From NCBI GenBank assembly GCA_021775475.1, contig JAJFHS010000053.1, positions 44,271 to 108,270 on the forward strand: 64,000 bases of DNA, given 5' to 3'. The translations under genes and the position numbers were made by a program. The DNA comes from Hyphomicrobiales bacterium (GTDB taxonomy: Bacteria > Pseudomonadota > Alphaproteobacteria > Rhizobiales > JAJFHR01). The notes beneath the pieces are model-generated. The model was not told where the DNA came from. It ran no database searches and saw nothing but the letters and a program-made list of their open reading frames with translations. Positions within the stretch are counted from its first letter, which is position 1. The number at the start of each line of letters is the position of its first letter. Below are positions 1 to 64,000 of the stretch, one piece after another.

Positions 1-1550
1 ATGATATTGTGCTGGTTGATCGTGACTGTCACAAATCACACCACTACGGCATGGTGCTGGCCGGTGCCAGTGTGGTCTATCTCGACAGTTATCCCTTGCA
101 TGAGTATTCCATGTATGGCGCTGTGCCGTTGCAGCTGATCAAGGAAAAACTGCTGATGTTGCGCCAGGAGGGTAAACTTGACCGCGTAAAAATGCTGCTG
201 CTCACCAACTGTACCTTCGATGGTATTATCTACAATGTTCAACGCGTGATGGAAGAATGCCTCGCCATCAAACCTGATCTGGTCTTCCTGTGGGATGAAG
301 CATGGTTCGGCTTTGCCCGCTTTGGCCCCACTTACAGACAACGCACCGCCATGTATTCAGCCACGCTACTGCGCGAACGTTATCGCTCATCGGAATATCG
401 CCTCGAGTATGAAGAATACCTCAAGGATGCCGCCGACCTTGACAACATAGAGGCCTGCCTTGATCGCCCGTTGATGCCCGACCCCGACAAGGTGCGCATC
501 AGAACCTACGCCACCCAGTCCACCCACAAAACCCTGACCGCCCTGCGTCAGGGTTCGATGATCCATATTCATGATCAGGATTACAAGTCCAAGGTCGAGG
601 AGTCTTTTCACGAAGCCTATATGACGCATACGTCAACCTCACCCAATTACCAGATATTGGCATCCCTTGATGTCGGTCGCCGTCAGGTGGAACTGGAAGG
701 CTTCGAGCTGGTGCAAAAACAGGTCGAAATGGCCATGACCTTGCGCAAAAGCATTGCCACCCACCCCTTGTTGAGCAAATATTTCCAGCTTTTGAAAGTC
801 GGCGACATGGTGCCGGAACAATACCGTCAGTCCGGCATTGAAAGTTATTATGACCCGGACCATGGCTGGAACAACATCTGGGAGGCCTGGGCCAGTGATG
901 AATTTTGCCTCGATGCCACCCGGGTGACATTGTTTGTCGGCCATACGGGAATGGATGGCGACACGTTTAAAAACGATATCCTGATGGATAAATACGGCAT
1001 TCAGATCAACAAAACCTCACGCAATTCGGTCCTGTTCATGACCAATATCGGCACCACACGCTCATCCGTTGCCTATCTGATTGAAGTTCTTGTAAAGATC
1101 GCCAAAGACTTGGAGGAAAGCCTCGAAGACATGAGCCCGGCCGAGCGCCGCCTGCATGAAGTTAATGTGAAATCGGTGGTCGAAGACCTGCCGCCACTGC
1201 CGGATTTTTCACATTTTCACGCGGTTTTTCGTAAAGATCCCGCAGGAAAAGTCGGCGAAGGTGATTCCCGATCAGCATATTTCCTCGCCTACGATGAAGA
1301 TAAATGGGAATTCATCCGGCTCGACGGCGAAATTCAAGCTGCCATGGACGCAGGCAGGCAAGTGGTTTCCGCCTCTTTCATCATCCCCTATCCACCCGGC
1401 TTTCCCATCCTTGTGCCGGGGCAGGTGGCCAGCCGCGAAATCATTGAGTTCCTGACCAAGCTCGACGTTAAGGAAATCCACGGGTTTCGCCCGGAGCTGG
1501 GATTGCGGGTATTTACACAAGCGGCAATCGACGAATTAAGCAACAGTTGA
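1..1550 (+). CDS. Orn/Lys/Arg decarboxylase family PLP enzyme, 5' end outside the window
   Basis: The reading frame is open from the window edge and the ORF-track Met at 9 is internal. Motifs DRDCHKSHH, QSTHKTL (PLP lysine) and C-terminal IIPYPPGFPILVPGQ are typical of large fold-I basic-amino-acid decarboxylases. Confidence 0.85.
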   Translation, partial: DIVLVDRDCHKSHHYGMVLAGASVVYLDSYPLHEYSMYGAVPLQLIKEKLLMLRQEGKLDRVKMLLLTNCTFDGIIYNVQRVMEECLAIKPDLVFLWDEAWFGFARFGPTYRQRTAMYSATLLRERYRSSEYRLEYEEYLKDAADLDNIEACLDRPLMPDPDKVRIRTYATQSTHKTLTALRQGSMIHIHDQDYKSKVEESFHEAYMTHTSTSPNYQILASLDVGRRQVELEGFELVQKQVEMAMTLRKSIATHPLLSKYFQLLKVGDMVPEQYRQSGIESYYDPDHGWNNIWEAWASDEFCLDATRVTLFVGHTGMDGDTFKNDILMDKYGIQINKTSRNSVLFMTNIGTTRSSVAYLIEVLVKIAKDLEESLEDMSPAERRLHEVNVKSVVEDLPPLPDFSHFHAVFRKDPAGKVGEGDSRSAYFLAYDEDKWEFIRLDGEIQAAMDAGRQVVSASFIIPYPPGFPILVPGQVASREIIEFLTKLDVKEIHGFRPELGLRVFTQAAIDELSNS

Positions 1551-1574
1551 AAATTAGTGCTGGGAGGCAAATCA

Positions 1575-3059
1575 ATGGCTAGGAAAACGACAAAAAAGCC
1601 TAAAAAGAAACAGGCCAAGAAACTTAATAATATTTCTGATATCAGACGTTTTTTTCATCGCAATGAACGACCGATTTTCTTCATTAGCGCCACCAATTTC
1701 AACCTGCTCGGCATTGATGAATGGTGCCGCAACTTCAAATATATCTCCTACATCGACTGTTTCGATGGCCGCCATCCAAATGTCTTTGTGCCAACGGAAA
1801 AAGAGCACCCCGAGTTTGAATCAATAGAAGACATCAATGCCTATCTGCTTGAGCACAAGGAAGTCATCGACCTTATAAAGTCTAGCAAGAGACGTCCGAA
1901 AATTGTCTTCTTGATGTTCGACAAGCGTATCGAAAAAATCTGCCGGGAACTAAAATATGATGTGTGGTTTCCCAAAGCTGCCTTGCGTGAAAAAATCGAC
2001 CACAAAATCGAAACCGTCCGCATCGGCAATGCCGCAAAAGTGCCTAGCGTACCCAATGTGTTGAGCAAGATTGACAGCTGGGAACATCTGGTCAAGCTGT
2101 CCAAACCTGTGGGCCAGGACATGGTGCTGCAATCAGCCTTTGGTGATAGTGGCCACACCACGTTTTTCATCAAAAACGAAAAAGATTTCAGGCGCTACGA
2201 ACAAAAAATCGTTGGTCAGGGCGAAATCAAGATCATGAAACGCATTGATTGCCGTGGCTCGGCGATCGAAGCCTGTGCCACTAAAGAAGGCACAATGGTG
2301 GGGCCGCTGATGACCGAACTTGTCGGCTTCAAGCAATTGACCCCTTATCGCGGTGGCTGGTGTGGCAATGAAATCTTCCCCGGAGCTTTTACTGAAGACA
2401 TTCGCGAAAAAACCCGTAAATACACCGAACAATTTGGCAATCAACTGGCCAAGGAGGGGTATCGCGGGTATTTCGAACTCGATTTCCTCATCGACAAAAA
2501 TGATGGTGAAGTCTACCTTGGCGAATGTAACCCACGCGTGACCGGCGCCAGTTCCATGACCAATCATGCTGCTTTCGCCCATGCGGACGCACCGTTGTTC
2601 CTGTTCCATCTGCTCGAATTTTCCGACGTACCTTTTAATCTTGATGTCGCCGAACTCAACCGCCGCTGGGCTGATCGCGACAACATTGATGACTGGTGCC
2701 AGATGATCATCAAACACACTGAAGACAGTGTCGACATCCTCACGCAAGCACCTGAAAGCGGAATCTGGAAACTGTTGCCTGATGGAACGGTCGAATTTGA
2801 CCGCTTCGATTATCATCGCCGCGCTGTCGGCAGCGAACAAGAAGCTTTTTTCCTGCGTATTTCCAACGTTGGTGATTATCGCTACGAAGGTGCCGATCTT
2901 GGCATCCTGATTACCCGTGGCCGCGCCATGGGCAAGGGGTTCCACCTCAACAACCGGGCCAAGCAATGGATTGAAGGTATGAAATCCCAGTTCAAGGCAG
3001 CGCCCCTGCCCGCTGCTGAACCTGTGTCCTTAAGCGATCCAGCCTTCAAGATTATGTAA
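1575..3059 (+). CDS. ATP-grasp domain protein (carboxylate-amine ligase-like) with a strongly basic N-terminus
   Basis: GGGAGG lies 7 nt upstream of ATG 1575, so this start is preferred over GTG 1557. The C-terminal half has ATP-grasp-like motifs (GYRGYFELDFLID, GECNPRVTG). The N-terminus is MARKTTKKPKKKQAKK. Confidence 0.7.
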   Translation: MARKTTKKPKKKQAKKLNNISDIRRFFHRNERPIFFISATNFNLLGIDEWCRNFKYISYIDCFDGRHPNVFVPTEKEHPEFESIEDINAYLLEHKEVIDLIKSSKRRPKIVFLMFDKRIEKICRELKYDVWFPKAALREKIDHKIETVRIGNAAKVPSVPNVLSKIDSWEHLVKLSKPVGQDMVLQSAFGDSGHTTFFIKNEKDFRRYEQKIVGQGEIKIMKRIDCRGSAIEACATKEGTMVGPLMTELVGFKQLTPYRGGWCGNEIFPGAFTEDIREKTRKYTEQFGNQLAKEGYRGYFELDFLIDKNDGEVYLGECNPRVTGASSMTNHAAFAHADAPLFLFHLLEFSDVPFNLDVAELNRRWADRDNIDDWCQMIIKHTEDSVDILTQAPESGIWKLLPDGTVEFDRFDYHRRAVGSEQEAFFLRISNVGDYRYEGADLGILITRGRAMGKGFHLNNRAKQWIEGMKSQFKAAPLPAAEPVSLSDPAFKIM

Positions 3060-3070
3060 TAGTAGCTTCC

Positions 3071-4054
3071 ATGGATCTTATCTTTGAAACCATATTTGAG
3101 ACCACGCCCGGAAGCCTCTGGCAGCGTAAGTTCCAAAGGTTCTGGCCTGCCTACCGGCGATGGTTTTTAAGCGAAGGCATCTCCGGCCGCCAGACCTATC
3201 TGGCCGGCTTGCGGGCTTTAAAAACCCACATGCCTGAACTTGTCCCCACCTATGAGACCTTGTGCGAACTGGCCGGTGGTGGTGATCTGGCGGCACGGTT
3301 TTTGAGCTTTTACCGCCCGCCGCTCTACCTTTCCGGCTGCTCACAAGCCATCTGGCTCGGCAAAGAACCGATGCTGGTGCGTAATTATGATTATGATCCC
3401 AACCTGTGCGATGGCATCATCCTCGACAGTGCCTGGAACGGCAGGCGCGTAATTGCCATGTCTGATGGCATGTGGGGCGTGGTCGATGGCATGAATGACG
3501 CAGGGCTTGCCATATCATTGACTTTTGGTGGCCGCCGCGTGGTTGGGGACGGCTTCGGTGTGCCGTTAATCCTGCGTTATATTCTGGAATTTTGCGACAC
3601 CACCAAGCAAGCCATTGCTGTGTTAAAGCGCGTGCCGTGTCATATGGCCTACAACATTACCATGGTTGATCGCAGCTCAGCTTATGCAACAGCGTATTTG
3701 TCCCCTAACCGCGACGTGGTCATTTCCAACACCCGCGTTGCCACCAACCACCAGGAACATGTGGAATGGCACCAACATGCCCGCACCACCGCCACGGTGG
3801 AACGTGAACGTTTTTTGCTCCAGCGCCTCACCATGCACGAAGAACCCGCCGACAGGTTCATCGCCGCATTCTTGAAACCACCGCTTTATTCCACCAGTTA
3901 TTCCAAAGGTTTTGGCACCATCTACACTTCCGTTTACTGGCCCGCTCGGGGTATGGCTGAGTTTCACTGGCCCGGTGATATCTGGAAACACAAGCTTGGC
4001 GAGACCGCCAATGAGCGCCGCCATATACGCTACCCCGATGGCCTGGTGGCTTAG
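3071..4054 (+). CDS. Peptidase C45 / acyl-CoA:6-APA acyltransferase-like Ntn hydrolase
   Basis: 327-aa ORF, 11 nt after the previous stop. It has a candidate autoprocessing Gly-Cys nucleophile (YLSGCSQAIW) and overall C45/choloylglycine-hydrolase-like character. The family was assigned by eye only. Confidence 0.55.
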   Translation: MDLIFETIFETTPGSLWQRKFQRFWPAYRRWFLSEGISGRQTYLAGLRALKTHMPELVPTYETLCELAGGGDLAARFLSFYRPPLYLSGCSQAIWLGKEPMLVRNYDYDPNLCDGIILDSAWNGRRVIAMSDGMWGVVDGMNDAGLAISLTFGGRRVVGDGFGVPLILRYILEFCDTTKQAIAVLKRVPCHMAYNITMVDRSSAYATAYLSPNRDVVISNTRVATNHQEHVEWHQHARTTATVERERFLLQRLTMHEEPADRFIAAFLKPPLYSTSYSKGFGTIYTSVYWPARGMAEFHWPGDIWKHKLGETANERRHIRYPDGLVA

Positions 4055-4089
4055 AACCAATCAACACAATATGAAATTCAGGAATCTCA

Positions 4090-4875
4090 ATGGCTGACAT
4101 TTTTTCACTCGACAATCTTTTAACACTGGCAATGCTGGTCCTGCTACAGGCGGTTTTAGGGTTTGATAATCTGTTGTATATTGCCCTTGAATCGAAGAGC
4201 GTAGCCCCCGAAAGTCAGGCCCGCGTGCGCCGGTTGGGCATCATCATCGCCCTTGTCTTGCGTGTTGTTTTGCTGTTGGCCCTGACCCAGGCGGTACAAT
4301 ATTTCCAGGCACCGTTTTTCTCATTAAAACTACCCGGCATATTCGAAATCACTTTAAACTTTCACAGCTTGATCGTGCTCGCAGGCGGGGTATTTATCAT
4401 TTACGCCGCACTCAAGGAGATAATTCACATGTTGTCTGTCGACGATCTGGGAGTGGCGACTGATACATCAAAATTGCGCTCGGTAACCTCAGCGGTAACC
4501 TGGATAGTTGCCATGAACGTGGTGTTTTCCTTCGATTCAATTCTGTCAGCCATGGCCCTGACCGACAAGTTCTGGATCATGGCGTTTGCGGTGGTCATAT
4601 CAGGAATATTGATGTTGATGCTGATCGATAATGTGGCGCAATTTTTGACCAAAAACCGCATGTACGAAGTGCTCGGCCTGTTTATCCTGTTTATTGTCGG
4701 CATATTGCTGCTGTCCGATGGCGGCAAACTGGCGCAACTGTCCTTTTTCGACTACCCGATCGAACCGATGGCCAAATCAACATTTTATTTCGTCATCGCC
4801 GTTCTGGTCATCGTCGATGTCATTCAGGGCCGCTACCAGAAAAAACTCGACCGCCAGCGAAAACGCGGTGGTTGA
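4090..4875 (+). CDS. TerC family integral membrane protein
   Basis: 261-aa polytopic membrane protein with the N-terminal LQAVLGFDNLLYIAL motif typical of the TerC/YjbE family. Confidence 0.7.
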   Translation: MADIFSLDNLLTLAMLVLLQAVLGFDNLLYIALESKSVAPESQARVRRLGIIIALVLRVVLLLALTQAVQYFQAPFFSLKLPGIFEITLNFHSLIVLAGGVFIIYAALKEIIHMLSVDDLGVATDTSKLRSVTSAVTWIVAMNVVFSFDSILSAMALTDKFWIMAFAVVISGILMLMLIDNVAQFLTKNRMYEVLGLFILFIVGILLLSDGGKLAQLSFFDYPIEPMAKSTFYFVIAVLVIVDVIQGRYQKKLDRQRKRGG

Positions 4876-4934
4876 TTTGTAAAACAGTATGAAAACTCCT
4901 GGGGCTTATTCCTTTCAGTTACCCCACCACATGG

Positions 4935-5050
4935 CGTCATCCTCGGGCTTGACCCGAGGACCCATACCGTTGAGTTTTCTAAAACAAAGATACTGTCTTT
5001 GAGCCGTGAGTTTTGAGGAATAGATCCTCGGGTCAAGCCCGAGGATGACG
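4935..5050. mobile_element. MITE-like element, copy 1: 26-bp perfect terminal inverted repeats (CGTCATCCTCGGGCTTGACCCGAGGA), each arm itself a hairpin
   Basis: Arms lie at 4935-4960 and 5025-5050. A second copy at 44216-44343 has an interior about 80% identical in inverted orientation. This copy sits between the convergent 3' ends of terC and glyA. Confidence 0.75.
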
Positions 5051-5088
5051 AATTTGAGAGATATGAAACCAATTATATACGGATGCTT

Positions 5089-6366
5089 TTAGCCAGGAAG
5101 TCGCTGATATACAGGATATCTCTGACAAATCTTGATTATTCTGCTGGCAACTTCCTCAGCGACTACCTCAACTCGCCCGCTAGCTTCAGCCTCAATAAGA
5201 TCAGCAATCATGTTGCCCACATCGTTAAGGTCCTTCTCACCCAGCCCGCGTGTGGTAACAGCACCAACGCCCAGTCTCAAGCCAACCCATTCAGACGGTT
5301 TGACGTTGTCAAAAGGTATCGGGTTTTTGTTGGACGTTAGATGGCCTGCGGCAAGTGCGTCTTGAGCACGCTGGCCATTAATGCCGCTGGTGGACAGATC
5401 GAGCAGAACAATATGCGTATCGGTTCCATTACTGACAATCTTCACACCGCGCTGCATGAGTGTATCAGCCAGCCTGACCGCATTGGCTTTGAGCTTTTGG
5501 CCATAGAGTTTAAATTCCGGTTGCAACGCTTCACCCAGACACACAGCCTTGGCGGCAATAACCTGGCTGTGCAGACTGCCCTGCACGCCGGGAAAGACGG
5601 CTGATTGCAGTTTCTTTTCCCATGTCAGATTGTTGGAAAGAATTAACCCGCCGCGCGGACCACGCATGGTTTTGGTGGTGGTGCAGGTGACAATATCGGC
5701 ATGCGGCAGGGGAGAAGGATGAACGCCGGCTGCCACCAACCCGGCGAAATGAGCCATATCCACAAGGAACATCGCCCCCGCTTTATCAGCAATACTGCGC
5801 AAACGCTGAAAATCAATTTCACGCGGGTAAGCCGAACCGCCGGTAATCAGCAAAGCCGGTTTAAATTCCATCGCCTGACGTTCAACCGCGTCACAATCAA
5901 TCCTGCCGGTTGCCGCATCAACATTATAATGTGCAGCTTCAAACCAGCGCCCGGACAGATTAGGCGGTGCACCATGGCTCAAATGCCCGCCAGCCTGAAG
6001 ACCGAGGCTCAAAATACGATCCCCCGGCCTTAACAGGGCAAAAAACACCGCCTGATTGGCCTGCGTACCCGAATGCGGTTGCACATTGACATAGGCGCAA
6101 TCAAACAATTCTTTGGCCCGGTCAATGGCGGCCTGTTCGGCCACATCCATAAACTCACCGCCACCATGAAACCGGTTGCCGGGATAGCCCTCAAGCGTCT
6201 TGTTGGTGATCTGGTGACCCAGAGCATCGAGCACCGCACGGCTCACCATATTTTCCGAAGCAATCAATTCCAGTTGCGTTTCCTGACGATGAGCCTCGTC
6301 ATCCAGCGCCTTGGCAATAAGCGCATCAGTATGTTGCAAGGACGTAGTGAAAAAACTGTTGGCCAT
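5089..6366 (-). CDS. glyA: Serine hydroxymethyltransferase
   Basis: Full-length SHMT similarity (ELIASENMVS, VQPHSGTQAN, TTTTKTMRGPRGG with the PLP lysine). ATG at 6366 is preceded by GAAGGA. The upstream extension to 6429 is not SHMT-like. Confidence 0.95.
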   Translation of the reverse strand: MANSFFTTSLQHTDALIAKALDDEAHRQETQLELIASENMVSRAVLDALGHQITNKTLEGYPGNRFHGGGEFMDVAEQAAIDRAKELFDCAYVNVQPHSGTQANQAVFFALLRPGDRILSLGLQAGGHLSHGAPPNLSGRWFEAAHYNVDAATGRIDCDAVERQAMEFKPALLITGGSAYPREIDFQRLRSIADKAGAMFLVDMAHFAGLVAAGVHPSPLPHADIVTCTTTKTMRGPRGGLILSNNLTWEKKLQSAVFPGVQGSLHSQVIAAKAVCLGEALQPEFKLYGQKLKANAVRLADTLMQRGVKIVSNGTDTHIVLLDLSTSGINGQRAQDALAAGHLTSNKNPIPFDNVKPSEWVGLRLGVGAVTTRGLGEKDLNDVGNMIADLIEAEASGRVEVVAEEVASRIIKICQRYPVYQRLPG

Positions 6367-6463
6367 CGGTTTTCCTTCGCCTGAAAATATGTGATGAATG
6401 GCAGTCACGAAACTATCTGCCCCTAACACGTCAATAAAGCCACTTGCAACCGGGAAAATTTCA

Positions 6464-7246
6464 ATGCCGCGTTTTGCTGCAAACCTGACGATGATGTTTA
6501 ACGAAGTCGCGTTTCTCGACCGTTTTGCCGCAGCGGCAAGGGCAGGATTTAAAGGCGTCGAAATTCTGTTCCCCTATGATTTTCCATCGGATGTACTGGC
6601 AGAAAAGTTGCAGCGTTACGATCTTCAACAGGTGTTGTTTAACACGCCTGCGGGAAACTGGCAGGCTGGTGAGCGCGGGCTGGCCTGTCTTCCTGGTCGC
6701 GAAGCTGAATTTGAAGACAGTCTCGAGATTTTGTTGGCTTATGCTGATGTTCTGGACTGTAAACAGATACATATGCTGGCAGGCGTACCACCACCGGAGT
6801 GTTCGCCACATCAGGCAAAAGAAACTTATATCAATAATTTGCGCAAAGCTGCGGGTATTTGCCGCCGCCACGGCATCACGGTCTTGATTGAGCCAATAAA
6901 TCATGGCGACATGCCGGGATATTTTCTTCACCATCAGGCCCAGGCAATCGAATTGCTGCAACTGGCCGGAGAAGTAAATATTGCCTTGCAAATGGATATT
7001 TATCACTGTCAAATCACCGAAGGATGCCCGGCAAATCTCATTCGCGAAAATTTTTCCCATATTGGTCATTTTCAAATCGCCGGAGTGCCCGGACGCCACG
7101 AACCAGATACTGGTGTGATAGACTACCCGGCTCTCTTTGATTTAATCGATGGCCTCAATTACGGTGGCTGGATTGGTTGCGAATACCACCCGGCGGCACA
7201 GACTGAAGCAGGATTAGGGTGGGCTGCTCCCTACGCAATAGGATAG
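6464..7246 (+). CDS. Hydroxypyruvate isomerase / 2-oxo-tetronate isomerase family (xylose-isomerase-like TIM barrel)
   Basis: MPRFAANLTMMFNE is the classic Hyi N-terminus, and the 260-aa length fits. The start at 6464 is preferred over the ORF-track start at 6398. Confidence 0.8.
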   Translation: MPRFAANLTMMFNEVAFLDRFAAAARAGFKGVEILFPYDFPSDVLAEKLQRYDLQQVLFNTPAGNWQAGERGLACLPGREAEFEDSLEILLAYADVLDCKQIHMLAGVPPPECSPHQAKETYINNLRKAAGICRRHGITVLIEPINHGDMPGYFLHHQAQAIELLQLAGEVNIALQMDIYHCQITEGCPANLIRENFSHIGHFQIAGVPGRHEPDTGVIDYPALFDLIDGLNYGGWIGCEYHPAAQTEAGLGWAAPYAIG

Positions 7247-7250
7247 ATTT

Positions 7251-8228
7251 ATGAAAGTTGTGATTTTAGGCGGACACGGTTTTTTGGGCACCATGCTTGC
7301 CCAGCGATTGTTGCAAAAAAACTGTCTGATGGACAGAAATAACACCAGCCAGGCAATCGATGAACTGGTTCTGGTTGATCAAATGCCACCCCAAATATCC
7401 GTAGAAGGTGCCACCTCCCTGATTGGCGACATTACCGATCCCGGTTTTCTCAAAACCGTCATCGATGAAGATGTCACAAGTATTTTCCATCTCGCCGCCG
7501 TGGTCAGTGCCGCGGCTGAAGCTGATTTTGATTTGGGTATGCGGGTAAATCTTGAAGCGACCCGGAATGTTCTGGAATGTTGCCGCAACTTGCCCCGGCC
7601 ACCATGGCTGGTGTTTTCAAGTTCGCTTGCCGTATTTGGCAATGCCCCTGCGGTGGTTATGGACGACACCCCGGCCCTGCCCCTGTCTTCTTATGGCACC
7701 CAGAAAGTCATCGGCGAATATCTTAGCTGCGAATATACTCGCAAAGGTTTCGTTGACGCCAGATGCCTCCGCCTGCCCACCATCACCATCCGGCCTGGAA
7801 AGCCCAACAAGGCCGCTTCATCTTTCATCAGTTCCATTCTGCGCGAGCCGTTGCAAGGCCTTGAAGCCATCTGCCCGGTGACGCGCGATATGAACTTATG
7901 GGTACAATCGCCGCCAACGGTAATTGAAAACCTCATTCATGCCCATGACACACCAGCAAGCGCATGGGACGAAGGTCCGCGCATCCTCAATCTGCCCGGC
8001 CTCAGTGTCAGTGTTGACGAAATGGTCGCCGCCCTGAAACGCGCCGGTGGTGATACTTCTTTAATACGCTGGCAAACTGATAGCGAAATTGCCCGGTTGG
8101 TCGGCAGTTGGCCCGGTGCCATGAACACCGCGCGCGCTACCCAGATGGGATTTAAAGGCGATGACATTATCGATGATATAATCAGGGACTACCTTGATTT
8201 TTACGCCCAACAGACACAGCCAGCGTAA
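7251..8228 (+). CDS. NAD-dependent epimerase/dehydratase (extended SDR), possibly D-erythronate dehydrogenase-like
   Basis: It has GGHGFLG Rossmann and YGTQK (YxxxK) motifs and starts 4 nt after the hyi-like stop. The DenD-like assignment is only a context guess. Confidence 0.7.
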   Translation: MKVVILGGHGFLGTMLAQRLLQKNCLMDRNNTSQAIDELVLVDQMPPQISVEGATSLIGDITDPGFLKTVIDEDVTSIFHLAAVVSAAAEADFDLGMRVNLEATRNVLECCRNLPRPPWLVFSSSLAVFGNAPAVVMDDTPALPLSSYGTQKVIGEYLSCEYTRKGFVDARCLRLPTITIRPGKPNKAASSFISSILREPLQGLEAICPVTRDMNLWVQSPPTVIENLIHAHDTPASAWDEGPRILNLPGLSVSVDEMVAALKRAGGDTSLIRWQTDSEIARLVGSWPGAMNTARATQMGFKGDDIIDDIIRDYLDFYAQQTQPA

Positions 8229-8233
8229 ATTTT

Positions 8234-11200
8234 TTAAGCCATCTCCTCTATTTCACTTTCAACCCGTTTCTCAACACCGACAAAATCGATTTTTCCCGAG
8301 CCAAGCACAGGAACCTCGCCTACCCTCACCACAGCTGGTATCATCAGGTCCTGGCCACCGTTTGCCTTGGCAAAGCGTACAAAATCATCACGGGTCGCGC
8401 CTTCTGCATCGGTTAATAAAACCAGCCGTTCTCCCTTTCTGGCATCAACTACCGCCACCACTGCACACAGCTGGTTAGGCCAGACCTTACCAGCCATAAC
8501 TTCAACGACTGCCAGAGAAATCATCTCACCACCAATCTTGGCAAAGCGCTTGGCGCGACCGCGAATGGCAATAAAGCCGTGAGCATCAATGGTAACAATA
8601 TCGCCGGTATCATGCCAGCCATCTTCCAGACCTTCCACCACACCCGGATTTTCAGCCCGCAGATACCCGGCCATAACGTTTGGTCCGCGCACAAAAAGCC
8701 GCCCGCCTTCATCAATTCCCGGCACGGGTTCGAGGCGCGCTTCCATACCCGGCATGATTTTTCCAACCGTATCGGCTTTGCAATACATCGGCGTGTTGAT
8801 GGAGATAATCGGGGCGGTTTCTGTTACCCCGTAGCCTTCGAGAATACGCAATCCGAATTTTTCCATATAGGTTTTGCGTGTTGATGCCTTGACCGGTTCT
8901 GCCCCGGCAAAACAATAGCGGATGGAGCGAAAATCATACGGATGAGCGGTGCGGGCATAGCCACTCAAAAACGTGTCGGTACCAAATATGATGGTAGCGT
9001 TTGAGCCGTAGACCAGCTCTGGAATGATTCGGTAATGTAACGGCGAGGGATAGAAATATACCGGCACCCCGGCAATCAGCGGCAATATCGTTCCGGTAGT
9101 CAAACCAAACGAATGAAACAGCGGCAAAACGTTGAAAACCTTGTCGCCAGCGTGAAAATCAATGCGTGATGCCGCCTGAGCTGCATTTGACAGGATATTT
9201 CGGTGAGACAGCACCACACCTTTTGGAGCACCTTCAGAACCCGACGTAAACAGAATAACCGCTGCCTCATCGGCAGATTTACGCACACGCGGCCTGGTTT
9301 TACGTAAAAATCCAAACAATTTATCTATGGGGTTGATGGCCTGGCGAATGTCGTCCATCCAGACTATATCAATAAATTCGCCCACCTCATCAATGACACC
9401 GTCAAGCTTTGCCTGTTCAACAAAGGCGCGCGAGGTCAGTATTGTTTTGGTCTGGGTCGCCTTGCACGCCGACAGGATATTTGCAGCACCGGCTGAAAAA
9501 TTGATCATCGCCGGGGTTTTCCCTGCCGAAACAACCGCCAGCATGGTGACAATCGAACCATTGGCATTTGGCAACATAACGCCAAGCGTTGTTTGCTCCG
9601 CAAAAATCGTTGTGAATTTCTCAGCCAGAACACTGACCCCGGTGAGCAACCTGCCATAAGACAGCTTGCCGCTGATGGGATCTTCAACGCAGGTTTTTTT
9701 CATACCCCGTTCGCGCGCCGTTTTGATAATGCGTTGCAAAATGGTTTCATCAGTTGTGGTGGTGCGGAAAACCAGTTGCGACATGATCTGGTAGAGATCA
9801 GCCCCGGCAGCAGAACGTCGCGCAGCTCCTTTGAGATCATCGGGCACACTCAGACGTACCGGTTCCAGAATTGTGACTTTAACCTTGGGGAAAAGACGGC
9901 GGCGAACATGGGTCGAAGTCAGGCGCGAGAAATAACTTTTTTCCAAACCATCAATGCGGATCGGCACCACCATGGAGCCGGTTTTATCCGCCACCATGGC
10001 CGCACCATTATAGATTTTCATCAAACCGCCGGTAACAGTAATGCGCCCCTCAGGGAAAATCACCAGAGGTTTGCCGCTTTTAACTGACTTGATCAATGTG
10101 CGCGTCGCCATCGGTTTGGAAGGATCAAGTGCGAGAAAATTACACACTCTCAAAAACGGTCGCACCCACCAGGCTTTGGCAATCGTGTAATCAACCACAA
10201 ACACCGGATCTTCGTCTGTTAACGCCAGTGCCAGGGCCCCATCGAGAAAACTCACATGATTAAGTGCCAGGATAGGCGCTTTACCGGCCTTTTTGATGTT
10301 TTCAAGACCAACGATTTCAAGGCCATGAAAAGCCCGAAACAGAATGGAGACAAAATCACGAAACGGATTTGTCGGCAGATGACGCATCATCAGCCAGGCA
10401 GCGATAATGTTGAGAACACCAAGACCCGTCAGTATCTGAAAAACGGTAACGCCCTGCACCTGCAAAATCGCCACGATGCCACCACCTAAAGTCATGAATG
10501 CAGCAGAGACAACGTTAACTCCAGCAATCACCCGGGCGCGGCGGTTTTCTTCAGCCCAGGTCTGAATAGCGGTAAATGATGGCACCACCAAAAAGGCCCC
10601 GGCGATTGCCAAACCTGCCAGATCAACGCCAATGCGAAGGGTGTTGTCGCCAGCAAAAAATTGCGCAACCGTGGTCGCCGCAATCGTTGTTTCAACGGAT
10701 GAAATACTCCAAGCAAGATCAAGCCCGAACAGCGCCATCACCCCGGTGCCAACCGGTGTCGGCAACAGCACAACACGACCAGCTGACATCCACGCGGCAA
10801 CGGCTGAGCCAGCGCCCAAGGCAACAGCGAAAATCGCTAGATAACGCGTTACAATGATTTCGCTGCCACCAAGGACTTCCTTGACCATAGGTGGCAGAAT
10901 TGACAGAATAATGGCACCAATAAGCCAAAACCAAGACACCATCAGACCAGTTGTCCAGATACGTTTATCCTGACGCAACTCATCGACGATACGCCACGAT
11001 GAGCGAAAAATATTCACATCAATCTTTAAATCAGGCGCCGCACTGCCGGTCGCTGGAATATAACGGCTCACCCACCAGCAAGCGGTCGCCAGTGCCATCA
11101 TCAAGGGGCCGAAAACAATCACATTAACGCCGCCAATGGACGCAAGACCGCCCACAATCGTACCGCCAAGGATGGCAATAAATGTCGCCCCTTCAATCCA

Positions 11201-11626
11201 GGCATTAGCGCGGGCAAGTTCATGCTTTTGCAGGTGATCGGGCAAAATTCCGTACTTTATCGGCCCGAACAAGGCTGAGATGACCCCAAACAAAAACAGC
11301 GCCGCCATCAAAACCAGTACCGATGACAAAGCCAGACCGGCAACCGACACACCCGCAGCGGCGATTTCGGCAAGTTTGAGTTTTTCAGCCATCCGCGCCT
11401 TGTCAAACCGGTCAGCCAATTCACCACCAAGAGCTGAAAAAAACAAAAATGGAGCCATAAAAACAGCCCCGGCCAGAGTTATCAGCGCCGCCGATTGTGC
11501 CATGGAGAACTGGAACAGGATCAAGAAAACAAGCGTGTTTTTCAAAAAATTATCATTAAACGCAGACAGAAATTGTGTCCAGAACAAGGGGGCAAAACGC
11601 CGGGATGTCATCAGATTGGTGTTCAT
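8234..11626 (-). CDS. aas: Triple fusion: MFS lysophospholipid transporter (LplT) + PlsC-type acyltransferase + acyl-ACP synthetase (Aas)
   Basis: 1130 aa. The N-terminus is an MFS domain (FWTQFLSAFNDNFLKN). The middle has the HX4D motif (NHVSFLD). The C-terminus is AMP-binding (LFTSGSEGAPKGV). AAGGAAA precedes the ATG. Confidence 0.85.
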   Translation of the reverse strand: MNTNLMTSRRFAPLFWTQFLSAFNDNFLKNTLVFLILFQFSMAQSAALITLAGAVFMAPFLFFSALGGELADRFDKARMAEKLKLAEIAAAGVSVAGLALSSVLVLMAALFLFGVISALFGPIKYGILPDHLQKHELARANAWIEGATFIAILGGTIVGGLASIGGVNVIVFGPLMMALATACWWVSRYIPATGSAAPDLKIDVNIFRSSWRIVDELRQDKRIWTTGLMVSWFWLIGAIILSILPPMVKEVLGGSEIIVTRYLAIFAVALGAGSAVAAWMSAGRVVLLPTPVGTGVMALFGLDLAWSISSVETTIAATTVAQFFAGDNTLRIGVDLAGLAIAGAFLVVPSFTAIQTWAEENRRARVIAGVNVVSAAFMTLGGGIVAILQVQGVTVFQILTGLGVLNIIAAWLMMRHLPTNPFRDFVSILFRAFHGLEIVGLENIKKAGKAPILALNHVSFLDGALALALTDEDPVFVVDYTIAKAWWVRPFLRVCNFLALDPSKPMATRTLIKSVKSGKPLVIFPEGRITVTGGLMKIYNGAAMVADKTGSMVVPIRIDGLEKSYFSRLTSTHVRRRLFPKVKVTILEPVRLSVPDDLKGAARRSAAGADLYQIMSQLVFRTTTTDETILQRIIKTARERGMKKTCVEDPISGKLSYGRLLTGVSVLAEKFTTIFAEQTTLGVMLPNANGSIVTMLAVVSAGKTPAMINFSAGAANILSACKATQTKTILTSRAFVEQAKLDGVIDEVGEFIDIVWMDDIRQAINPIDKLFGFLRKTRPRVRKSADEAAVILFTSGSEGAPKGVVLSHRNILSNAAQAASRIDFHAGDKVFNVLPLFHSFGLTTGTILPLIAGVPVYFYPSPLHYRIIPELVYGSNATIIFGTDTFLSGYARTAHPYDFRSIRYCFAGAEPVKASTRKTYMEKFGLRILEGYGVTETAPIISINTPMYCKADTVGKIMPGMEARLEPVPGIDEGGRLFVRGPNVMAGYLRAENPGVVEGLEDGWHDTGDIVTIDAHGFIAIRGRAKRFAKIGGEMISLAVVEVMAGKVWPNQLCAVVAVVDARKGERLVLLTDAEGATRDDFVRFAKANGGQDLMIPAVVRVGEVPVLGSGKIDFVGVEKRVESEIEEMA

Positions 11627-11710
11627 GAATTTTCCTTTTCATCTGTGGCAGGGCCGGAAACTTCGCAAATATGATCGATTTTCCGTTGATCACTGGGCAT
11701 TGGCTGTGTA

Positions 11711-11779
11711 TGAACAGTGTTCATGGTTTGAATAATACTCATTTGTGAACAGTGTTCAAGTCATCATGAACACTGTTCA
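11711..11779. promoter_or_regulatory. Three 13-bp palindromes TGAACA-N-TGTTCA (11711-11723, 11746-11758, 11767-11779) in the aas/tetR divergent region: candidate TetR operators
   Basis: All three are perfect dyads read directly in the sequence, located between the divergent starts at 11626 (-) and 11801 (+). Confidence 0.7.
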
Positions 11780-11800
11780 CAAAAATCGGGGTTATGGTTA

Positions 11801-12421
11801 ATGATTTCTAAACGCGAAGCCAGACGCGAGACATTGCGCATAGCGCTGCTGGAGGCCGCAAAAGCGCGTGTTGCCGAAAGCGGGCTTGCCCGATTGCGCG
11901 CACGCGACATCGCCAAAGATGCCGGTTGCGCCCTTGGTGCGTTATATAATGTTTACAAAAGTCTTGATGACCTCATCCTTCACATCAACTCCGCAACCCT
12001 GGCCCAATTGAATACGAAACTGAACCACGCTGCCGCCAATGCAGACACACCGCAGGAAAAACTGGTAGCCCTTGCGCGCCAGTATATGACGTTTGCCATC
12101 GACAACAACTACCTGTGGTCAGCATTGTTCGACCACACGATGCCCGAAAATGCCCCCCTGCCTCAATGGCATCTTGATGAACAGGCAATTTTATTCGGCC
12201 ATGTTGTTGATCCTCTGGCCGCTCTAAAACCTGATCTGGATGCTGCCGGGCTGCACACGGCAGCACGCACGTTGTTTGCAGCTGTTCATGGTATTGTCTC
12301 CATCAGCTTGCGCGAAGGCTCTACAACCATCCCGCGCGAAACCCTCGATGCCCAGTTGACAGAATTCATAATTACCCAGGTAAACGGGATGAAATACGCC
12401 TGTGGCGAACACCAAATCTGA
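11801..12421 (+). CDS. TetR/AcrR family transcriptional regulator
   Basis: 206 aa with an N-terminal HTH region (ARDIAKDAGCALGALYNVYKS) and a helical C-terminal ligand domain. Confidence 0.85.
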   Translation: MISKREARRETLRIALLEAAKARVAESGLARLRARDIAKDAGCALGALYNVYKSLDDLILHINSATLAQLNTKLNHAAANADTPQEKLVALARQYMTFAIDNNYLWSALFDHTMPENAPLPQWHLDEQAILFGHVVDPLAALKPDLDAAGLHTAARTLFAAVHGIVSISLREGSTTIPRETLDAQLTEFIITQVNGMKYACGEHQI

Positions 12422-12460
12422 CCAGCAAAAATATTTTTTATATTTTCTTCAAATGCGCTC

Positions 12461-12491
12461 TTGACCTTCCACTTACTGGAACCTTTATGTG
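12461..12491 (+). promoter_or_regulatory. MerR/CueR-type promoter: TTGACC -35, 19-bp spacer containing the dyad TTCCA-N5-TGGAA, TATGTG -10
   Basis: CTTGACCTTCCACTTACTGGAACCTTTATGTG closely resembles my recollection of the E. coli copA promoter/CueR box. The cognate cueR gene is at 15294. Confidence 0.7.
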
Positions 12492-12529
12492 ATGGTGGCA
12501 ACGTTGATTTATCAAACAGGAGAAGAAAA

Positions 12530-12772
12530 ATGAATACTCAGACAAATGAAGTTACCCTCGAAATCGAAGGCATGTCATGCGGCCATTGTGTCGGCCGGGT
12601 GGAAGAAGCGCTCAACGCTGGTTCGGGCATTGTCGGGGTCACGGTCGATCTTTCCACAAATTCCGCCCAGGTAAAATTTAACGAAGGCGCAACAAGCGCT
12701 GCTGCCATTGCCGCAATTGTGACCGAAGCAGGCTATGACGCCAAACCCAAAGATACTTCACCGGCTGCTTAA
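12530..12772 (+). CDS. copZ: Copper chaperone (single HMA domain)
   Basis: GMSCGHC metal-binding motif in an 80-aa protein. AGGAGAAG precedes ATG 12530, and the upstream extension to 12461 overlaps the promoter. Confidence 0.85.
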   Translation: MNTQTNEVTLEIEGMSCGHCVGRVEEALNAGSGIVGVTVDLSTNSAQVKFNEGATSAAAIAAIVTEAGYDAKPKDTSPAA

Positions 12773-12828
12773 GGCAGCTGCGGGGGTGGCAAACTCCTGA
12801 ACATTAAATCCCCAATGAGGCAACAATA

Positions 12829-15288
12829 ATGAACGCTCACACAACGTCATTTCAGATCGAAGGCATGTCTTGCGCATCGTGCGTGGGCCGGGTGGAAAAA
12901 GCCCTGTCTGCCGTTCCCGGCGTCACGGATGCATCGGTAAATCTGGCAACAGAAACAGCCCAGGTGAGTTTTGACGACAGCGTTAATACGCAAGTTTTAA
13001 CCACCACCCTTAGCGCTGCAGGCTACCCGGCTGCCACCGATGAAGTCACGCTGGAAATAGAAGGCATGACATGTGCGTCGTGCGTCGGACGGGTTGAAAA
13101 AGCCCTGAATGCGGGAGAAGGCGTATTAAAAGCGTCGGTAAATCTGGCAACAGAAACCGCAACCGTGGCTTTTGCCACCGGCGCTACAACACCGGCAGAC
13201 ATCGCCGCGATTGCAACCAAGGCGGGATATGCGGCAAAACCCAAAACCACCAGTGGTACGCCAACCGATAAAGAGGACCGCAAGGCTGCCGAAATCACTC
13301 GTCTTGGACGCATGACACTGTTGGCGGCTGTGCTGGCTCTGCCGGTTTTTGTAATGGAAATGGGCGGCCACGTCTATGCCGGTTTTGGTGAATTTATTGA
13401 ACAATATATTGGCCTTCAAAACAGCCGTCTCATTCAATTTGTGCTGACCACAATCGTGTTGTTCGGGCCCGGTTTGCGGTTCTACACCAAAGGCTATCCA
13501 GCCCTTTTCAAAGGTGCGCCCGACATGAACTCTCTTGTCGCTCTGGGCACCTCATCCGCCTATATTTTCTCGCTTGTGTCCACATTTACACCCTGGGTAT
13601 TACCCGAAGGCACGGTCAATGTGTATTACGAGGCCGCCGCCGTCATTATTGTATTGATATTGCTGGGGCGCTTCCTCGAGGCTCGCGCCAAGGGCCGCAC
13701 CGGTAACGCCATTCGCAAACTTGTTGGCCTGCAGGCCAAAACCGCCCGCGTTGAGCGTAACGGCGAGGTGGCTGAACTGGCCATTGAAGAAATTGTCCTT
13801 GGCGATATTATCCATGTACGCCCCGGTGAAAAAATTTCCGTCGACGGCACGGTTTTAACCGGCTCATCTTACGTCGATGAAAGCATGATTACCGGCGAAC
13901 CCGTGCCGGTTGAAAAAACCAAGGACACAGAAGTTGTCGGCGGCACGGTCAATGGCACCGGCGCCCTCACCTTCACGGCCACCAAAGTCGGTGGCGACAC
14001 CATGCTGGCCCAGATCATTCAGATGGTTGAACAGGCGCAAGGGGCCAAACTGCCCATCCAGGGCATTGTCGACAGGATCACTGCGGTTTTTGTTCCTATT
14101 GTCATGGGTCTGGCCACACTCACCGTTCTGACGTGGTTTTTGATTGGGCCTGAGCCCGCTCTTACCTACGCGCTGATTGCCGGGGTTGCCGTTTTGATTA
14201 TTGCCTGTCCCTGTGCCATGGGTCTGGCGACGCCGACTTCAATTATGGTCGGCACTGGCCGTGCGGCTGAAATGGGTGTGCTGTTTCGTAAAGGTGATGC
14301 CTTGCAATCGTTGCAGGAAGCAAAGATTGTTGCCCTCGACAAGACCGGCACCCTGACGCTTGGCCGCCCCGAACTGACTGATTTGAGCGTAGCCGATGGT
14401 TTTGACAAAGACGAAGTCCTGCGACTGGTTGCTTCTGTTGAAGTAACGTCAGAACATCCGATTGCCGAAGCCATTGTGCGTGCCGCACAAGTCAAGGAAA
14501 TGACCCTGTCAAAGATTGAGGATTTCTCGTCAATTACCGGCTTTGGTGTTCAGGCCAGCGTCGATGGCAAGATCATACTCATTGGTGCAGACCGCTTTAT
14601 GAAGCGCGAAGACGTATCTTTGGGAACACTGCTGGCTGAGGGTGACGCCCTGGGTAAAAAAGGCAAAACACCTTTGTATGCCGCCATTGACGGCAAGATT
14701 GCCGCCGTTATCGCGGTGACCGACCCGATAAAGGACAGCACACCTGAAGCCATCGCAGCGTTGCATAAGCTGGGCCTCAAGGTTGCCATGATAACCGGCG
14801 ACAATCAGGGCACGGCTGAGGCAATCGCCGCAGAACTGAACATTGATCATGTGGTCGCCGAGGTTCTGCCCGAAGGCAAGGTGGAAGCGTTAGAAGCCTT
14901 GCGTGCAGGTGGAACCAAACTGGCCTTTGTTGGTGATGGTATCAATGACGCCCCCGCGCTGGCTGTGGCTGACGTCGGTATTGCCATTGGCACCGGCACC
15001 GATGTGGCGATTGAAGCCGCTGACGTGGTGTTGATATCCGGCGATCTCAAAGGTGTGGTCAATGCGTTTCAGATCAGCCAGCGCACCATGTCAAACATTC
15101 ACCAGAACCTGTTCTGGGCTTTCAGCTACAATACACTGCTGATCCCCGTTGCCGCCGGTGTACTTTATCCGGTAACCGGGCTACTGCTGTCGCCGGTGCT
15201 GGCTGCCGGTGCCATGGCGTTATCAAGCGTCTTTGTTCTAACCAACGCATTGCGTTTACGCTGGGTAAAACCGGCCATGCAGGAGTAA
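12829..15288 (+). CDS. copA: Cu(I)-translocating P1B-type ATPase with two N-terminal HMA domains
   Basis: Motifs present: GMSCASC, GMTCASC, CPC ([12 protein letters not shown]), DKTGTLT and GDGINDAP. Confidence 0.95.
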
Positions 15289-15293
15289 TTGAA

Positions 15294-15677
15294 ATGAATA
15301 TAGGCGACGTTGCCAGCCGCTCGGGCCTGCCCGCAAAAACCATTCGCTACTATGAAGACATCGGCTTTGTAAAACCCTTGCGCGACACCAATGGCTACCG
15401 GGTGTTTCAGGAAAAAGAACTGCACAAACTGACGTTCTTAAACCGGGCGCGCGCACTTGGTTTTACCATTGAGGACTGCCGCGCACTCCTGGCACTCTAC
15501 GAAGACGAAACCCGCTCAAGTGCGGACGTAAAACGCATTGCCAACGAGCATCTGCAACAAATCGACGCCAAAATCACCAACCTCAAGGCCATGCGCAACA
15601 CTCTGTCACACCTGATAGAAGAATGCGCCGGCGACCACCGCCCCGATTGCCCGATTTTGGAAGATCTGGGCAAATAG
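15294..15677 (+). CDS. cueR: Cu(I)-responsive MerR-family regulator
   Basis: MerR HTH N-terminus plus a C-terminal C-x7-C metal loop (ECAGDHRPDCP) with CueR spacing. It starts 5 nt after copA. Confidence 0.9.
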   Translation: MNIGDVASRSGLPAKTIRYYEDIGFVKPLRDTNGYRVFQEKELHKLTFLNRARALGFTIEDCRALLALYEDETRSSADVKRIANEHLQQIDAKITNLKAMRNTLSHLIEECAGDHRPDCPILEDLGK

Positions 15678-15710
15678 GGGTAGTCTGCGGCTTAGAGCGA
15701 AATGCTACCG
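15677..15710. repeat. Left copy of a 34-bp imperfect inverted repeat pair bracketing the 15927-17285 ORF
   Basis: GGGGTAGTCTGCGGCTTAGAGCGAAATGCTACCG matches the reverse complement of 17513-17547 at about 29 of 34 positions. It begins within the cueR stop codon. Confidence 0.7.
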
Positions 15711-15926
15711 TAAGGTCAGCAATGCGGACAAAGCTGCCGTTTGGTGGAAATGGCCAAATCTGGCTCAGACCCCGAAACCTGCCGTTCGGGCTACTGGCAA
15801 CATGCGCCAATTGCGGTCATCGACCTCAGGTGAGGCGTCAATCCACTTTGAACCCAACGTGCGCAGTGCTAAAGGTAGCACCGATGTCCAAGAAATCCAA
15901 ACTCCTGCCATCTAAAGAGATTAAAC

Positions 15927-17285
15927 ATGAACGATTTGAACGAGCAGAAAGACGAGACAGTCTTCAATGAGACAACCTTCGAAGGAAAAATCTCCGCAGG
16001 TTCTGTGGAACAAGACATCACTTTTGTTTGCCGCGCAGGCGAAGACTGTCGCCTGGTATTCGATCCGCTGAGCGTTTCGGGCGAAATGTACATTGCGCTG
16101 CACAAATCCATGGGTCAGCCTGGTGGCCACGGCGAATGGGTAACTCTGACGGGAGAGAGCAGTAATGATATCAAGCTTTCATCTGACTACATGGAGATTG
16201 GCGGCCTGAACGCTGGCAGCTCAGGTTACGAAGTTCGACTGAAAACGGGCGAAGCATCGGTCACACTACCCCGGAAAGCCGATCCCAAAGATGCTGCTGT
16301 TGGTTTGAAACTCTTGCTACGTGGCTTCAAAAGTTTTCGTCCGAACCCGGTACAGTCGCAGCTTGGCCAAGTCGTGGTCCAGGGCGACAACGAGGTCGCC
16401 TCTGCTGACACCGTGAGTGGCGCGATCTGCGTCCAGGGAACTGATCCAAATCTCGATGATAGCTGGTATCGTGACGCCGAGGCACTCGCTAAATTCGTTT
16501 GGAAAGGACTACAATTTGGCCATGGGGGCCGCCTCCAAATCCCGTTGCTGCAGTTCTATCGTCCGGACGAAGTGATCGCCACGTTCTACCGTGGGTCTGG
16601 CCGTCCTAAGCATTTGCCCATGATTCATTTTCTCGACCAGTCAGAGTTCATCGCCTCGCTGGTGAAACGCTTTGAAAGCGAAGATACATTTCCAGATGAC
16701 GTATGGCAGGCCGTTGGATGGCTCAATAACGACTCGTCTATTAACGAAGTGCGCTACCTGACGCTTATGACCGCCATCGAAACGATCCTTCACAGTCTGG
16801 TACCAGAAGCGCCGTCAACGCTGATCCCCAAGGTCGAATTCAAGCCGATCCGGGATGCTTTGCTTGAGTCTCTGACGCCATTTGATCTTGGCGAGAAGCA
16901 AAAAAAGGTTCTCCAGAGCAATATCCGACAGATTAATCGGTCACCTTTGTCTCAAAAATTGCAGGCAGTGATCGAGAAGTACGGCTTACCCTCCAGTGTG
17001 TTCGACCAGGACTTAGTGCGTCGGCTCAATAAACAGCGCATCTCGATCGTCCACCAAGGGCGGTCGCTGAACAACGATGAACTCTGGGAATGCTTGCTCT
17101 ACGCTCACGAAATGATCGCGCTAATCGTTTTCTCTGAACTGCGCTACAATGGCCGTTATGAAAGCTATGCCCAAGGGCATGAGCAACGAACAATGCCACC
17201 AGCTGATCAAACTGAGCGGGAAGTCAAAGTTGAGGAAGTCGCCCCATCTTCGGAGAGACCATCGGAGCGCTCTCAATGTCCGTAA
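15927..17285 (+). CDS. Hypothetical protein; the C-terminal helical region carries a HEPN-like Rx4H motif (RISIVH), possibly an ApeA-like defence/abortive-infection nuclease
   Basis: 452-aa ORF isolated by ~250-nt and ~280-nt non-coding flanks. The motif context LNKQRISIVHQG is followed by helical segments. I recognise no other domain, so the function is speculative. Confidence 0.45.
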   Translation: MNDLNEQKDETVFNETTFEGKISAGSVEQDITFVCRAGEDCRLVFDPLSVSGEMYIALHKSMGQPGGHGEWVTLTGESSNDIKLSSDYMEIGGLNAGSSGYEVRLKTGEASVTLPRKADPKDAAVGLKLLLRGFKSFRPNPVQSQLGQVVVQGDNEVASADTVSGAICVQGTDPNLDDSWYRDAEALAKFVWKGLQFGHGGRLQIPLLQFYRPDEVIATFYRGSGRPKHLPMIHFLDQSEFIASLVKRFESEDTFPDDVWQAVGWLNNDSSINEVRYLTLMTAIETILHSLVPEAPSTLIPKVEFKPIRDALLESLTPFDLGEKQKKVLQSNIRQINRSPLSQKLQAVIEKYGLPSSVFDQDLVRRLNKQRISIVHQGRSLNNDELWECLLYAHEMIALIVFSELRYNGRYESYAQGHEQRTMPPADQTEREVKVEEVAPSSERPSERSQCP

Positions 17286-17465
17286 TCGCGCATCTTTCCG
17301 CGTAGCCCTCGCCCGATGAATGTCTGTTCCCAATATCCCGTCCCTGAGTTACCGCGCTGCAACATCCAGTAGAGAGGGCTCAGAGCTGCCATTTACCATG
17401 TCCGTCAAACGAGCGTTTTGCGGTCACAAACAAAACTGTCCGACAATGTAATACACGCCAGAAAA

Positions 17466-17501
17466 ACGGACAAATTGATTAACGGACAACTTGACGGACA
17501 A
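17466..17501 (+). repeat. Three direct ACGGACAA repeats (17466, 17482, 17494), plus a CCGACAA variant at 17440 and GCGGACAA at 15723
   Basis: Read directly in the sequence. They are clustered just inside the right inverted repeat. Confidence 0.6.
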
Positions 17502-17512
17502 GAAATATGCTT

Positions 17513-17547
17513 GGGGTAGTATTTCGCCCTGAGCCGCAAACCACCCC
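17513..17547. repeat. Right copy of the 34-bp inverted repeat pair
   Basis: GGGGTAGTATTTCGCCCTGAGCCGCAAACCACCCC is the inverted partner of 15677-15710. It lies just 3' of the minus-strand gene ending at 17567. Confidence 0.7.
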
Positions 17548-17566
17548 AAAATAGGCTCCATATAAC

Positions 17567-18667
17567 TCAGTTGGCAATCTCGCCGATAGACACAGTGGTG
17601 CGCAATTCCGGACTGTTGGGGCCAAGCAGGACGGGTTGTTTTATATCGGCCAGAACTGCCACATCATAAAGCTCCGAGACCACACCATCCATTGTCAGTG
17701 AATGAATGACATCGCCGCTTTTCAAATCGACAATATAGAGCCCGCACCGTGGCTCCATCTTGCGCGTTGTCAATGCATCATCCAGAGCCAGACCGGAAAA
17801 TGTCTTGTTGTCGCGTGGCTTGGACAGGCCCATAACGGCAAAGCCATCAACAAAACTTAAGCCCCGAAGATAGCCTGGACAAAAGCATAACCCTTCAAAT
17901 TTTCCGCTTGTTAAATCCACATAGCCAAATTCACCCGTGCCGGAATTATGCAGCCACAGCCGGTCATCGTGCCAGCGTGGCGAATGCGGCATGCTCAACC
18001 CTTCACAAACGATGTCATTGGTGCGCACGTCGATGACAATGCCACCGTTAAGACGTTGATCGCGCCAACCGTCAAACGTATCACTGTTTGAGACCGCTGT
18101 AACATAACCCGGCTTGCCATCCACCAGAGCCAGCCCGTTGAGATGGCAACGATCTTCTGCCGCCAGTCGAGAAATAAAATCAGGCCGCCACAGCGGGATG
18201 AAGCTATGGGTAACGCTTAACGTGCCCAGACAGTTAAACAGTGTATTGACGAAAGTTGGTTGACCACTGTCAGGAACGGCTATGTCGTGAATATCCAGAT
18301 CCCCGGTAAAATACGAAACTTGAGGTACATAAACCGCATCATAGCCTTCTTTGGTCTTCTGATTTTCCGGTAACGCGTTTTCATAGCGGTGAACCTGCAC
18401 ATCGCTTGTTACCCATAGACCGTTGTCAGAAGCAGCCATGCCCAGACAGCGGCCTACATTGCGGTTAAAAACCCATAATTTACCATCCGGTTTGGATCCG
18501 ATGAAAAACAGCTTGCCAACCTGATAGGTGGTAAAAGCCAGGGAAATATTACGCTGTGCCAGCCATTGGGTAAGCCCGCGCGACGTATCCAGAGAAAACA
18601 CCGGATCCCCCTGATCGCCAGTGGCTGCATCATTGGTTTCGATGATTGGTTCGGGCGCATTTTCCAT
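17567..18667 (-). CDS. Conserved hypothetical beta-propeller-like protein (possibly TIGR03032/DUF4915 family)
   Basis: 366-aa ORF with repeated beta-strand-rich segments. The N-terminal LAFTTYQVGKLFFIG segment matches my memory of the TIGR03032 family, but the family call is unverified. Confidence 0.5.
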   Translation of the reverse strand: MENAPEPIIETNDAATGDQGDPVFSLDTSRGLTQWLAQRNISLAFTTYQVGKLFFIGSKPDGKLWVFNRNVGRCLGMAASDNGLWVTSDVQVHRYENALPENQKTKEGYDAVYVPQVSYFTGDLDIHDIAVPDSGQPTFVNTLFNCLGTLSVTHSFIPLWRPDFISRLAAEDRCHLNGLALVDGKPGYVTAVSNSDTFDGWRDQRLNGGIVIDVRTNDIVCEGLSMPHSPRWHDDRLWLHNSGTGEFGYVDLTSGKFEGLCFCPGYLRGLSFVDGFAVMGLSKPRDNKTFSGLALDDALTTRKMEPRCGLYIVDLKSGDVIHSLTMDGVVSELYDVAVLADIKQPVLLGPNSPELRTTVSIGEIAN

Positions 18668-18716
18668 GAATAGAGGTCTCCTTGATCATTACATTTTGAG
18701 CTTGAGACCCACTGAG

Positions 18717-18744
18717 GTGACAAGGCAGCAGTGATGCTTATAAT
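18717..18744 (+). promoter_or_regulatory. Sigma70-like promoter candidate (GTGACA-N16-TATAAT) implying a ~230-nt leader for the EF-G-like gene
   Basis: Perfect TATAAT at 18739-18744 and a near-consensus -35 at 18717-18722. No ORF lies between it and 18979. Confidence 0.4.
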
Positions 18745-18978
18745 GCATCTCGTTCTATCTATTCAAGTTTACTTCTGCATTTCCGTCACAAGAGTTTTGC
18801 CCCCATGATTATGCCGGGGCGTAAAATTCAACTCGGAACCCTTTTTGTTTAAATAAAGCATCAAATAATTATCATGGGCCTTGCCTTCTGGCCTGAGCCG
18901 TGGAACCATACAATTCTATCGACAGCCCCGGATTGAGGGGACGGTGACCTCTCATCTATAAACCGTTGGGAGGAAGTT

Positions 18979-21027
18979 ATGGGTAACGAAGGCGCTAGAC
19001 CAAGCGGCCCTCGGTGCATCGCACTAATTGGGCCATATTTAAGCGGAAAAACCACACTTTTAGAATCAATTTTAGCTCGTACAGGCGCTGTTAATCGCCA
19101 GGGCAAGGTCTCTGATGGCAATACCATTGGGGACGCATCGCCCGAAGCGCGCGCCCACGGCATGAGCGTCGAGCTCAATGTAGCCTCGATAGATTACCAC
19201 GGTGAACAATACACATTTATTGATTGTCCCGGTTCAATTGAATTCCTGCAGGAGCAAATTCCCGCCCTGCCCGCCGTTGACGCAGCCATTGTGGTGTGCG
19301 AGCCCGATGACAAGAAAATACCGGCATTACAACTGATTTTAAAACAGCTTGATGAGTTAGGAATTCCGCGCATTTTATTCCTCAACAAAATAGATAAAAC
19401 CGAGATACGAGTGCGCGACATCCTCGGCACCCTGCAACCGGCAAGTGAAAAACCGCTGGTGTTGCGCCAGATACCAATCTGGGAAGACAATGTTGTTACC
19501 GGCTGTGTTGATCTCGCGCTGGAGCGCGCTTTTATCTATCGTAAACATGCCCAAAGTGAAGTGATTGACCTGCCCGACGGCGTTTTGGACCGTAAGGGAG
19601 AAGCGCGATATTCCATGCTCGAACAACTGGCGGACTATGATGATGAGTTGATGGAAGTGCTGCTCGAAGACATTGAGCCAGCCCAGGATCAGGTATTTGG
19701 TGATCTCGCCCAGGAGCTGCGCAACGGACAGATTTGCCCGGTCCTGTTGGGTTCAGCTGAAAACGGCAATGGTATTCGCCGCCTGCTCAAGGCCATTCGC
19801 CATGAAGTGCCAACGGTGGAGGAGACCGCCGAACGCTTGAGCCTGAGTAATAGTGAGTGTGTGGCACAGATTCTCAAAACCTATCACACCACCCATGGTG
19901 GCAAACTATCCCTGGTGCGGGTTTTAACCGGTGAGTTGAAAGATGGCACGGTTCTCTATGACAGCGGTGGCAATAATGAGCGCATTTCCGGCGTTTTTAC
20001 TCTGCTGGGCCAAGAACCTTCCAAGGTATCGCGTGCTGTCGCTGGAGATACGGTGGCTTTAGGGCGTATGGAGAGTTTTCAAACCGGTGAAACCCTAACC
20101 AGCATCAAGTGTGAATGTGAACAAGTTGCACCACTTGAAAGCCTGACGCCTGTCTATGGTTTGGCCATCAGTGCCGTGGAGCGCAATGATGAAGTAAAAC
20201 TCACCGGTGCCATTGCTAAAATTATCGAGGAAGACCCGTCCATCCAGCTGGTCCACAGCCCCGACACCAATGAAATGGTAATCTGGGGTCAGGGCGAGAT
20301 GCACCTGCGCGTAACGCTGGAGCGTCTGGAAGGAAAATACGGTATCGCTGCAAAAACACGTCGGCGTAAAATTCCTTATAAAGAAACCATTCGCAAATCC
20401 ATCACAATTCGGGGTCGCCACAAAAAACAAAGCGGCGGACACGGGCAATTTGGTGATGTGGAAGTGGAGATCAAACCACTGCCACGCGGCTCCGGCTTTG
20501 ATTTCAGTCAGGCGATTACCGGGGGCGTCGTGCCAAAGCAATATATTCCCGCCGTTGAAAACGGCATCAAGGAATATCTGGCGCAAGGGCCGCTGGGTTT
20601 CCCGGTTGTTGATCTCTCCGCCAAGCTGATCGATGGCTCCTACCATGCGGTAGATTCGTCCGAACAGGCATTTAAGACCGCGGGCAGAATAGCCATGGCC
20701 GAAGGACTGCCAAAATGTTCTCCGGTATTACTGGAGCCAGTCCTGTCAGTCTCGTTTAATGTTCCCAATGATGCAACGGCGAAAATAAACGCAATTATTT
20801 CCAGCCGTCGCGGCCAGATTTTAGGCTTCGATGCCAGACCCGGATGGCCGGGATGGGATGTGGTCAATGCACATTTACCGGAAACCGAAATCCAGAACAT
20901 AATTGTCGAGGTGCGCTCAGCCACCGCCGGCGTCGGCACATTTACCTATGAGTTCGATCATTTATCCGAGCTGACCGGAAAACTTGCCGAACAGGTTTTG
21001 TCGGAAAGCAAAGCCGAGGCGGCCTGA
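18979..21027 (+). CDS. Elongation factor G paralog (five-domain translational GTPase) lacking the catalytic His
   Basis: G1 is GPYLSGKTT, G3 is DCPGSIEF (canonical DTPGHVDF) and G4 is NKID. EF-G domain II-V similarity runs through the C-terminus. GGGAGGAAG RBS. Confidence 0.85.
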   Translation: MGNEGARPSGPRCIALIGPYLSGKTTLLESILARTGAVNRQGKVSDGNTIGDASPEARAHGMSVELNVASIDYHGEQYTFIDCPGSIEFLQEQIPALPAVDAAIVVCEPDDKKIPALQLILKQLDELGIPRILFLNKIDKTEIRVRDILGTLQPASEKPLVLRQIPIWEDNVVTGCVDLALERAFIYRKHAQSEVIDLPDGVLDRKGEARYSMLEQLADYDDELMEVLLEDIEPAQDQVFGDLAQELRNGQICPVLLGSAENGNGIRRLLKAIRHEVPTVEETAERLSLSNSECVAQILKTYHTTHGGKLSLVRVLTGELKDGTVLYDSGGNNERISGVFTLLGQEPSKVSRAVAGDTVALGRMESFQTGETLTSIKCECEQVAPLESLTPVYGLAISAVERNDEVKLTGAIAKIIEEDPSIQLVHSPDTNEMVIWGQGEMHLRVTLERLEGKYGIAAKTRRRKIPYKETIRKSITIRGRHKKQSGGHGQFGDVEVEIKPLPRGSGFDFSQAITGGVVPKQYIPAVENGIKEYLAQGPLGFPVVDLSAKLIDGSYHAVDSSEQAFKTAGRIAMAEGLPKCSPVLLEPVLSVSFNVPNDATAKINAIISSRRGQILGFDARPGWPGWDVVNAHLPETEIQNIIVEVRSATAGVGTFTYEFDHLSELTGKLAEQVLSESKAEAA

Positions 21028-21045
21028 ATAACGTCCTTAAAAATG

Positions 21046-21077
21046 AACAACCTGCACTCATTAAAGTGCGGGTTGTT
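21046..21077 (+). terminator. Stem-loop after the EF-G paralog (AACAACCTGCAC...GTGCGGGTTGTT), weak T tail
   Basis: 12-bp stem with one mismatch, 18 nt after the stop. Only TTT follows it. Confidence 0.4.
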
Positions 21078-21194
21078 TGGTGCGTGAACGGTTCTTTCTC
21101 GCAAGGACGTGAATTGTAGTTATCTGGTAATGCCATTATATCAAAATAACCTAAATTCTGGGATAGACAATTTATTGAGCTATGGAGATCCGAC

Positions 21195-22163
21195 ATGTTA
21201 ATCAAACGTAACAAAGGCTGGGAGCTGCCGGAACATATGGCAACACCCGAAGACGTGTTCTTGAACCGCCGCACTTTTATGGCCGGAGCGGGAGCCACTG
21301 CTGCAGGTATTGGGCTGGGCATTGCGCCTTCTTCTGTATGGGCCGGGCAGGATGATGATCCAACCAAAGATCTCTATCCCGCCAAACGCAATGAAAAATA
21401 CAAAATCATCCGCCCGCTTACACCCGAAAAAGTCAACAGCACTTACAATAACTTCTATGAATTCGGCTCCCACAAGAGCATTTCCAAAGCTGCCCAGGCG
21501 CTACAGACCCGACCGTGGGAGATAACGATTGATGGTGAGGTTGAAACTCCGTTCAAGATTTCCATCGACGACCTCATCCGCAAAATGACCCTGGAAGAAC
21601 GGCTTTATCGCCTCAGATGCGTCGAAGCCTGGTCGATGACCATTCCCTGGACCGGATTTGCCATGCGCGATCTGGTTGATCTGGCCAAACCTCTATCGTC
21701 AGCAAAATATGTGCGTATGGAAACTTTCATGAACCCTGAAGTTGCCACCGGGCAAAAACAAGGCTGGTATCCATGGCCGTATGTGGAAGGCCTGACCATG
21801 GCCGAAGCCACCAATGAACTCACCATGATGGTCACCGGCGCCTATGGCAAACCCGCCGCCAAACAGTTTGGTGCCCCCTTGCGGCTGATTGTGCCGTGGA
21901 AATACGGCTTCAAGTCAATCAAATCCATTGTCAAATTCACCTTCACCTCAAAACGCCCCTTAGGCATGTGGGAGAACATTCAGGGCAGGGAATATGGCTT
22001 CTGGGCCAACGTCAACCCCAAGGTAAATCACCGCCGCTGGTCTCAGGCTTCAGAGCGGGTTTTGGGTGAAAACAAGCGTATCCCGACACAATTGTTCAAT
22101 GGTTACAGTGAACAGGTGGCAGATATGTACAAGGATATGGGCACCGAAAAGCTGTTCTACTGA
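21195..22163 (+). CDS. msrP: Protein-methionine-sulfoxide reductase catalytic subunit (molybdopterin, Tat-exported)
   Basis: Tat signal RRTFMAGAGATAAGIG and YedY/MsrP-like sequence throughout (YNNFYEFG, RLRCVEAWSM, PLRLIVPWKYGFKSIK). Confidence 0.9.
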   Translation: MLIKRNKGWELPEHMATPEDVFLNRRTFMAGAGATAAGIGLGIAPSSVWAGQDDDPTKDLYPAKRNEKYKIIRPLTPEKVNSTYNNFYEFGSHKSISKAAQALQTRPWEITIDGEVETPFKISIDDLIRKMTLEERLYRLRCVEAWSMTIPWTGFAMRDLVDLAKPLSSAKYVRMETFMNPEVATGQKQGWYPWPYVEGLTMAEATNELTMMVTGAYGKPAAKQFGAPLRLIVPWKYGFKSIKSIVKFTFTSKRPLGMWENIQGREYGFWANVNPKVNHRRWSQASERVLGENKRIPTQLFNGYSEQVADMYKDMGTEKLFY

Positions 22164-22315
22164 CATCAAGACACCCGGCGCATTGAATTATAAAAACTAA
22201 TCCATTGTACGGTAAAATTCGTTTGCACTCTAAAATCATGTGGCGATACATTCTTGGCAACACGCAAATTAAGCTATTGCGATTTCTGCCCGTTTGAATT
22301 TTTCCAGAGGTGCAT

Positions 22316-23149
22316 ATGAATATTTTAAAAATAGCCGCATTTAGCGACGGCAACACCGGTGGCAATCCCGCCGGTGTTGTGGTTGGGGCAGAATTACCCG
22401 ACACGACAACGATGCAGAAGATTGCCGCTGATGTCGGGTTTTCTGAAACGGTGTTTGCGGCACCGGCTGACAACGACGGACAATGGATAGTGCGCTATTT
22501 CTCGCCTGAGACAGAAGTACCATTTTGCGGCCACGCGACAATTGCACTGGGCGCTGCATTGGCACTCCAGGATGGCGATGGTGTCTATAGTCTGAGCCTT
22601 TCCGAGGCAGACATCTCAGTTGAGGGCAAGCGTAACGGTGAATTTATTTCAGCGGCGTTACAATCACCACCAACCAGCAGCGCCAAAGCTGATGATACGG
22701 TGGTTCAGGCCGCTCTTGATTTGTTCGGGTACAATAATGACGACCTCAATCGCGAGATCCCGCCTGCTATCATTAACGCTGGTGCAAATCATCTAATTCT
22801 TGTCCTAAAGGATCGCGCGCGCCTGTCGCAAATGACTTACGATCTCAATGACGGTCGCACTCTTATGAAGAAATACGGGTTGGTGACTATCTCGCTGGTC
22901 ACAGCCCAAACAGACCAACTCTTTCATGCCCGCAACCCTTTTGCCTCTGGCGGCGTGCTTGAAGATCCCGCTACCGGTGCCGCAGCCGCTGCACTGGCGG
23001 GGTATTTGCGCGATCTTGGCTGGCCGCATCAAGGTGTTATAGATATCGTTCAAGGCGAGGACATGGGCCAGAAATCGCTGTTGCGTGCTGAAATACCAAC
23101 CCAGACCGGGTCATCCATCCGAGTTTCGGGAACGGCCAGAGTTATGTGA
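22316..23149 (+). CDS. PhzF family phenazine-biosynthesis-like isomerase/epimerase
   Basis: PhzF-family motifs (AFSDGNTGGNPAGVV, ETVF, FCGHATIA). AGAGG lies 5 nt before ATG 22316, while the ORF-track start at 22310 is a GTG. Confidence 0.85.
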   Translation: MNILKIAAFSDGNTGGNPAGVVVGAELPDTTTMQKIAADVGFSETVFAAPADNDGQWIVRYFSPETEVPFCGHATIALGAALALQDGDGVYSLSLSEADISVEGKRNGEFISAALQSPPTSSAKADDTVVQAALDLFGYNNDDLNREIPPAIINAGANHLILVLKDRARLSQMTYDLNDGRTLMKKYGLVTISLVTAQTDQLFHARNPFASGGVLEDPATGAAAAALAGYLRDLGWPHQGVIDIVQGEDMGQKSLLRAEIPTQTGSSIRVSGTARVM

Positions 23150-23180
23150 TAGCACCTTCGTTTTTTATTGAGAATTCCAT

Positions 23181-23220
23181 AAAAAAACCGGGTGGCTGTT
23201 GGGCAGCGCACCCGGTTTTT
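23181..23220. terminator. Bidirectional Rho-independent terminator (A7-ACCGGGTG...CACCCGGT-T5)
   Basis: 8-bp GC-rich stem flanked by an A-run and a T-run. It serves phzF (+) and sRNA candidate A (-). Confidence 0.75.
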
Positions 23221-23349
23221 CCTATAAGAGCGCCTGTTGCCAAGCGCCGCAGACCGACCAGCTGGGAGGGAGGGCGGGTCTACTTACGAAACGCGTCTTA
23301 GGGGGAGGAAGAGAGGCGTTTCGTCTAACTTACGATCTTTGATCGCGTT
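23181..23349 (-). ncRNA. sRNA candidate A: hairpins with C/U-rich loops (CCCUCCCUCCC; CUUCCUCCCCC) plus a terminator; ar14/'cuckoo'/CcsR-like architecture
   Basis: On the minus strand, stems ACGAAACGC/GCGTTTCGT and CAGACC/GGTCTA enclose C-rich loops, followed by a GCGC stem and a terminator with U-tail. It is about 80% identical to copy B, 256 bp away. The 5' end is approximate. Confidence 0.6.
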
Positions 23350-23438
23350 AATATATATTTAGGTATGCCAATCGAATATTTAAAGATGATGATTTGCATA
23401 GCTGCTATGCGCCAAACGCATAAGTAATGTTCGCAAAG

Positions 23439-23606
23439 AAAAAACCGGGCTCGCTTTTTCAGCGCGCCCGGTTCTTCCAATAAGTGCGCCTGTTGCCAGG
23501 CGCCGCAGACCGACCAGCTGGGAGGGAGGGCGGGTCTGCTCAACAAAACGCTTCTTTAGGGGGAGGGAGGAGAAGCGTTTCGTCTAACTCTCGATCAATG
23601 ATCGCG
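23439..23606 (-). ncRNA. sRNA candidate B: tandem paralog of A, with loops CCUCCCUCCCCC and CCCUCCCUCCC
   Basis: Perfect stems AAACGCTTCT/AGAAGCGTTT and GCAGACC/GGTCTGC, a GCGCC/GGCGC stem, and a terminator ACCGGGC...GCCCGGT followed by U6CU3 on the minus strand. A stem difference relative to copy A keeps the pairing. It lies just downstream of lysR on the same strand. Confidence 0.6.
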
Positions 23607-23717
23607 TTGGCCTATATGTGCCTATTTCATCGCAGATGCGCAAGCGCCTATTGAACATATGAGCTATGCGTTTTGCGCATACCGACAAGTCATTGTTTTT
23701 AATCACCAAAACCGGAT

Positions 23718-24614
23718 TTAGAAAGACCATTGCCGGGCTTTACCAAGTAGAAAATCGCGAAAAACGATCATCCTGGCTGAATTGCGTATTTCCTCGGCAT
23801 AGACAAAATAAGTATCGAAACTTGGCGTTTCTACATCCGTCAATATTCTCACCAGTCCGGCTTTTGCCTCGTCGCGTACGATATAGTCAGGCAATGCAGC
23901 AATACCAATACCATTTTGGGCAGCTCGCTTGATGCCATCAACACTGTTGATGCTTAAAATGGGCTCCCGCGGTTTGCCACCCTTGCGGCCATGGTTTTCC
24001 AGCCAGTTGATGTGTTTGAGATACGGCGGCGTCATAACGCCAAAGGAAACGAAGCGGTGATCGTCAAGCTCTTCGATCGTTACAGGAGCACCGTGTTCTG
24101 AGATGTAGCCGGGTGAGGCGTAAATGTGAAAATGCACCGTGAACAGTTTGCGCTGAATAAGCTCGGCCTGCACCGGTTTACGCAACCGTATCGCCACGTC
24201 AGCTTCACGCATACCAAGATCGAGTTCCGCGTCCTGCAACATCAACTGAACGTTGATATCGGGATAAAGTTCAATAAACTCGCTCAATCGCGGCGTCAGC
24301 CAGTTTGAGCCAAGGCCGACGGTGGTGGTAACGCGTAAGATACCGGAAGGTTTTTCCTTGGAATCGCGCAACATGGTTTTTGCTGCTTCCAGCTGGGTAA
24401 ACACCTCGTGCGCGGTACGAAACAGCAATTCTCCCTGTTCGGTCAATATCAATCCGCGCGCATGGCGATGAAACAGCGGCACTTTAAGGTCTTTTTCCAA
24501 AGACGATACCTGGCGCGAAACCGCTGACTGGCTTAGGCCAATGATTTCGCCAGCGCGGGTGAAACTACCAGCTTCAGCAACCGACCGAAATATTTTGAGT
24601 TTTTCCCAGTCCAT
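23718..24614 (-). CDS. LysR family transcriptional regulator
   Basis: N-terminal LysR HTH (FTRAGEIIGLSQSAVSRQVSSLE) plus a substrate-binding domain. It starts 1 nt after the trxB stop. Confidence 0.9.
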   Translation of the reverse strand: MDWEKLKIFRSVAEAGSFTRAGEIIGLSQSAVSRQVSSLEKDLKVPLFHRHARGLILTEQGELLFRTAHEVFTQLEAAKTMLRDSKEKPSGILRVTTTVGLGSNWLTPRLSEFIELYPDINVQLMLQDAELDLGMREADVAIRLRKPVQAELIQRKLFTVHFHIYASPGYISEHGAPVTIEELDDHRFVSFGVMTPPYLKHINWLENHGRKGGKPREPILSINSVDGIKRAAQNGIGIAALPDYIVRDEAKAGLVRILTDVETPSFDTYFVYAEEIRNSARMIVFRDFLLGKARQWSF

Positions 24615-24615
24615 A

Positions 24616-26197
<1,582 letters not shown>

Positions 26198-26209
26198 GAT
26201 CAGACTTCC

Positions 26210-27238
26210 TTATTTGGTTGTGGCTTGTTGCCGGTGCCAGCGGGTGGCAATTTCGCGAGCAATTTCCATTGTTGCATCCATCGGTTCATAGTCCCAGGTT
26301 TCAATGACACCCTCGAAATTTCTTGTAATACCTTTGTTGCGCAATTGTTCGTGGAAATGATTAAATTTCTTCGATCCCGCACCGGGATGAAAAACATAGA
26401 CCGGTTTTCCCGTGGCAATCGCCTCGCCGGTCATATTAACTGAATCTGCGGTGACAATGAGACCATCGCAAAGAGCTAGATAATCAAAATACGGATTTTC
26501 GCCCGACCCGTCCCATATTTGATGTGGCGCATGTTTAATCGCTTCACGAATGACCTCAATAATCCTCTCATCCGTCCGCCGCGACGGCGTGACCAGAAAA
26601 CTGACACCACTTTGTGCAGCTTTTGAAAGATATTGGGCAAATTTTGCGCAAACCTCAGCATTGAAACTATAGACTGAATTTTTGCCTCCGACAGAAATGG
26701 CAATGCACGGTCTGGTCATCGCACTCATGTCAATTTTTCCCGATTTCCGCGCCTGGTTCAAGCGGTGTTCGGTGATGCGATGGGGCGCAAGCAGGGTGGA
26801 AATCAAATTATCACCGCTTAATTTGTTGAGATCATGATCTGATATCCAGATGAGGTTGGCGGTTTTATTTCCAGATCCCGGGTTTTGCAGAAATACAGTG
26901 AGAGTATTCCTGTTGCCGTATTTTGTTAAGGCGCGAATGTAAGGCACCGCCTGTCGGCTGGAGCCGATAATTATTTCCGGCAATGGTCCGGCAAACTGTC
27001 CCGTCGTCCCACCAATGCGGGTGTTGGGGGGGGTGGGACCCCATGGTGACAGATATCGCCACGGGATTGAGGGTGTTACGGTTTTATATTCAATATCGAG
27101 GCCCAAAGCCTCCATAATCCCTTCGCACTGAATGACATGTCCGGCTGCACCGTTGGTTACAATCCATCCTCTTTTGCCACGCAAAAGAGGATCGCAGTTT
27201 TCAGTGCTGGCCGTGGTGTGCTGGGAGTCCGAAAACAT
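26210..27238 (-). CDS. ELM1/DUF1022 family putative glycosyltransferase
   Basis: 342 aa. The N-terminal TNGAAGHVIQCEGIMEALGL resembles the 'mitochondrial fission ELM1' family signature as I recall it. Unverified. Confidence 0.5.
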   Translation of the reverse strand: MFSDSQHTTASTENCDPLLRGKRGWIVTNGAAGHVIQCEGIMEALGLDIEYKTVTPSIPWRYLSPWGPTPPNTRIGGTTGQFAGPLPEIIIGSSRQAVPYIRALTKYGNRNTLTVFLQNPGSGNKTANLIWISDHDLNKLSGDNLISTLLAPHRITEHRLNQARKSGKIDMSAMTRPCIAISVGGKNSVYSFNAEVCAKFAQYLSKAAQSGVSFLVTPSRRTDERIIEVIREAIKHAPHQIWDGSGENPYFDYLALCDGLIVTADSVNMTGEAIATGKPVYVFHPGAGSKKFNHFHEQLRNKGITRNFEGVIETWDYEPMDATMEIAREIATRWHRQQATTK

Positions 27239-27318
27239 ATACTTATGTGTCTACTTGTGTAAAACAGGCGCTATGGGTACCATATGATTAATCCATACCA
27301 CAAGAGGATGCGACATAT

Positions 27319-27804
27319 ATGATCAAGGTAAAGCTTGATGACATTGACTGGCTGATACTGGCTGAACTGCAAAGCAATGGTCGCATGACCAATGTGGAAC
27401 TGGCCATTCGCGTCGGCGTATCACCGCCACCGTGTTTAAGACGCGTGCGGGCTTTGGAAGAAGCCGGTATGATCACCGGCTACCGCGCCACCCTGGATGC
27501 CGCCATGCTAGGGTTTGACGTTACCGCCTTTGCCATGGTCGGCCTGCACTCTCAGGCCGAAACCGATCTGCTGGCCTTTGAAGAAAAAGTGCGTGCATGG
27601 CCGATTGTAAGAGAATGCCATATGCTGTCAGGCGAAGTTGATTTTATTTTGAAATGCGTCGCGCGGGATTTGCAATCATTTCAGGACTTTATCATCCATG
27701 ACCTAACCGCCACACCCAATGTGGATGTCATCAAAACCTCGCTGACAATCCGCCAGTCCAAATACGAACCCGGCGCCCCCTTCACGGATGCAACACCACT
27801 CTAA
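27319..27804 (+). CDS. Lrp/AsnC family transcriptional regulator
   Basis: DDIDWLILAELQSNGRMTNVELAIRVGVSPPPCLRRVRALEEAGMI HTH plus a RAM domain. Confidence 0.9.
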   Translation: MIKVKLDDIDWLILAELQSNGRMTNVELAIRVGVSPPPCLRRVRALEEAGMITGYRATLDAAMLGFDVTAFAMVGLHSQAETDLLAFEEKVRAWPIVRECHMLSGEVDFILKCVARDLQSFQDFIIHDLTATPNVDVIKTSLTIRQSKYEPGAPFTDATPL

Positions 27805-27852
27805 GAAATCGCACTATCGGGAAATGCCCATGGCGATGAGGTGAACTTTGAT

Positions 27853-27950
27853 CCACCATCCCGTCTTACCGGCGAAAGCCGGTATCCAGAGGCGGCAGGG
27901 TATGAATTTGTGGCGCTGGATACCGGCTTTCGCCGGTAAGACGGATGTGG
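27853..27950. repeat. Second intergenic repeat type: ~33-bp inverted arms CATCCCGTCTTACCGGCGAAAGCCGGTATCCAG / CTGGATACCGGCTTTCGCCGGTAAGACGGATG
   Basis: Near-perfect inverted repeat around a 26-nt spacer. Each arm contains an ACCGGC-GAAA-GCCGGT hairpin. It lies between the convergent 3' ends of lrp and the 27992 gene. Confidence 0.7.
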
Positions 27951-27991
27951 CTCAAGGCCGGGACCAGTTGGATTTTCTTAGAGTTGTGTAT

Positions 27992-28651
27992 CTACGAAAT
28001 TGCGCTGTCGGGAAAAGCCAGCTGTTCGCGCGCGCGCCATTCACTGGTGACATAGTTTACAATTATGGATTTGCGCACACCCTCAATAGTGCGCGGCTCA
28101 AAGCCATGGAAAGTGTCACTGGCCGGCACAAACACCAAAGCCCCGCCGGGCGTGAACGGAGAACGTCCCACATGACGTTTTTCGGCATCATAAATGTCTG
28201 TTCCCAGTTCTGCATGGCTGGAATCTTTCGACAGATAAATCAGCATTGTAAATGATTTCACCCCGAGATCAGAATGCGGCTCAAGCCAGAATTTGCCAGT
28301 ATCCTGGGCATATTCAATCCGCAAATATGTGCCGGTAAGATCAATGTTAAAATCCCGCTCAATTCTTCTGGTTATCTGCCTGTCCTGAAACCCCTGGGCG
28401 AAAGCGGCACAACAGTCGTATTTTTCCTGGTTTTCCACATCAAAATAGGTCCGCGTCGAATTGTGTAATTCGCGCTTTCCCGACACATCTCCCAGGTCAG
28501 GAACCTCCAGCGGCAGGGCTATAATGTTGTCGAGCAGTGTGTCAGGCAGGCACGATGACAGGAACCAGTGACGATAAGGCTGTTCGTGCTGTTGTTTTTC
28601 ATCAAAACTCTGGTGCAGTCGAGCAACAACATCTTGCGCTGAACTTGTCAT
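27992..28651 (-). CDS. 2OG-Fe(II) oxygenase-like protein (paralog 2)
   Basis: PHSDLGVK ... DTFHGFEP ... RKSIIVNY aligns block-for-block with IHTDSKEK ... NSFHGHEP ... RCSIQLNW of the 25586 gene. Confidence 0.55.
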   Translation of the reverse strand: MTSSAQDVVARLHQSFDEKQQHEQPYRHWFLSSCLPDTLLDNIIALPLEVPDLGDVSGKRELHNSTRTYFDVENQEKYDCCAAFAQGFQDRQITRRIERDFNIDLTGTYLRIEYAQDTGKFWLEPHSDLGVKSFTMLIYLSKDSSHAELGTDIYDAEKRHVGRSPFTPGGALVFVPASDTFHGFEPRTIEGVRKSIIVNYVTSEWRAREQLAFPDSAIS

Positions 28652-28707
28652 GGGAATTCCTTGTTCTTGAATGCCTCATAGGGGTACCATAAGTCCCCTT
28701 CAAACCA

Positions 28708-29544
28708 CTAGCCAAAAAACCCGCCAGCAAGTTTTAATCCGGCCATCAAAGCAAGGAAAGTCAATAACGTCACCACAATGATGGTGACCACACCTGGCCT
28801 TTCACCGCCACCGTGTTCATCATGACCACCGGCACCATCATGGTCTGAACCTTCATGCGGCGAATTACTTTCAGCAGCAGCATGTTCAGATGCCTCGGGG
28901 CGAACTGTCAACATGCCGTGTTTCATATTGTTGACCACCAGCCACCAGTTTATCGGATATGCCAGTATGAAACCGACAATCATGGCCATGGACACCACAA
29001 ACCAGAAGGCAGGCTGGGTGGGATCCTCGCCGCCTTCTATTCGTGGCCGCAAGAATTTCATGGTCGGCACCATGCCCGTCATCAGCAGGTTCATTGACAC
29101 CAGTTCGGGAATGAAGGTTTCTTTCAGCGACAGGATATAGGAGCCACCGACCATATCGCGCATGGCGTAGGCCTGAAAGAAGGTCCAGCCAAACCCGAAC
29201 CCAAGCGCATATTCCAGGGCAAAATCATTCCATGGCGACAGTTGCAAAACGGCGCCAATAACCGCGCCAGCGATGATTCCAACCCCATCGCCAGCGGCGC
29301 AATGCATGGTGGAGCCAAGTACCTGACGCCAGGTGGCCGATACATATTGCTCATGCGTGCCTGCTAAAGGCTCGCGGCAGCCAAGAACATAGAAAAAAGC
29401 ACCAAACGGGCCGGTAAAAATAACCAGAATGACAAACGCCCATTTGAGTACAATTGATTCGGGGGTTTTGGGAATGTCGATAACGACAAAAACCAACGAC
29501 AACGCAGTCAAAACAAACCAGGTGGCGATAATACCTTCAATCAT
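28708..29544 (-). CDS. Polytopic membrane protein with a His/Asp/Gly-rich segment (possibly DUF4396-like)
   Basis: 278 aa with about 7 hydrophobic segments, an HCAAGDGVGI motif, and the segment HEGSDHDGAGGHDEHGGGE near the C-terminus. The family call is uncertain. Confidence 0.45.
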   Translation of the reverse strand: MIEGIIATWFVLTALSLVFVVIDIPKTPESIVLKWAFVILVIFTGPFGAFFYVLGCREPLAGTHEQYVSATWRQVLGSTMHCAAGDGVGIIAGAVIGAVLQLSPWNDFALEYALGFGFGWTFFQAYAMRDMVGGSYILSLKETFIPELVSMNLLMTGMVPTMKFLRPRIEGGEDPTQPAFWFVVSMAMIVGFILAYPINWWLVVNNMKHGMLTVRPEASEHAAAESNSPHEGSDHDGAGGHDEHGGGERPGVVTIIVVTLLTFLALMAGLKLAGGFFG

Positions 29545-29761
29545 TGCATCTTTCCTTTTAAAGCCCGCCTCACAAACTTAGGCTGTTAAGCTGGAATTGG
29601 CAATCATTGCGGTTTGCGCAGGGATAAATCACGCTCACGGTGATTTCTCACTGGAAAACCTGTGCTGTATAGTGTAGGAAACCAGCCGATTGCAGCTTTT
29701 TATCCATGATTTCCGAACTCTAAATTCAGCTGGCTTTTGCCGGCCAGGCGAAACCTCAACT

Positions 29762-33178
<3,417 letters not shown>

Positions 33179-33313
33179 GTGTTTTTATATTGACCGTTGC
33201 GCACCCGGGTTTCCTTTGCGATACTGCAATTGGGTGTTTTTCGCGTATATGAAAAAAGATGTTTGTTCGCTGTACCAAACAAAAACAGTGATCTGAAGAC
33301 GAGGTATTGAGAT

Positions 33314-33790
33314 TTGAACGATAAAGTTCCCATGACAATTGGTGGGCATATTGCCATCCAGGAAGAAGTAAAGCTGCTTAAGTCAATAGAACGCCCGGCG
33401 ATCATCAAAGCGATTGCCGAAGCGCGCAAGCATGGCGATTTGTCAGAGAATGCCGAATATCATGCGGCTAAAGAACAACAGGGCCTCAACGAAGCCCGCA
33501 TCGCCGAACTTGAAGACCACCTCGGCCGCGCCGAAGTCATAGACGTGTCCAAACTGTCTGGTGATACGGTCAAGTTTGGGGCTGATATTGTTGTCGTCGA
33601 TGAAGACAGCGACGAAGAATTCAAATACCAGATCGTCGGCGAATTCGAAGCTGACGTAAAAAAAGGCCGGATCTCCATAAGATCCCCCATAGCCCGCGCC
33701 CTCATTGGCAAATCAGTCGGCGACAGCGTCGAAGTAGCCACGCCGGGCGGCGGTAAATCATATGAGATACTTGAGATCGATTATAATTGA
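33314..33790 (+). CDS. greA: Transcription elongation factor GreA
   Basis: [19 protein letters not shown] aligns with the E. coli GreA N-terminus, and a C-terminal FKBP-like domain is present. A TTG start is preceded by GAGG. Confidence 0.9.
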
Positions 33791-34226
33791 TGGGGCGGTG
33801 TCCGGGCAGGGCAATCGGTCTTGGGTAAATACGAATGGTGTGGGGAATGGCCCCGTGCCGGAAGGGGTTTGTAACCCATTCCGAAATATTCATGCTTGTG
33901 CTGCCGCTAACTCAGTTTTCAGAAAATCCTCATTAATATCCCATGTCAAATCGACGAATCGCAGGTTCAGGAACGTTCAGAAAGCGGTTGCAAACCCCTT
34001 CCTGCGATAGCGGGCTGCACAATAGTTCAAAAACAATTCTCGCACTATTCGTAAGCAAAACCCATAATTTCGATGATAATTCGATTAAAAAAGGTCAAAT
34101 CGGATGAGTTATGTGGAATATAGAAAACACCCTGGCCACGATAAAATCTTGATTAATGCATGTGCTTTTTCATAATTACCGTGAATGCGGTTAAAACGCA
34201 TCAACACATCTGTAAACTGCAACTAT

Positions 34227-35639
34227 ATGCAAATCACTCCTGTAATCCTTTCCGGCGGCTCGGGAACAAGACTATGGCCGCTGTCACGCGAATCTCATCC
34301 CAAGCAATTCCTACAGATTTTTGACGGGCTCAGCCTGTTTCAGCGTACTTGCGACAGGGTCAACAAAAACCTTTTTACCCCTCCCCTTGTTCTCGCCAAT
34401 CACGCGCACCGGTTTTTGATACAGGAGCAGCTGGAACAATTAAAAACCACCCATTCGGGGATTATCCTGGAGCCGGATTTGCGCAATACCGCACCGGCAG
34501 CCCTTGTCTCCGCCCTCTTTGCGGCGAAGCGTGACGAAAATGCTATGCTTCTCCTCCTGCCATCGGATCACTACATCACCGATCATGCAGCATTTATCGA
34601 TGTTGTTCGAAAAGCCCTTCCCGCCGCACAAAGCGGGGCAATCGTCACCTTTGGTATCAAACCGGAAAGCCCCCATACCGGTTATGGTTATATCAAGGTC
34701 AAACAGGCCGAAGGATGCCTGTTCGACGTTGAAAAATTTGTTGAAAAACCTGATCGCCAAACCGCTGCATCATACCTTGAACACGGAAAACACCTGTGGA
34801 ATGCCGGCATCTTTCTGGTGTCTGCCCGGACACTCATCTCAAATTTCGAAAGCCACGCCCCTGACCTGCTCGATCCCTGCTGCAAGGCCTTGAGCGATAC
34901 CTGTAATGATCTTGATTTCCTGGTTTTAAATCAACACGCTTATCAGGCCTGCCGTAATGTTTCCCTTGATCGCGCCATCATGGAGAAATCCGAAAATATC
35001 TCCTGTGCGCGCTTTGATCTCAACTGGAGTGATATGGGATCGTGGCAGGCGATGGCAGATTTGATGGAGAAAAGCCCTGAGGGTAATGCCACCCGCGGTA
35101 ACGTTGTTTTTGAGGAGGCTGCGAATAATCTGGTCTATAGTGAAGGGCCGCTTGTGGCCGTTTCCGGGCTCGATAACATCGCAGTCGTTGCCACCGGAGA
35201 TTCGGTTCTGGTGATAGCAAGAGACAAGGTTGAAAACGTCAAACAGATTGTCAATCAGATCAGGAACAATGGTGGACGCCAAACCCTCACCCACAATCGC
35301 GTCTACCGCCCCTGGGGCTGGTATGAACGTTTAAGCGAAGGCAACCGTTTTCAGGTAAAATCCCTGATGGTCAAACCGGGTAAAAAGCTATCCTTACAAA
35401 AACATGCTCACCGCTCGGAACACTGGGTTGTCGTTAAAGGAACTGTTGAAGTCACCCAGGGAGAAAAAATCAGTGTGCTGAGTGAAAGCCAATCGACATT
35501 CATCCCTCAAGGCTCTGTTCACCGTCTGCACAATCCCGGCAAATCTCCTGCCTTTCTGATTGAGGTGCAATCGGGCAATTATCTCGGTGAAGACGATATA
35601 GAACGTATTGAAGATGACTTCAACAGGTTGGACTGTTGA
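34227..35639 (+). CDS. Mannose-1-phosphate guanylyltransferase / mannose-6-phosphate isomerase (type II PMI-GMP)
   Basis: ITPVILSGGSGTRLWPLSR nucleotidyltransferase motif and a C-terminal cupin (HRSEHWVVVKGT). The ATG at 34227 gives 470 aa. Confidence 0.9.
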   Translation: MQITPVILSGGSGTRLWPLSRESHPKQFLQIFDGLSLFQRTCDRVNKNLFTPPLVLANHAHRFLIQEQLEQLKTTHSGIILEPDLRNTAPAALVSALFAAKRDENAMLLLLPSDHYITDHAAFIDVVRKALPAAQSGAIVTFGIKPESPHTGYGYIKVKQAEGCLFDVEKFVEKPDRQTAASYLEHGKHLWNAGIFLVSARTLISNFESHAPDLLDPCCKALSDTCNDLDFLVLNQHAYQACRNVSLDRAIMEKSENISCARFDLNWSDMGSWQAMADLMEKSPEGNATRGNVVFEEAANNLVYSEGPLVAVSGLDNIAVVATGDSVLVIARDKVENVKQIVNQIRNNGGRQTLTHNRVYRPWGWYERLSEGNRFQVKSLMVKPGKKLSLQKHAHRSEHWVVVKGTVEVTQGEKISVLSESQSTFIPQGSVHRLHNPGKSPAFLIEVQSGNYLGEDDIERIEDDFNRLDC

Positions 35640-35777
35640 AAAGATTGAAAACGATTGAATTGGGGAATTTCGATGAAGGTCACCGAAACGGAATTGTCGA
35701 AGCCAAAATAAATCCCTTGACGAACGTGAAACATTGACACCACATTATTGCTAAAAACAAAGTAGCGTGGATGCGCG

Positions 35778-38057
35778 ATGGACCAGTCAACACCTCACAA
35801 GCCAAATCGATGGCGACGATTTTCCCAGTGGGACGAGCGGCCTTTAAGGCTGGATAATTTTGCTGTTGATGATCCCGAAAACGGTTTTTCCGCGATGAAC
35901 GGCGCTAACGATCCCCAGCCCGACATTGAAGTTAAGAACGGGCGCATTGTCGTGATGGATGGGGTCGGAGTTGCTGATTTCGATATGATTGACATGTTCA
36001 TTGCCCGCCATCACCTTGATGTCGCCACCGTGGTGGAGACCATGGCAATGCCGTCAGCTGAAATTGCCCGCATGCTGGTGGATATGAACGTGCCGCGAAC
36101 CGATCTGGTAAAGCTCGCCCACGGGCTCACCCCGGCGAAGCTGGCCGAGGTAGTGGCCCAATTAACGGCAATGGAGCTATCCTTTGCATATTCCAAAATG
36201 CGCGCGCGCAAAACACCGGGAAACCAGGGCCACGTCACCAACGCCAAGGATGACCCATTGCAACTGGTGGCTGACGCCGCCACCGCCGTTGCCTTTGGCT
36301 TTGATGAAATTGAAACCACCATGCGGGTGTCACGCAATGCCTGGTCCAATGCTCTTGCCTGTTGCGTCGGTGCCGCCGTCGGGCGCTGGGGCACGTTGTT
36401 TCAGTGTTCGAGTGAAGAAGCCGAAGAGCTGCAAATCGGCATGGCGGGATTTTCATCTTACGCCGAAACCGTTTCTGTCTACGGCACCGAAAAAGCCTTT
36501 ATTGATGGCGATGACACACCCTGGTCCAAGGCATTCCTGACCAGCGCTTATGCTTCACGCGGCATAAAAATGCGCTGCACATCAGGTGCTGCTGCTGAAT
36601 TGCTGATGGGCTTTCATGAAAAAAAATCGCTGCTTTATCTTGAAGCGCGGTGTTTGTGCATGCAAAGGGCCATGGGCGCGCAAGGAACGCAAAACGGCGG
36701 CATTGATGGTGCACCGCTGGCCGCCAGCATAGCCGGTGGCGTGCGTGAGTTGATGGCGGAAAACCTGCTTGCCGTTTGGCTCGATCTCGAATGTGCATCG
36801 GGCAATGATGCGCGTAGTTCAGAATCAGAAATTCGTATTGGCGCCAAAATTTTACCGTACCTAATCTCAGGCTCAGATTTTATCTGCTCGGGCTTTGGCA
36901 CTATCCTAAAATATGACAACTCCTTCAATGCCTCACTGTTCAATGGCGAAGAGCTGGAGGAATTTCTGGTGCTCCAGCGCGATTTCGAAGCCGATGGCGG
37001 CCTCGCCCCGGTTGACGAGGCACGTATTCTCGACGTGCGCAGCCGGGCGGTCGATGCCCTGGCAGCGGTGTTTGAAGAGTTGGATCTGGGCTCACCTACA
37101 GAGCATATGAAAAACAGTGTGGTGGCAGCTTCAGGCTCTGATGAAACCGAAAGCTATATGCCGCGCGACGTTGCATTGATCAGTGACAAGATCAAAACCC
37201 GTGGCATCACTGTCGTCGATGTTATCAAGGCGCTGGCAAAACGCGGGTTTAATCAGGAAGCGGAGCATCTGTTATCGCTGGTAAAACTCAGAGTGTCCGG
37301 GGATTACCTGCAAACCTCGGCAATAATCAGAAATGGCCGCGTCATTTCCGCTATTAACGATGCCAATGATTACAGCGGGCCCGGCAGCGGCTACCAACTT
37401 AGCGAACAACGCCGCGAGGAGATTATCAACATTCGCGATCAACTCACCCGTGATGCTGTTTTGCATAAGGAAAAAACTTTTCAGACACTTGAAACCACAC
37501 AAATCACCTATACAAAAGTAACCGATGCCGAGCGTGGCGAACGCGACGATGAGGTCGTCATCGGCATCAGCCCGGCCTTTGGCCTCAAATTATTCCGTAC
37601 CACTGGCGACCATCCGCTCAGTCAGGTGCTGGCCGAACTGATGGCGGGCATAAAAGCCAAAGGGTTGCGGCCGCGAATTGTGCGTTTTCACCACACCGCT
37701 GACACGTCTTTTTTAGGCTTAAGTGCCGCCAGCCTGTCGGGCTCAGGCATTGGCATCGGCATTCAGGCCAAGGGAACCGCCGTCATTCATCACATCGACC
37801 GCTTGCCGCATAATAATCTCGAGCTGTTTTCCAACGCCCCCATTACCCGGCTTGAACATTACCGCAAGTTTGGCGAAAATGCTGGCGACTATGCCAAGGG
37901 CATTCTGCCAGAACCTGTTGTTGTGCCAACGCGTGGCGAGGCTTTGGGCGCACGGTTTCACGCCCGTGTCGCTCTGATATATGCAATTGAAACCTCACTG
38001 ACAGAGGACGAAAAGCTGCCTGAAGAAATCGACGTTCAGTTTGCGGGAGAAAAGTGA
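35778..38057 (+). CDS. B12-dependent diol/glycerol dehydratase, fused large (PduC-like) + medium (PduD-like) subunits
   Basis: The first ~555 aa are collinear with PduC (FDMIDMFIARH, EIARMLVDMNVPR, SYAETVSVYGTE, DDTPWSKAFL, GDYLQTSAI). After a linker, the C-terminal ~200 aa match the PduD core (VVIGISPAFG, LSGSGIGIGIQAKGTAVIHH). Confidence 0.85.
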   Translation: MDQSTPHKPNRWRRFSQWDERPLRLDNFAVDDPENGFSAMNGANDPQPDIEVKNGRIVVMDGVGVADFDMIDMFIARHHLDVATVVETMAMPSAEIARMLVDMNVPRTDLVKLAHGLTPAKLAEVVAQLTAMELSFAYSKMRARKTPGNQGHVTNAKDDPLQLVADAATAVAFGFDEIETTMRVSRNAWSNALACCVGAAVGRWGTLFQCSSEEAEELQIGMAGFSSYAETVSVYGTEKAFIDGDDTPWSKAFLTSAYASRGIKMRCTSGAAAELLMGFHEKKSLLYLEARCLCMQRAMGAQGTQNGGIDGAPLAASIAGGVRELMAENLLAVWLDLECASGNDARSSESEIRIGAKILPYLISGSDFICSGFGTILKYDNSFNASLFNGEELEEFLVLQRDFEADGGLAPVDEARILDVRSRAVDALAAVFEELDLGSPTEHMKNSVVAASGSDETESYMPRDVALISDKIKTRGITVVDVIKALAKRGFNQEAEHLLSLVKLRVSGDYLQTSAIIRNGRVISAINDANDYSGPGSGYQLSEQRREEIINIRDQLTRDAVLHKEKTFQTLETTQITYTKVTDAERGERDDEVVIGISPAFGLKLFRTTGDHPLSQVLAELMAGIKAKGLRPRIVRFHHTADTSFLGLSAASLSGSGIGIGIQAKGTAVIHHIDRLPHNNLELFSNAPITRLEHYRKFGENAGDYAKGILPEPVVVPTRGEALGARFHARVALIYAIETSLTEDEKLPEEIDVQFAGEK

Positions 38058-38485
38058 TGGACGATGAAAAGCTGGAAGCGCAAGATTACCCGCTAGCCGA
38101 AATGCGTCGTGATCTGGTTCGCGGTCGCCGGGGAAAATCGCTCGATCAACTTGATCTGGCAGCGGTTGAAAACGGCGATGTGGTAATGGAAGATCTTAAG
38201 ATTACCGCCCGCGCCCTCGAATTGCAGGCCAAGATTGCCCGCACCGGAAACCGGGAAAAACTGGCGGAAAATTTTGAACGCGGCGCCGAACTTGTCGAAG
38301 TTCCTCAGGACTACCTGATGGAAATCTACGAATTATTACGACCCGGTCGCGCCCGCGACAAACATGTTTTGGAGAAAGTTGCCGAAAACCTGCGGGCCAC
38401 CTACAATGCCAACCACATGGCCAGATTTATCGAAGAAGCCGCTGAAGTCTATGAGGCGCGCGGCCTCTTTGCATCGAGATTTTAA
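38057..38485 (+). CDS. Diol/glycerol dehydratase small subunit (PduE-like)
   Basis: DYPLAE, DLKITARALELQAKIA, LAENFERGAELVEVPQDYLMEIYELLRPGR match the PduE/DhaB3 pattern. There is a TGATG overlap with the upstream gene. Confidence 0.8.
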   Translation: MDDEKLEAQDYPLAEMRRDLVRGRRGKSLDQLDLAAVENGDVVMEDLKITARALELQAKIARTGNREKLAENFERGAELVEVPQDYLMEIYELLRPGRARDKHVLEKVAENLRATYNANHMARFIEEAAEVYEARGLFASRF

Positions 38486-38504
38486 CAAGGAGGAAAGAGA
38501 TAAC

Positions 38505-39197
38505 ATGAGCTGGAAAACAGCCTATCGCTCCATTTACTATCAAAACGCACCGGAGCCCGATGATCTTGATCTCAAAGCAAACGAGACCGCCCTTCTGGTC
38601 ATTGATGTACAAAACACCTATCTTGAACGCCCGGATAAAAATACCCTGTCCGGCGAAGCTTTAAGCGAATATGACGCCTGGACACCTTTTCATCAGCGCA
38701 TGAACGAGAGTGTTATTCCCGGAACGGCAGAACTATTGCGATTGTTTCGAGCCAAAAATATCGAATGCTTGTTCGCCCGCATTGCGTGCCATACCGAAGA
38801 TGGCCGTGATCGTTCCTTGAGCCAGAAAATGCCCGGGTGGAACAATTTGCTATTGCCGAAAAATCAAGAGCCTTCGCAAATGGTCGGCGATCTCGCGCCC
38901 GTCGGCGATGAGATTGTCGTTACCAAAACCACAGACTCGGCCCTGACCGGTACCAATCTGAGATTGATACTGCACAACCTTGGCATCAAAAACGTAATTT
39001 GTTGCGGAATTTTTACCGATCAATGCGTCTCGTCAACCGTGAGGAGCCTGGCGGACGAGAGTTTTAACGTGGTGGTTGTCGACGATTGTTGTGCTGCTGG
39101 CAGCGATGAGTTGCATCACAAAGAACTTGAAATCATCAACATGATTTACTGCCACGTGGTATCGCGACAGGAGCTGAAGGAGATGATGGGGCTTTAG
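38505..39197 (+). CDS. Isochorismatase-family cysteine hydrolase (amidase-like)
   Basis: LLVIDVQNTY (Asp) and CCGIFTDQCV (Cys) motifs. AAGGAGGA RBS precedes ATG 38505. The ORF-track start at 38364 overlaps pduE out of frame. Confidence 0.75.
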   Translation: MSWKTAYRSIYYQNAPEPDDLDLKANETALLVIDVQNTYLERPDKNTLSGEALSEYDAWTPFHQRMNESVIPGTAELLRLFRAKNIECLFARIACHTEDGRDRSLSQKMPGWNNLLLPKNQEPSQMVGDLAPVGDEIVVTKTTDSALTGTNLRLILHNLGIKNVICCGIFTDQCVSSTVRSLADESFNVVVVDDCCAAGSDELHHKELEIINMIYCHVVSRQELKEMMGL

Positions 39198-39213
39198 AGC
39201 CTAAAACGAAAGG

Positions 39214-39242
39214 TGTCAAATCCAACTGGTCTGATGTCAAGA
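39214..39242 (+). promoter_or_regulatory. Two TGTCAA(A/G) direct repeats 21 bp apart upstream of the ABC substrate-binding gene
   Basis: TGTCAAAT at 39214 and TGTCAAGA at 39235. The core and spacing are the same as the repeats at 46673/46694. Confidence 0.4.
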
Positions 39243-39372
39243 CGCGAGGTTGCAGAATGCTCTAGTCTTTGGGACGGTGGAGAATTAAAAAAATTATCAA
39301 ACAGCAAACCGGCAGTTACGCAACAGTTCTGTAATCATCTTCAAATCAGGTTTGCCTAAAGGGAGATAGACA

Positions 39373-40533
39373 ATGCTGAAATACCAACTTTCAAGACGTA
39401 ATTTTCTTCAACAAACTGGCGTGTGGGCCGCTGCGGCCTCATTTGGTGGTCTGCCCAATCTGGCTTATGCCGCTTCGGACCGCTCAAAAGAGCTGAACAT
39501 CTATTGTTGGGAAGGATATAATTCTGATGATGTGCTTGATCCTTTCCGCAAAGAGTTCGCTGCCAAGGTTCGTGCTGAAGGCTTAACCTCTGATCCTGAT
39601 GCCGTAAACAGATTGCGCGCTGGTGAAACCAAAGTCTGGGATATCATCAACGTCAACAATCCCTGGGCGCGCGAAATGATGTATCCTGAAGGCCTGATAA
39701 AACCCATTCCCCGCGAACGCTTTGATCCTTATTATGACAAAATGATGCCAGCCTTCAAGCCACCGTACAAGTGGGCGATGGATGCAAAAGGCAAGGATCT
39801 TCTGGGCATGACCCAGCGCTTTGGCCCGTTCTCCTTTGTCGTCAACACCGATAAAATCAGCCGCAAAATGGCTGAAGACCAGGGCTTCAAACTATTCCTT
39901 GATCCGGCAATGAAGGGCCGTTATGGCATTTTGACATATGATAACTGGAACATTTATCACATGTGCATCGCCGCTGACATCGATCCGTTCAGAAAACATA
40001 CAAAGGCTGAGATTACCAAGTTTGGTGAAGTTGCCAAACAGATCTTCAACGGCGCCAAAAACCTCACCGACGATCTCGTGGCCATGAATCTTGCTCTGAT
40101 CAATGGCGAAATTGATGCTTATTTCACCGGTGGCACCTACACAGCGTCTCCGGCACGACTTGATGGTGCCAAAAATATTCGCGGTATCACGCCGAATTCA
40201 GGCCCCATGGGCGGCAAAGGCGGCATTGTCTGGATTGAACTGACCTCGGTTGTCAACAATCCCAATCCTTCGCCATTGGCAGAGGATTTCCTCGAATATG
40301 TCCAGCGCCCTGATGTTTCCAAAAAAGTCGCCTTCGCTGAAGGCACCTATAATCCCGTTACCCAGATGGGAAGTCAGGAAGTATTGAGCACGTTTTCGAA
40401 AGAAGAACTCGATGCCATTCAATGGGATTCCCTCGAGCAGGAAATGGCTAATTCGGTTGATTATGACATCAACCCTGATTACGCTGAAATGTATGAGTTG
40501 TATTCTGCTGCCAAACGCGAACGTAAAACTTAA
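39373..40533 (+). CDS. ABC transporter periplasmic substrate-binding protein (PotD/PotF-like) with Tat-type signal
   Basis: SRRNFLQQTGVWAAAASFGG signal, 386 aa, polyamine-type SBP character, followed by ATPase and two permease genes. Confidence 0.75.
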   Translation: MLKYQLSRRNFLQQTGVWAAAASFGGLPNLAYAASDRSKELNIYCWEGYNSDDVLDPFRKEFAAKVRAEGLTSDPDAVNRLRAGETKVWDIINVNNPWAREMMYPEGLIKPIPRERFDPYYDKMMPAFKPPYKWAMDAKGKDLLGMTQRFGPFSFVVNTDKISRKMAEDQGFKLFLDPAMKGRYGILTYDNWNIYHMCIAADIDPFRKHTKAEITKFGEVAKQIFNGAKNLTDDLVAMNLALINGEIDAYFTGGTYTASPARLDGAKNIRGITPNSGPMGGKGGIVWIELTSVVNNPNPSPLAEDFLEYVQRPDVSKKVAFAEGTYNPVTQMGSQEVLSTFSKEELDAIQWDSLEQEMANSVDYDINPDYAEMYELYSAAKRERKT

Positions 40534-40617
40534 AATCTCTGAGATAGAGAAACTATCACCGACCAGGGTCAGGGCTCATACAGCTCTGACCCTCAATTAT
40601 ACTAGAGGAAATAAACC

Positions 40618-41694
40618 TTGGTTGAGTTAAGCGAGCCTTTTCTTGAGCTCAATGGCATCACCAAACGCTTTGGCAATTTTGTCGCGGTGGATGATGTCAA
40701 TCTTGAAATTACAGAAGGTGAGTTTTTCACGCTTGTAGGGCCATCAGGATCCGGCAAAACCACCATGATACGGATGCTGGTTGGCATGGACGCACCTTCT
40801 GACGGCGAAATGCGCCTGCAGGGCCGGGTTATGAACGATTTGCCGGCAAACAAACGTCCAACCTGCATGGTGTTTCAGTCGCTGGCCCTGTTTCCGCACA
40901 AATCCGTTGGTGAAAACATCGAGTTTTCGATGAAAATCACCGGAAAAGATAAAGTCAAAAGACGCGCGCGAGTTGACCAGTTGATGGAGCAACTACGGCT
41001 GCCCTTATCTTATTACGAAAAAAGCGTTACTCAATGTTCCGGTGGTGAACGCCAGCGCATAGCCCTGGCCCGCGCCCTGGCGTTCGATCCGCAAATTCTG
41101 TTTTTCGATGAACCCTTGTCAGCACTTGATTTCAGGTTGCGTAAAGCGCTGGAAAAAGAGCTTAAAGATATTCACCGCGAAACCGGTAAGACATTTGTCT
41201 ACATCACTCATTCGCTTGAAGAAGCCATGGTCATGTCAGACCGCATCGCCATTATGCGCGAAGGCCGCATCGTCCAGATTGGCACGCCACATGAAATTTA
41301 TAACAATCCCAAAAATAAATTCGTCGCCCAGTTTATGGGGGAAGTGAACACCCTTTCGGTGGAAAAAGCTGGTGAGAATACGCTTCGGGTTACCGGTTTT
41401 GATGACATTTTTACGGTCACGGATGATCTTTCCGATTTCACCACCGGGTTCTTGATCATTCGCCCCGAGGTTATGAAAATTGGCCGATCAGCTGCTGACA
41501 TGAAAAACAAAATCAAGGGCATCGCCTTTAATGATTACGCGCTTGGCTCGCGGGTGCAATATCAAATCAGAATTGAGCACTTTGACGAACCGTGGCTGGT
41601 AGAGCGTCTGCAGGACGAACCCTATGAAGGCCAGCGCGGCGACACCGTCGACATTGGCTGGCGACCTGAAGATTCGATCCTGGTGAGTAATTAA
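40618..41694 (+). CDS. ABC transporter ATP-binding protein (PotA-like)
   Basis: Walker A GPSGSGKTT, signature CSGGERQR, Walker B ILFFDEP. A TTG start is preceded by AGAGGAAA. Confidence 0.9.
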   Translation: MVELSEPFLELNGITKRFGNFVAVDDVNLEITEGEFFTLVGPSGSGKTTMIRMLVGMDAPSDGEMRLQGRVMNDLPANKRPTCMVFQSLALFPHKSVGENIEFSMKITGKDKVKRRARVDQLMEQLRLPLSYYEKSVTQCSGGERQRIALARALAFDPQILFFDEPLSALDFRLRKALEKELKDIHRETGKTFVYITHSLEEAMVMSDRIAIMREGRIVQIGTPHEIYNNPKNKFVAQFMGEVNTLSVEKAGENTLRVTGFDDIFTVTDDLSDFTTGFLIIRPEVMKIGRSAADMKNKIKGIAFNDYALGSRVQYQIRIEHFDEPWLVERLQDEPYEGQRGDTVDIGWRPEDSILVSN

Positions 41695-41699
41695 TCAAA

Positions 41700-42575
41700 A
41701 TGGCAAAGACCTCACAGAGCAATATGAGCAGCTGGTTGAAACAGCCAGGCGTTCTGGCCGCCCTGCCCGCTTCATTGTTCCTGTTAATCGGATTTGCCGG
41801 GCCACTTTTATTGGTGGTGGCATACAGCTTCATGCCGTCGAAAACGTTTACGTTGCTGCAGGCACCGACAATTGAAAACTACTCGTCAATAATCAGCGAC
41901 AGCTATTACATATCATTTTTCTGGTCGCTGGCGATGGCGCTGACAACCGTGGTTTTGTTGTTCATCATTTGCTACCCGATTGCCTACGGCATGGCCAAAT
42001 TATTCAACAAGTGGGCCAACTTGGTGACCGCGCTTATTGCCGTTCCCATTCTTATTTCCGAAAACATCAGACTGTTTGGCTGGGTTTTGATCTTGCTCAA
42101 AAACGGTGTTTTTGATGGCTCAATGCAAAGCCTGTTTGGTCTGTCGATCTCCGGTCTCCTGTTTACAGTACCCGCAATCACCCTCGGGCTGGTCTATGTC
42201 TACCTGCCGTTTATGCTGTTCCCGCTGGTTATCGGCATTTCCATGGTTCCTGAAACCCTGAAAGAAGCAGCATCTGATCTTGGTGCCACACGCTGGCAGA
42301 TATTTCGCGAAATTGAGTTGCCACTGTCGATGCCCGGGTTGATGATTGGCGGCATTTTAACGTTTGTGCTGGTGTTGGGATCTTTGGCCGAGGCTAAAAT
42401 TCTTGGCGGACAGGCCATTGTCATGATTGCTGACGATATTGAATCGGCCTTCACCTTCGCTCAGAACTGGCCCAAGGGTTCAGCCTTGTCAGTGCTGCTG
42501 ATAGCTCTTTCCGGCATCATTGTTTTCTTATTATTCAGGCGCGTTGACCTTGACCGCGTCATTGGCAGGCGGTGA
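41700..42575 (+). CDS. ABC transporter permease (PotB-like)
   Basis: 6-TM permease with the EAA-type loop EAASDLGATRWQIFREIELP. Confidence 0.85.
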   Translation: MAKTSQSNMSSWLKQPGVLAALPASLFLLIGFAGPLLLVVAYSFMPSKTFTLLQAPTIENYSSIISDSYYISFFWSLAMALTTVVLLFIICYPIAYGMAKLFNKWANLVTALIAVPILISENIRLFGWVLILLKNGVFDGSMQSLFGLSISGLLFTVPAITLGLVYVYLPFMLFPLVIGISMVPETLKEAASDLGATRWQIFREIELPLSMPGLMIGGILTFVLVLGSLAEAKILGGQAIVMIADDIESAFTFAQNWPKGSALSVLLIALSGIIVFLLFRRVDLDRVIGRR

Positions 42576-42579
42576 GGAT

Positions 42580-43398
42580 ATGAAAGCATCACGTTCACAA
42601 AACCTTTCGCGCCGCTTTATAATCCTGTGGACAGGGGTGGTCATTGCCTTTTTGTATGTGCCAATGATAGCTGTTGTCCTGGCATCATTTTCCAAGCAAC
42701 GCTATTTCAAATTCCCCATCCAGAGCTGGACCGACAAGTGGTATCAAAAAGCTTTTTCTTCACTGTCAGTACGCGAATTATTATGGACATCCTTGTCGGT
42801 CGCCGCATTGGTCACTATCATCTCGGTGGTACTGGCTTTTTTTGGTGCGCTGGCTTTTGCCAGGTATGACTGGAAGGGACGCAAGCTCTATCAGCGTTTG
42901 ATTTTACTGCCGATTTTCTTTCCTCAAGCCGTACTTGGCCTGGCAATGTTATTGTGGTTCTCGGCCATTGGCGTTATCACCAGTTGGCAGACAGCGGTGT
43001 TTGCACATCTGGTGTGGATTACCCCCATTGTCATTTTGATCATGTCTATACAGGTTTACAGCTTTGATCCGGCACTGGAAGAAGCAGCGTATGACCTCGG
43101 TGCCACGCGCTGGCAGGTGTTGACGGAAATAACCCTGCCAATCCTGTCGCCGGGGATAATATCGGGTGCAATTTTTGCATTTTTACTGTCGTGGGGAAAT
43201 TTCCCCTTATCACTTTTTACCACCGGCGCCGACCAGACCATCCCTGAATGGCTCTATGCCAAAATGGTGTCGGGCTACACCCCCATGGTGCCGACACTGG
43301 GGTCTTTAACCTTATCAAGTGCCGCTGTATTTTTGTTGATCGCCTATATTATCTGGCTGGCAATAAGCGCGCGGCAGCGGCGAATGGAAAACAGATAG
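42580..43398 (+). CDS. ABC transporter permease (PotC-like)
   Basis: EAAYDLGATRWQVLTEITLP loop. ATG 42580 is 4 nt after the upstream stop and is preferred over the overlapping start at 42520. Confidence 0.85.
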   Translation: MKASRSQNLSRRFIILWTGVVIAFLYVPMIAVVLASFSKQRYFKFPIQSWTDKWYQKAFSSLSVRELLWTSLSVAALVTIISVVLAFFGALAFARYDWKGRKLYQRLILLPIFFPQAVLGLAMLLWFSAIGVITSWQTAVFAHLVWITPIVILIMSIQVYSFDPALEEAAYDLGATRWQVLTEITLPILSPGIISGAIFAFLLSWGNFPLSLFTTGADQTIPEWLYAKMVSGYTPMVPTLGSLTLSSAAVFLLIAYIIWLAISARQRRMENR

Positions 43399-43416
43399 AC
43401 GCGAAAGGAAATCAAA

Positions 43417-44181
43417 ATGCTGACATCAATAGCAGGCAGATCAGTCATCGTAACCGGTGCAAGCAAAGGCATCGGCAAAGGAATTGCCCGCGTATTTGCC
43501 AATCAGGGCGCAAAAGTCCTGGTGGTCTCGCGCACACTTGATGAGGCGCAAGCCGTAGCCGAAGAAATCGGCAATGGAGCTTCCGGGTTTTCCGCCGATA
43601 TTGCCAGTTGGGAGCAAACTCAAGCCATGGCCGAGGCCGCGGTTGAGCGCAATGGCGGGCTTGATATTCTATGCGCCAATGCCGGCATTTATCCCCAAAC
43701 CAATATTGAAGATATGGACCCGGAAGAATGGGATCAGGTAATGGACACCAACCTCAAGGGTACGTTCCTGTCGGTTAAAGCCTGTCTGCCGCACTTGAAA
43801 AAATCCGATCAGGGCCGTGTCATCCTGACATCATCAATCACCGGGCCCGAGACCGGTTTTCCCGGCTGGTCACATTACGGCGCCAGCAAATCCGGCCAGC
43901 TTGGGTTTATGCGCACCGCCTGCATCGAACTGGCAAAACACGCCATCACCATGAATGCGGTTTTACCCGGCAACATCTATACCGAAGGCCTCGATGATCT
44001 GGGCGATGACTATCTCGCAACCATGGCCGCATCCATTCCGTTGAAAAAAATTGGTGCCGTCGAAGATATCGGCAATGCGGCGTTGTTTCTGGCATCCAAG
44101 GAAGCCAATTATATCACCGGCCAGACAATCATTGTCGATGGTGGCCAGATATTACCGGAATCTCTCGAAGCGCTGGAATAA
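43417..44181 (+). CDS. Short-chain dehydrogenase/reductase (candidate amino-alcohol dehydrogenase)
   Basis: TGASKGIGKGIA, NAG and YGASK motifs. The substrate assignment rests on context only. Confidence 0.8.
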   Translation: MLTSIAGRSVIVTGASKGIGKGIARVFANQGAKVLVVSRTLDEAQAVAEEIGNGASGFSADIASWEQTQAMAEAAVERNGGLDILCANAGIYPQTNIEDMDPEEWDQVMDTNLKGTFLSVKACLPHLKKSDQGRVILTSSITGPETGFPGWSHYGASKSGQLGFMRTACIELAKHAITMNAVLPGNIYTEGLDDLGDDYLATMAASIPLKKIGAVEDIGNAALFLASKEANYITGQTIIVDGGQILPESLEALE

Positions 44182-44215
44182 AGGGGGAATGCGTTTCGCA
44201 TTTAATAGAACCCAA

Positions 44216-44343
44216 CTTCTTCGTCATCCTCGGGCTTGACCCGAGGATCCATTCCTCAATTTTCGCGGCCAAATGGCAGTTTCTTTGTTTTCGAAAGCGC
44301 AACGGTATAGATCCTCGGGTCAAGCCCGAGGATGACGAAGAAG
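44216..44343. mobile_element. MITE-like element, copy 2 (inverted relative to copy 1)
   Basis: Terminal inverted repeats CTTCTTCGTCATCCTCGGGCTTGACCCGAGGAT / ATCCTCGGGTCAAGCCCGAGGATGACGAAGAAG. The interior matches the reverse complement of the copy-1 interior at about 80%. It lies between the convergent SDR and araC 3' ends. Confidence 0.75.
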
Positions 44344-44374
44344 GATGGTGTAAATCTAAAAAAAGCGAACCACT

Positions 44375-45439
44375 CTAGGTTAGTTGCGCCCGCAGCTGTC
44401 GCGGCGACACGCCGGTCCAGCGGCGTACTGCGCGTGAAAATGCGCTGAGTTCTGAATAGCCCAGCAGAAAAGCTATCTCAGAAAACGGCAGATGACGTTG
44501 TTTGATGTACATCAGCGCCAATTCGTGCCGGGTGGTTTCGATCAGGTCCTTGTAAGCCAGGCCTTCGTGCGCCAGTTCACGCCGAATGACGGAAGCTGAT
44601 AATTTTAAACTTAAAGCCACCTGCTCCATAGAGGGATAGCCATCGGGCAACTGCGTGCGAATGGTATTTTGTATGCGGCCTATCAAAGATACCGGCTGGT
44701 CGTTTTCCTTACCCACCGTCTCCAGACACGTCTGCATGATCGTCATCAATGTCAGATCGCGACCCGGCATTGAGCGTGTCATTGTATCGGGTTTGAACAA
44801 CAGGGCGTTCACGGGTTGAGAAAAATACACCGGCGCGGAAAATGCGGTTTCATGATCTTTCCAGTTTTCCGGTTTGGCGTGTTCAAAATGAACTTCTTCA
44901 GGTATCCAGCCCGCGCCACAGCCTTCGCGTATAACGTTTAAAAACATGCCAAGCGAAAGTTCAGCATCCTGGCGGCGCTCGATAATATCGGGTGCCTGAA
45001 TTTGATATTCCAGCCGCATCAACCCGCTGTCATCTTCACACAACGACATGATCGACGATTCCTGATGATAACGAAAAAGCCCCACCAAATTTGCCAGTGC
45101 AACGCCTAATGTGGGTGAAGAAATTGCAGCATAACCCCACAGGCCTAAGTCTTTTGGTGAAAACTGATTGCCAAACCACAGGCCGAAATTATCGTGTTTG
45201 GATATACGTGAAGCTTCTTCAAACAAACGGCAAAATGAAGACAGGCTCAACTTCAAGGTAGGCTCGCCCGCCATTTCCGGGGCAATGCCAGCGTGACCAA
45301 AGGTACGATCAACATCACCACCCATTTTCTCGATGAACTCAACCATGCCTGTGGCAGCAGCGGCAAGCACAGCAGGGTTTGAGCCGGCAACACTTTGCCC
45401 GCAAACCGGACGTTCGAGATAGTGGGTAGCAATATTCAC
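44375..45439 (-). CDS. AraC family transcriptional regulator (EutR/OruR-like architecture)
   Basis: C-terminal double HTH (LLGYSELSAFSRAVRRWTGVSPRQLR) and a ~240-aa N-terminal sensor domain. Confidence 0.85.
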   Translation of the reverse strand: MNIATHYLERPVCGQSVAGSNPAVLAAAATGMVEFIEKMGGDVDRTFGHAGIAPEMAGEPTLKLSLSSFCRLFEEASRISKHDNFGLWFGNQFSPKDLGLWGYAAISSPTLGVALANLVGLFRYHQESSIMSLCEDDSGLMRLEYQIQAPDIIERRQDAELSLGMFLNVIREGCGAGWIPEEVHFEHAKPENWKDHETAFSAPVYFSQPVNALLFKPDTMTRSMPGRDLTLMTIMQTCLETVGKENDQPVSLIGRIQNTIRTQLPDGYPSMEQVALSLKLSASVIRRELAHEGLAYKDLIETTRHELALMYIKQRHLPFSEIAFLLGYSELSAFSRAVRRWTGVSPRQLRAQLT

Positions 45440-45531
45440 GCTTCACCCCGGGCCTGATTACAAAGTTATATTCTTTGTTAAGCGATAATCTTTGCACACC
45501 AGAGCGGGCGGGATCAAGGGTTGGCGCTCAT

Positions 45532-46545
45532 TTAGCTGAAATCTGCAATATACCTTCGACACAAGGCATCGGTTTCGCGACTGTATGTCACCCCCATCGA
45601 CTGGGCGAGATCGGTTTCCGAGTGCGATCCGATCCAGGCCACCAGCAGCAATCTTCGCAACATGACGAAAGTGGGGATTTCCGCTTCATCTTCTTGCGGT
45701 AAATCGATGATTTTACGATAGCCCTTGACCCAGGATTTGAGCAGGTCGGGGACTTCCGGCCGGGTTTCAAAGAACGACACCGTTGTGGCGCAATCATACA
45801 TCAGCCAGCTGAACCCACAGTCGTCAAAATCAATAACCTTGGTAGTGTCACCATCAATAAGCAGGTTTGCCAGCCGCATGTCGCAATGTATCAGACCAAA
45901 ACGCTCAGATGATTTTCCAAATTCCGCCAATCGATGCTCAATCAAATCGACGGTTTTGCCAAACAGCTCGATGCGCTCAACGTCCAGACCCATGCCATCG
46001 CGCCATCGCCCCCAATGAGGATTTGCCCCTAGAGAGGTGTCAAAATCCCAGGTAAGGCGCTCAAAACCCTGCGGCAGTTCCCACGATTTCACATGCGCAT
46101 GCATGCGCGCAGCCGTTTCTCCCAACACTTCAAAGGGTGCGCGCAAATCATCTTCTTCCTCAGAAGGCTCAATGCCGCTTTCCCATTCAAACAGCACCAC
46201 CTGGCGGGGATTAGACATGCTCGCATGGCTCACCGTTTGAATGTCTTCACCATCGAGCCCCGCTACAACTGCCGGTGTAATGGCGGTCCCGCTTGCCCGC
46301 AAGGCTTTGGCCCAGGCAAGCTCTGAAGCGATGGCGTTTTTGCTATGATATCCTTCACGATGAACCCGCAAGGCCCAGCACTGCTGTGAATGAGGAGCTT
46401 CGATCCTGTAGGTTGCATTTTCTGACAGGTTAATCATGCGGGCACTAGCACCCGCAGGCAGTGCAAAACGGGCAAGAGAGGCCTCTGCAAGATGTTGCAG
46501 GCAAATCAACTGTTCTTCGTGAGAAAGCGCGTCAAATGCAGACAT
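45532..46545 (-). CDS. APH-fold phosphotransferase (candidate amino-alcohol kinase)
   Basis: Brenner motif HCDMRLANLLID and the metal-binding IDFDDCG motif. 337 aa. Confidence 0.8.
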   Translation of the reverse strand: MSAFDALSHEEQLICLQHLAEASLARFALPAGASARMINLSENATYRIEAPHSQQCWALRVHREGYHSKNAIASELAWAKALRASGTAITPAVVAGLDGEDIQTVSHASMSNPRQVVLFEWESGIEPSEEEDDLRAPFEVLGETAARMHAHVKSWELPQGFERLTWDFDTSLGANPHWGRWRDGMGLDVERIELFGKTVDLIEHRLAEFGKSSERFGLIHCDMRLANLLIDGDTTKVIDFDDCGFSWLMYDCATTVSFFETRPEVPDLLKSWVKGYRKIIDLPQEDEAEIPTFVMLRRLLLVAWIGSHSETDLAQSMGVTYSRETDALCRRYIADFS

Positions 46546-46602
46546 AAATTGTTCCCGGCACCTTTATCTTTAACCTAAAGAATACAACGATAAAGAGCGC
46601 CT

Positions 46603-46702
46603 CACTTGACAGTAAAACATTTACATTTGACACAGCATCAGCGTTTGTCACAAGTACGCCACCGCCCTACCCTGTCAAGTTTATATCCCTATGTGTCAAG
46701 TG
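46603..46702. promoter_or_regulatory. Divergent control region with five copies of a YAYTTGACA motif at ~21-bp phasing (two on +, three on -)
   Basis: CACTTGACA 46603, CATTTGACA 46624, TGTCACAAGTA 46646, TGTCAAGTT 46673, TGTCAAGTG 46694. The outermost pair forms a perfect 9-bp inverted repeat. Confidence 0.55.
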
Positions 46703-46749
46703 CTTAAGAGGTATCTCGGGCATGCTGAAGACAATGAGAGGGTCGTCTT

Positions 46750-48021
46750 GTGAGCATCGAAAAACTGGAATTCCTGGAGCAGTCGAAAACCTTCTGGAAT
46801 CCGAACAAAACCCAGTTCTGGCAGGATGTCGGCGTTGATCTGGTGATCGACCGCCGCGAAGGTTATTGCCTCTATGACATGGATGGCAAGCGCCTGATTG
46901 ATGTGCACCTCAATGGCGGCACCTACAATCTCGGTCATCGCAATGCCGAACTCATAGAAGTCCTCAATGCCGGTGCCAAACGCTTTGACATGGGCAATCA
47001 TCACTTTCCGGCGCTCGCGCGCACCGCTCTGGCCGAAGCGCTGGCCAAATGTACGCCTGACGGGCTGCAATACACGATTTACGGTGCAGGTGGCGCCGAA
47101 GCAGTTGAACTGGCGATTAAATCCGCCCGTCACGCCACCCAAAAGCGCAAGATTGTCTCGATTATCAAAGCCTATCACGGCCACTCCGGTCTGGCGGTCA
47201 AAACCGGCGATGAGCGCTTTTCCAAGACATTTTTGTCCGAAGACACAGTTGGTGAATTTATACAGGTACCGTTCAATGACCTTGAAGCGATTGAAAAGGC
47301 TCTAAAGGGTAAGGATGTTGCCGCCATCATTATGGAAACAATCCCGGCAACCTACGGATTTCCGATGCCGCACGAGGGCTACCTGCCTGCCGTCAAAAGC
47401 CTGTGCGAACGCTATGATGCCCTGTATATCGCTGACGAAGTACAAACCGGCCTCATGCGTACGGGTGAACTCTGGGGCATCACCAAATATGGTGTCACAC
47501 CGGACATTATGGTGATTGGCAAGGGCATTACCGGCGGCATGTATCCGATTTCATGTTGTGTCGTCAACGAGCGCGCTGGCCAATGGCTCAAGCAGGACGG
47601 CTTTGCCCATATGTCAACTGCGGGTGGGGCCGAACTTGGCTGTATTGTCGCGTTGAAAGTGCTCGAAATCACCCAGCGACCCGAAGTTGCCTCCATGGTG
47701 GCTTATATCTCCGATTTCATCCGTGCAGGGCTCGATGATATTCAGGCACTTTACCCCGATTTTTTCACCGGCATTCGCCAGAACGGTGTCATTATGGGGT
47801 TGGAATTTAATGACCCAGAAGGTGCCAAGCCGGTGATGAGGCATCTTTATGAACATGGTGTCTGGGCAATTTTCTCGACCCTTGATCCCTCCGTGTTGCA
47901 GTTCAAACCCGGCATTCTCATGACCCAGAGCCTGTCTGAAGACCTGCTGGCCCGCGTCGAAGTCGCCATCGGTCTGGCGGCTAAAGAAGTTATGGGCAGC
48001 GGACGCAGAGGCAAGATGTAA
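46750..48021 (+). CDS. Class-III aminotransferase-fold PLP enzyme (candidate amino-alcohol O-phosphate phospho-lyase)
   Basis: DEVQTGLMRTGELWG, and GKGITGG with the PLP lysine. GTG start with GAGAGG upstream. The phospho-lyase role is inferred from pairing with the kinase. Confidence 0.8.
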   Translation: MSIEKLEFLEQSKTFWNPNKTQFWQDVGVDLVIDRREGYCLYDMDGKRLIDVHLNGGTYNLGHRNAELIEVLNAGAKRFDMGNHHFPALARTALAEALAKCTPDGLQYTIYGAGGAEAVELAIKSARHATQKRKIVSIIKAYHGHSGLAVKTGDERFSKTFLSEDTVGEFIQVPFNDLEAIEKALKGKDVAAIIMETIPATYGFPMPHEGYLPAVKSLCERYDALYIADEVQTGLMRTGELWGITKYGVTPDIMVIGKGITGGMYPISCCVVNERAGQWLKQDGFAHMSTAGGAELGCIVALKVLEITQRPEVASMVAYISDFIRAGLDDIQALYPDFFTGIRQNGVIMGLEFNDPEGAKPVMRHLYEHGVWAIFSTLDPSVLQFKPGILMTQSLSEDLLARVEVAIGLAAKEVMGSGRRGKM

Positions 48022-49601
48022 TGGACCAGGCCATCGCCAACCTCGTTGACATTTCCGCATCCCCCGCCGCCATGCATGCCGCAGCCGACATGGTGCTGGA
48101 ACGGGCGAGATGGGCATCGCAGGTATTTCAACGTTATGACCGCGACACAACGCTTGCCATTGCCGACGCGGTAGCAAAGGCTGCCCACGACAATGCGGCA
48201 AAATATGGTGATTGGGCAGTTAAGGAAACCGGCTTTGGCGTAGCTGATCACAAGACGCTAAAAAACCAACTTACCGCTAAGCCTCTGGTTGATTATTATC
48301 GCGATCGAGATTTTGTTAATCCGAGATTTGATGCCGAAAAAAATATTATCGAAGTGCCCAAACCCGCCGGTGTGGTGTTTGCGCTTGCGCCCTCCACCAA
48401 TCCGATTTCAACCATCTACTTCAAGGTTTTATGTGCCCTGATGACCCGCAATGCCATCGTCATCAGCCCGCATCCCGCCGCCCGTGAATGCTCCGTTGAT
48501 GCCGTCAACACATTGATAAAAGCCGCCGAAGATGCCGGCGCACCGGAGGCGGTAATTCAGGTCATAGAGCATCCCACTCTGGCGCTAATTGATGAATTTA
48601 TGGGCTCGGAAAAAACCAATGTCATTCTCGCCACCGGCGGCAGTGCCATGGTGCGGGCAGCGTACTCATCCTCCAACCCGGCCATTGGTGTCGGCCCCGG
48701 CAATGCACCGGTTTTTGTCGAGGCAAGTGCTGATCTGAAACAGGCGGCTGCCATGATTGTCGAGAGTAAATCATTCGATAATTCAGTTTTGTGCACCAAT
48801 GAATCGGTGCTGATCACCCTGGCGGAAATATCTCAAGCGCTTTTGCGCGAGCTTGGCCGCAACAAATGCCATATCTGCAAACCCGACGAAGTTGAATTGC
48901 TGCGCCGCTATCTGTTTCATGATCGCGGCTTTAACGTCGAAGCGCTTGGCCGCGATGCTACATGGATTGCCGAACAAGCCGGGTTCAAGGTTCAGCGCAA
49001 CACCAAAATCCTGCTCACGCCCATAGATAAAATTGGTGTCGGTGAAGTATTGTCGCGCGAAAAACTGTGTCCGGTACTAGGCTATTATGTCGCCACCAGT
49101 GTAACCCAGGCCATAACTCAGGCCCGCGCCTTGTTGCGCTATACCGGAGCGGGACATTCGGCTGCCATCCACTCAAACGACAATCAGACAATTATGGATT
49201 ATGCCGCCGGTGTCGAAGTTTACCGCGTTATTGTCAATGCACCGTGCAGTCAAGGTGCTGCCGGATTTGCCACCAACCTTGCACCTACCTTCACCATTGG
49301 CACCGGCTATTTTGGCCGCTCCTCAGTGGGCGAGAATGTCGGCCCACAGCATCTGGTAAACTGGACCCGTATCGCCTGGAACAGCCAGGCCAGTGGCAAT
49401 ATTAATGATTTTCAAACAGCAAGGCTCAACCACCGTGGCAAGTTGCCAAAAGCACCTGCCGATGGTGTGCCGGGACAATCGCGGGTAAGACGCGAGGTGT
49501 CTGATAACTCTCCCCGGACACCGGCGCGCACCGACCCTGAATTACGCGAAGAAATTCGCCGCATTATTGCCGAAGAGCTGCGCTCGGCGCTGAAGGATTG
49601 A
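48021..49601 (+). CDS. CoA-acylating aldehyde dehydrogenase (EutE/PduP family) with a C-terminal encapsulation-peptide-like helix
   Basis: ALDH fold with the catalytic Cys in FDNSVLCTNES. A Pro/Arg/Ser-rich linker is followed by ELREEIRRIIAEELRSAL at the extreme C-terminus. TAATG overlap with the upstream gene. Confidence 0.85.
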   Translation: MDQAIANLVDISASPAAMHAAADMVLERARWASQVFQRYDRDTTLAIADAVAKAAHDNAAKYGDWAVKETGFGVADHKTLKNQLTAKPLVDYYRDRDFVNPRFDAEKNIIEVPKPAGVVFALAPSTNPISTIYFKVLCALMTRNAIVISPHPAARECSVDAVNTLIKAAEDAGAPEAVIQVIEHPTLALIDEFMGSEKTNVILATGGSAMVRAAYSSSNPAIGVGPGNAPVFVEASADLKQAAAMIVESKSFDNSVLCTNESVLITLAEISQALLRELGRNKCHICKPDEVELLRRYLFHDRGFNVEALGRDATWIAEQAGFKVQRNTKILLTPIDKIGVGEVLSREKLCPVLGYYVATSVTQAITQARALLRYTGAGHSAAIHSNDNQTIMDYAAGVEVYRVIVNAPCSQGAAGFATNLAPTFTIGTGYFGRSSVGENVGPQHLVNWTRIAWNSQASGNINDFQTARLNHRGKLPKAPADGVPGQSRVRREVSDNSPRTPARTDPELREEIRRIIAEELRSALKD

Positions 49602-49604
49602 TTT

Positions 49605-50225
49605 ATGGCTGATTTGCGTTCCTTCATATTCATCGACCAGTTGCAGCCGCAAACCATGTCTTATATGGCATCGTGGATGCGCGGCTCCCTGCCGCGCGCG
49701 CATGTGGCAGCCCAGATCATTGAGGTGGCTCCGGGTCTGGATATCGAAAACCTCACCAATATTGCTCTCAAGCACGCTGGTGTTCACGCCGGAATTCTGG
49801 TGGTCGAGCGCCAGTTCGGCTATCTCGAGTTTCATTCCCGCGATACGTCTGCTGTAAGGGAAGCTGCACAAGCGGTGTTAGATAATCTTGGTGCTGAAGC
49901 AGATCATGCCATGGCGCCGAAGATACTCGGATCCAAAATTGTCACGCGTATCGATAACCAGCACGCTTTTTTGATCAACCGCAACAAGTTGGGTTCTATG
50001 GTTCTGGGCGGAGAATCGCTGTATCTTCTCGAAATACAACCGGCATCTTATGCAATTCTGGCAACAAATGAAGCCGAGAAAGCCGCCAATATCAAGGTGG
50101 TTGATTATCGCATGATCGGTGCCAACGGGCGGGTTTATCTCTCAGGCAAAGAATCCGAAATCCGCAGCGCGCGCGAAGCCGCTGAAGCCGCCCTTGGTGG
50201 TTTTGATCAGGGAGAAGCTGCATGA
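49605..50225 (+). CDS. BMC-T shell protein (tandem BMC domains)
   Basis: 206 aa containing two BMC-like halves (EVAPGLDIENLTNIALKHA ...; ILATNEAEKAANIKVV ...). Confidence 0.8.
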   Translation: MADLRSFIFIDQLQPQTMSYMASWMRGSLPRAHVAAQIIEVAPGLDIENLTNIALKHAGVHAGILVVERQFGYLEFHSRDTSAVREAAQAVLDNLGAEADHAMAPKILGSKIVTRIDNQHAFLINRNKLGSMVLGGESLYLLEIQPASYAILATNEAEKAANIKVVDYRMIGANGRVYLSGKESEIRSAREAAEAALGGFDQGEAA

Positions 50226-50635
50226 CCACAGATGCCGTCAGATCCCTGATCCGAGAAGTGCTGGCCGAAGAACTGGGGCGCGTTGCCCGCGAGCGCTCAA
50301 CAACCAAAGAAACTGTCTCGATACAGACTAATAAGGATTTGCAGGCGCTGGTTCTCCATATAGTGGAAATAGCCCGCGACAAATCCATGCGCGACCGCAT
50401 CATCGCAGGAGATCATGTTTTTGTGCTTGAGACCCCGTCGGGTGTATCCGTGGCAAAAACCCCTGCGCCAAACGCCAGCGACGTGGAGCAGATAACAAAA
50501 GGTTTTTTGTCCGAGCGTGCAATAGAAGCCCTTCCCGCCAATACCCGTGTGGTGCAGCTTGGACACGGAGTGCGTTTTACACCGCTTGCCCGCGACCGGT
50601 TGAGACAGCGGAAGATAACAGTTGAAAGGATATAA
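50222..50635 (+). CDS. BMC-locus hypothetical protein with an N-terminal encapsulation-peptide-like amphipathic helix
   Basis: 137 aa. The N-terminal AVRSLIREVLAEELGRV shares the (I/V)(L/I)AEEL core with the AldDH C-terminus. ATGA-coupled to the preceding shell gene. The C-terminal domain is unrecognised. Confidence 0.6.
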   Translation: MTTDAVRSLIREVLAEELGRVARERSTTKETVSIQTNKDLQALVLHIVEIARDKSMRDRIIAGDHVFVLETPSGVSVAKTPAPNASDVEQITKGFLSERAIEALPANTRVVQLGHGVRFTPLARDRLRQRKITVERI

Positions 50636-50637
50636 TT

Positions 50638-50877
50638 ATGGTCAGAGGACGCGTTACCGGCAGACTTTGGGCAACCAAGCGCATTGACACACTCCCCCAG
50701 GGCGCTTTGTTGAATGTAGAGCTGGAAAACGGCACACAGATCATCGCACTGGACCCGCTTGGCTGTGGCGAAGGTGAAGATGTGCTGGTTACTCAAGGCT
50801 CCGTTGCCGCCGGTTATTTTGACGATATCAAAGCCCCCATCGATGCGCTGATTATCGGCTCCATCGATGCCGACTAA
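50638..50877 (+). CDS. BMC-P pentameric vertex protein (EutN/CcmL/PduN family)
   Basis: 79 aa. MVRGRVTGRLWATKR ... ALDPLGCGEGEDVLVTQGS ... IDALIIGSID matches the EutN family pattern. Confidence 0.9.
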   Translation: MVRGRVTGRLWATKRIDTLPQGALLNVELENGTQIIALDPLGCGEGEDVLVTQGSVAAGYFDDIKAPIDALIIGSIDAD

Positions 50878-50917
50878 TAAACATTACGCCATTTTTTAAT
50901 CAAAAGGAGAAAGACAA

Positions 50918-51196
50918 ATGTCAAACGAAGCAATAGGAATGATTGAGACCAGAGGGTTCGTAGCCGCTTTAGCTGCCGCTGACGCCATGGTGAAAGCAGC
51001 GAACGTAAAAATTGTCTCGCGTGAAGAAGTCGGTGCCGGTCTGGTATCCGTGGTTATTCAGGGCGACGTCGGCGCGGTTAAGGCTGCCACCGAAGCCGGT
51101 GCTGAAACTGCCGGACAAGTTGGTGATCTGATATCCGTTCATGTGATTCCACGCCCGCACACAGATCTCGGCAAACATTTTACGGCTAAAAAATAA
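50918..51196 (+). CDS. BMC-H hexameric shell protein (PduA/EutM-like)
   Basis: [27 protein letters not shown] ... GDVGAVKAA is the canonical BMC-H sequence. GGAG RBS. Confidence 0.95.
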
Positions 51197-51217
51197 CCTT
51201 TTGATAACCGGATTTCC

Positions 51218-51240
51218 GCCGGACCCAAATAAGGTCCGGC
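51218..51240 (+). other. Intercistronic stem-loop GCCGGACC-CAAATAA-GGTCCGGC after the BMC-H gene
   Basis: 8-bp perfect GC-rich stem, 22 nt after the BMC-H stop, with no T tail. Confidence 0.4.
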
Positions 51241-51289
51241 TGCTGAAGGCGCAGCAAAGGGATGGCTTTGCCAAAATGAGTGATTACCA

Positions 51290-51913
51290 ATGACTGAACT
51301 ACGCGTTTACCTGCCCATAGAGGACCTGCAACCGCAGTTTGCAGCTTACATGGCCACGCCAACGCGCGCGCGTGGCTATCCGCCATTTGTCGGTGACCAC
51401 AGTCTCATTATTGAAGTGGCACCCGCACTGGCCATCCATCGCGTCACCGACCTGGCCTTAAAGGCTGCACCCGATCTTGAACCGGGAATATTGTTCACAG
51501 AGCGTCATTTTGGCCTGCTTGAATTGCACTCGAGCAAACGTGAAACGGTTATGGCAGCCGGGCAGGCAATTCTCAAAGGCATCAATTGCAAAGCCGAAGA
51601 CCAGCTCAAGCCGCAAATCCTGTTCACCGATATCATCGAAAACCTCTCCGACCAGCATGCAGTCATCTACAATCGCATGCGTGAAGCCTCAATGATCCTG
51701 CCCGGTCAATCCTTGTTGCTCTATGAAATGGCCCCGGCCCTGTTCGCCGCCATGGCCGCAAATGAGGCCGAAAAATCCGCCCCCGACATAACGCTGGTGG
51801 ATGTCCAGATGATGGGGGCATCCGGCCGTATTTCCATGGCGGGAAAAACCGCCGACCTGCAAGTGGCGCAAAAATGCATTAGCCAGGTTCTTGGCGCTGT
51901 TGCCGGCAGGTAG
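51290..51913 (+). CDS. BMC-T shell protein (tandem BMC domains), paralog of 49605-50225
   Basis: 207 aa. LRVYLPIEDLQPQFAAYMA is parallel to LRSFIFIDQLQPQTMSYMA, and AMAANEAEKSA is parallel to ILATNEAEKAA. Confidence 0.8.
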   Translation: MTELRVYLPIEDLQPQFAAYMATPTRARGYPPFVGDHSLIIEVAPALAIHRVTDLALKAAPDLEPGILFTERHFGLLELHSSKRETVMAAGQAILKGINCKAEDQLKPQILFTDIIENLSDQHAVIYNRMREASMILPGQSLLLYEMAPALFAAMAANEAEKSAPDITLVDVQMMGASGRISMAGKTADLQVAQKCISQVLGAVAGR

Positions 51914-52355
51914 CGGCAACAGCTGCATTTTTCAGACCGCCGACGCTATTTCGAGCCACTATATTGAATTAGGCTGACATCTATTTTCACGGCATGTCTT
52001 GCTTAAACCAAACCCCTCCGCCATCAAAGCGCAGCACAACCTGTTGTTACAGGTTGATTTTCCGGGATTCACGATGGATTCACGCAATCTGAAAGATTGT
52101 GTTCAATGAGCACAAGGCAGTTGCCCTGCCCCGGAGGAAAATGCAACACCTTATAGACTGCCGGATTAATTGAACCTGCCAGGCGTTCGTCTGCAAGTTT
52201 CCGCATCGATTGTTAAACAACTCATGATCCTAATCAAAACCACCCTCCCTAGGCACTGGTTCTCCCGCCAGATGATGAATGGTCATGGGGTCCCGTTTTC
52301 AGAATTTTCAGAAAGTTTTCGATTATGCCGTTAACGTGTGATGAAATAAAAACTA

Positions 52356-53738
52356 TTGAAGGGCTGGGGATTACAGGAATTGTCTGAAGTACACCAAACA
52401 GAGCACATGCATCCGCCATCGAATTTTTTTCTAAACTGCGAGAAGCATTTGGCAGAAACTTCGCAGATGCGGTTTCAGGATCAGCAGGTTACCAATTTTT
52501 TGAGTACACTCGATTATTTGTCCGACAAAAAGCAATCCGCTGCTTCATTCCAAAATCGCAGCGCTTTGCTGAGCCTCGCTTCGCAGCTCAAGGATATATT
52601 TCTCCTGCCAAGCCGGCACCCCTCAAAAGCCAGCTTTTTTGGCGCGATATTAGAGCCTGAAACTTTTGGTTTTTCTGGCATTAATGACACGCCGGTCAGC
52701 GTTAGTGGGCGTGGGCACACTATTCAACAGGCGTTTGAGAGCTGTATTGGCGAAGCTGCCGAATATCTGTCGTTTTTGAAAAGAGCAAATGATCCCCTTA
52801 TCACTCTGAAAAACAGCGATGATGGCTTGCAGCCAGACGAACGCGTTTGGGTACAGGCTGCATTGGGGCTTGGCAGGCATGATGATTTTGGGGCAAGCGA
52901 CCGGATACAGGCCGGTTCACTGATTGATGAGCGTACCGTCTGGTTTCCCAGTGAATTGGTTCTAATGCAACCTGACAAAGGTCGCTGGACACCGCGGCCT
53001 GCTGAAAGCAATGGTGTGGGCGCTGGCCGGGATTACAATCACGCCGTTTATTCCGGCATGACAGAAGTGATAGAGCGTGATGCCTTTGCCTTGTGGTGGT
53101 TTGGTGAAAAACCTGCATATTCCTTAAACCCGGAAGTTGAAAACAATAGCAAATTCAAAGAATTTATTCGCGATTGCCGCAGCACCAGCGATCGCCAGAT
53201 ATGGTTTCTGGATATTTCCAGCGAAATTTCCGTACCGGTAGTTGCAGCTTTTTCTTCCCGACCCGATGGCAGCGTTGTCGTCGCTGGCTTTGCAGCCGAC
53301 CCCGATCCAATGATCGCTGCACAAAAGGCGTTCCTTGAAATGTGCCAGATGGAAATTGCCCAGGAAATTTCGATAGCCAAGCTCGAGTACTATGGTGAAA
53401 AGCACTTGAGTGCACAAGATCGCACCTGGCTAAATCGCCATAAAAACCTCTCCGTCAAGAAGTACCCCTTGCTGATCGAAAGAAAATCAGCCATTCGCCC
53501 CCTTTTGGCACCATCGGCTGATCCTCATAACAGGGTCATTGAGATGCTGGATCAATCCGGTTTCACCCCCTTCGTCGTCGACCTCAGCCGAGCAGACCTA
53601 AACATACCCGTCGTTCGCGTTCTCGTGCCTGGATTACAATCGGCAAAAGCCGACTGGATAACTCCCAGGCTCAAAAAAATTGCGCGCAAGACCGGTGCGG
53701 ATTATTGCGGTTTTGAAAACAAACTCTCCCCCATTTGA
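52356..53738 (+). CDS. YcaO-domain protein (ATP-dependent amide-backbone activating enzyme family); start uncertain
   Basis: YcaO signatures GRGHTIQQAFESCIGEAAEYLS and ESNGVGAGRDYNHAVYSGMTEVIERDAFALWW. Candidate starts are TTG 52356, ATG 52407 and ATG 52467, and none has a clear SD. Confidence 0.75.
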   Translation: MKGWGLQELSEVHQTEHMHPPSNFFLNCEKHLAETSQMRFQDQQVTNFLSTLDYLSDKKQSAASFQNRSALLSLASQLKDIFLLPSRHPSKASFFGAILEPETFGFSGINDTPVSVSGRGHTIQQAFESCIGEAAEYLSFLKRANDPLITLKNSDDGLQPDERVWVQAALGLGRHDDFGASDRIQAGSLIDERTVWFPSELVLMQPDKGRWTPRPAESNGVGAGRDYNHAVYSGMTEVIERDAFALWWFGEKPAYSLNPEVENNSKFKEFIRDCRSTSDRQIWFLDISSEISVPVVAAFSSRPDGSVVVAGFAADPDPMIAAQKAFLEMCQMEIAQEISIAKLEYYGEKHLSAQDRTWLNRHKNLSVKKYPLLIERKSAIRPLLAPSADPHNRVIEMLDQSGFTPFVVDLSRADLNIPVVRVLVPGLQSAKADWITPRLKKIARKTGADYCGFENKLSPI

Positions 53739-53807
53739 TTACTTTGGTAAATTGTGGAACAATTGATTTTTGTTCAGTTTAGTTGAATTAATTTATTCGG
53801 GGGGTGG

Positions 53808-55844
53808 ATGGGTACGCTGGCATCTATCCAGAAAATTGCTGATGGTGAGCGATGGACAGTCCGATTAATTGATGGTTTCGCACTGCAAGGCGCAAACGGG
53901 GAACAAATATCAATCAAAAACCGCAAGGCACGCGGCATCTTTGCTTATCTGGTCCTCGGTCAAAATCAAATCGAAAGCCGCGAACGCATCGCTGGTTTAT
54001 TGTGGGGTGAGCGAGAGGAAGACCGTGCGCGCGCATCACTTAGACAATGCCTCAAACAACTTCGTGATCAATGTGACAGGGCGGGCTTTGATGGATTGCA
54101 GATCGAGCGACAGGAAGTTCTCCTCAACAGAAATTCCTTTCACCTCGACCTCAACTCTATTGCCAATGATCTCAAACAAGGCCGCGTCAGCGACATACTG
54201 ACAAATGGACCGTCAATCCCCGAACGTATTCTTTATGGATACGAGGCACTGGACGAATCTTTTGGCGCCTGGATCCATGTGGTTCGGCAGCATTGGCATG
54301 ACCGGTTGAATAGTGGCTTGCAAACCATCATGAAAAACCAGGATTTTAGCGCATCTCAAACTGCCCAGGCAGCTGAGGCGCTGGTTAGAATTGACCCAAC
54401 CCATGAAGAAGCCTATCGCCATTTAATTCGTTACTACGCTAACATGGGAAATGTACAGGCTGCTTTGAAGCAATATAAAACTCTCTGGGACCATCTCGAC
54501 ATTGAATACGATATGGAACCGGACAGCGAAACCATCGATCTCATCGGAGAAGTCAAGAGCGGGACTTATGTAATATCAAACCACATTGTGGCAACAGCAA
54601 CTCCGTCGGGTAAATCTTTGGGTACGCCGAAAGAAAGGTTGCCGGTCATTGGCATTCGAAATTTTGTTGCCGCTGGCCCGTGGCGGCGCGATAAGTTTCT
54701 GATCGATGGTTTCAGGCGCGAAATGGTAGCGGCACTCATTCGATTTAGAGAATGGTCGATAGTTGAGCAGGGCCAGTCATTAAATGATTTTGATCCGAGC
54801 GCTGATGATATCGCTTCACAGATTGCAACCGACTATTCACTGGAAGGCTCCTACCTCGAAGATGGTGACAGTGTTCATATGGTTATAACCCTCAAAGATA
54901 CCGGGCACTCCCGGTATGTGTGGAGTGAACGCCTCGACCTGACGCAAGAAAGCTGGTTCAAAGCCCAACGGCTCATTGTTCGCCGTGTGGCAATATCTCT
55001 CAATGTTTACCTGTCGGTTGACAGGATGCAGCGGACAACCGGGCAGTTTGCAGTCTCGTCCGATATTTACGGCCGCTGGCTCCTGGGCCAGGAATTGAGT
55101 TATCGCTGGCGGCTTGAAGATGAAGAAAAGGCCGAAGATATTTTCCGCTCTATCATCGATGACAGCCCTCAATATGCGACCGCCTACAGCAGCCTGGCAC
55201 AGATCATGAATTCCCGTCATCACATCCATCCAGGCACTTTTCGCTCCGATGAACAACACATCGAAGCTTTGGAGCTGGCGAAAAAAGCCGTCAGAAATGA
55301 CCCGCTTGATTCGCGAACACAGCTTTCACTGGCCTGGTCCTATGCCATGAATGCCAGTTACGACAAAGCTATCCTCAATTATCGGCTCGCCGGCCAGTTA
55401 AATGAAAATGATCCGTGGACACTTGTTTCCAGTGCGCTTGGTCTGGCTTATTGTGGCCAACCGGACGAGGCCGCCAGCTTAAACGCACAAGCTCTATCCG
55501 TTGGCCTTAGCTCCTCTCCGCTGCATCTGGCCTATCGCGCCGGTATCCATTTTATATGTGGGGATTATACGGCCTGCATTGAAGCCGCCAGCCAATCGAA
55601 AGATACAATTGGCTATGTATCCGCCTGGAAATCAGCGGCGCTGTCCCACTTGAAACGCCGCAACCAAGCCCGCGCTGAAGCGCAAAAATTCTTGGCAGTT
55701 ACGCGAGGAAACTGGCGGGGCAGTTCAAATCCGAGCGACGCGGAAATAGCCAAATGGCTGTTACACTGCTTTCCGATCCGTGATCAAAAGGTTTGGAAAC
55801 GCCTGCGTGATGGTTTGGCACTCGCAGGCGTTCCGGTCGAATAA
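53808..55844 (+). CDS. SARP/BTAD-type winged-helix transcriptional activator with a C-terminal TPR region
   Basis: N-terminal wHTH (RKARGIFAYLVLGQNQIESRERIAGLLWGE), a BTAD-like helical region (HEEAYRHLIRYYANMGNVQAALKQYKTL), then TPR-like repeats. 678 aa. Confidence 0.7.
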   Translation: MGTLASIQKIADGERWTVRLIDGFALQGANGEQISIKNRKARGIFAYLVLGQNQIESRERIAGLLWGEREEDRARASLRQCLKQLRDQCDRAGFDGLQIERQEVLLNRNSFHLDLNSIANDLKQGRVSDILTNGPSIPERILYGYEALDESFGAWIHVVRQHWHDRLNSGLQTIMKNQDFSASQTAQAAEALVRIDPTHEEAYRHLIRYYANMGNVQAALKQYKTLWDHLDIEYDMEPDSETIDLIGEVKSGTYVISNHIVATATPSGKSLGTPKERLPVIGIRNFVAAGPWRRDKFLIDGFRREMVAALIRFREWSIVEQGQSLNDFDPSADDIASQIATDYSLEGSYLEDGDSVHMVITLKDTGHSRYVWSERLDLTQESWFKAQRLIVRRVAISLNVYLSVDRMQRTTGQFAVSSDIYGRWLLGQELSYRWRLEDEEKAEDIFRSIIDDSPQYATAYSSLAQIMNSRHHIHPGTFRSDEQHIEALELAKKAVRNDPLDSRTQLSLAWSYAMNASYDKAILNYRLAGQLNENDPWTLVSSALGLAYCGQPDEAASLNAQALSVGLSSSPLHLAYRAGIHFICGDYTACIEAASQSKDTIGYVSAWKSAALSHLKRRNQARAEAQKFLAVTRGNWRGSSNPSDAEIAKWLLHCFPIRDQKVWKRLRDGLALAGVPVE

Positions 55845-56030
55845 AACACCGTGAACGTGGCTCTTGGGTGATTGTTATTTAACGCCACAAAATGTCTCGA
55901 TGCTGCGACGGAATCACGTTGCGTTCACGGCACATGCTCAATGATCGGCTCAGGTATCACGGTTGGGAACTGGGTTGAAAATTTCTACCCGGTAGCCGCT
56001 GCAATAATCTTCTCAATACGGGACTAAGGC

Positions 56031-56285
56031 ATGTCTATAGAAGAATGGCTTTTTGAGTATCTTGAGATACCACAGGAATTTCAGGATTCAAACTTGATCC
56101 CAGCCAACAAGAAAACCCGGCAGCAATGGCAGCAAGCTGTTGAACAACTGGTATTGTACTTGCGCAGCCGGTTTGATCAGTTGACGTTCGGATTGTCTGA
56201 TGCAGAAATTTCCGTTCACTACCACTTGCCTGTTCACCGATTTGTAAAACTGGTGGAACAAAATCTAGGATTTCCTGATGAATAG
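56031..56285 (+). CDS. Small hypothetical protein (84 aa)
   Basis: ORF only, with no recognisable motif. Coding status is uncertain. Confidence 0.35.
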   Translation: MSIEEWLFEYLEIPQEFQDSNLIPANKKTRQQWQQAVEQLVLYLRSRFDQLTFGLSDAEISVHYHLPVHRFVKLVEQNLGFPDE

Positions 56286-56468
56286 TGACAATCCAAAGTA
56301 TCGATTAAACTGGTTGAAGCCAAAGGTGGCGGTATTGTTGCAGCCACAGGCATTGACAGAATTCCTCCAAACTGGTGAAGTTAACATAGCAAGATCGGCC
56401 CGTTTTTCACGATGATCAGCGGAGCAAGCCGACATTTGATATGATCCAGGAAAGATACCCGGTTCGCC

Positions 56469-58274
56469 ATGCCCAAAACGTCAAAAAACGCCGCTCAAGG
56501 CTCTGATGCCGGTGCTCTCCTGTTTACTTTTGCAATCATTACCGACACCCATATCCGCCCGCCGGAAGGTGATCTGTCCTCGCCTTTTGCAGTCAATAAA
56601 CTGGCTAACGCGCGCGCGCGTTATGCCGTTGCCGCCATCGCTGCGCATCAACCAGATTTCACCATTCACCTCGGCGATATGGTACACCCACTTCCGGCAC
56701 TGCCAAGTTACGGACCGGCGGCCGAAGAAGCCTTGTCGATCCTGGAACCGATTTCAAATGGCCTGCGTTTCGTGCCCGGCAACCATGATGTCGGTGACAA
56801 ACCGATGCCCGCCACCCCGGCAGGACCGGTGGAGGATAGCAGCGTCAGGCTTTACGAAAAATATTTCGGCCCCAGCTATTACAGCTTCGATCATCAAGGC
56901 GTACACTTCGTCACCGTCAATGCTTCTTTGTTCAATTCAGGAAGCGTTCTTGAGCAGGAACAACGCCAGTGGCTTGAAAACGATCTGGCCAAAAACACCG
57001 TCCAGCGGACAGTTCTGTTTTCCCACTACCCACCATTCATCGACCACAAATCCGAACCCTCTCATTACGACAATTACGGTGAACCCGGCCGCTCGTGGCT
57101 GCTCGGCTTGGTTGAACGTTATAATGTGGAGGCAGTTTTTTCCGGTCATGTGCACCAGTTTTTCTATAACCGGATTGCCGACATGAAGCTTTATTGCCTG
57201 CCACCGACGAGCTTTACCCGGCAGGACTACAGCGAGCTTTATGGCATCGGTCCCGCCGATCAGTATGGCCGCAATGATGAGGGCAAGTTCAGCTATGCGC
57301 TGATTGATATCTTCGAACACGGTCACCGGCTCAAGGTCTATCCAACCCAAGGACACTGTCTCGAAAAGGGGGCAGAAATTACGTTAGACACGCCGCCCGG
57401 CAGGGGCACGCCAAACCCGGTTACTGTGCATCTGCGCCATGGCTGGGCGCGGTCGATGGACATGCCTTATAATGGCCCAATGGAGGAGTTTTCGCGCAAA
57501 CGCGCGCGCAACGACTATTCCTTGTTACGCCTGTGGCAGATGGGTATCAGCCGCATAAGAACACCATTGAGCGATCTGCTTGATGAAGAATACGGCCCGC
57601 GCGTTCAGGATTTTCATGCAGCGGGATGCAGCTTCACATTTTTTTGTGCCGGCGTGCCATCGAACGATACGTGGCAGCAATGCTGCGACAATGCCCATCT
57701 GATTGATGCGGTGGAACTGGTGTCCTGTGTTGCTGACCTGTCAGACATAGGCGATGCAATCAAGGCCTTTGATCCGGCAACCGGGCCTGAGATACATCTG
57801 GGAAAATTCCATTCCTCTGCTGACGAGCCCAAACACGATACAACCTTCGCCCATTCGGTGAGCTTCGGCTTTAAATGGGATGACCGCGATGCTCTGCTAC
57901 CGGCGTTAAAACAGTTTGATCCCAGCGGCAGAATCAAGGCAATCGTTTTTCAGATAAATCTTGACGATGATCTTGCCACGCGCCTCGATGACATGGATAG
58001 CCTGGCACAAAGCGCGGGCCTGAAGGTCATCGCCAATATCCGCTTCGCCAATGTTAATCCAGCAATTACCAGTTTTGACGACGATATTATCGCCGCCCGC
58101 GTATCTCAGGCCATCGAGCTTGAACCAACTCTTGCACACACAGGCCTGCAATTTGATACGTTCGCCGACATCGATCGCGGCTATCATCCACGCCATGGAC
58201 TGATTGACGGGCGCTATAATTTCCGCGCCGCTGGCCGCATATTAATGGAAAGGTTCAATCGAACTCAGGACTGA
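56469..58274 (+). CDS. Calcineurin-like metallophosphoesterase fused to a ~300-aa C-terminal domain of unknown function
   Basis: The N-terminal half carries motifs DTH (ITDTHI), GDMVH, GNHD and GHVH. The C-terminal half is unrecognised. Confidence 0.7.
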   Translation: MPKTSKNAAQGSDAGALLFTFAIITDTHIRPPEGDLSSPFAVNKLANARARYAVAAIAAHQPDFTIHLGDMVHPLPALPSYGPAAEEALSILEPISNGLRFVPGNHDVGDKPMPATPAGPVEDSSVRLYEKYFGPSYYSFDHQGVHFVTVNASLFNSGSVLEQEQRQWLENDLAKNTVQRTVLFSHYPPFIDHKSEPSHYDNYGEPGRSWLLGLVERYNVEAVFSGHVHQFFYNRIADMKLYCLPPTSFTRQDYSELYGIGPADQYGRNDEGKFSYALIDIFEHGHRLKVYPTQGHCLEKGAEITLDTPPGRGTPNPVTVHLRHGWARSMDMPYNGPMEEFSRKRARNDYSLLRLWQMGISRIRTPLSDLLDEEYGPRVQDFHAAGCSFTFFCAGVPSNDTWQQCCDNAHLIDAVELVSCVADLSDIGDAIKAFDPATGPEIHLGKFHSSADEPKHDTTFAHSVSFGFKWDDRDALLPALKQFDPSGRIKAIVFQINLDDDLATRLDDMDSLAQSAGLKVIANIRFANVNPAITSFDDDIIAARVSQAIELEPTLAHTGLQFDTFADIDRGYHPRHGLIDGRYNFRAAGRILMERFNRTQD

Positions 58275-59715
58275 CACCGGGCGGCATGGAAAAACCCAGG
58301 TCACCGCGTTCAATTACCGCAGCGCGCCCGCCTTTTTCCCGCAACAATTTTTCCTGCGTTTGTTTGGCCTCAGCGTCAACCGCATGCGGGTCACAAATCC
58401 TGAACAGCTCGGCTGTCAACTCGTCGACCACCGGTTTCGCATTGGCATCTTCTGCCAGATCATTGAGTTCTTCAGGATCGCTTTCAAGGTCGAAAAGCTG
58501 TGGTGGATAATGGGCGTAATAAATCAGTTTATAGGGCCCTTTACGGATCATGTAGGCCGCCGTCTTCGAGCCCATGGCGTGATATTCCGAAAACACCGCG
58601 CGGGTTTTGCCTTCACCATTGATCAACCGCATGACATCAATACCGGGATGGTCATCGCTGAGGGTCTCGGGCGATGTCTCACCGGCGCATTCCATAAAGA
58701 AGGGATAAAGATCGAGCAGATTGGCCGGTGTATCAACCACTGTGCCAGCTGGAATATCGGGACCGCTCATGATCAGCGGCACGCCGACGGATTCCTCCAG
58801 CATGGTCGATTTTCCCCACAGCCCGCGCGCACCCAGATTGTCACCATGATCGGACGTATAGACAACGCGGGTATCGCCCTTCAGTCCCGAGGCATCCAGC
58901 GCTTGCAACACGTTGCCGATATTATGATCGAGAAAACTGCACAATCCGAGGTAGCCCGCCTGGGCGCGCTTAACCATATCGGCATCTTCAAAAAAATCGT
59001 CATAAGCAAATGAAGCACGGTAATCCTCAAGAAAAGGATGCAGCGGCTGATCGCGCAGGTGGTAGAGTTTAGGTTCCGGTAAATCCTGATCATAATAGGG
59101 ATAAAAAAATTCCGGCGGTGCGGTCAGCGGAAAATGAGGACAGACGAAGGACACAAACAATACCCAGGGCTTATCGCTGTATTTACCGGCTTCCTCGCGC
59201 AGCCACACCTGCGCCCGCGCCGCGATTTCGCGATCATAGGTGGTGTAAACAGACTCGCCCGGTCCCGCCATACACGCCATCTTGTAGGCACCGCCGCGCT
59301 TTGGCATGTCTTCATCGCGCACCAGACCGAGCAGATCGCCCTCGCCATCAATGACGTGCATGCCGATCTGTTCGTCGGAAAACCCGTTATCATCATCGCT
59401 GGAATGGAAATGCAGCTTGCCGATTGAAACCACCTGATGGCCGCGGTCGCGTAACAAAGCATGCCAGTTGGGCTGGGAGCCATCAAACGGCATGGCATTA
59501 TCCCACAGACCGATCTGATGGACATATTTGCCGGTTGCAAAAGCTGCCCGCGCTGGCACACAGACCGGGCACGGCGTATAGGCGGCGTCAAACCGCGTGC
59601 CGGTTTGCGCCATGCGGTCAAGGTTCGGCGTCTTGACAATATCATGACCATAACACCCGGCCAGCTTTCGATTGTGCTGGTCCGACATGATGATGATAAG
59701 ATTGCTCGGTTTCAT
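58255..59715 (-). CDS. Sulfatase (formylglycine-dependent, Cys-type)
   Basis: IIIMSDQHN N-terminus and a C-x-P-x-R site (PVCVPARAAFATG). The 3' end overlaps the convergent 56469 gene by 20 nt. Confidence 0.85.
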   Translation of the reverse strand: MKPSNLIIIMSDQHNRKLAGCYGHDIVKTPNLDRMAQTGTRFDAAYTPCPVCVPARAAFATGKYVHQIGLWDNAMPFDGSQPNWHALLRDRGHQVVSIGKLHFHSSDDDNGFSDEQIGMHVIDGEGDLLGLVRDEDMPKRGGAYKMACMAGPGESVYTTYDREIAARAQVWLREEAGKYSDKPWVLFVSFVCPHFPLTAPPEFFYPYYDQDLPEPKLYHLRDQPLHPFLEDYRASFAYDDFFEDADMVKRAQAGYLGLCSFLDHNIGNVLQALDASGLKGDTRVVYTSDHGDNLGARGLWGKSTMLEESVGVPLIMSGPDIPAGTVVDTPANLLDLYPFFMECAGETSPETLSDDHPGIDVMRLINGEGKTRAVFSEYHAMGSKTAAYMIRKGPYKLIYYAHYPPQLFDLESDPEELNDLAEDANAKPVVDELTAELFRICDPHAVDAEAKQTQEKLLREKGGRAAVIERGDLGFSMPPGVSPEFD

Positions 59716-62003
59716 GATTTCCTGAATATATAGATCGGGCTTGACCAGGCCTGATTGCCATCCTCCTGGGTCACCCTGACATAAAGAGCATTATCGCCCG
59801 TATCGCGCAGATTGATTTTTTCCTCAATCGTCATTTCCATATGAGCATTTTCATCGGGCAGACGGAACAGCCGTAGCTTGCGGCCAAGTTTGCCAGCATC
59901 AAACACGATATCTTCAAAACCGATATCAGCAATATTGATGCTTTGTGAAACCACGGGCGTGTGAATTTTTACAACTCCCGCCTCCCCATCTTCAAGCCAG
60001 GCGTCAAATCCGCCATAATTCCCGGTGGTAAGCGCCTTCCATTGCAAATTATTATCACTTGTCTGATCGAGTGTTTTGTCCTCGTTGAAAAAGTTTATGC
60101 CGCTCGCCTTGGTCACGCGATTGCCGCTAAACTCCGCCTCGCCATCCCAGATCACCTGGCGGAAACGACCGCGATATTCCGCCCCTTCCCAGATCACCCG
60201 GATGCGGTTTCCCAACTCGTCCGATGTGTAGGGACGGTGGGTCGACACATGTTCAAGGCCATTAAAAATATCAATCCGCTCAATCGGTGCCGATCCGGTT
60301 ACATGAACCTGAAGTGATACGCCCCCTGTCGGCAGATGCACGATATCCCCCATCATCGCCTCGCGCGAGGCTCTACCTTGCACATCGCCAAGGGCAGGAT
60401 CATCGTGAAAAAGTTCGCCCTCCTCACCAAAACGCGCATTAACGTCAAGGATCATGCGGTTACCGGTGGTGCCGTAATGATGGCGTTTACGGTAACAGTC
60501 GAAAATTGCAGCCCGTGTCAATTCTGAGGTAAGAAAACAGGTAAGCCCGCCAATAGCGCCAAATTTAGCGGAGCCGGGATAGCTTGCACCGGGCCTGCCC
60601 TTGTGGCCATCGGAATTGCAGACAACACCCATACGGTAGCCCATCTCAAGGGCATCATGCAAAATCCATTCAAATGTTCCCCACGACGAATGTACTTCAA
60701 CAGCGGTCTCGACGCGGCCGTCATGGGCGACTTTTACATCAGCGTAGCGCCCACCACAATGCGCCAGACAGACTGCATCCTCGCCGTTCTCGATCAGTTT
60801 TTCAAACAATTCGCCAGCCGTGCCACAATCAGTATCGGCATCGCTGAGGTCGTTGATGAGCGCATGCGACGAGCGGTAGATCGGCCTGTCCTCAGTCATG
60901 TAAAACACGTTGCGGTCACCACCGAGGAATGTATTTCCCGACCATTCATATCCCGGCAATGTAACAAAACTGCCAGACGCATTGAACTCGCCAATCAGGC
61001 GATTGAGTTCGGCCCAGAATTCTTTGGTGATCTGAAAATCATTGCCCTGATGGCCGGTGACATCGACAAACGCCTTGTCGCGGGCAAATTCAAGATACTC
61101 ACGTGCACTGCCAGTGCCGATGGTCTCTTCGCTCTGGCCATGTACGTCACCCCAGAAGTGTAGCAACTGGTCCGGCACCGGCTCAACAATGCGGATGGGA
61201 TTGCATTTGGCCAGCACGCCACCAGCTTCATCCAACACTTCGATGTTGTATATTCCCGGCTCATCTGCCATGAGCCCCTCAATAACCTGCGCAAACTCGC
61301 CCGGACTAAAAGACACACTTTGCGCCAGGCCCGGCAGAGCGGGCGTGCTGCGCAATTTTACCTTTGTATCGATCTTGTCACTCGGATTACCCCATTTGTC
61401 CTCTGCCTTCAGGCACAGCCGGAAAGGCTGGCCCACCGGGTGCATCGTCGGTGCAACCGCACGCCACGTCACCGGCGGCCCTGAGACGATGGAGATTTCC
61501 GGCTGCTTGGGCACGGGAGCATAGGTATAGGTGGCAATGGCATCAACAAGAACGCGAAACTCAAACGTATCTTCGCAAAACGTCTGCAACCGCATGCCCG
61601 GTGAGCCGCCACTGCGCTCACCAAATACGATGGTGATCGTATCTCCTTCTTTCATGAAGCCATTGACGATTTTGATATAAAGCGTTCTGTCCCACGGTCG
61701 CACATTGCCCTTGGGATCATAGCGCACCTCAAGCTTGGCATTGTTGCTGGCGGTAACAGTGGTATAGCCCGGCGCTGTGGGATCATCGAACTGGGGGTTG
61801 GTTTGATCAGAAGCAAATCGCGATACGATTTTAATGCTGCCGCTGTCGTCGATGCCGTAAAAACCGGCGGTATAAACAAGGGTAAAGGTTTCCCATGAAC
61901 CCGCCTCAATCGCACCCGATGGTTCAATGGTCGCAGTCCCTGAAAGTTCCAGCGGAACATTTCCTGACAGATTACCCAGAAACTGGTTTTTGCTTGCCTC
62001 CAA
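59712..62003 (-). CDS. Large hypothetical protein (763 aa): beta-rich N-terminal domain plus a putative metal-dependent hydrolase-like core
   Basis: FWGDVHGQSEET and GHKGRPG segments suggest a PHP/DUF3604-like metallohydrolase, which is unverified. ATGA-coupled to the downstream sulfatase. Confidence 0.4.
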   Translation of the reverse strand: MEASKNQFLGNLSGNVPLELSGTATIEPSGAIEAGSWETFTLVYTAGFYGIDDSGSIKIVSRFASDQTNPQFDDPTAPGYTTVTASNNAKLEVRYDPKGNVRPWDRTLYIKIVNGFMKEGDTITIVFGERSGGSPGMRLQTFCEDTFEFRVLVDAIATYTYAPVPKQPEISIVSGPPVTWRAVAPTMHPVGQPFRLCLKAEDKWGNPSDKIDTKVKLRSTPALPGLAQSVSFSPGEFAQVIEGLMADEPGIYNIEVLDEAGGVLAKCNPIRIVEPVPDQLLHFWGDVHGQSEETIGTGSAREYLEFARDKAFVDVTGHQGNDFQITKEFWAELNRLIGEFNASGSFVTLPGYEWSGNTFLGGDRNVFYMTEDRPIYRSSHALINDLSDADTDCGTAGELFEKLIENGEDAVCLAHCGGRYADVKVAHDGRVETAVEVHSSWGTFEWILHDALEMGYRMGVVCNSDGHKGRPGASYPGSAKFGAIGGLTCFLTSELTRAAIFDCYRKRHHYGTTGNRMILDVNARFGEEGELFHDDPALGDVQGRASREAMMGDIVHLPTGGVSLQVHVTGSAPIERIDIFNGLEHVSTHRPYTSDELGNRIRVIWEGAEYRGRFRQVIWDGEAEFSGNRVTKASGINFFNEDKTLDQTSDNNLQWKALTTGNYGGFDAWLEDGEAGVVKIHTPVVSQSINIADIGFEDIVFDAGKLGRKLRLFRLPDENAHMEMTIEEKINLRDTGDNALYVRVTQEDGNQAWSSPIYIFRKS

Positions 62004-62106
62004 TTCACTCTCCTTTAGTTTGTTGCCCGGTTCAGGCGCATACGCTGCCGGACTAATTAAATCAACATCGCCTGGTTAAAACTGATTTCGTTTAAGCCCG
62101 CGCCAC

Positions 62107-62970
62107 TCAGGCCGCAGCAGCCTGACTTAGTGCCAGACCTTTGATTGTAGTGCGGTGCATGGTCCGTTCATATGCAGAAAAATCGTAAGGTGTGGCACAG
62201 TGCATCGTGGTGCGATTGTCCCACATCACAATGTCATCGGCCCGCCATTTGTGGGCATAGATAAATTCAGGCTGAACGGCATGAGCATAAAGTCGTGCCA
62301 GCAAAGCTTCGCTTTCAGCAGGTTCCATCCCCTTGATTGAAACTGTGAAACCTTCATTAACGAACAGCGCCTTGCGGCCACTTTCAGGATGCTTGAGTAC
62401 AATAGCATGCTCGGTGTCGCGCCATTGAGCCAGTTGCTTGGCCGTTGGTGCCGGGCGTTTTCCACCCTCGGCCATCTTCATATAGCGGTGATGATAGGAG
62501 TGAATTGCCGTTCGCCCTTCGATCAGCGCCTTGGTTTCATCATCGAGCGCCTCATAGGCTGCGTACATGTCGGTATAAAGCGTATCACCACCTTCGGGTG
62601 GCACGGTGAGACCGTGCAGTATCGAGCCCATCGGCGGCACCTCTTCATATGTCATGTCAGAATGCCAGTAGGCACCACCATTATCCAGCGGCTTGACACC
62701 ACCGCGCCCGCGGTTGGACAGCACAAGAATTTCGGGGTGGGCAGGTAACAACCAGTCCTTCACAGTGTGATCCTGCAGGTCACCAAAATGACGGGAAAAG
62801 TCTATGTGCTGGGCCTCGGAGATGTTTTGGCCGCGCAGCACCAGGATTGAATGGTCCCACCACGCCTGCCGGATTGCCGCCATTGTTTCGGCATTCACTG
62901 GCCCGGACAAATCGACGCCCTCAACTTCAGCCACAAAAGTCTCACCCATCTTTTTCAACGATATTGCCAT
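62107..62970 (-). CDS. TauD/TfdA family Fe(II)/2-oxoglutarate dioxygenase
   Basis: WHSDMTYEE (HxD), WDNRTTMHCA, 287 aa. Confidence 0.85.
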   Translation of the reverse strand: MAISLKKMGETFVAEVEGVDLSGPVNAETMAAIRQAWWDHSILVLRGQNISEAQHIDFSRHFGDLQDHTVKDWLLPAHPEILVLSNRGRGGVKPLDNGGAYWHSDMTYEEVPPMGSILHGLTVPPEGGDTLYTDMYAAYEALDDETKALIEGRTAIHSYHHRYMKMAEGGKRPAPTAKQLAQWRDTEHAIVLKHPESGRKALFVNEGFTVSIKGMEPAESEALLARLYAHAVQPEFIYAHKWRADDIVMWDNRTTMHCATPYDFSAYERTMHRTTIKGLALSQAAAA

Positions 62971-62979
62971 GATATTCTC

Positions 62980-63882
62980 CTAACGCTGCATGCCCCACCG
63001 GTTGACGGTGCGGCGTTCAATATTGCGAAAGATGACGTTTTCTACGAAAAATCCGATCAAGATGACCATGAAAAGACCGGCAAAGACGCCATCAGTATCA
63101 ATGTTCTGGCTCGATTCAAATATGTACCAGCCCAGCCCGCCGCTGCCTGATGATGCGCCGAACACCAGTTCAGCACCAATCAGTGTGCGCCACGCAAACG
63201 CCCAGCCGATTTTCATACCAGCCAGAATTGAAGGCAGGGCTGCGGGAACGAGAATTTTCCAGACATAGCCGAAACCCTTCAAGCCGTAATTGCGCCCGAT
63301 CATGCGCAAGGTTTGGCTCACCCCTTCAAAACCGCTATGGGTACTGAGCGCCACTGCCCACAACACCGAGTGGATGAGCACGAACACCAGGCTTGCCGTG
63401 CCAAGGCCGAACCACAGCATCGCCAGGGGCAACAGGGCAATGGCGGGCAGCGGATTGAACATGGCAGTTGCCATGGAAATAAAATCACTGCCAAAGCGCG
63501 AGACCGTCGCCCACAGGATCAGGACCGCAGCCAAGAACAATCCGGCACTGTAGCCGATGAGCAGCACCTTAATTGAAAACCAGACCTTCCAGATCAGATC
63601 GCTGTAGAACAGATCCCTGATCAGGGTCGAAAATGAGACCCAAAAACTCGGCAACATTAAGGGTTCGACATCAAATCCAACCGTATAAGCCTGCCAGGCA
63701 ACAACCAGACTAAGTAGAATGACGAACTTGCGAACGCCGTCGATATTCCAGATGCGCTCGAGCGTTGACAGTTTGCGCGCAACCTCACTGGTTTGCGCCT
63801 GCTCAATATCCGATACTTCAAATTCCGGGCGGAGGACCAGTTGCGGGATAGCGGTTTTTTTATTGTTGGATGAAGTGCTCAT
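62980..63882 (-). CDS. ABC transporter permease (TauC/SsuC/NitT family)
   Basis: 6-TM permease. ATG 63882 forms an ATGA overlap with the upstream paralog's stop and is preferred over 63900. Confidence 0.8.
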   Translation of the reverse strand: MSTSSNNKKTAIPQLVLRPEFEVSDIEQAQTSEVARKLSTLERIWNIDGVRKFVILLSLVVAWQAYTVGFDVEPLMLPSFWVSFSTLIRDLFYSDLIWKVWFSIKVLLIGYSAGLFLAAVLILWATVSRFGSDFISMATAMFNPLPAIALLPLAMLWFGLGTASLVFVLIHSVLWAVALSTHSGFEGVSQTLRMIGRNYGLKGFGYVWKILVPAALPSILAGMKIGWAFAWRTLIGAELVFGASSGSGGLGWYIFESSQNIDTDGVFAGLFMVILIGFFVENVIFRNIERRTVNRWGMQR

Positions 63883-64000
63883 CGTGCCTGCATCCCCCAT
63901 TTGCGGACCGTTAGGCTCTCGATTTTGTTGAAGACAACAGTTTCAACCACAACCCCCACAAGAATGACCATGAACAATCCGGCAAACACATAAGCGATGC
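63879..64000 (-). CDS. ABC transporter permease, paralog (3' end only; continues beyond the window)
   Basis: The minus-strand frame is open to the window edge. The C-terminus ...WGMQAR parallels ...WGMQR of the downstream permease. Confidence 0.6.
   Translation of the reverse strand, partial: IAYVFAGLFMVILVGVVVETVVFNKIESLTVRKWGMQAR

Follow-up and report, generated by a model that had tools for sequence, protein, structure and literature searches.

ApeA is said to have been described by Gao et al. in 2020 as a single-protein HEPN abortive-infection system. ApeA proteins act singly in abortive infection, as tRNA anticodon nucleases that are activated by small ligands; those characterized carry α-helical N-terminal and Mid domains, and the HEPN_ApeA domain of Ec2ApeA alone occupies residues 335-583 (bioRxiv 10.64898/2026.01.26.701840). 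HEPN proteins are also RNase toxins, and one layout described by Anantharaman et al. 2013, ApeA-NTD1 + HEPN(Apea), joins an Apea-type HEPN domain to an N-terminal domain of ~300 aa made up mainly of β-strands (PMC3710099).

Tn3-family elements and their non-autonomous derivatives typically generate 5-6-bp duplications in A/T-rich targets (PMC4133298, PMC3281130, PMC4337579), and the family is known to evolve by swapping cargo at res (PMC7157771). Transposons of the Tn21/Tn501 type have a colinear arrangement of cargo, res, tnpR and tnpA. The TnXax1-derived MICs of Xanthomonas hold one or more passenger genes, encoding T3SS effectors, between Tn3-family inverted repeats (IRs) of 92 bp that start with GAGGG; they have no transposase, are bordered by 5-bp duplications and are presumed to be mobilized in trans (PMC4337579). 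TIMEs are gene-free non-autonomous Tn3 derivatives of 262 bp with 38-40-bp IRs, A/T-rich targets and 5-6-bp duplications. TIME-RES has a resolvase gene together with res; a res site is found in IS101, and the TIME authors speculate that TIMEs may have one as well.

The locus described here belongs to an alphaproteobacterium and lies within a window of 64 kb (the whole stretch of DNA that was analyzed). It is best explained, with a probability of about 0.85 for the explanation as a whole, as a Tn3 derivative with a HEPN gene as cargo. The inserted DNA is 1,872 bp long (15677-17548), its limits being set by the empty site in a relative, the metagenome contig L010, to which the window aligned as far as 15679 and then once more from 17549 on. 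L010 is ~90% identical to the window over 2.7 kb, including both flanks. In it the DUF4915 gene and cueR converge at a distance of 12 bp, with no gene or repeat between them, and the empty site holds a single AAATA (GGGCAAATAGGGTC; junction sequence GGGCAAATAGGGTCTATATAAC), the pentamer on which the two window-to-L010 alignments overlap. The window has this pentamer as a 5-bp target-site duplication, on the left at 15672-15676 and on the right at 17549-17553. Alignment with L010 establishes 15677-17548 as a true insertion and not ancestral DNA. An earlier sequence-only reading had already proposed an inserted segment of 1.87 kb with A-rich flanks after the copper operon, and it is supported; its left end at 15677 is upheld, and its right end moves by one base from 17547 to 17548, so that the flanks read AAATA on the left and A + AAATA on the right. 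The extra A at 17548, between the right IR (IR-R) and the duplication, may belong to the element as its outermost base, or the duplication may be one of 6 bp with a change of C to A; the same extra base accompanies an IR of the related transposon L006 described below. This base at the right junction was counted against the Tn3-derivative explanation.

Both flanking genes survived the insertion. On the left, cueR (15294-15677, + strand) encodes a MerR-family copper regulator with Pfam MerR/MerR-DNA-bind matches, and its L010 ortholog is also 127 aa long. Its stop codon TAG (15675-15677) was rebuilt from the target TA and the first G of the element, in agreement with the previous observation that the left repeat begins within the cueR stop. 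On the right, the DUF4915/TIGR03032 gene (17567-18667, - strand; Pfam, NCBIfam) is intact and 92% identical to the L010 ortholog. The nearest named relatives of the flanking genes are Hyphomicrobiales. Neither G+C content nor skew differed between the segment and its flanks in a search for a compositional island. The surroundings of the insert in the window are ordinary housekeeping DNA, which was counted against the explanation as a whole.

The inverted repeats reported previously at 34 bp are real and extend to 38 bp. IR-L lies at 15677-15714 on the + strand (GGGGTAGTCTGCGGCTTAGAGCGAAATGCTACCGTAAG) and IR-R at 17510-17547 on the - strand (GGGGTGGTTTGCGGCTCAGGGCGAAATACTACCCCAAG as read on that strand); the former runs GGGG…GTAAG and the latter GGGG…CCAAG. 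Their length, the GGGG tip and the TAAG inner end of IR-L are of the Tn3 type. They are identical at 28/33 positions between 15677-15709 (+) and 17515-17547 (-), and at 31/38 over the full length. Shuffles of the window gave no match for the pair, and no third copy was present in the 64 kb with up to 11 mismatches allowed. Compared with the terminal IR of the L006 transposon, IR-L is 86% identical over 36 nt and IR-R 94% over 34 nt. A 23-nt IR core had one match among 185,579 representative genomes, in L006, and none in the metagenome collection, and blastn of the plasmid collection with either element end gave no match. IR-L is identical at 21/38 positions to the IR of Tn3.

Adjacent to IR-R, at 17399-17501 (+ strand), is a relic res site made up of five TGTCCG/CGGACA half-sites and one degenerate half-site. 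These are arranged as two inverted pairs, spanning 28 bp (17399-17426) and 36 bp (17437-17472), and a tandem pair (17483-17488 and 17495-17500). The five half-sites within 102 bp form the sole such cluster in the 64 kb. Over 104 nt the relic is 72% identical (E 1e-9) to the DNA directly upstream of L006 tnpR, where a TGTCCG cluster occupies the equivalent place; in alignment A1 the homology reaches into the inner end of the IR, and IR-R abuts the point where tnpR would begin. This is a res site in three parts, of the kind used by a serine resolvase, with putative subsites I-III; the central dinucleotide of the putative subsite I differs from the usual TA/AT, which was counted against the explanation. 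Neither tnpA nor tnpR is present, tblastn with L006 TnpA and TnpR having found no transposase or resolvase homolog anywhere in the 64-kb window, and the HEPN gene is the sole long ORF in the element. The previous remark that a transposase gene is missing thus holds, and, with no cognate transposase in view, any mobility of the element today is presumptive.

The element of L006, a Rhizobiaceae MAG, has the order IR, FA-hydroxylase gene, ArsR-like gene, res, tnpR, tnpA, with a Resolvase match of 1e-46 for tnpR and DUF4158 + DDE_Tnp_Tn3 matches of 1e-102 for tnpA. This is the Tn21/Tn501-type layout, and the present segment shares with it the IR family, the sequence and position of res and a res-distal cargo. 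L006 retains both enzymes and carries the FA-hydroxylase and ArsR-like cargo, whereas here both enzymes are gone and the cargo is a HEPN gene. With the TnXax1-derived MICs the segment has in common a passenger between Tn3-family IRs, the lack of a transposase and a 5-bp duplication; it differs in its shorter IRs starting with GGGG, its host, its defense-type cargo and its retained res. The IR length, A/T-rich target and duplication also agree with those of TIMEs, and like IS101 it carries res. In contrast to TIMEs it contains a 452-aa cargo gene; in contrast to TIME-RES it has res without a resolvase, and an unrelated cargo. On these features the segment is established as a non-autonomous Tn3-family derivative of the MIC / TIME kind. 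A single cassette and a single related transposon (L006) turned up in the searches, with no second insertion site to show repeated movement, which was counted against the explanation.

The cargo ORF (15927-17285, + strand) encodes 452 aa, as reported before, and is preceded by a non-coding leader of 212 bp (15715-15926, + strand) that has no DNA similarity to the loci of homologs. At the homolog loci L001-L005, L007-L009 and L015 such similarity is confined to the coding region, 15960-17195, and neither IR nor res accompanies the homologous ORF; the Tn3 packaging is therefore specific to the lineage of this element. The protein family comprises 549 clusters at 50% identity, nearly all of 400-460 aa and with matches along their whole length. 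The closest homolog (P0002) is 78% identical, and no experimentally characterized member was found in the literature. A tblastn search of the phage collection with the cargo ORF returned no match.

An AF2 model of the cargo (pLDDT 82) has a β-rich N-terminal domain, aa ~16-235, and a helical C-terminal domain, aa ~238-406. The latter matches Pfam HEPN_Apea (PF18739) at aa 278-406 (16758-17144, + strand), covering 131/136 profile positions with 27.7 bits (E 4.2e-6; gathering cut-off 24.4); the same profile is matched by 23 of 27 relatives. The Rx4H motif R371-ISIV-H376 (KQRISIVHQG; 17037-17054, + strand), which the sequence-only reading had picked out in a helical C-terminal region, is borne out by alignment A2, in which R371 and H376 are near-invariant (at least 90% conserved in the 27 homologs). 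No other Pfam family matched the cargo at E<=1, and the N-terminal part of the 27 relatives had no other Pfam match at E<=0.01. PADLOC-DB returned domain-level 'Cas13-ApeA' models only, with E 0.0056 for the cargo and matches in 19/27 relatives. In fold searches the top PDB matches of the C-terminal domain were enriched in Csm6, HepT, Las1 and other HEPN proteins, none individually significant, and Foldseek gave no significant match against PDB and BFVD. A weak likeness of part of the N-terminal domain to Hcp / tail-tube-like proteins (probability up to 0.95, E>0.1) was given no weight. Single-sequence and profile searches against PDB chains found nothing below E 0.1.

The cargo resembles ApeA in being encoded by one gene, with an Apea-type HEPN domain bearing Rx4H at the C-terminal end and an N-terminal region of obscure homology, and in occurring alone on mobile DNA. 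The previous comparison with ApeA-type proteins in size and layout stands for the HEPN domain and fails for the remainder, the cargo being ~130 aa shorter than characterized ApeA proteins and its N-terminal 235 aa being β-rich rather than α-helical (bioRxiv 10.64898/2026.01.26.701840). Neither the architecture of characterized ApeA nor detection by a defense-system profile for full ApeA was found for the cargo, and it has no sequence match to any solved structure. The ApeA-NTD1 + HEPN(Apea) proteins share the layout of the cargo, with no profile match to the N-terminal domain. On sequence and model, the cargo is a protein of two domains, the C-terminal one an ApeA-like HEPN domain with a conserved Rx4H, and not a canonical ApeA; it is probably a phage-defense RNase. 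The defense reading rests on domain homology and one defense-island neighbor. The sequence-only reading had overlooked the Tn3-family IR ends, the relic res by the right IR and the confinement of the ApeA likeness to the HEPN domain.

The data show that the element has kept its cis-acting parts, the two 38-bp IRs and res, and lost tnpR and tnpA. Its Tn3-type insertion at an A/T-rich pentamer in the 12-bp convergent cueR/DUF4915 spacer duplicated AAATA and restored the cueR stop. The inserted DNA may have been a mini-element mobilized in trans by a cognate TnpA, or a full transposon that afterwards lost tnpR-tnpA; mobilization in trans is presumed, as for the TnXax1-derived MICs. By analogy with characterized ApeA, the HEPN domains of the cargo would dimerize to form an RNase site held off by the N-terminal part, an infection-derived signal would turn this site on, and cleavage of tRNA or other RNA would abort the phage infection. 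It is possible, at odds that we would place somewhat below even, that the proteins of ~420-450 aa that combine a β-rich N-terminal domain with an Apea-like HEPN domain constitute a distinct single-protein abortive-infection system, in which the N-terminal domain senses a trigger unlike the deoxydinucleotides sensed by canonical ApeA, and that the locus is a minimal, trans-mobilizable 'defense MIC' (IR-gene-res-IR) that hops between replicons without enzymes of its own.

Alternatively, the cassette may be a dead relic, in which a complete Tn3-family transposon inserted, tnpR-tnpA were deleted and the cargo, no longer expressed or functional, is decaying. The divergence of the IRs (31/38) would fit such decay, as would the 29-aa C-terminal tail, which is non-conserved, modeled with low confidence and a read-through relative to homologs of 421-424 aa. 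No sigma-70-like promoter was detected on the + strand of the leader, and no transposase is nearby in the window. The ORF is nevertheless full-length and intact, with a confident fold and all family-invariant residues including Rx4H; its G+C content, like that of the flanks, suggests that it has resided here for long with its reading frame undecayed, and neither the IRs nor the duplication have lost their integrity. A dead relic is judged unlikely, although it retains more weight than the other alternatives.

Less probable still is that the HEPN gene serves as an addiction or stabilization toxin of the transposon, like the toxin-antitoxin (TA) pairs found by res subsite I in many Tn3-family transposons, and not against phage. 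Between the end of the ORF and the res-like site lie 113 bp, and the ORF is on the tnpR-distal side of that site, which is where Tn3-family TA modules sit (PMC7157771). The Tn3 TA cargos on record include a HEPN/MNT pair (PMC7157771), and members of the HEPN group act as RNase toxins (PMC3710099). Against this, the element contains no conserved partner ORF of antitoxin size, and the cargo is of a two-domain type of 420-450 aa, compared with ~130 aa for a minimal HepT. The homologs are solitary, in non-Tn3 contexts without a constant neighbor: on the chromosome, in ICE/plasmid-like loci and on Agrobacterium, Ensifer and Thalassospira plasmids. One of them sits inside an AbiE/CBASS island, with AbiEi/AbiEii on one side and, on the other, a DUF6119 gene, a RES-domain gene and a CBASS-type cyclase. 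An RHH gene adjacent to the homolog in L003-L005 was considered as an antitoxin and rejected; it follows a small ParA and was read as a partition protein.

The previous alternative of a REP-like 3' element, here widened to a REP-like or terminator-like one after two converging genes with ancestral DNA between the copies, is refuted: although each repeat directly follows a gene end in equal relative orientation, a placement explained by insertion into the 12-bp convergent spacer, and although hairpins can form in IR-R (z -4.1) and in the L006 copy (z -2.9), IR-L folds no better than shuffles (z 0.1), neither repeat has a terminator-like site, the L010 empty site lacks both repeats and all intervening DNA, the 64 kb hold two copies and no more, the core has one match in 185,579 genomes and none in the metagenome collection, and the same type of sequence forms the terminal IR of the L006 Tn3-family transposon. 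A structured RNA was likewise rejected, since Rfam gave nothing at E<=1 across 15000-18000, a result that also speaks against the REP-like reading.

As a Tn3 derivative with a HEPN cargo, the locus is a clean case of movement of a single defense-type gene, with exact boundaries, an empty site, a duplication, Tn3 ends and a relic res. Transposase-free Tn3-derived cassettes were already known with virulence effectors and plasmid modules, and a HEPN defense-type cargo widens this repertoire. The result suggests that scans for Tn3-type IR pairs may reveal further orphan defense genes outside defense islands. The cargo family, which is mid-sized and ApeA-like with a different N-terminal domain, is a candidate for a new activation signal of HEPN abortive-infection nucleases.

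The 38-bp arms GGGGTAGTCTGCGGCTTAGAGCGAAATGCTACCGTAAG (15677-15714) and GGGGTGGTTTGCGGCTCAGGGCGAAATACTACCCCAAG (17547-17510) form an inverted repeat with 31 of 38 identical positions, and 15677-15709 (+) and 17515-17547 (-) agree at 28 of 33. A degenerate pattern describing both copies matched the window at these two sites alone and gave 0 matches in 100 shuffles, and a scan of the 64 kb with up to 11 mismatches gave no third copy. On the left lies the gene for a 127-aa MerR/CueR regulator, preceded by a CopZ-like gene and a CopA ATPase gene; on the right, a convergent DUF4915/TIGR03032 gene stops 19 nt short of the arm. The sole long ORF between the arms (15927-17285) encodes 452 aa, as the sequence-only reading had described.

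An empty site was found by a homologue search with the DUF4915 protein, from which the contig of the closest match (92% identical) was taken (L010; JGI 3300005753, Ga0077776_1004890, 2,864 bp). It contains the DUF4915 gene, a 127-aa MerR gene and the start of copA, with 12 bp between the ends of the first two and the junction sequence …GATCTGGGCAAATAGGGTCTATATAACTCAGTTGGC…. Blastn aligned it with 14932-15679 of the window at 90.1% and with 17549-19500 at 89.8% identity. The two alignments share 8 bases of the contig, an overlap comprising AAATA and two G's, which are supplied by the element at the left and by native DNA at the right. This places the insert at 15677-17548 (1,872 bp), between directly repeated copies of AAATA (15672-15676 and 17549-17553), with a single additional A at 17548. 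The element's first G restores the TAG stop codon of cueR, which leaves the CueR protein unaltered. The proposed insertion is thus confirmed, and its base-level boundaries dispose of the alternative that the repeats are REP-like elements of gene 3' ends, since their placement after converging genes is fully explained by the target, a 12-bp convergent spacer.

In two more distant relatives (L011 and L013, NCBI MAGs GCA_021775805.1 and GCA_021775835.1) the DUF4915/TIGR03032 gene is not beside cueR; it is preceded by a type I secretion set (OEP, ABC, HlyD-like) and followed by a giant gene of >1,800 aa, so the cueR-DUF4915 adjacency is lineage-specific. The DUF4915 gene of the window adjoins a 682-aa EF-G-like GTPase gene (18979-21027, +) with all five EF-G domains, which stands alone, without a ribosomal operon nearby, and probably encodes an EF-G paralogue. 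At 8234-11626 (-) the window also encodes a 1,130-aa fusion of MFS transporter, acyltransferase and AMP-binding enzyme, which we take to resemble LplT-Aas-type lysophospholipid recycling proteins.

Both arms start with GGGG, end with (T/C)AAG and are 38 bp long, which is the signature of Tn3-family terminal inverted repeats (IRs). The left IR shares 21 of 38 ungapped positions with what we take to be the Tn3 IR sequence. Stronger evidence came from the 23-nt IR core, which had a single match among 185,579 representative genomes, in a contig of a Rhizobiaceae MAG (L006, CBDFNP010000010.1), and 0 matches in the metagenome collection; the full 33-mer GGGGTAGTTTGCGGCTGAGGGCGAAATACTACC is located at L006 772-804. 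Inward of it follow a fatty-acid hydroxylase gene, an ArsR-like regulator, a 160-bp spacer, a serine resolvase gene (Pfam Resolvase, 1.2e-46) and a Tn3-type transposase gene (DUF4158, 4.7e-46; DDE_Tnp_Tn3, 1.3e-102). The order is therefore IR, cargo, res, tnpR, tnpA, as in the colinear Tn21/Tn501-type layout (PMC7157771). An extra base outside the 38-bp repeat (T before GGGG on the IR strand) is common to the right IR (window 17548) and the single IR of L006 (L006:771) and is lacking at the left IR; it may mark the actual tip of the element at one end, or be coincidental. The L006 transposon is itself decayed: an insertion at 4741-5713, whose ORFs look IS630-like by eye, interrupts its tnpA and separates an N-terminal ORF (2766-4727) from a C-terminal one (5521-6642); a search that tolerated 3 mismatches gave no right-hand IR; and a second resolvase gene (6577-7152), convergent with tnpA, overlaps the end of the latter.

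The stretch from the cargo ORF to the right IR contains five TGTCCG/CGGACA motifs within about 100 bp (expected 0.07 per 150 bp); no other such cluster occurs in the window. For the γδ/Tn3 resolvase, the half-site consensus is TGTCYNNTA. The same kind of cluster occurs in the L006 spacer directly upstream of tnpR, and the two regions are 72% identical over 104 nt (E 1e-9). In the window the motifs form an inverted pair at 17399-17426 (span 28 bp, right half degenerate), a second at 17437-17472 (36 bp) and a tandem pair at 17483-17488 and 17495-17500, a layout which, with putative subsite assignments, fits the three-subsite plan of res, whose subsite III adjoins tnpR (PMC7157771). The homology reaches the inner end of the right IR directly, where tnpR begins in L006. 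The element thus matches L006 in architecture except that tnpR and tnpA are missing and the cargo differs; TnpA and TnpR of L006 gave no tblastn match in the window. Tn3-family transposons are known to diversify by exchanging their cargo side at res (PMC7157771).

We assign a probability of about 0.9 to the reading of the cassette as a transposase-less Tn3-family derivative, with which it agrees on every testable feature. TIMEs and their derivatives, whose IRs measure 38-40 bp, duplicate 5-6 bp of A/T-rich target, are 262-3,892 bp long and have been shown to transpose; IS101 has a res site (PMC4133298). In Xanthomonas MICs, TnXax1 IRs with 5-bp duplications enclose the passenger genes (PMC4337579), and Tn3-family elements of the alphaproteobacterium Paracoccus have 38-39-bp IRs and 5-6-bp A/T-rich duplications (PMC3281130). 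Its origin could lie in the trans mobilisation of a mini-element, or in the insertion of a complete transposon that lost tnpR-tnpA later.

The sole Pfam match of the cargo protein is HEPN_Apea (PF18739) at aa 278-406, covering 131/136 profile positions with 27.7 bits (gathering score 24.4). Among the 30 homologues found, 27 were aligned; R371 and H376 of the KQR-ISIV-H motif are nearly invariant, as is the DEVRYLTLMTAIET helix, and 23 of the 27 match HEPN_Apea independently. A profile search of 1.84 billion representatives returned 549 clusters (E<=1e-3), of which 155 pass E<=1e-30, with members nearly all of 400-460 aa matching end to end; the homologues form a coherent two-domain family. AlphaFold2 with the alignment yielded a confident model (pLDDT 82, pTM 0.78) in which aa ~16-235 form a β-rich N-terminal domain, aa ~238-404 form a helical C-terminal domain, and the tail is disordered. 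Foldseek searches of the PDB gave no significant match with the whole model, nor with the C-terminal domain by itself (best E 0.39); the top 50 matches of the latter include Csm6, HepT toxins, Las1 and an archaeal HEPN protein, a list that agrees with a diverged HEPN fold in the model and is not proof of it. The HEPN assignment, already made from the motif, is upheld as highly probable. The tail (aa 423-452) is missing from the homologues, which end near …GHEQRT(M/L)x; the ORF extends 29 codons beyond the stop of the 421-424-aa homologues (17195-17285), and this extension, PPADQTEREVKVEEVAPSSERPSERSQCP, is unconserved, has pLDDT <50 and looks like the result of a lost ancestral stop codon.

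Characterised ApeA proteins are mostly α-helical with three domains, form decamers or dodecamers, cleave tRNA anticodon loops and are activated by small ligands; in Ec2ApeA the HEPN_ApeA domain alone extends to residue 583 (bioRxiv 10.64898/2026.01.26.701840). In contrast, the cargo protein is shorter, its N-terminal half is β-rich and without a Pfam match, and PADLOC reported domain-level 'Cas13-ApeA' models only. It therefore belongs to the Apea-like HEPN domain family and not to ApeA proper; the suggested ApeA-type protein stands for the HEPN domain, and not for the remainder.

An anti-phage function of the cargo has roughly even odds. In its favour, homologues are solitary genes in unrelated settings, and none was found among 50,697 phage records. 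A Pseudooceanicola chromosome has one between cyd genes and a DUF2256 gene, one in a Ruegeria contig adjoins a resolvase and an integrase fragment, and others are on Agrobacterium, Ensifer and Thalassospira plasmids, in Thalassospira with an NYN nuclease gene about 3 kb downstream. Further homologues are on ICE- or plasmid-like contigs; in three metagenome contigs (L003, 6997-9275; L004; L005) the gene directly follows a small ParA gene and an 87-aa RHH gene, in surroundings (ParB_N, large helicase, DUF2958 and Toprim genes) that look like an ICE or plasmid backbone. A 60% identical homologue in a 67-kb metagenome contig (L009, Ga0209273_10000333) lies in a compact defence island (3995-11942), with AbiEi/AbiEii upstream and DUF6119, a RES-domain gene and a CBASS-type oligonucleotide cyclase downstream. 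Counting against defence, this is a single island and not a statistic, the cassette's own locus is housekeeping DNA, and no promoter was recognised upstream of the cargo ORF. That the cargo is a stabilising toxin of the transposon is a live rival because toxin-antitoxin modules of Tn3-family elements adjoin res (PMC7157771), but the element holds no partner ORF.

What is new here is the identity of the vehicle, a Tn3-family cassette that lacks a transposase, retains a relic res site, measures exactly 1,872 bp as an insert and is flanked by duplicated AAATA; a second point is that the cargo resembles ApeA in its HEPN domain alone. Vehicle and cargo are each of known kinds, and taken together they make a neat addition to those kinds, not a new principle.

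Follow-up and report, generated by a model that had tools for sequence, protein, structure and literature searches.

The window analysed here, 64 kb of DNA from a Hyphomicrobiales bacterium, carries on its minus strand a trxB-lsrB operon, followed by two similar intergenic units, A and B, and by a phzF gene read from the plus strand (Table 1). The trxB product scores 401 bits on TIGR01292 (cut-off 343), and a single base separates the end of trxB from the start of lsrB; an operon of this kind is typical of Rhizobiales (PMC11975290). The LysR-type regulator encoded by the second gene is an orthologue of LsrB (VtlR): it matches A. tumefaciens LsrB (PDB 9HH1) over residues 1-298 with E = 1.1e-116, the next LysR protein standing at 2e-37. 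A reading made earlier from the sequence alone had linked the units to the thioredoxin reductase-LysR operon upstream, and the identity of the regulator gives substance to that link, as LsrB is an activator of AbcR1 and of NfeR1, a member of the ar14 family (PMC8844928, PMC10746234). The redox-stress role that was suggested from the same position is weakened. The window LsrB has no cysteine at all, valine taking the place of both redox-active residues of A. tumefaciens LsrB, C144 and C273, and thiol-based redox sensing by this protein is therefore not supported. Cysteine is present at the C144 and C273 positions in 6 and 8, respectively, of 136 LsrB orthologues. The neighbour-joining tree of LsrB proteins is rough, with 140 of 174 proteins recovered and those of loci L039 and L114 missed, and it was therefore used solely for choosing neighbours to inspect.

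Table 1. Features of the trxB-lsrB locus and the two downstream units, in order of minus-strand reading (positions are those of the window)
Feature	Position	Strand	Basis
trxB, thioredoxin-disulfide reductase	24616-25560	-	TIGR01292 match
lsrB/vtlR orthologue, LysR-type regulator, 298 aa, no cysteine	23718-24614	-	PDB 9HH1 match
Unit A putative tripartite operator, ATGC-N7-GCAT-N7-ATG(T), -72 to -47	23655-23680	-	inverted repeat I2, conservation
Unit A core promoter (predicted), CTTGCG (23644-23639) and CACATAT (23620-23614)	23614-23644	-	clade conservation
sRNA unit A (candidate), upstream copy, 171 nt	23438-23608 (5' to 3', 23608-23438)	-	MFE fold, model R1 match
Unit A 5' hairpin	23604-23592	-	fold
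Unit A hairpin 1	23584-23542	-	fold
Unit A hairpin-1 loop, CCUCCCUCCCCCUAA, proposed anti-Shine-Dalgarno site 1	23556-23570	-	unpaired in MFE and consensus
Unit A hairpin 2	23539-23505	-	fold
Unit A hairpin-2 loop, CUCCCUCCCAGCU, proposed anti-Shine-Dalgarno site 2	23516-23528	-	fold
Unit A GC stem	23503-23486	-	fold
Unit A terminator	23478-23438	-	fold
Unit B putative tripartite operator, ATGC-N7-GCAT-N7-ATGC, perfect match, -72 to -47	23396-23421	-	conservation
Unit B core promoter (putative), CTTTAA-N16-CCTAAAT, RpoH1-like	23357-23385	-	inference
sRNA unit B (candidate), downstream copy, 169 nt	23181-23349	-	MFE fold, model R1 match
Unit B 5' hairpin	23345-23333	-	fold
Unit B hairpin 1	23324-23286	-	fold
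Unit B hairpin-1 loop	23311-23299	-	fold
Unit B hairpin 2	23283-23249	-	fold
Unit B hairpin-2 loop	23272-23260	-	fold
Unit B GC stem	23248-23229	-	fold
Unit B terminator	23222-23181	-	fold

Fold and conservation of the units

On the minus strand, units A and B are 81% identical over their full length, and the direct-repeat blocks (82% and 79% identity) show start-to-start spacings of 256 and 259 bp, very much the tandem pair, about 80% identical and 256 bp apart, that had been noticed at first sight. Unit A starts 109 nt past the lsrB stop codon. A covariance model of the unit, termed R1, finds exactly two places in the 64 kb, unit A with 191.8 bits and unit B with 179.4 bits. The motif CCCTCCCTCCC, with at most one mismatch allowed, has five matches in the window, all of them within the units, where 0.59 would be expected. 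The sole intergenic open reading frame (73 aa, positions 23325-23546) overlaps the units and is not a gene, as stop codons break it in relatives. A mobile repeat was also considered; it was rejected because there are just two copies in 64 kb, each at a syntenic position.

How are the units folded? Minus-strand folding energies are -73.5 and -80.9 kcal/mol, with z scores of -6.95 and -7.61 that no shuffle equals. Five hairpins make up each unit. The first is a short one at the 5' end (CGAUC/GAUCG); the next two display C/U-rich loops, and after them come a GC stem capped by a GCAA loop and the terminator. The sequence-only reading had listed the two C/U-rich-loop stems, the GC stem and the terminator with its U-tail, with which the fold agrees; the 5' hairpin, present in both units, was missing from that list. 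Hairpin 1 comprises 43 nt with 14 bp and a 15-nt loop in unit A, and 39 nt with 12 bp and the 13-nt loop CUUCCUCCCCCUA in unit B. Hairpin 2, which follows after a linker of 2 nt, is the same size in both (35 nt, 10 bp, 13-nt loop) and carries the same loop sequence. The GC stem has 7-8 bp, and the terminator 17-18 bp followed by 6-7 U. The minus-strand terminators were not picked up by a terminator scan, because that scan does not tolerate the interior loops of their stems; its sole match was the plus-strand face of the unit B terminator. As candidates for minus-strand sRNAs with anti-Shine-Dalgarno-like loops, the units hold up well: each appears to be separately terminated, and z is near -7 on that strand.

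Covariation support was found among orthologues with completely different stems: two-sided changes affect 35 of 50 pairs, and 96.5% of cells are paired, values that none of 500 shuffles matches. Slid alignments, used as controls, give 32-45% pairing and 6-13 pairs with two-sided changes. In hairpin 1 each of the 12 pairs covaries, and all five helices are preserved by covariation. The compensated stem change that had been seen between the two copies did not hold, as it consists of a one-sided change from G-U to G-C, with a C-C mismatch in copy B besides. The C-rich core of the hairpin-1 loop is invariant throughout the clade, as is UCCCUCCCAGCUGGU of the hairpin-2 loop in 11 of 11 units, and such loop conservation far exceeds the needs of a terminator.

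The five-hairpin layout is common to eight sequences when compared without alignment, including relatives at 60-70% LsrB identity, and at least 12 further contigs keep the pair or a single unit at this locus. Orthologues of unit A occur in L002, L004, L085, L087, L088, L091, L092 and L093, and unit B is 95% identical to the second unit of L002. Assemblies of clade members are GCA_054015455.1, GCA_054034235.1, GCA_054000695.1 and GCA_021775515.1. The units are still present in L002, where phzF is degraded, and in L004, which has no phzF; their conservation is thus independent of phzF. A metagenome scan yielded three close relatives, the remaining 77 loci having at most 65% LsrB identity.

Comparison with cuckoo and AbcR sRNAs

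What occupies the lsrB-adjacent slot in related organisms? Of 157 related loci, about half have the AbcR (ar15) signature GUUCCCCUCUGGAAG downstream of lsrB, with counts of 41 of 80 for genomes and 34 of 77 for metagenomes; cuckoo-type sRNAs take that place in two loci. In Oricola and Ahrensia, a cuckoo paralogue has apparently taken the slot. The sequence-only reading overlooked that the units lie at the AbcR1/AbcR2 (ar15) locus, which usually holds sRNAs in tandem, and placed them in the ar14/cuckoo family. The part of this proposal that stands is an sRNA with anti-Shine-Dalgarno-like loops; family membership as stated is not supported. An Rfam search of the whole window, the cuckoo/ar14 models included, gave no match at gathering level. 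On ar14 (RF02344), units A and B reach 30.6 and 27.9 bits against a gathering value of 58.8 (E = 0.0012 and 0.0046 in a 1-kb search), sub-threshold scores that are not discriminating, because a genuine AbcR (L173) reaches 24.9 bits on the same model. CcsR1 (CcsR, RF02791) gave no match at E up to 10 in a 1-kb search.

In the cuckoo family (PMC4615179), an RNA is built from motif-bearing modules only, each hairpin loop carrying CCUCCUCCC, and where there are three hairpins the final module also serves as terminator; a LysR or thioredoxin neighbour is not mentioned in the main text of that paper. The matcher geometry given there, with two to four neighbouring hairpins (24-50 nt long, at least 6 bp, loop 9-27 nt) and linkers no longer than 10 nt, fits hairpins 1 and 2 of both units. 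The unit loops contain no exact CCUCCUCCC, the best being 8 of 9 bases in hairpin 1 of unit A, and their period is four bases (CCCU), whereas that of cuckoo loops is three (CCU). A motif of this kind is present on just two of the five window hairpins, and the 5' hairpin, the GCAA-loop GC stem and the separate terminator are all without it. The neighbours of the units are lsrB and phzF, not the cuckoo CIN1 neighbourhood with its OG1/DUF1127 gene, nor do these surroundings correspond to any other cuckoo neighbourhood on record, and there is no DUF1127 gene nearby.

Could the units nevertheless be a true ar14/cuckoo paralogue that moved into the lsrB slot or displaced AbcR from it, the AbcR-like intermediates described below being unrelated? 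We regard this as unlikely, but there is something to be said for it. Both units align, if below threshold, across the whole ar14 model, and the fit of hairpins 1 and 2 to the matcher rules is part of a wider likeness to NfeR1 and the cuckoo RNAs: adjacent hairpins of 35-43 nt, C/U-rich anti-Shine-Dalgarno loops of 13-15 nt, a 2-nt linker and occurrence in Hyphomicrobiales. NfeR1 is itself LsrB-dependent, via a site at -72 to -57 (PMC10746234), and the cuckoo-type sRNAs of L039 and L062 (49.4 and 55.2 bits on ar14) lie in the same slot behind the same operator. Against a paralogue stand scores at about half of the gathering value, a level that a genuine AbcR also attains, together with the lack of an exact motif in any loop and of a CcsR1 match, the three extra motif-less hairpins, terminator included, and the absence of an adjoining DUF1127/OG1 gene. 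In addition, the Oricola cuckoo RNA scores 14.9 bits on the window-type model.

AbcR1 and AbcR2 adjoin lsrB/vtlR, often as a tandem pair, as the units do (PMC8844928). Other shared features are the same kind of promoter element, putative in the units, at -61 to -49, CUCCCA in a hairpin loop, a terminator for each RNA and, plausibly, differential promoters within the pair (LsrB with sigma-70 versus RpoH-like). The differences are the extra 5' hairpin of the window units, their length of about 170 nt compared with 114-121 nt for AbcR, and the AbcR hallmark, a single-stranded M2, in place of which the units show a second C-rich site in a 35-nt hairpin. Single-stranded M2 (GUUCCC within the AbcR signature) is absent in all window-clade units; L013 has a related version, CUUCUCCCUCUGGCAGG, and the L090 type another, GUCCCCCUC, which lies in its hairpin-2 loop. 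The AbcR M1 hexamer CUCCCA lies within the hairpin-2 loop of the units, and it is to this loop that the AbcR model aligns M1. The Rfam ar15 model (RF02345, gathering 40 bits) shows no match to the units at E up to 10 in a 1-kb search, and it also fails on clear AbcRs outside the Rhizobiaceae, at about 25 bits. A broad AbcR covariance model, R2, was built from 35 units; with a weak consensus structure of 12 pairs it acts mostly as a sequence model, and it gives 22.7 and 14.0 bits for units A and B, compared with 50-71 for held-out AbcRs and 21.3 for the cuckoo-type sRNA of L039.

Of interest are the intermediates. The window-type model R1 assigns 50 bits to L090, 30.4 to L005 and 26.2 to L013, and the AbcR model assigns 32.6 bits to L013, 27.1 to L005 and 26 to L171, aligning M1 on the hairpin-1 loop and M2 on the hairpin-2 loop. 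L090-type relatives are collinear with the AbcR model, with M2 inside a hairpin, and L013 displays a 5' hairpin, a C-rich hairpin, an AbcR-like M2 and a GCAA stem. Homology to AbcR rests on these intermediates and on synteny, not on direct similarity, because R2 scores are low and M2 is missing, and the C-rich loops could be convergent. The units are best filed outside both Rfam ar14 and ar15, as a variant form. The pair would then be the local occupant of the 'AbcR slot', tied to classical AbcR via the L090/L005 type and L013, and cuckoo-like in shape.

Promoters and the candidate LsrB operator

The putative tripartite operator stands at a fixed distance in 18 of 18 new-type units. It is present in 59 of 157 lsrB-downstream regions, compared with 3 occurrences in a control region 3.4 times larger; ATGC-N7-GCAT alone occurs at chance frequency in the window, and specificity is confined to the tripartite form. 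The operator core, GCAT-N7-AT at -61 to -49, reads GCAT-AGC-TC-ATA-T in unit A and GCAT-AGC-AG-CTA-T in unit B, which is one departure from the VtlR/LsrB box GCAT-N3-TG-N3-T, with TC or AG replacing TG. The published core of the VtlR box is contained in the operator (PMC7486931), and LsrB sites lie at -61 to -49 in the abcR1 promoter (PMC8844928) and at -72 to -57 in that of nfeR1 (PMC10746234), the latter overlapped by the operator of the units. The tripartite operator is proposed as an LsrB binding site, as its position matches these sites. VrsA of A. tumefaciens is comparable by description, not by sequence: it has an sRNA promoter with a VtlR/LsrB box and is directly activated by VtlR, but is located elsewhere in the genome, antisense to atu4670 (PMC7486931).

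Every first unit of the clade conserves CTTG(T/C)G at -36 and CACATAT at about -12; in unit A the two boxes are 18-19 nt apart, which suggests an activator-dependent promoter. Where unit B has its putative core promoter, the second units of relatives carry CTTGAG-N16-CC(C/T)A.., and the RpoH1 consensus is CTTGAA-N16-CCTATAT (PMC8844928). A generic sigma-70 scan found no promoter. The ATATA box first noted upstream of a conserved 5' block is indeed there, and in both units the box that contains it spans about -12 to -5 relative to ACGCGAUC; it fits a -10 element, and ACGCGAUC fits a 5' end. The predicted 5' ends of both RNAs would be at or near AACGCGAUC.

Are the RNAs made from promoters of their own, or cut from the 3' UTR of trxB-lsrB, as CcsR1-4 are from the DUF1127 (ccaF1) mRNA? 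Processing is rather improbable, even with both units on the strand of the operon, no terminator-like hairpin and U-run in the 109 nt between the lsrB stop and unit A, and a unit A terminator that would be the operon's first. The CcsR1-4 RNAs of Rhodobacter resemble the units in being tandem repeated copies with two C-rich-loop hairpins each. They are, however, about 70-80 nt long, co-transcribed with DUF1127 from an RpoHI/HII promoter and processed out (PMC4615179, PMC8034643), whereas each window unit has its own putative operator, promoter and terminator. The operator, CTTG at -36 and a -10-like box stand at fixed distances before each unit, including unit B, which has the same elements behind the strong terminator of unit A; in studied relatives, moreover, the lsrB-adjacent sRNAs use LsrB- or RpoH1-dependent promoters of their own (PMC8844928). 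Because no terminator intervenes, read-through from trxB-lsrB may contribute to unit A. For this unit, an own promoter and operon processing are not mutually exclusive.

That there is no sRNA locus at all, but stacked terminators, a plus-strand phzF 3' UTR or a repetitive palindromic element, is hardly credible: the terminator of unit B, which is bidirectional, comes 32 nt past the phzF stop codon, and the hairpins are partly palindromic, which explains a spurious plus-strand match to the unit model (27.3 bits), but plus-strand folds are weakly better than shuffles (z = -2.26 and -2.90), a plus-strand terminator would halt phzF transcripts ahead of the units, the units are retained in relatives with a degraded phzF or none, and neither five covarying helices with loops conserved well past terminator needs nor two copies in 64 kb, both syntenic, fit such elements.

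A probable LsrB-linked sRNA pair and its possible origin

The locus probably represents an LsrB-driven pair of trans-acting anti-Shine-Dalgarno sRNAs in the AbcR slot, one that links AbcR and cuckoo. The repeat, its fold and covariation, synteny, operator conservation and LsrB orthology are direct observations. As to transcription, we infer two independent minus-strand sRNA genes in the conserved slot downstream of trxB-lsrB, each with its own promoter (the operator, CTTG at -36, an A/T-rich -10) and an intrinsic terminator. LsrB dependence would follow by analogy: the adjacent LsrB/VtlR orthologue would bind the operator and activate transcription, in the way that the Sinorhizobium genes abcR1 and nfeR1, as well as abcR1 and vrsA of Agrobacterium and Brucella, are activated by LsrB/VtlR. 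Units A and B may respond to different conditions, because the unit B core promoter is RpoH-like. AbcR1 and AbcR2 also respond to different conditions. As to targets and mode of action, the C/U-rich loops are expected to pair with GGGAGG-type Shine-Dalgarno regions of many mRNAs and so block translation initiation. AbcR1/2 and NfeR1 have been shown to act by Shine-Dalgarno pairing with a translation block, and the AbcR RNAs bind Hfq and repress ABC-transporter mRNAs. A target scan inside the window yielded numerous internal false starts, with no transporter gene among its results, and gave nothing convincing; an EF-G-paralogue and an ATP-grasp candidate from it are speculative.

How did such a pair originate? 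A tentative idea, which we hold to be possible and no stronger than that, is that AbcR (ar15) and cuckoo/NfeR1 (ar14) constitute one LsrB-driven superfamily, born and diversified in the lsrB slot by the gain, loss and re-folding of C-rich modules. The window type might then be a surviving intermediate, along with L013 and the L090 type. The ancestral LsrB signal would not be thiol oxidation, because most orthologues outside the Rhizobiaceae are without cysteines.

In rhizobia, Agrobacterium and Brucella, nutrient uptake, symbiosis and virulence are under the control of LsrB/VtlR and its sRNAs (AbcR1/2, NfeR1, VrsA), and to our knowledge these circuits have so far been studied just there. The present comparison indicates that the module of regulator and adjacent sRNA spans Hyphomicrobiales. 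An extended candidate LsrB operator, ATGC-N7-GCAT-N7-ATGC, is suggested. Which signal does a cysteine-free LsrB sense? The window protein raises this question. Most lsrB-adjacent sRNAs escape current Rfam models. The sRNA partner appears to be structurally plastic, with AbcR-type, cuckoo-type and five-hairpin forms behind one conserved operator, and the intermediates offer concrete material on the evolution of modular anti-Shine-Dalgarno sRNAs.

A tandem pair of small RNA genes

The minus-strand locus downstream of trxB-lsrB is well supported as a real tandem pair of sRNA genes. A repeat finder detects two direct-repeat units at 23181-23608, with blocks 82% and 79% identical at spacings of 256 and 259 bp. 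As minus-strand RNA, units A and B fold with -73.5 kcal/mol (z = -7.0) and -80.9 kcal/mol (z = -7.6), and none of their shuffled versions is as stable; the plus-strand folds are weaker (z = -2.3 and -2.9). R1, a covariance model of the clade's units, matches in the 64 kb exactly the positions of the two units and no others. The repeat finder, the fold z-scores and R1 thus confirm the sequence-only reading of tandem minus-strand units carrying C-rich-loop hairpins and a terminator. Its description of C/U-rich-loop hairpins, a GC stem and a terminator also stands, but it omitted the 5' hairpin.

Features of the sRNA locus and its surroundings
Feature	Position	Strand	Description
Unit A	23608-23438	minus	full-length; 81% identical to unit B
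Unit B	23349-23181	minus	full-length; 81% identical to unit A
Part 1 of each unit			5' hairpin, 5-6 bp (predicted fold)
Part 2 of each unit			39-43-nt hairpin; loop CCUCCCUCCCCCUAA in A, CUUCCUCCCCCUA in B (predicted fold)
Part 3 of each unit			35-nt hairpin; loop CUCCCUCCCAGCU (predicted fold)
Part 4 of each unit			GC stem, 7-8 bp, GCAA loop (predicted fold)
Part 5 of each unit			terminator, 17-18 bp, then U6-7 (predicted fold)
Unit B terminator	23181-23222		A-run on one side, U-run on the other
phzF	22310-23149	plus	intact
LysR gene	23718-24614	minus	298 aa
Genes upstream of trxB	25586-27804		2OG-Fe(II) oxygenase, Elm1-like (PF06258), AsnC/Lrp-type regulator
EF-G paralogue RBS region	18950-18985	plus	CCGUUGGGAGG; start codon 18979
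ATGC-N7-GCAT palindrome	18734-18748		ATGCTTATAATGCAT

The unit B terminator is also called on the plus strand, 32 nt past the phzF stop, and so probably terminates both convergent transcripts, that from the phzF side and that of the sRNA.

The units are a conserved RNA, neither a protein gene nor an appendage of phzF. The pair recurs behind the orthologous LysR gene in L002, L004, L085, L088, L091 and L093 (L-numbers denote lsrB loci from other genomes or metagenomes); L087 and L092 show one unit each, on contigs that may stop short of a second copy. Of phzF, L002 retains a degraded 3' remnant at about 4440-4650 and L004 nothing, and L085 and L088 have a RimK-like gene and a small ORF between it and the sRNAs. 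Despite this decay, loss or displacement, all four retain the RNA units. A protein-coding reading is rejected, the sole ORF over the units (73 aa) being interrupted by stops in relatives and having no Pfam match.

In five further loci (L090, L005, L171, L172 and L114; LysR 60-70% identical) there is one unit each, with wholly different stem sequences. Folded singly without alignment, each of these units again forms the five hairpins, of which hairpins 1 and 2 carry C-rich loops. In A3, a model-guided alignment, whose covariation figures are therefore biased towards the model and which contains one spurious row that weighs against structure, 96.5% of cells are paired and two-sided changes occur in 35 of 50 pairs; the alignment-free single folds agree. 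Covarying pairs number 12/12 in hairpin 1, 7/10 in hairpin 2 and 5/7 in the GC stem. None of 500 shuffles reached the observed values, and with slid partners pairing falls to 32-45% and pairs with two-sided changes to 6-13.

How did the two copies arise? Two copies in one genome share 80-90% identity (window A versus B; 90% for the two units of L085), positional orthologues in the window and L002 share 95%, and the pattern is mixed at larger distances. These mixed identities suggest an old duplication with occasional gene conversion.

The neighbouring regulator and its putative operator

The LysR protein matches PDB 9HH1, the cryo-EM structure of A. tumefaciens LsrB (PMC11975290), over its full length (E = 1.1e-116; next LysR, 2e-37), and by this match is an LsrB/VtlR orthologue. 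In S. meliloti, the intergenic region adjoining lsrB holds the tandem sRNAs AbcR1, which strictly requires LsrB, and AbcR2, which is driven by RpoH1 (PMC8844928). NfeR1, a member of the ar14 (cuckoo) family, also strictly requires LsrB, with a site at -72 to -57 (PMC10746234), and in Brucella and Agrobacterium the equivalent part is played by VtlR, whose box is GCAT-N3-TG-N3-T (PMC7486931).

The upstream 100 nt of all 18 units of the window type, aligned on their conserved 5' end AACGCGAUC, share ATGC-N7-GCAT-N7-ATGC at -72 to -47 and CTTG at -36. The GCAT-N7-AT core (-61 to -49) lies where the abcR1 promoter is reported to have its LsrB motif (PMC8844928), and the left half of the element overlaps the nfeR1-promoter site (PMC10746234). 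The window-type element differs from the published VtlR box solely by TC or AG replacing the consensus TG. The tripartite element is also found upstream of many AbcR-type sRNAs and of the Oricola and Ahrensia cuckoo-type sRNAs, where it reads ATGC-N6/7-GCAT-N7-ATGC and matches the VtlR box exactly. With at most one mismatch, 59 of 157 loci have it in the 500 nt that follow lsrB, whereas a control region that was 3.4 times larger gave 3. A window scan allowing one mismatch gave five matches where 0.9 are expected by chance: the two with N7 spacing lie exactly upstream of units A and B, and the other three are spaced by N6, one of these being the unit B box, a palindrome, read from the plus strand. 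Some 230 nt ahead of the EF-G paralogue there is a third ATGC-N7-GCAT palindrome, without a third half-site; across the window, such two-part motifs are as frequent as chance predicts.

The putative promoters of first units read CTTG(T/C)G-N18-CACATAT. Those of second units, CTT(G/T)A(G/A)-N16-CC(C/T)A.., resemble the RpoH1 consensus CTTGAA-N16-CCTATAT (PMC8844928). We infer, by analogy only, that this difference would parallel the AbcR1/AbcR2 division of labour.

The redox link that the trxB-LysR neighbourhood had seemed to offer is weaker than it appeared. The window LsrB has no cysteines: valine stands in place of A. tumefaciens C144 and C273, both redox-active, and alanine in place of C236 and C244. 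Cysteine-free LsrB accounts for 63 of 136 collected orthologues, with Cys at the C144 position in 6 and at the C273 position in 8; given this rarity, a thiol-switch model of LsrB, as judged from sequence, cannot be general.

Upstream of trxB, the oxygenase and Elm1-like genes are co-directional and tightly spaced, with the AsnC/Lrp-type regulator divergently transcribed, an arrangement kept in L002, L004 and L087. The operon may thus be longer than trxB-lsrB.

Between the AbcR and cuckoo families

What occupies the region behind lsrB elsewhere? The lsrB loci compared numbered 80 from species-representative genomes and 77, more distant, from metagenomes. Just 3' of lsrB, 41 of the former and 34 of the latter carry the AbcR hallmark GUUCCCCUCUGGAAG, which occurs in tandem in Chelatococcus; the window units are therefore placed in the 'AbcR slot'. 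Directly behind lsrB there are also cuckoo-type sRNAs, with three CCUCCUCCC hairpins in Oricola (L039 3992-4125) and two in Ahrensia (L062 1560-1661), both just below the ar14 (RF02344) threshold at 49.4 and 55.2 bits; an lsrB-adjacent neighbourhood is not reported in the main text of the cuckoo paper. The Rfam AbcR model, ar15 (RF02345), appears too narrow outside Rhizobiaceae: one of 20 lsrB loci tested (among L006-L083) reaches its gathering score (Pleomorphomonas, 44.3 bits), the AbcR signature is unmistakable in at least 11 of them, and clear AbcRs score about 25 bits. Further box-driven sRNA-like variants downstream of lsrB in L079, L120, L169, L119, L030 and L122 have a window-like 5' hairpin (AAUCGCAGUUUGCGAUC), C-rich loops and different middle modules; they are not detected by Rfam, R1 or R2, a broad AbcR covariance model of 35 units built in this analysis.

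Membership of the window units is established in neither family. Rfam gave no match at gathering level. In a 1-kb search both units align to the full ar14 length; their 30.6 and 27.9 bits compare with a gathering score of 58.8, and ar15 and CcsR1 give no match. In calibration, cuckoo-type lsrB-adjacent sRNAs score 49-55 bits on ar14, and the unmistakable AbcR of L173 reaches 25.5 bits with ar15 and 24.9 with ar14. Because a genuine AbcR comes close to this level, scores of about 28-30 bits on ar14 indicate hardly more than C-rich hairpin loops and a terminator. Of the proposed ar14/cuckoo assignment, the full-length alignments and cuckoo-like shape remain, but the scores are below gathering and nearly equalled by an AbcR. 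On R2, held-out AbcRs reach 50-71 bits; the Oricola cuckoo RNA scores 21.3, between the 22.7 and 14.0 of the two window units.

Did a cuckoo paralogue replace an earlier occupant of the slot, or did the pair diverge in place from an AbcR-like ancestor? Replacement is a less probable and less economical reading. A chain of similarity, traced in sequence and model scores, links the window type to AbcR types: R1 matches the L090 type (50 bits), L005 (30.4), L114 (29.1) and L013 (26.2), and R2 matches L013 (32.6), L005 (27.1) and L171 (26.0). These R2 alignments place AbcR motif M1 on the hairpin-1 loop and M2 (GUUCCCCUC) on the hairpin-2 loop (GUCCCCCUC), and L013 joins an AbcR-like M2 to the 5' hairpin and GCAA stem of the new type. 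L173 is a plain AbcR locus whose LsrB is as near the window LsrB as those of L005 and L090, and neighbouring LsrB lineages hold more box-driven variants with a similar 5' hairpin. Divergence in place is the more economical, and preferred, explanation.

Proposed action and significance

The analysis shows the fold and its conservation, the operator, and the orthology of the regulator with LsrB. LsrB would bind the tripartite operator and activate both sRNA genes. The sRNAs would act in trans, their two C/U-rich loops pairing with GGGAGG-type Shine-Dalgarno regions and so blocking initiation, as demonstrated for AbcR1/2 and NfeR1 (PMC8844928, PMC10746234). A window-wide scan for pairing partners gave speculative candidates only. 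The RBS region of the EF-G paralogue could form 9-11 bp with the invariant hairpin-2 loop CCUCCCAGC(U)GG, and relatives keep the EF-G-MsrP pair in synteny with the sRNA locus; the EF-G paralogue mRNA is a speculative candidate target.

The pair is a structurally new form of the known LsrB-controlled anti-Shine-Dalgarno sRNAs, in the AbcR slot and with a cuckoo-like shape. Although its biology is that expected from known systems, the locus exposes a continuum between two Rfam families, along with an extended operator and an LsrB devoid of cysteine.

Follow-up and report, generated by a model that had tools for sequence, protein, structure and literature searches.

The region at positions 35778-51913 of the window (the whole 64,000-nucleotide stretch of DNA that was analysed) encodes microcompartment shell proteins and amino-alcohol enzymes next to a B12-dependent diol dehydratase, which raises the question of whether this combination is new and what part the dehydratase plays in it. 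The locus is a complete example of the catalogued RMM2/AAUM2 cluster for the breakdown of small amino alcohols, carried by an uncultured Hyphomicrobiales alphaproteobacterium. The novelty entertained for the combination in a first-pass annotation therefore does not stand: set against published BMC-locus catalogues, the locus belongs to an already described type, and the same gene set is widespread, being found in at least 12 species-level genomes, with identical order in three.

Gene content and the amino-alcohol pathway

The gene inventory of the first-pass annotation was confirmed in strand and position (Table 1). Its shell counts (two BMC-T and a single copy each of BMC-H and BMC-P) are also correct, although the 137-aa gene lying between BMC-T and BMC-P had been overlooked. 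The whole region, together with the mechanism outlined below, very probably constitutes an RMM2/AAUM2-type amino-alcohol (aminoacetone/1-amino-2-propanol) microcompartment locus in three transcription units. The first, on the plus strand, would comprise the fused dehydratase PduCD-PduE, the cysteine hydrolase, the ABC importer and the aminopropanol dehydrogenase; the second, on the minus strand, the aminopropanol kinase and the amine-type AraC regulator; and the third, on the plus strand, the class-III PLP lyase, the acylating aldehyde dehydrogenase (AldDH), BMC-T, the small targeting-helix protein, BMC-P, BMC-H, BMC-T and a terminator. Neighbouring genes overlap or nearly abut, as in the 4-bp overlap of the PduE start with the PduCD stop, and the terminator lies at the end.

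Table 1. Features of the locus, in window coordinates
Feature	Position	Strand	Evidence
Fused PduC-PduD (large + medium subunit), B12-dependent diol/glycerol-family dehydratase, 759 aa	35778..38057	+	Pfam Dehydratase_LU 2e-211, Dehydratase_MU 1e-24
Small subunit, PduE/DhaB3 type, 143 aa	38054..38485	+	Pfam Dehydratase_SU 7e-43
Isochorismatase-fold cysteine hydrolase (amidase-like), 230 aa	38505..39197	+	Pfam Isochorismatase 5e-32
ABC importer, whole	39373..43398	+	Binding protein, ATPase, two permeases
ABC binding protein, Tat signal	39373-40533	+	Weak NCBIfam PotD-type hit 4e-7; no Pfam match
ABC ATPase with TOBE_2 domain	40618-41694	+	Profile search
Two BPD_transp_1 permeases	41700-42575, 42520-43398	+	Profile search
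SDR, (S)-1-amino-2-propanol dehydrogenase relative	43417..44181	+	PDB 6CI8/6CI9 1.5e-87, full length
AraC-family regulator, QhpR-like (amine-responsive type)	44375..45439	-	Pfam Arabinose_bd + HTH_18
APH-fold kinase, (S)-1-amino-2-propanol kinase relative	45532..46545	-	PDB 6EF6 8.2e-83, residues 19-334
Class-III PLP enzyme, presumed aminopropanol-phosphate phospho-lyase	46750..48021	+	Pfam Aminotran_3 4e-73
Acylating aldehyde dehydrogenase (EutE/PduP type), 526 aa	48021..49601	+	NCBIfam TIGR02518 6e-121
BMC-T(dp), MSM0275 type	49605..50225	+	5L39 1.9e-88, then HO-5816, CcmP, CsoS1D
Conserved 137-aa protein	50222..50635	+	98 homologues
BMC-P pentamer protein, MSM0273 type	50638..50877	+	Pfam EutN_CcmL 3.5e-19; 5L37 5e-22, only PDB hit
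BMC-H hexamer protein, MSM0272 type	50918..51196	+	Pfam BMC 1e-27; 5L38 6e-39
BMC-T(dp), MSM0271 type, last shell-operon gene	51290..51913	+	5SUH 4.3e-83
Terminator-like hairpin closing the shell operon	51896..51933	+	10-bp stem, 7 G-C pairs, plus T-run

The RMM assignment made in the first-pass annotation was upheld by a sequence search against PDB, in which the best solved-structure matches of all four shell proteins, the kinase and the SDR were Mycobacterium smegmatis RMM proteins. The SDR match, 6CI8/6CI9, is what we take to be the M. smegmatis RMM enzyme of Mallette and Kimber (2018). In Pfam, the first of the two 206/207-aa shell proteins shows one BMC domain and the second none; the solved-structure search identified both as double-domain BMC-T(dp) proteins (MSM0275 and MSM0271, then CcmP/CsoS1D). 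BMC-H carries the KAAN and PRPH facet motifs. The alphaproteobacterial origin likewise held, as the nearest loci belong to uncultured Hyphomicrobiales MAGs (93-97%).

In the proposed pathway, an amine substrate would be imported, the SDR would interconvert aminoacetone and (S)-1-amino-2-propanol, and the kinase would phosphorylate the latter; these last two steps draw on the likely orthology of these proteins to the characterised M. smegmatis enzymes. At E<=1e-40 the kinase has 5915 homologues, and it gives a weak match to the kinase portion of fused kinase + class-III models in NCBIfam. Judging from its context, the class-III PLP enzyme would eliminate phosphate and ammonia to yield propionaldehyde. 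It adjoins the kinase in most loci holding both, while NCBIfam and PDB gave it no specific assignment, and in the resources searched no demonstration of phospho-lyase activity was found for its family, the best named relatives being transaminases. It has no terminal extension; like the kinase and the SDR, it can be aligned over its full length with homologues from loci that have no shell. Because it lacks a targeting helix, aldehyde production may take place outside the shell.

The AldDH, which its C-terminal helix is predicted to direct into the shell, would then turn the aldehyde into propionyl-CoA there; this shell combines two BMC-T(dp) proteins with a single BMC-H and a single BMC-P. TIGR02518, which the AldDH matches, is the EutE-type acetaldehyde dehydrogenase model; the protein also matches the N-terminal part of AdhE (3e-130, NCBIfam). 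Its encapsulation-peptide-like helix, ELREEIRRIIAEELRSAL, follows a Pro/Arg-rich linker and is kept behind a variable linker in about 40 shell-bearing loci. The 137-aa protein has no Pfam or NCBIfam match and none in a fold search against PDB (AF2 pLDDT 70). Its homologue alignment reveals an N-terminal encapsulation-peptide-like helix (SLIREVLAEEL), a small middle domain and a C-terminal VRFTPLARDRLRQRxI motif, and in about 40 of the 43 loci examined a comparable small ORF occupies the position between BMC-T and BMC-P. Going beyond the literature, encapsulation-peptide-like helices are confined to these two proteins.

As the first-pass annotation had listed, Pta/PduL, alcohol dehydrogenase, DDR reactivase and corrinoid adenosyltransferase are all absent from the 64 kb, and no cobalamin riboswitch was found in the window. 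That no NAD+/CoA recycling enzyme is encoded counts against the proposed mechanism; the absence of recycling genes nevertheless supports the RMM/AAUM assignment, of which it is a known hallmark (PMC11626177).

A dehydratase operon that recurs beside amino-alcohol genes

The dehydratase operon ends with the SDR. Within it, the start codon of the hydrolase is ATG 38505, preceded by an AAGGAGG site, and not the longest-ORF start; this enzyme's triad D34-K141-C174 is kept in 80/80 full-length homologues, and its nearest solved relatives are the biuret hydrolase-type amidase 6AZO, YecD and the cysteine hydrolase 6XIX. Regarding the transporter, which had been described as a PotD-type ABC system taking the place of a permease, the importer itself and the replacement are borne out, a Mesorhizobium locus (L078) holding an APC-family permease in the same slot; the PotD label depends on one weak hit of the binding protein. 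The N-terminus of the latter (SRRNFL) suggests Tat export. Elsewhere the slot is filled by an APC amino-acid permease or a LIV-type ABC system. The regulator exceeds the cut-off of the NCBIfam QhpR equivalog (302 versus 250 bits).

Sampling around the kinase showed the dehydratase in 28 of 37 fully covered loci, where the operon PduCD-PduE-cysteine hydrolase-transporter-SDR adjoins the kinase/lyase pair. The dehydratase occurred in 12 of the 19 fully covered shell-bearing loci so sampled, and 16 fully covered dehydratase loci had no shell genes within 10 kb, for example in six Mesorhizobium genomes. Reciprocally, in the dehydratase-anchored sample, the SDR and/or the kinase/lyase pair accompanied the dehydratase in 11 of 14 fully covered metagenomic loci. 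The linkage is strong, although not obligatory, since five resolvable shell loci have no dehydratase (L008, L024, L025, L062, L071) and three dehydratase loci have no amino-alcohol genes (L091, L099, L116).

A chance neighbourhood of the dehydratase and the amino-alcohol locus could draw on these exceptions, as well as on the 2021 catalogue, which places PDU enzymes near only 4 of 32 RMM2 loci and treats the dehydratase as incidental (Sutter 2021, PMC8217296). However, such an explanation is highly improbable, being already contradicted by the synteny counts: an aminopropanol dehydrogenase closes the dehydratase operon, the linkage holds in reciprocal sampling, and the arrangement recurs in Hyphomicrobiales, Rhizobiaceae, Aestuariivirgaceae, Hyphomicrobium, Mesorhizobium and Gammaproteobacteria, with kinase identities of 59-97%. 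Far from being an accidental neighbour, the dehydratase operon regularly accompanies amino-alcohol genes across many Proteobacteria. This linkage to the kinase/lyase pair in 28/37 loci, 16 of them shell-less, goes beyond the literature and contradicts the remark in Sutter 2021 that the dehydratase has no importance for the locus.

Substrate and placement of the dehydratase

The fused PduCD scores 825 bits against the NCBIfam large-subunit model (cut-off 788). Aligned to K. pneumoniae GDHt, its catalytic and Ca2+ residues are intact, and the enzyme is probably active, since Q141, H143, E170, E221, Q296, D335, S362 and F374 are all kept. The pocket around the C3 substituent is altered: D310, A345 and R346 occupy the positions of K. 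oxytoca S301, Q336 and T337 (S301D, Q336A, T337R), Ser301 being the one that faces the 3-OH of glycerol (PMC7674605). The altered pocket is kept in 38/38 and 78/80 homologues of two samples and, because it differs from those of propanediol and glycerol enzymes, 1,2-propanediol may not be the substrate. Additionally, PduE is a short form whose best NCBIfam model is a 139-aa subfamily; it has no N-terminal extension and aligns to the PduE equivalog model only from profile position 39, and the match of the PduD part to PddB starts only at PddB residue 49, so that the N-terminal targeting region is absent. A dehydratase clade with all catalytic residues, an altered C3 pocket, no encapsulation extension and no nearby reactivase is likewise an addition to the literature. 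The lack of a reactivase or adenosyltransferase near the dehydratase does count against the proposed mechanism.

These features bear on the reading of the first-pass annotation, also raised as the "bifunctional" option by Axen 2014 (PMC4207490), in which dehydratase and AldDH are co-encapsulated and a hybrid PDU/RMM organelle uses one shell for 1,2-propanediol and amino-alcohol catabolism. Both routes can finish at propionaldehyde, the AldDH substrate, the dehydratase adjoins the shell locus in 12/19 shell loci, and the 137-aa protein with its targeting helix could serve as an adaptor. Such an organelle is nonetheless quite unlikely, as neither PduE nor the fused PduD part has a targeting extension, the operon is as common without any shell, the pocket is unlike that of PduC, the shell proteins are of RMM type with PduA/B/J/T/U types absent, and PduGH, PduO, PduS, PduL and PduQ are all missing from the window. 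The claim that amino-alcohol and vicinal-diol routes converge on the same aldehyde is unproven, given the missing encapsulation extension, the equal frequency without shell and the non-canonical pocket.

Alternatively, the dehydratase could act in series, on an amino-diol or other C3-substituted diol (e.g., 3-amino-1,2-propanediol) brought in by the amine importer and freed from an amide precursor by the hydrolase. If the hydroxyl migrates to C2, the product would be aminoacetone, the physiological input of the SDR-kinase-lyase-AldDH route. This accords with the replacement of the C3-contacting residues by Asp, Ala and Arg, with the single operon shared by dehydratase, amine-type transporter and SDR in nearly all loci, and with the one transporter per locus, always of amine or amino-acid type. 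In four marine loci (L084-L087), moreover, the SDR directly follows PduE with no kinase or lyase, beside a glutamine-synthetase-like (gamma-glutamyl-amine type) gene, an Fe-ADH and a LIV-type ABC system. However, normal diol-dehydratase regiochemistry would yield 3-aminopropanal rather than aminoacetone, the dehydratase has glycerol-type neighbours (FGGY kinase, GlpD-like oxidase) in two exceptional loci, no literature was found on such a substrate, and RMM1 loci function without any dehydratase (Axen 2014, PMC4207490). Asp301 is also common to a large actinobacterial fused clade, of which none of the three contexts examined lies beside amino-alcohol genes and one has a DDR reactivase; therefore, Asp301 alone is no mark of an amine substrate. 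The serial scheme is, on balance, unlikely.

The preferred reading is that the dehydratase would be a cytosolic enzyme belonging, with the hydrolase, the transporter and the SDR, to a conserved accessory module. This module accompanies the kinase/lyase pair in many Proteobacteria, shell or no shell, and would most probably feed the same pathway with an aldehyde or ketone derived from a vicinal diol.

Comparison with known systems

The RMM1/AAUM system of M. smegmatis (5L37, 5L38, 5L39, 5SUH, 6EF6, 6CI8), reportedly the subject of work by Mallette and Kimber in 2017 and 2018, shares homologous shell proteins, kinase and SDR with the locus (E 5e-22 to 2e-88), as well as the same proposed aminoacetone-to-propionaldehyde route. 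The block PLyase-AldDH-T-x-P-H-T is presumably collinear with MSMEG_0277-0271. The actinobacterial RMM1 uses a GntR regulator and an APC permease and has alpha/beta hydrolases but no dehydratase, whereas the present locus has an AraC/QhpR-like regulator, an ABC importer, an isochorismatase-fold hydrolase and a fused B12 dehydratase. Kinase plus phospho-lyase routes, such as the Pseudomonas 1-aminopropan-2-ol pathway and ethanolamine/hydroxylysine kinases with AGXT2L1/2-type lyases, also set an APH-fold kinase beside a class-III PLP enzyme and give an aldehyde product but, unlike the locus, are not compartmentalised and have no link to a B12 dehydratase.

The PDU microcompartment (PduCDE in a PduABJKNTU shell) has in common with the locus the B12-dependent dehydratase family and an acylating AldDH with a targeting helix. 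The locus differs in its RMM-type shell, in the fused large and medium dehydratase subunits with an altered C3 pocket and no targeting extensions, and in lacking PduGH reactivase, PduO/S, PduL and PduQ. The alpha-beta fusion with a separate gamma subunit is shared with naturally fused glycerol/diol dehydratases of Mesorhizobium loti and M. smegmatis, which appear solely as engineering candidates in the account of Liu et al. 2010 given in PMC7674605. Mesorhizobium fused dehydratases are 73% identical to the window protein, and no prior description of their genomic coupling to amino-alcohol genes or of the pocket substitutions was found in the literature searched.

The closest system is RMM2/AAUM2, defined as RMM with diol dehydratase genes (Axen 2014, PMC4207490) and represented by 32 loci from "a variety of Proteobacteria", Alphaproteobacteria included, in Supplementary Data 2 of the catalogue (Sutter 2021, PMC8217296). 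It shares with the locus one BMC-H, one BMC-P and two BMC-T(dp), the AldDH, class-III aminotransferase-fold enzyme, APH kinase, SDR and regulator, the lack of Pta or alcohol dehydrogenase, the proteobacterial host and the adjoining diol dehydratase genes, for which a compartment that "may be bifunctional" was already proposed. The catalogue text consulted (PMC8217296) does not discuss the hydrolase, the ABC importer or the 137-aa targeting-helix protein. In contrast to the 4/32 given there, the dehydratase is the majority state in the present samples, with the SDR in the same operon. The locus is, overall, of a known type with an under-appreciated conserved accessory module, the dehydratase operon.

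Gene content and shell proteins of the locus

All the genes named in the first-pass annotation, with their strands, were recovered by ORF listing and by Pfam and NCBIfam scans. By gene spacing, three units can be distinguished, namely dehydratase-hydrolase-importer-SDR, kinase-AraC, and lyase-AldDH-BMC-T-137-aa protein-BMC-P-BMC-H-BMC-T, with the dehydratase on the same strand as the SDR and in one operon with it. PduCD and PduE overlap by 4 bp, the class-III aminotransferase-fold gene (the presumed phospho-lyase) lies directly upstream of the acylating AldDH gene, its stop sharing one base with the AldDH start (1-bp overlap), the gaps between shell genes range from -4 to 93 bp, and a strong hairpin with a T-run is found at the end of the shell unit (51896-51933). 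The regulator scored above the threshold that NCBIfam sets for QhpR, an AraC-type regulator responding to amines, and an Rfam search of the window returned neither a riboswitch nor any other RNA match.

Genes of the microcompartment locus, with position, strand and basis of assignment
Feature	Position	Strand	Basis
Fused PduC+PduD dehydratase	35778-38057	+	ORF listing, Pfam/NCBIfam
PduE	38054-38485	+	ORF listing, Pfam/NCBIfam
Isochorismatase-fold hydrolase	start ATG 38505	+	AAGGAGG site upstream; 19 bp past PduE
ABC importer: binding protein, ABC ATPase, two permeases	39373-43398	+	Pfam/NCBIfam
SDR	43417-44181	+	Pfam/NCBIfam; 6CI8/6CI9
AraC regulator	44375-45439	-	Pfam/NCBIfam
APH-fold kinase	45532-46545	-	Pfam/NCBIfam; 6EF6
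Class-III PLP enzyme	46750-48021	+	Pfam/NCBIfam
Acylating AldDH	48021-49601	+	Pfam/NCBIfam
206-aa protein, 137-aa protein (50222-50635), BMC-P, BMC-H, 207-aa protein, in that order	up to 51913	+	

Both proteins of about 206 aa are under-called by Pfam, and a sequence search against solved structures identified them as double-domain BMC-T proteins of the CcmP/CsoS1D kind, with MSM0275 (1.9e-88) and MSM0271 (4.3e-83) as their best natural PDB matches; those of BMC-H and of BMC-P were MSM0272 (6e-39) and MSM0273 (5e-22). The inventory proposed earlier, two BMC-T, a single BMC-H and a single BMC-P, is therefore correct, and all four proteins are best matched by those of the Mycobacterium smegmatis RMM. 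The kinase matched PDB 6EF6 (8e-83) and the SDR 6CI8/6CI9 (1.5e-87), each over its full length; these entries we take to be two RMM enzymes of M. smegmatis, the kinase and the dehydrogenase for (S)-1-amino-2-propanol reported by Mallette and Kimber in 2018. The pair typical of RMM/AAUM loci, an aminopropanol dehydrogenase-type SDR and an aminopropanol kinase-type APH protein, is thus predicted from similarity to be present. Phosphotransacylase (Pta/PduL), alcohol dehydrogenase, reactivase and adenosyltransferase, already reported as missing, are absent across all 64 kb; the metabolosome core is incomplete, without Pta/PduL or alcohol dehydrogenase, as is stated for RMM/AAUM (PMC4207490, PMC11626177), and the lack of NAD+/CoA recycling genes in these types is a recognised, unresolved feature (PMC11626177).

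The remaining part of the window holds unrelated genes. The stretch immediately following the shell operon (52356-58274) encodes a 460-aa protein with a YcaO domain, a 678-aa BTAD/TPR regulator and a calcineurin-like phosphoesterase of 601 aa, the first two of which also adjoin shell genes in L003, a closely related locus (75% and 84%). A 1130-aa fusion of MFS transporter, acyltransferase and AMP-binding domain, an architecture resembling LplT-Aas lysophospholipid recycling, is encoded on the minus strand at 8234-11626, and positions 9-4054 encode, in succession, a protein of the Orn/Lys/Arg decarboxylase family, one of 500 aa without Pfam match and one resembling acyl-CoA:6-APA acyltransferase (AAT).

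Candidate cargo of the shell

The AldDH ends in ELREEIRRIIAEELRSAL, preceded by a Pro/Arg-rich linker, and the same amphipathic helix, behind a variable linker, was also found in the AldDHs of about 40 shell-bearing loci. The 137-aa protein, which the first-pass annotation did not mention, carries an N-terminal helix resembling an encapsulation peptide (SLIREVLAEEL), in which R11, E12, L14 and E17 are invariant, followed by a small domain in the middle and, at the C-terminus, a VRFTPLARDRLRQRGI motif. Neither a family nor a fold match was found for it, and in nearly all the RMM-type shell loci examined, BMC-T and BMC-P are separated by a small ORF with such a helix and a TPLARD motif; the protein may be an adaptor or scaffold. 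End-to-end alignment with homologues from loci lacking a shell shows no extension on the lyase, kinase or SDR; judged by sequence, the AldDH and the 137-aa protein would be the only obvious cargo. This agrees with what Mallette and Kimber reportedly suggested in 2018, namely that the majority of RMM enzymes may act outside the shell.

Conservation, residues and substrate of the dehydratase module

In a kinase-anchored scan covering 80 loci (one genome per GTDB species, +/-10 kb), to which all window proteins were mapped, 37 loci had full +/-10 kb coverage. Among these, the dehydratase was present in 28, the shell block in 19 and both in 12, so that 16 loci held the dehydratase but no shell gene and seven the shell but no dehydratase, although in two of these seven the operon extends beyond the covered range. 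The window's exact gene set and order was found in three loci (L005, Rhizobiaceae; L006, Hyphomicrobiales; L017), and the same set with the kinase placed after the shell genes in L031, L048, L050, L068, L069 and L077 (Aestuariivirga and others). Six Mesorhizobium genomes carry dehydratase, PduE, hydrolase, APC permease and SDR in one unit and lyase and kinase in another, with shell genes and AldDH absent within 10 kb; since their permease lies between hydrolase and SDR, the ABC importer of the window does take the place of a permease, as had been supposed. In the reciprocal, dehydratase-anchored scan of metagenomes (80 loci), 10 of the 14 fully covered loci held the shell block or the SDR together with kinase, lyase or both, a single locus held only the SDR, and three had no SDR, kinase, lyase or shell gene.

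By both scans, which agree, the dehydratase belongs regularly to the neighbourhood of the amino-alcohol genes: the SDR is its tightest partner, nearly always downstream on the same strand, the hydrolase usually, though not always, accompanies it in both scans, and the shell is optional. That the dehydratase adjoins these genes by chance is contradicted by this synteny and is very improbable. Despite a sample biased toward relatives of the window locus, the counts are at odds with the verdict of 'unimportant' given to the dehydratase in the 2021 catalogue (PMC8217296). Hyphomicrobium and relatives (L052, L056, L060, L061, L063, L065) have kinase, SDR, hydrolase and dehydratase, but their sole class-III PLP match is 24-27% identical to the window lyase; a distant paralogue may serve instead, or the lyase may be encoded elsewhere. 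The Asp-Lys-Cys triad of the hydrolase (D34, K141, C174) is intact in 80/80 full-length homologues; among solved structures, biuret/triuret-type amidases and YecD stand closest to the enzyme, and no NCBIfam equivalog model was matched at its cut-off.

The dehydratase has the large, medium and small subunit domains of its family, and alignment to the Klebsiella pneumoniae glycerol dehydratase showed all Ca2+ ligands and catalytic residues to be kept (Q141, H143, E170, E221, Q296, D335, S362 and F374, in K. oxytoca numbering), the characteristic His143, Glu170 and Asp335 among them. On the C3 side, the pocket is replaced (S301D, Q336A, T337R; also A299G, C302G, I303A and M373S), in a pattern identical in 38/38 genomic and 78/80 metagenomic homologues. 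The Ser301/Gln336 pair of canonical PduC/DhaB1, which canonical enzymes retained in a search of 1.8 billion representatives, has therefore given way to Asp and Ala, with Arg at 337. It was previously demonstrated that Ser301 faces the 3-OH of glycerol and that S301A and Q336A alter Km and the rate of glycerol suicide inactivation (PMC7674605).

A large actinobacterial clade of fused PduCD (L163 9491-14424, L164, L165) likewise has Ser301 replaced by Asp, and its residues 336 and 337 are Ser/Ala and Gln/Leu. Amino-alcohol genes were absent in 3/3 of its contexts examined, and in one of them the large subunit of a DDR reactivase directly follows PduE; no reactivase was seen in the annotated proteobacterial dehydratase neighbourhoods. 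Asp301, considered as a marker of amine binding, was downgraded, since this clade shows that it is by itself no sign of an amine substrate. The Ala336/Arg337 combination was confined to the proteobacterial clade among the sequences examined.

N-terminal regions of PduD and PduE serve in targeting into PDU shells. Here, the fused beta part starts aligning only at PddB residue 49 and GDHt beta residue 21, with the N-terminal ~48 residues of PddB missing, the small subunit is a short 143-aa form, and neither PduD nor PduE bears a targeting extension. The lack of these regions, together with the frequent shell-less occurrence, argues that the dehydratase is cytosolic. A PDU-type reading was rejected, since the targeting extensions are lacking and none of PduGH, PduO, PduL and PduQ is encoded in the window. 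The adjacency of a dehydratase and the idea of a bifunctional compartment are already in print (PMC4207490); a truly bifunctional shell with the dehydratase encapsulated is quite unlikely here, given the missing targeting regions and the shell-less loci. The best-supported reading, of high confidence, is an RMM2/AAUM2 amino-alcohol pathway of the standard kind, to which the dehydratase module is a conserved accessory in the cytosol. Its SDR and kinase steps would follow from close similarity, and likely orthology, to characterised enzymes, and we infer the lyase step, import, regulation and targeting.

Alternatively, the Asp301/Ala336/Arg337 clade could represent a B12 enzyme for an amine-bearing diol rather than a propanediol or glycerol dehydratase, acting in series with SDR, kinase and lyase and with the hydrolase upstream. 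Such a series is favoured by the organisation of the operon, by the presence of only one transporter, of the amine type, and by the pocket, while the actinobacterial Asp301 clade and the regiochemistry speak against it, and it is considered unlikely; if true, it would supply the so far missing physiological feedstock for the aminoacetone-utilisation pathway and its microcompartment. A literature search for amino-diol dehydratase chemistry or for a link between dehydratase and aminoacetone gave nothing beyond Axen 2014 (PMC4207490). A fully serial route from serinol through acetol to propanediol was set aside, both because the kinase and SDR have aminopropanol-specific relatives and because an Asp beside the methyl group is unfavourable. 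Mallette and Kimber (2018) are said to have found the M. smegmatis kinase and SDR specific for aminopropanol.

Variant contexts were also observed. In marine loci L084-L087 (e.g. L086 674-13622), the SDR directly follows PduE, without hydrolase, kinase or lyase, and the divergently oriented operon carries genes for AraC, a LIV-type ABC system, an enzyme resembling glutamine synthetase and an Fe-ADH. This context suggests amine chemistry, with an amine gamma-glutamylated in a route linked to the same dehydratase. In L099 (12800-14356) and L091 (17038-18528), the dehydratase stands beside an FGGY-family (glycerol-kinase-like) kinase or a GlpD-like FAD oxidase, without amino-alcohol genes, which hints that some clade members occur in glycerol-type contexts.

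Relation to known amino-alcohol microcompartments

The alphaproteobacterial host and the RMM type proposed by the first-pass annotation are both borne out, the former because the nearest related loci come from MAGs of uncultured Hyphomicrobiales (kinase identity 93-97%), the latter by the match of shell set, kinase and SDR to M. smegmatis RMM proteins. The gene set recurs in other genomes, in three loci with identical order, and the novelty once entertained is thereby lost; that annotation had itself made novelty depend on the locus type being undescribed, and RMM2/AAUM2 is already catalogued (PMC4207490, PMC8217296). The shell trees of Sutter 2021 include alphaproteobacterial members and also show clade names such as Tdp_cinnamon_aRMM2 (PMC8217296), and a natural alpha-beta dehydratase fusion in Mesorhizobium loti and M. 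smegmatis is already noted in PMC7674605.

The locus itself therefore contributes little, and the new point, modest but real, is the conserved dehydratase module with its distinctive pocket. The catalogue view is corrected in that, whether or not a shell is present, the aminopropanol kinase/lyase pair has the dehydratase-hydrolase-transporter-SDR operon as a conserved partner across numerous genera of alpha- and gammaproteobacteria. These findings point to a B12 dehydratase subfamily whose subunits are fused, whose pocket is remodelled and which lacks a neighbouring reactivase; it occurs widely among bacteria of soil and sea, among them the culturable and genetically tractable Mesorhizobium. 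The AldDH and the 137-aa protein as putative cargo, in turn, bear on how RMM/AAUM compartments handle four unrelated cofactors without recycling enzymes. With its proteobacterial host and a peripheral gene order unlike that of RMM1, the locus conforms to the RMM2/AAUM2 description in the catalogue, and diol dehydratase genes adjoin its RMM genes, as in RMM2 sensu Axen 2014. However, in the RMM2 loci of that study the dehydratase lies on the opposite strand, whereas in the window it shares the strand of the SDR (PMC4207490).

Follow-up and report, generated by a model that had tools for sequence, protein, structure and literature searches.

A predicted alpha-beta fused diol dehydratase, with no reactivase gene in its 64-kb surroundings, encoded beside an RMM2/AAUM2-type microcompartment locus

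We describe a locus that encodes a predicted AdoCbl-dependent diol dehydratase, composed of a fused alpha-beta chain and a separate gamma chain, within a 64-kb stretch of alphaproteobacterial DNA (the window) in which neither a reactivase nor an adenosyltransferase gene was recognized. The dehydratase operon adjoins a microcompartment locus, and on balance we lean toward the reading that this reactivase-less enzyme, together with its fused clade, would provide an optional second entry into the compartment pathway and would avoid or tolerate suicide inactivation. Fused dhaB1-dhaB2 genes are known in Mesorhizobium, Mycobacterium, and Hyphomicrobium (Liu et al. 2010, cited in PMC7674605; Martins-Pinheiro et al. 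2016, PMC4777399), and both the fusion and the lack of a reactivase were already described in 2010 and 2016. Diol dehydratase genes near RMM loci have also been published (Axen et al. 2014, PMC4207490; PMC8217296 supplement), and the pairing of dehydratase and RMM2 was named “RMM2/PDU2” in 2014 (PMC4207490). The details added here are the S301D/Q336A substrate pocket, a set of conserved operon partners, and an actinobacterial-looking lineage that keeps S301.

Architecture of the dehydratase

The fused gene (35778..38057, + strand) encodes a 759-aa chain in which the large- and medium-subunit domains of AdoCbl diol/glycerol dehydratases are collinear, and the PduC-PduD fusion proposed in the first-pass annotation is borne out by Pfam, NCBIfam, and alignments alike. 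Dehydratase_LU (PF02286) matches aa 11-556 (703.7 bits, profile positions 2-548 of 552), Dehydratase_MU (PF02288) matches aa 599-711 (86.7 bits, cut-off 27), and the NCBIfam large-subunit model NF011979 scores 824.6 bits against a cut-off of 788, with the narrower NCBIfam subfamily models for the medium and small subunits remaining below their cut-offs (186 vs 248 and 168.6 vs 196, respectively). The alpha-like part, delimited by Pfam and the PduC alignment (aa 11-556, nt 35808-37445, +), is 47% identical to PduC and is connected by a linker (aa 557-578, nt 37446-37511, +) to a beta core (aa 579-753, nt 37512-38036, +) that is 40% identical to the PduD core. The small (gamma) subunit gene (38057..38485, +; 142 aa from the ATG at 38057) is a Dehydratase_SU member (PF02287, 146.4 bits, cut-off 25) with 42% identity to the PduE core. 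The TGATG coupling previously read between the two genes is present, since the TGA of the fused gene (38055-57) and the ATG of the gamma gene (38057-59) share one base within GTGATGG at 38054-38060. An in-frame GTG is also found for the gamma gene at 38054.

The best PDB match of the fused chain is 9VI2, in which residues 3-744 of 754 align almost gap-free to aa 11-748. The corresponding structures (PDB 9VI2-9VIJ) are of an engineered stop-codon read-through fusion of Klebsiella pneumoniae DhaB123 with a linker of similar length, whereas the window enzyme is a natural fusion with two changed pocket residues. From the natural DhaB1-DhaB2 fusions (M. loti mll6722/6721, M. opportunistum, Hyphomicrobium sp., and Mycobacterium), on the other hand, it shows no difference in kind. 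These also carry alpha and beta in one ORF with the gamma gene directly 3', are without dhaF/dhaG as is the window, have an active site that has been called “slightly different,” and occur in aerobic Alphaproteobacteria, as here.

The first-pass annotation had further held that the N-terminal extension that targets PduD to its compartment was replaced by the fusion linker. The absence of the extension stands: Salmonella PduD 49-222 aligns to fused-chain aa 579-753, so that PduD 1-48 (targeting helix and linker) is unmatched, and PduE 39-166 aligns to gamma residues 8-136, with PduE 1-38 likewise unmatched. The replacement is overstated, as the glycerol dehydratase DhaB2, a short 194-aa chain aligned from residue 21, has no such extension either; this is also the normal DhaB2 state and is not specifically linked to a fusion linker, and wild-type K. 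pneumoniae DhaB123 subunits resemble the window enzyme in being without targeting extensions. Encapsulation peptides were sought on both dehydratase chains, and neither chain showed a recognizable peptide or an amphipathic extension at its ends. An internal encapsulation signal may conceivably lie where alpha meets beta, in a helix of weak amphipathicity (aa 547-562). We rejected a retained targeting helix, read from an NCBIfam medium-subunit alignment that starts at model position 6 (aa 544), because this stretch overlaps the conserved alpha C-terminus and the BLAST alignment of PduD does not begin before its residue 49.

The dehydratase operon and the adjoining locus

The fused dehydratase and gamma genes head a co-directional string that continues with a cysteine hydrolase, an amine-type ABC importer, and an aminopropanol-dehydrogenase-like short-chain dehydrogenase (SDR). 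The hydrolase (38505..39197, +) is of the isochorismatase family, with an intact Asp-Lys-Cys triad, and among solved structures it is closest to biuret hydrolase, a cysteine hydrolase with a generic name, and a RutB-type amidohydrolase. A role as a partner specific to the dehydratase, or as a stand-in for the reactivase, was considered and rejected, since a hydrolase of this kind also ends the shell operon in a dehydratase-free locus (L090), and the intact triad points to an enzyme and not to a chaperone. The importer (39373..43398) consists of a periplasmic binding protein that resembles PotD/PotF and carries a TAT signal (39373-40533, +), and whose only solved relatives are polyamine binders, an ATPase (40618-41694, +), and two permeases (41700-42575 and 42520-43398, both +); some relatives have a membrane permease of ~500-550 aa in its place. 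The SDR (43417..44181, +) is the final gene of the operon and matches PDB 6CI8/6CI9 at 1.5e-87, which we take to be the (S)-1-amino-2-propanol dehydrogenase of the M. smegmatis RMM, and it is a predicted ortholog of the RMM aminopropanol dehydrogenase. A QhpR-like AraC-family regulator is encoded beyond it on the opposite strand (44375..45439, −). A promoter scan (22 sites vs 15.9 expected) was uninformative.

The microcompartment locus, of RMM2/AAUM2 type, occupies 45532-51913 and begins 7.5 kb downstream of the dehydratase. Its first gene encodes an APH-family kinase (45532..46545, −) with 6EF6, presumably the M. smegmatis (S)-1-amino-2-propanol kinase, as best solved match (8e-83). The RMM signature enzyme, of class-III aminotransferase fold (46750..48021, +) and which we infer to be an amino-alcohol-phosphate phospho-lyase, is followed by an EutE/PduP-like acylating aldehyde dehydrogenase (48021..49601, +) with a C-terminal amphipathic, encapsulation-peptide-like helix (EIRRIIAEELRSALK). 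The shell genes (49605..51913, all +) encode, in order, a CcmP-like BMC-T (49605-50225), a protein of 137 aa whose N-terminus resembles an encapsulation peptide (50222-50635), a BMC-P (50638-50877), a BMC-H (50918-51196), and another BMC-T (51290-51913). BMC-T matches PDB 5L39 (“RMM microcompartment shell protein MSM0275,” 1.9e-88), and a strong terminator-like hairpin lies at the end of the operon (51896..51923, +). The 137-aa protein weakly resembles the PduM C-terminus; we discarded it as a PduH/DdrB-like small reactivase subunit, as it resembles neither PduH nor PduD nor the beta domain.

The shell set (one BMC-H, one BMC-P, two BMC-T(dp)) is RMM-type, and the RMM2/AAUM2 enzyme set is complete, with SDR, APH kinase, class-III aminotransferase, and tagged acylating aldehyde dehydrogenase. 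The putative assignment to RMM2 and not RMM1 is based on host taxon, gene content, the absent Abhydrolase_3 gene, and the nearby dehydratase. Published RMM2/AAUM2 loci (PMC4207490, PMC8217296) have the same enzymes, the same shell set with two double-stacking BMC-T proteins, a proteobacterial host, and a nearby diol dehydratase. Thus, the earlier view of an untargeted enzyme without a compartment is right about the missing peptide on the dehydratase, but not about the compartment, as a complete locus for one lies downstream.

A possible second entry into the compartment pathway

In the reading that we favor, the dehydratase would convert a three-carbon vicinal diol to an aldehyde, with 1,2-propanediol as the simplest substrate candidate. 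In M. smegmatis, a kinase and phospho-lyase branch reportedly yields the same aldehyde, propionaldehyde, from 1-amino-2-propanol, and the tagged acylating aldehyde dehydrogenase would oxidize the aldehyde from both branches. Damaged cofactor would not be handled by a DdrAB-type chaperone; the pocket changes S301 to D310 and Q336 to A345, and the covalent tether between alpha and beta, would probably help the enzyme tolerate or avoid suicide inactivation, with a possible contribution from protein turnover or from some unrelated route of cofactor exchange. An engineered fused enzyme was indeed inactivated more slowly in cell lysate (PMC7674605). Two considerations count against this reading. The D310 carboxylate would lie beside the C3 methyl of 1,2-propanediol, which is unexpected for a propanediol-specialized pocket, and the dehydratase, if cytosolic, would form its aldehyde outside the shell. 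The missing encapsulation peptide is a weak test of the latter, because the class-III aminotransferase is also without such a peptide. We found no report of activity, cofactor binding, or inactivation kinetics for any clade member in the searchable literature.

Active site and substrate pocket

The comparison with PduCDE that the first-pass annotation had called for was made at 12 active-site positions of the PduC alignment, and 10 are identical: Q141, H143, E170, E221, T222, S224, Q296, D335, S362, and F374 are all kept in the fused chain. A loss of catalytic residues, which that annotation had named as fatal to its claim, is therefore contradicted. The window enzyme shares the calcium, substrate, and catalytic residues of Salmonella PduCDE and the Klebsiella oxytoca diol dehydratase (PDB 1DIO family), except at two positions, and it differs from PduCDE in its alpha-beta fusion, in S301D/Q336A, and in the absence of encapsulation peptides on beta and gamma. 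The two changes are shared by nearly all fused homologs compared (D310 in 86/86, A345 in 85/86). S301 and Q336 are neither catalytic base nor calcium ligand. They contact the C3 substituent of the substrate, and the S301A and Q336A variants are still active (PMC7674605). With glycerol, kinact falls from 1.15 per min to 0.22 in S301A and to 0.081 in Q336A (PMC7674605, Table 1), and combining the two mutations raises the Km for 1,2-propanediol 40-fold (PMC7674605), which also counts against a propanediol-specialized pocket. The substitutions in the window enzyme fall on exactly the positions that govern glycerol suicide inactivation in the K. oxytoca enzyme. Asp310 was also considered as a mark of every fusion and rejected, as Ser is kept in the two other fused cluster representatives (P0123 and P0128); in the actinobacterial-looking lineage represented by P0123, S301 is retained and only Q336 is changed.

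The same pocket could instead indicate a clade specialized for a vicinal diol whose C3 group is polar or cationic, such as 3-amino-1,2-propanediol, or for glycerol held by Asp310. The amine-type importer and the cysteine hydrolase would then deliver or unmask that substrate, and the dehydratase would not be a plain propanediol feeder. We consider this a genuine but minority possibility. The replacement of both C3-contacting residues by Asp and Ala throughout the alphaproteobacterial clade is what would be expected of such an enzyme, and the polyamine-binding relatives of the binding protein, the permease that replaces the ABC system in some relatives, and the intact hydrolase triad, with ureido/amide hydrolases as the closest solved relatives, point the same way. 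However, the importer, SDR, and hydrolase are also present in the dehydratase-free RMM2 locus L090, and hence would be part of the amino-alcohol pathway and not dehydratase-specific. An optional dehydratase is also easier to reconcile with a parallel entry point than with a step that the pathway cannot do without.

Conservation of the gene neighborhood

Synteny was examined in 80 species loci, which are the nearest relatives (71-86% identity), and the figures therefore describe this clade only. The gamma subunit gene accompanies the fused dehydratase in 75/77 loci and the cysteine hydrolase lies directly 3' of the dehydratase in 57/73, the SDR is downstream and co-directional in 51/52, and a kinase is found within 10 kb in 39/50. 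The same components occur in at least four different gene orders, and the exact order of the window recurs in a 5.3-Mb genome and an 886-kb contig. A Shinella plasmid carries the fused dehydratase, gamma, SDR, phosphotransferase, and aminotransferase but no shell genes, whereas locus L090 has every component except the dehydratase. Together these patterns argue that the link between dehydratase and RMM2 may well be real in one clade, with the dehydratase as an optional component.

The locus thereby bears on whether RMM2/AAUM2 compartments use a neighboring dehydratase. A catalog from 2021 (PMC8217296) considered the dehydratase “unlikely to be an important part,” and its adjacency here could be coincidental, with a free cytosolic glycerol or diol dehydratase unrelated to the compartment. 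PDU enzymes are found near only 4/32 RMM2 loci (Sutter et al. 2021 supplement, PMC8217296), some fused dehydratases, such as that at locus L004, have no RMM genes within 10 kb, and neither dehydratase chain bears an encapsulation peptide, all of which would fit a coincidence. Nevertheless, we regard coincidence as very unlikely in the clade analyzed here, given the frequencies of the RMM-type SDR and the kinase, the persistence of the association through several rearrangements, and its presence even without shell genes on the Shinella plasmid.

Reactivase, adenosyltransferase, and cobalamin genes

The first-pass annotation reported neither a DdrAB/PduGH-like reactivase nor an adenosyltransferase in the window, and both of our searches agree. 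Pfam scans, which covered every plausible window gene of at least 130 aa, gave no match to the PF08841 reactivase or the PF01923 and PF02572 adenosyltransferase families, and tblastn with Salmonella PduG, PduH, PduO, and PduS gave none in the 64 kb. By the same two methods, PduL, PduQ, and Pdu-type shell genes are absent from the window, which thus differs from the Pdu system in having none of PduGH, PduO, PduS, PduL, PduQ, and the Pdu shell. Homologs of PduG, PduH, PduO, and PduS were likewise absent from 85 other dehydratase loci, including the 80 species loci with flanks of up to 10 kb on each side. The same PduG query matches archaeal-plasmid homologs at 55% identity, so the search was sensitive enough. 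Homologs of cbi/cob genes occur within 10 kb in only 2/85 related loci, both from Dongia, and a linkage to cobalamin synthesis was dropped accordingly; a cobalamin riboswitch or other RNA element was also sought, but nothing in the window reached an Rfam gathering score.

Our view is limited to 64 kb of the genome, and a conventional reactivase and adenosyltransferase could be encoded elsewhere on the chromosome, the absence being an effect of the window. Genes for CobO/PduO-type adenosyltransferases usually accompany those for cobalamin synthesis or methylmalonyl-CoA mutase, and one adenosyltransferase is for that reason expected elsewhere. For the two genes together, we still find this explanation quite improbable. 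Reactivase genes directly follow the dehydratase in canonical systems, and the Klebsiella operon encodes DhaF/DhaG, whereas no PduG/PduH homolog was found in the flanks (up to 10 kb) of any of the 80 species loci, and dhaF and dhaG have been reported missing genome-wide from three carriers of the fusion with complete genomes, M. loti, M. opportunistum, and Hyphomicrobium (PMC4777399).

A stronger version of the reading that we favor, which we hold to be speculative and rather unlikely, is that the clade is truly reactivase-independent, with Asp310/Ala345 and the tether making the enzyme inactivation-resistant or retuned to an amino- or hydroxy-substituted C3 diol, and that it is a dedicated second signature enzyme, possibly piggy-back-encapsulated, of the AAUM/RMM2 compartment. 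If so, this amino-alcohol compartment would be bifunctional. B12-dependent diol and glycerol dehydratases matter to industry as a route to 3-hydroxypropionaldehyde, 1,3-propanediol, and 3-hydroxypropionate, but suicide inactivation and the requirement for an ATP-driven reactivase restrict their use. A natural clade without a reactivase, changed at exactly the two residues that engineers mutate against inactivation, would offer a ready test of reactivase-free operation, and fused enzymes have already been flagged as candidates (PMC7674605).

Relatives of the fused protein

That the fusion arose through an assembly or frameshift error, which the first-pass annotation had named as a possible refutation, or belongs to a decaying pseudogene, is already refuted, with no supporting point found: an identical 759-aa protein is present in an independent assembly, the best 120 of more than 7,600 database relatives all have both domains (120/120) and are about 760 aa long (721-787 aa), a single unbroken alignment crosses both domains in 85/86 homologs, and conservation is dense, with a mean column identity of 80% and invariant catalytic residues. 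The closest named relatives of the window protein are from Rhizobiaceae, Hyphomicrobiaceae, and Dongia.

The fused dehydratase and its active site

The plus-strand ORF at 35778..38057 encodes a single 759-aa protein, with Pfam assigning aa 11-556 to a dehydratase large-subunit domain (703.7 bits) and aa 599-711 to a medium-subunit domain (86.7 bits); the protein also passes the NCBI large-subunit model (824.6 vs a curated cut-off of 788). The PduC-PduD fusion proposed in the first-pass annotation is thus borne out, as is its TGATG coupling to a PduE-like gene: the DNA at 38051-38062 reads AAAGTGATGGAC, where the ATG at 38057 overlaps the TGA stop by one base, and the ORF directly following (38057..38485) is the small subunit (146.4 bits to PF02287). 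That annotation had named an assembly or frameshift artefact as a possible source of the fusion; this is ruled out by an identical 759-aa protein in an independent public assembly, by the best 120 of >7,600 matches in a search of 5.8 billion proteins (all 721-787 aa, with both domains present), and by one uninterrupted alignment spanning both domains in 85/86 homologous loci.

Among solved structures, the best match is a Klebsiella glycerol dehydratase engineered as an alpha-beta fusion (PDB 9VI2 and related entries), which aligns nearly without gaps to aa 11-748 and whose linker is about as long. In the active-site alignment to PduCDE that had been proposed as a check, with residues mapped from Salmonella PduC and numbered as in the K. 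oxytoca diol dehydratase, the catalytic residues are kept (Q141, H143, E170, E221, T222, S224, Q296, D335, S362, and F374), while S301 is replaced by Asp310 and Q336 by Ala345. Judged by homology, 35778-38485 encodes a dehydratase of the AdoCbl type whose alpha-beta/gamma make-up is intact and whose catalytic apparatus is conserved.

The two replacements are themselves well conserved, with Asp310 present in 86/86 fused homologs examined and Ala345 in 85/86, the exception being Thr in Shinella. Both positions face the substrate's C3 substituent, and the rate of inactivation of the K. oxytoca enzyme by glycerol, 1.15 per min, is 0.22 in S301A and 0.081 in Q336A (PMC7674605, Table 1 and text). 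Three full-length fused representatives occur in a library clustered at 50% identity. P0121, the closest to our protein (759 aa, 61% identity), has Asp at the S301 site and Thr at the Q336 site; P0123 (749 aa, 46%), of a high-GC lineage that we guess from composition to be actinobacterial, has Ser and Ala; and P0128 (829 aa, 41%), of a third lineage, has Ser and Gln. Since the S301 site is Ser in both P0123 and P0128, Asp310 is a mark of the alphaproteobacterial clade and not of all fusions. The P0128 lineage suggests that alpha-beta fusions may have more than one origin. P0128, with its canonical S301/Q336, also carries a 50-residue low-complexity N-terminal extension.

Fused dhaB1-dhaB2 genes have been described in Mesorhizobium, Mycobacterium, and Hyphomicrobium, with dhaF and dhaG tabulated as absent in M. 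loti, M. opportunistum, and Hyphomicrobium, and with an active site called slightly different (PMC4777399); PMC7674605, citing Liu et al., also treats fused dehydratases. Given these reports, the core finding is not new. In the searchable literature, we found no fused member that has been characterised experimentally. Our analysis therefore confirms the observation and partly supports the interpretation first placed on it, for a phenomenon already described; it adds one more member with its context well defined, describes the pocket changes more sharply, and strengthens the synteny evidence, but does not amount to a new kind of system.

Reactivase and targeting signals

A reactivase is absent locally. 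The first-pass annotation had reported neither a reactivase nor an adenosyltransferase, and within the 64-kb window this holds: a Pfam scan of every plausible gene of >=130 aa returned no PF08841 reactivase, EutA, PF01923, or PF02572 protein, and tblastn, using as queries the Salmonella PduG, PduH, PduO, PduS, PduL, and PduQ of an annotated pdu operon, found no match there or in 85 other dehydratase loci, among them loci from 80 species retrieved with flanks of up to 10 kb per side. The negative search is meaningful because the same PduG query picks up archaeal-plasmid homologs down to 55% identity.

The N-terminal extensions of PduD and PduE that bear encapsulation peptides (EPs) are both missing when the enzyme is aligned to the Salmonella proteins. 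PduD aligns only from its residue 49, onto aa 579-753 of the fused protein, upholding the proposed loss of its targeting extension, and PduE only from residue 39, onto small-subunit residues 8-136. A short subunit without an extension is, however, also the normal state of DhaB2. A hydrophobic-moment scan placed EP-like helices in just two proteins: the adjacent aldehyde dehydrogenase, at its C-terminus (EIRRIIAEELRSALK), and a 137-aa protein of the shell operon, at its N-terminus. By the same scan the fusion junction helix, aa 547-562, is weakly amphipathic, and it may act as an internal targeting signal.

The adjoining RMM2/AAUM2-type locus

Downstream on the plus strand lie an isochorismatase-family cysteine hydrolase with an intact triad (38505-39197), a PotD/PotF-like ABC importer (39373-43398), and a short-chain dehydrogenase (SDR; 43417-44181) whose best solved match, 6CI8/6CI9 (1.5e-87), we take to be the M. 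smegmatis RMM aminopropanol dehydrogenase. A minus-strand AraC regulator follows the SDR. An APH-family kinase, also on the minus strand, starts the next locus at 45532; its solved match, 6EF6 (8e-83), is presumably the M. smegmatis RMM aminopropanol kinase. Then come a class-III aminotransferase (46750-48021), the acylating aldehyde dehydrogenase with the EP-like C-terminus, and a shell string of BMC-T, the 137-aa protein, BMC-P, BMC-H, and a second BMC-T, which ends at 51913 with a strong terminator-like hairpin. Both BMC-T proteins are CcmP-like, and for BMC-T the solved match is 5L39, titled 'RMM microcompartment shell protein MSM0275' (1.9e-88). The solved matches of the SDR, kinase, and BMC-T link these neighbours to the RMM compartment. 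Judged by its genes, 45532-51913 is a complete RMM2/AAUM2-type microcompartment locus; the first-pass annotation had not mentioned it.

Axen et al. (2014; PMC4207490) set RMM2 apart from RMM1 by diol dehydratase genes and raised the question of whether the RMM2 compartment is bifunctional. The supplement of Sutter et al. (2021; PMC8217296) renamed the type RMM2/AAUM2, with 32 loci from Proteobacteria and Marinimicrobia, and judged PDU enzymes, found near just 4/32 of them, unlikely to be important.

The 137-aa protein (50222-50635), kept in every RMM2 locus sampled, has no match in Pfam or NCBIfam. Its N-terminus forms a conserved EP-like helix, DAVRSLIREVLAEEL, its C-terminal TPLARD motif is invariant, and its C-terminus is weakly PduM-like (PF15953, E=0.008 for a homolog; hhalign probability 12%). 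The aminotransferase is unusually conserved, at 84-99% identity in its best 120 matches, against 73-95% for the adjoining fused dehydratase. Directly after the shell operon, 52356-55844 encodes a YcaO-domain protein (460 aa) and a BTAD/TPR regulator-like protein (678 aa).

Synteny and proposed role

Operon membership of the dehydratase is conserved. Across 80 species loci (Dongia, Hyphomicrobium, Methyloceanibacter, Aestuariivirga, Bauldia, Rhodobiaceae, and many MAGs), counting only those with sufficient flank, the dehydratase is accompanied by the small subunit in 75/77, the cysteine hydrolase in 57/73, an RMM-type SDR in 51/52, an ABC binding protein in 41/63 (replaced in other loci by a membrane permease of about 500-550 aa), and the kinase in 39/50. 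Shell genes lie <=10 kb away in 10/49, a lower bound because the shell starts 11.5 kb away in the gene order seen here. The same components occur in at least four gene orders, and on a Shinella plasmid the fused dehydratase and its gamma subunit are accompanied by an SDR, a phosphotransferase, and an aminotransferase, but by no shell genes.

In a second sample, taken from the aminotransferase side, our gene order is exactly repeated at two places (a 5.3-Mb genome and an 886-kb contig), at another no dehydratase lies within 10 kb, and two gave no call. Locus L090 is a complete-looking RMM2 locus without a dehydratase, its hydrolase gene placed after the shell genes. Since some RMM2 loci carry it and others lack it, the dehydratase is a genuine but optional addition to this type of locus; it is to the amino-alcohol pathway, and not to the dehydratase, that the hydrolase, importer, and SDR belong.

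The hydrolase itself moves, following the dehydratase in most loci and closing the shell operon in L090 (15206-15889). About 60 orthologs share its Asp-Lys-Cys triad, and among solved structures it is closest to biuret hydrolase, RutB, and a cysteine hydrolase with a generic name. The Dongia locus L003 has a class-I glutamine-amidotransferase/peptidase-C26-like gene inserted after the hydrolase and ahead of the ABC binding protein. The gap separating those two genes is enlarged, at ~0.7 kb, in L003, L007-L009, L015, L018, L020, L029, L039, and L044, a spacing that suggests a comparable insert in the others; an insert of the L003 type may point to gamma-glutamylated amines as intermediates in these species.

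We propose that the dehydratase would supply aldehyde from a C3 vicinal diol, as a second entry point parallel to the kinase/phospho-lyase branch, which reportedly converts 1-amino-2-propanol to propionaldehyde; the tagged aldehyde dehydrogenase would then oxidise the aldehyde. Because the distribution of the dehydratase is optional, a parallel feeder is a better fit than an obligatory step. Operation free of a reactivase may rest on the altered C3 pocket and the covalent alpha-beta tether; an engineered alpha-beta fusion was inactivated more slowly in lysate (PMC7674605). The main rival reading is that the true substrate may have a polar or cationic C3 group, and Asp310 in the pocket speaks for it.

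Elsewhere, and with no relation to the dehydratase, an Apea-like HEPN domain protein (452 aa) adjoins a DUF4915 protein on the opposite strand (15927-18667), and the two may be a defence-type gene pair.
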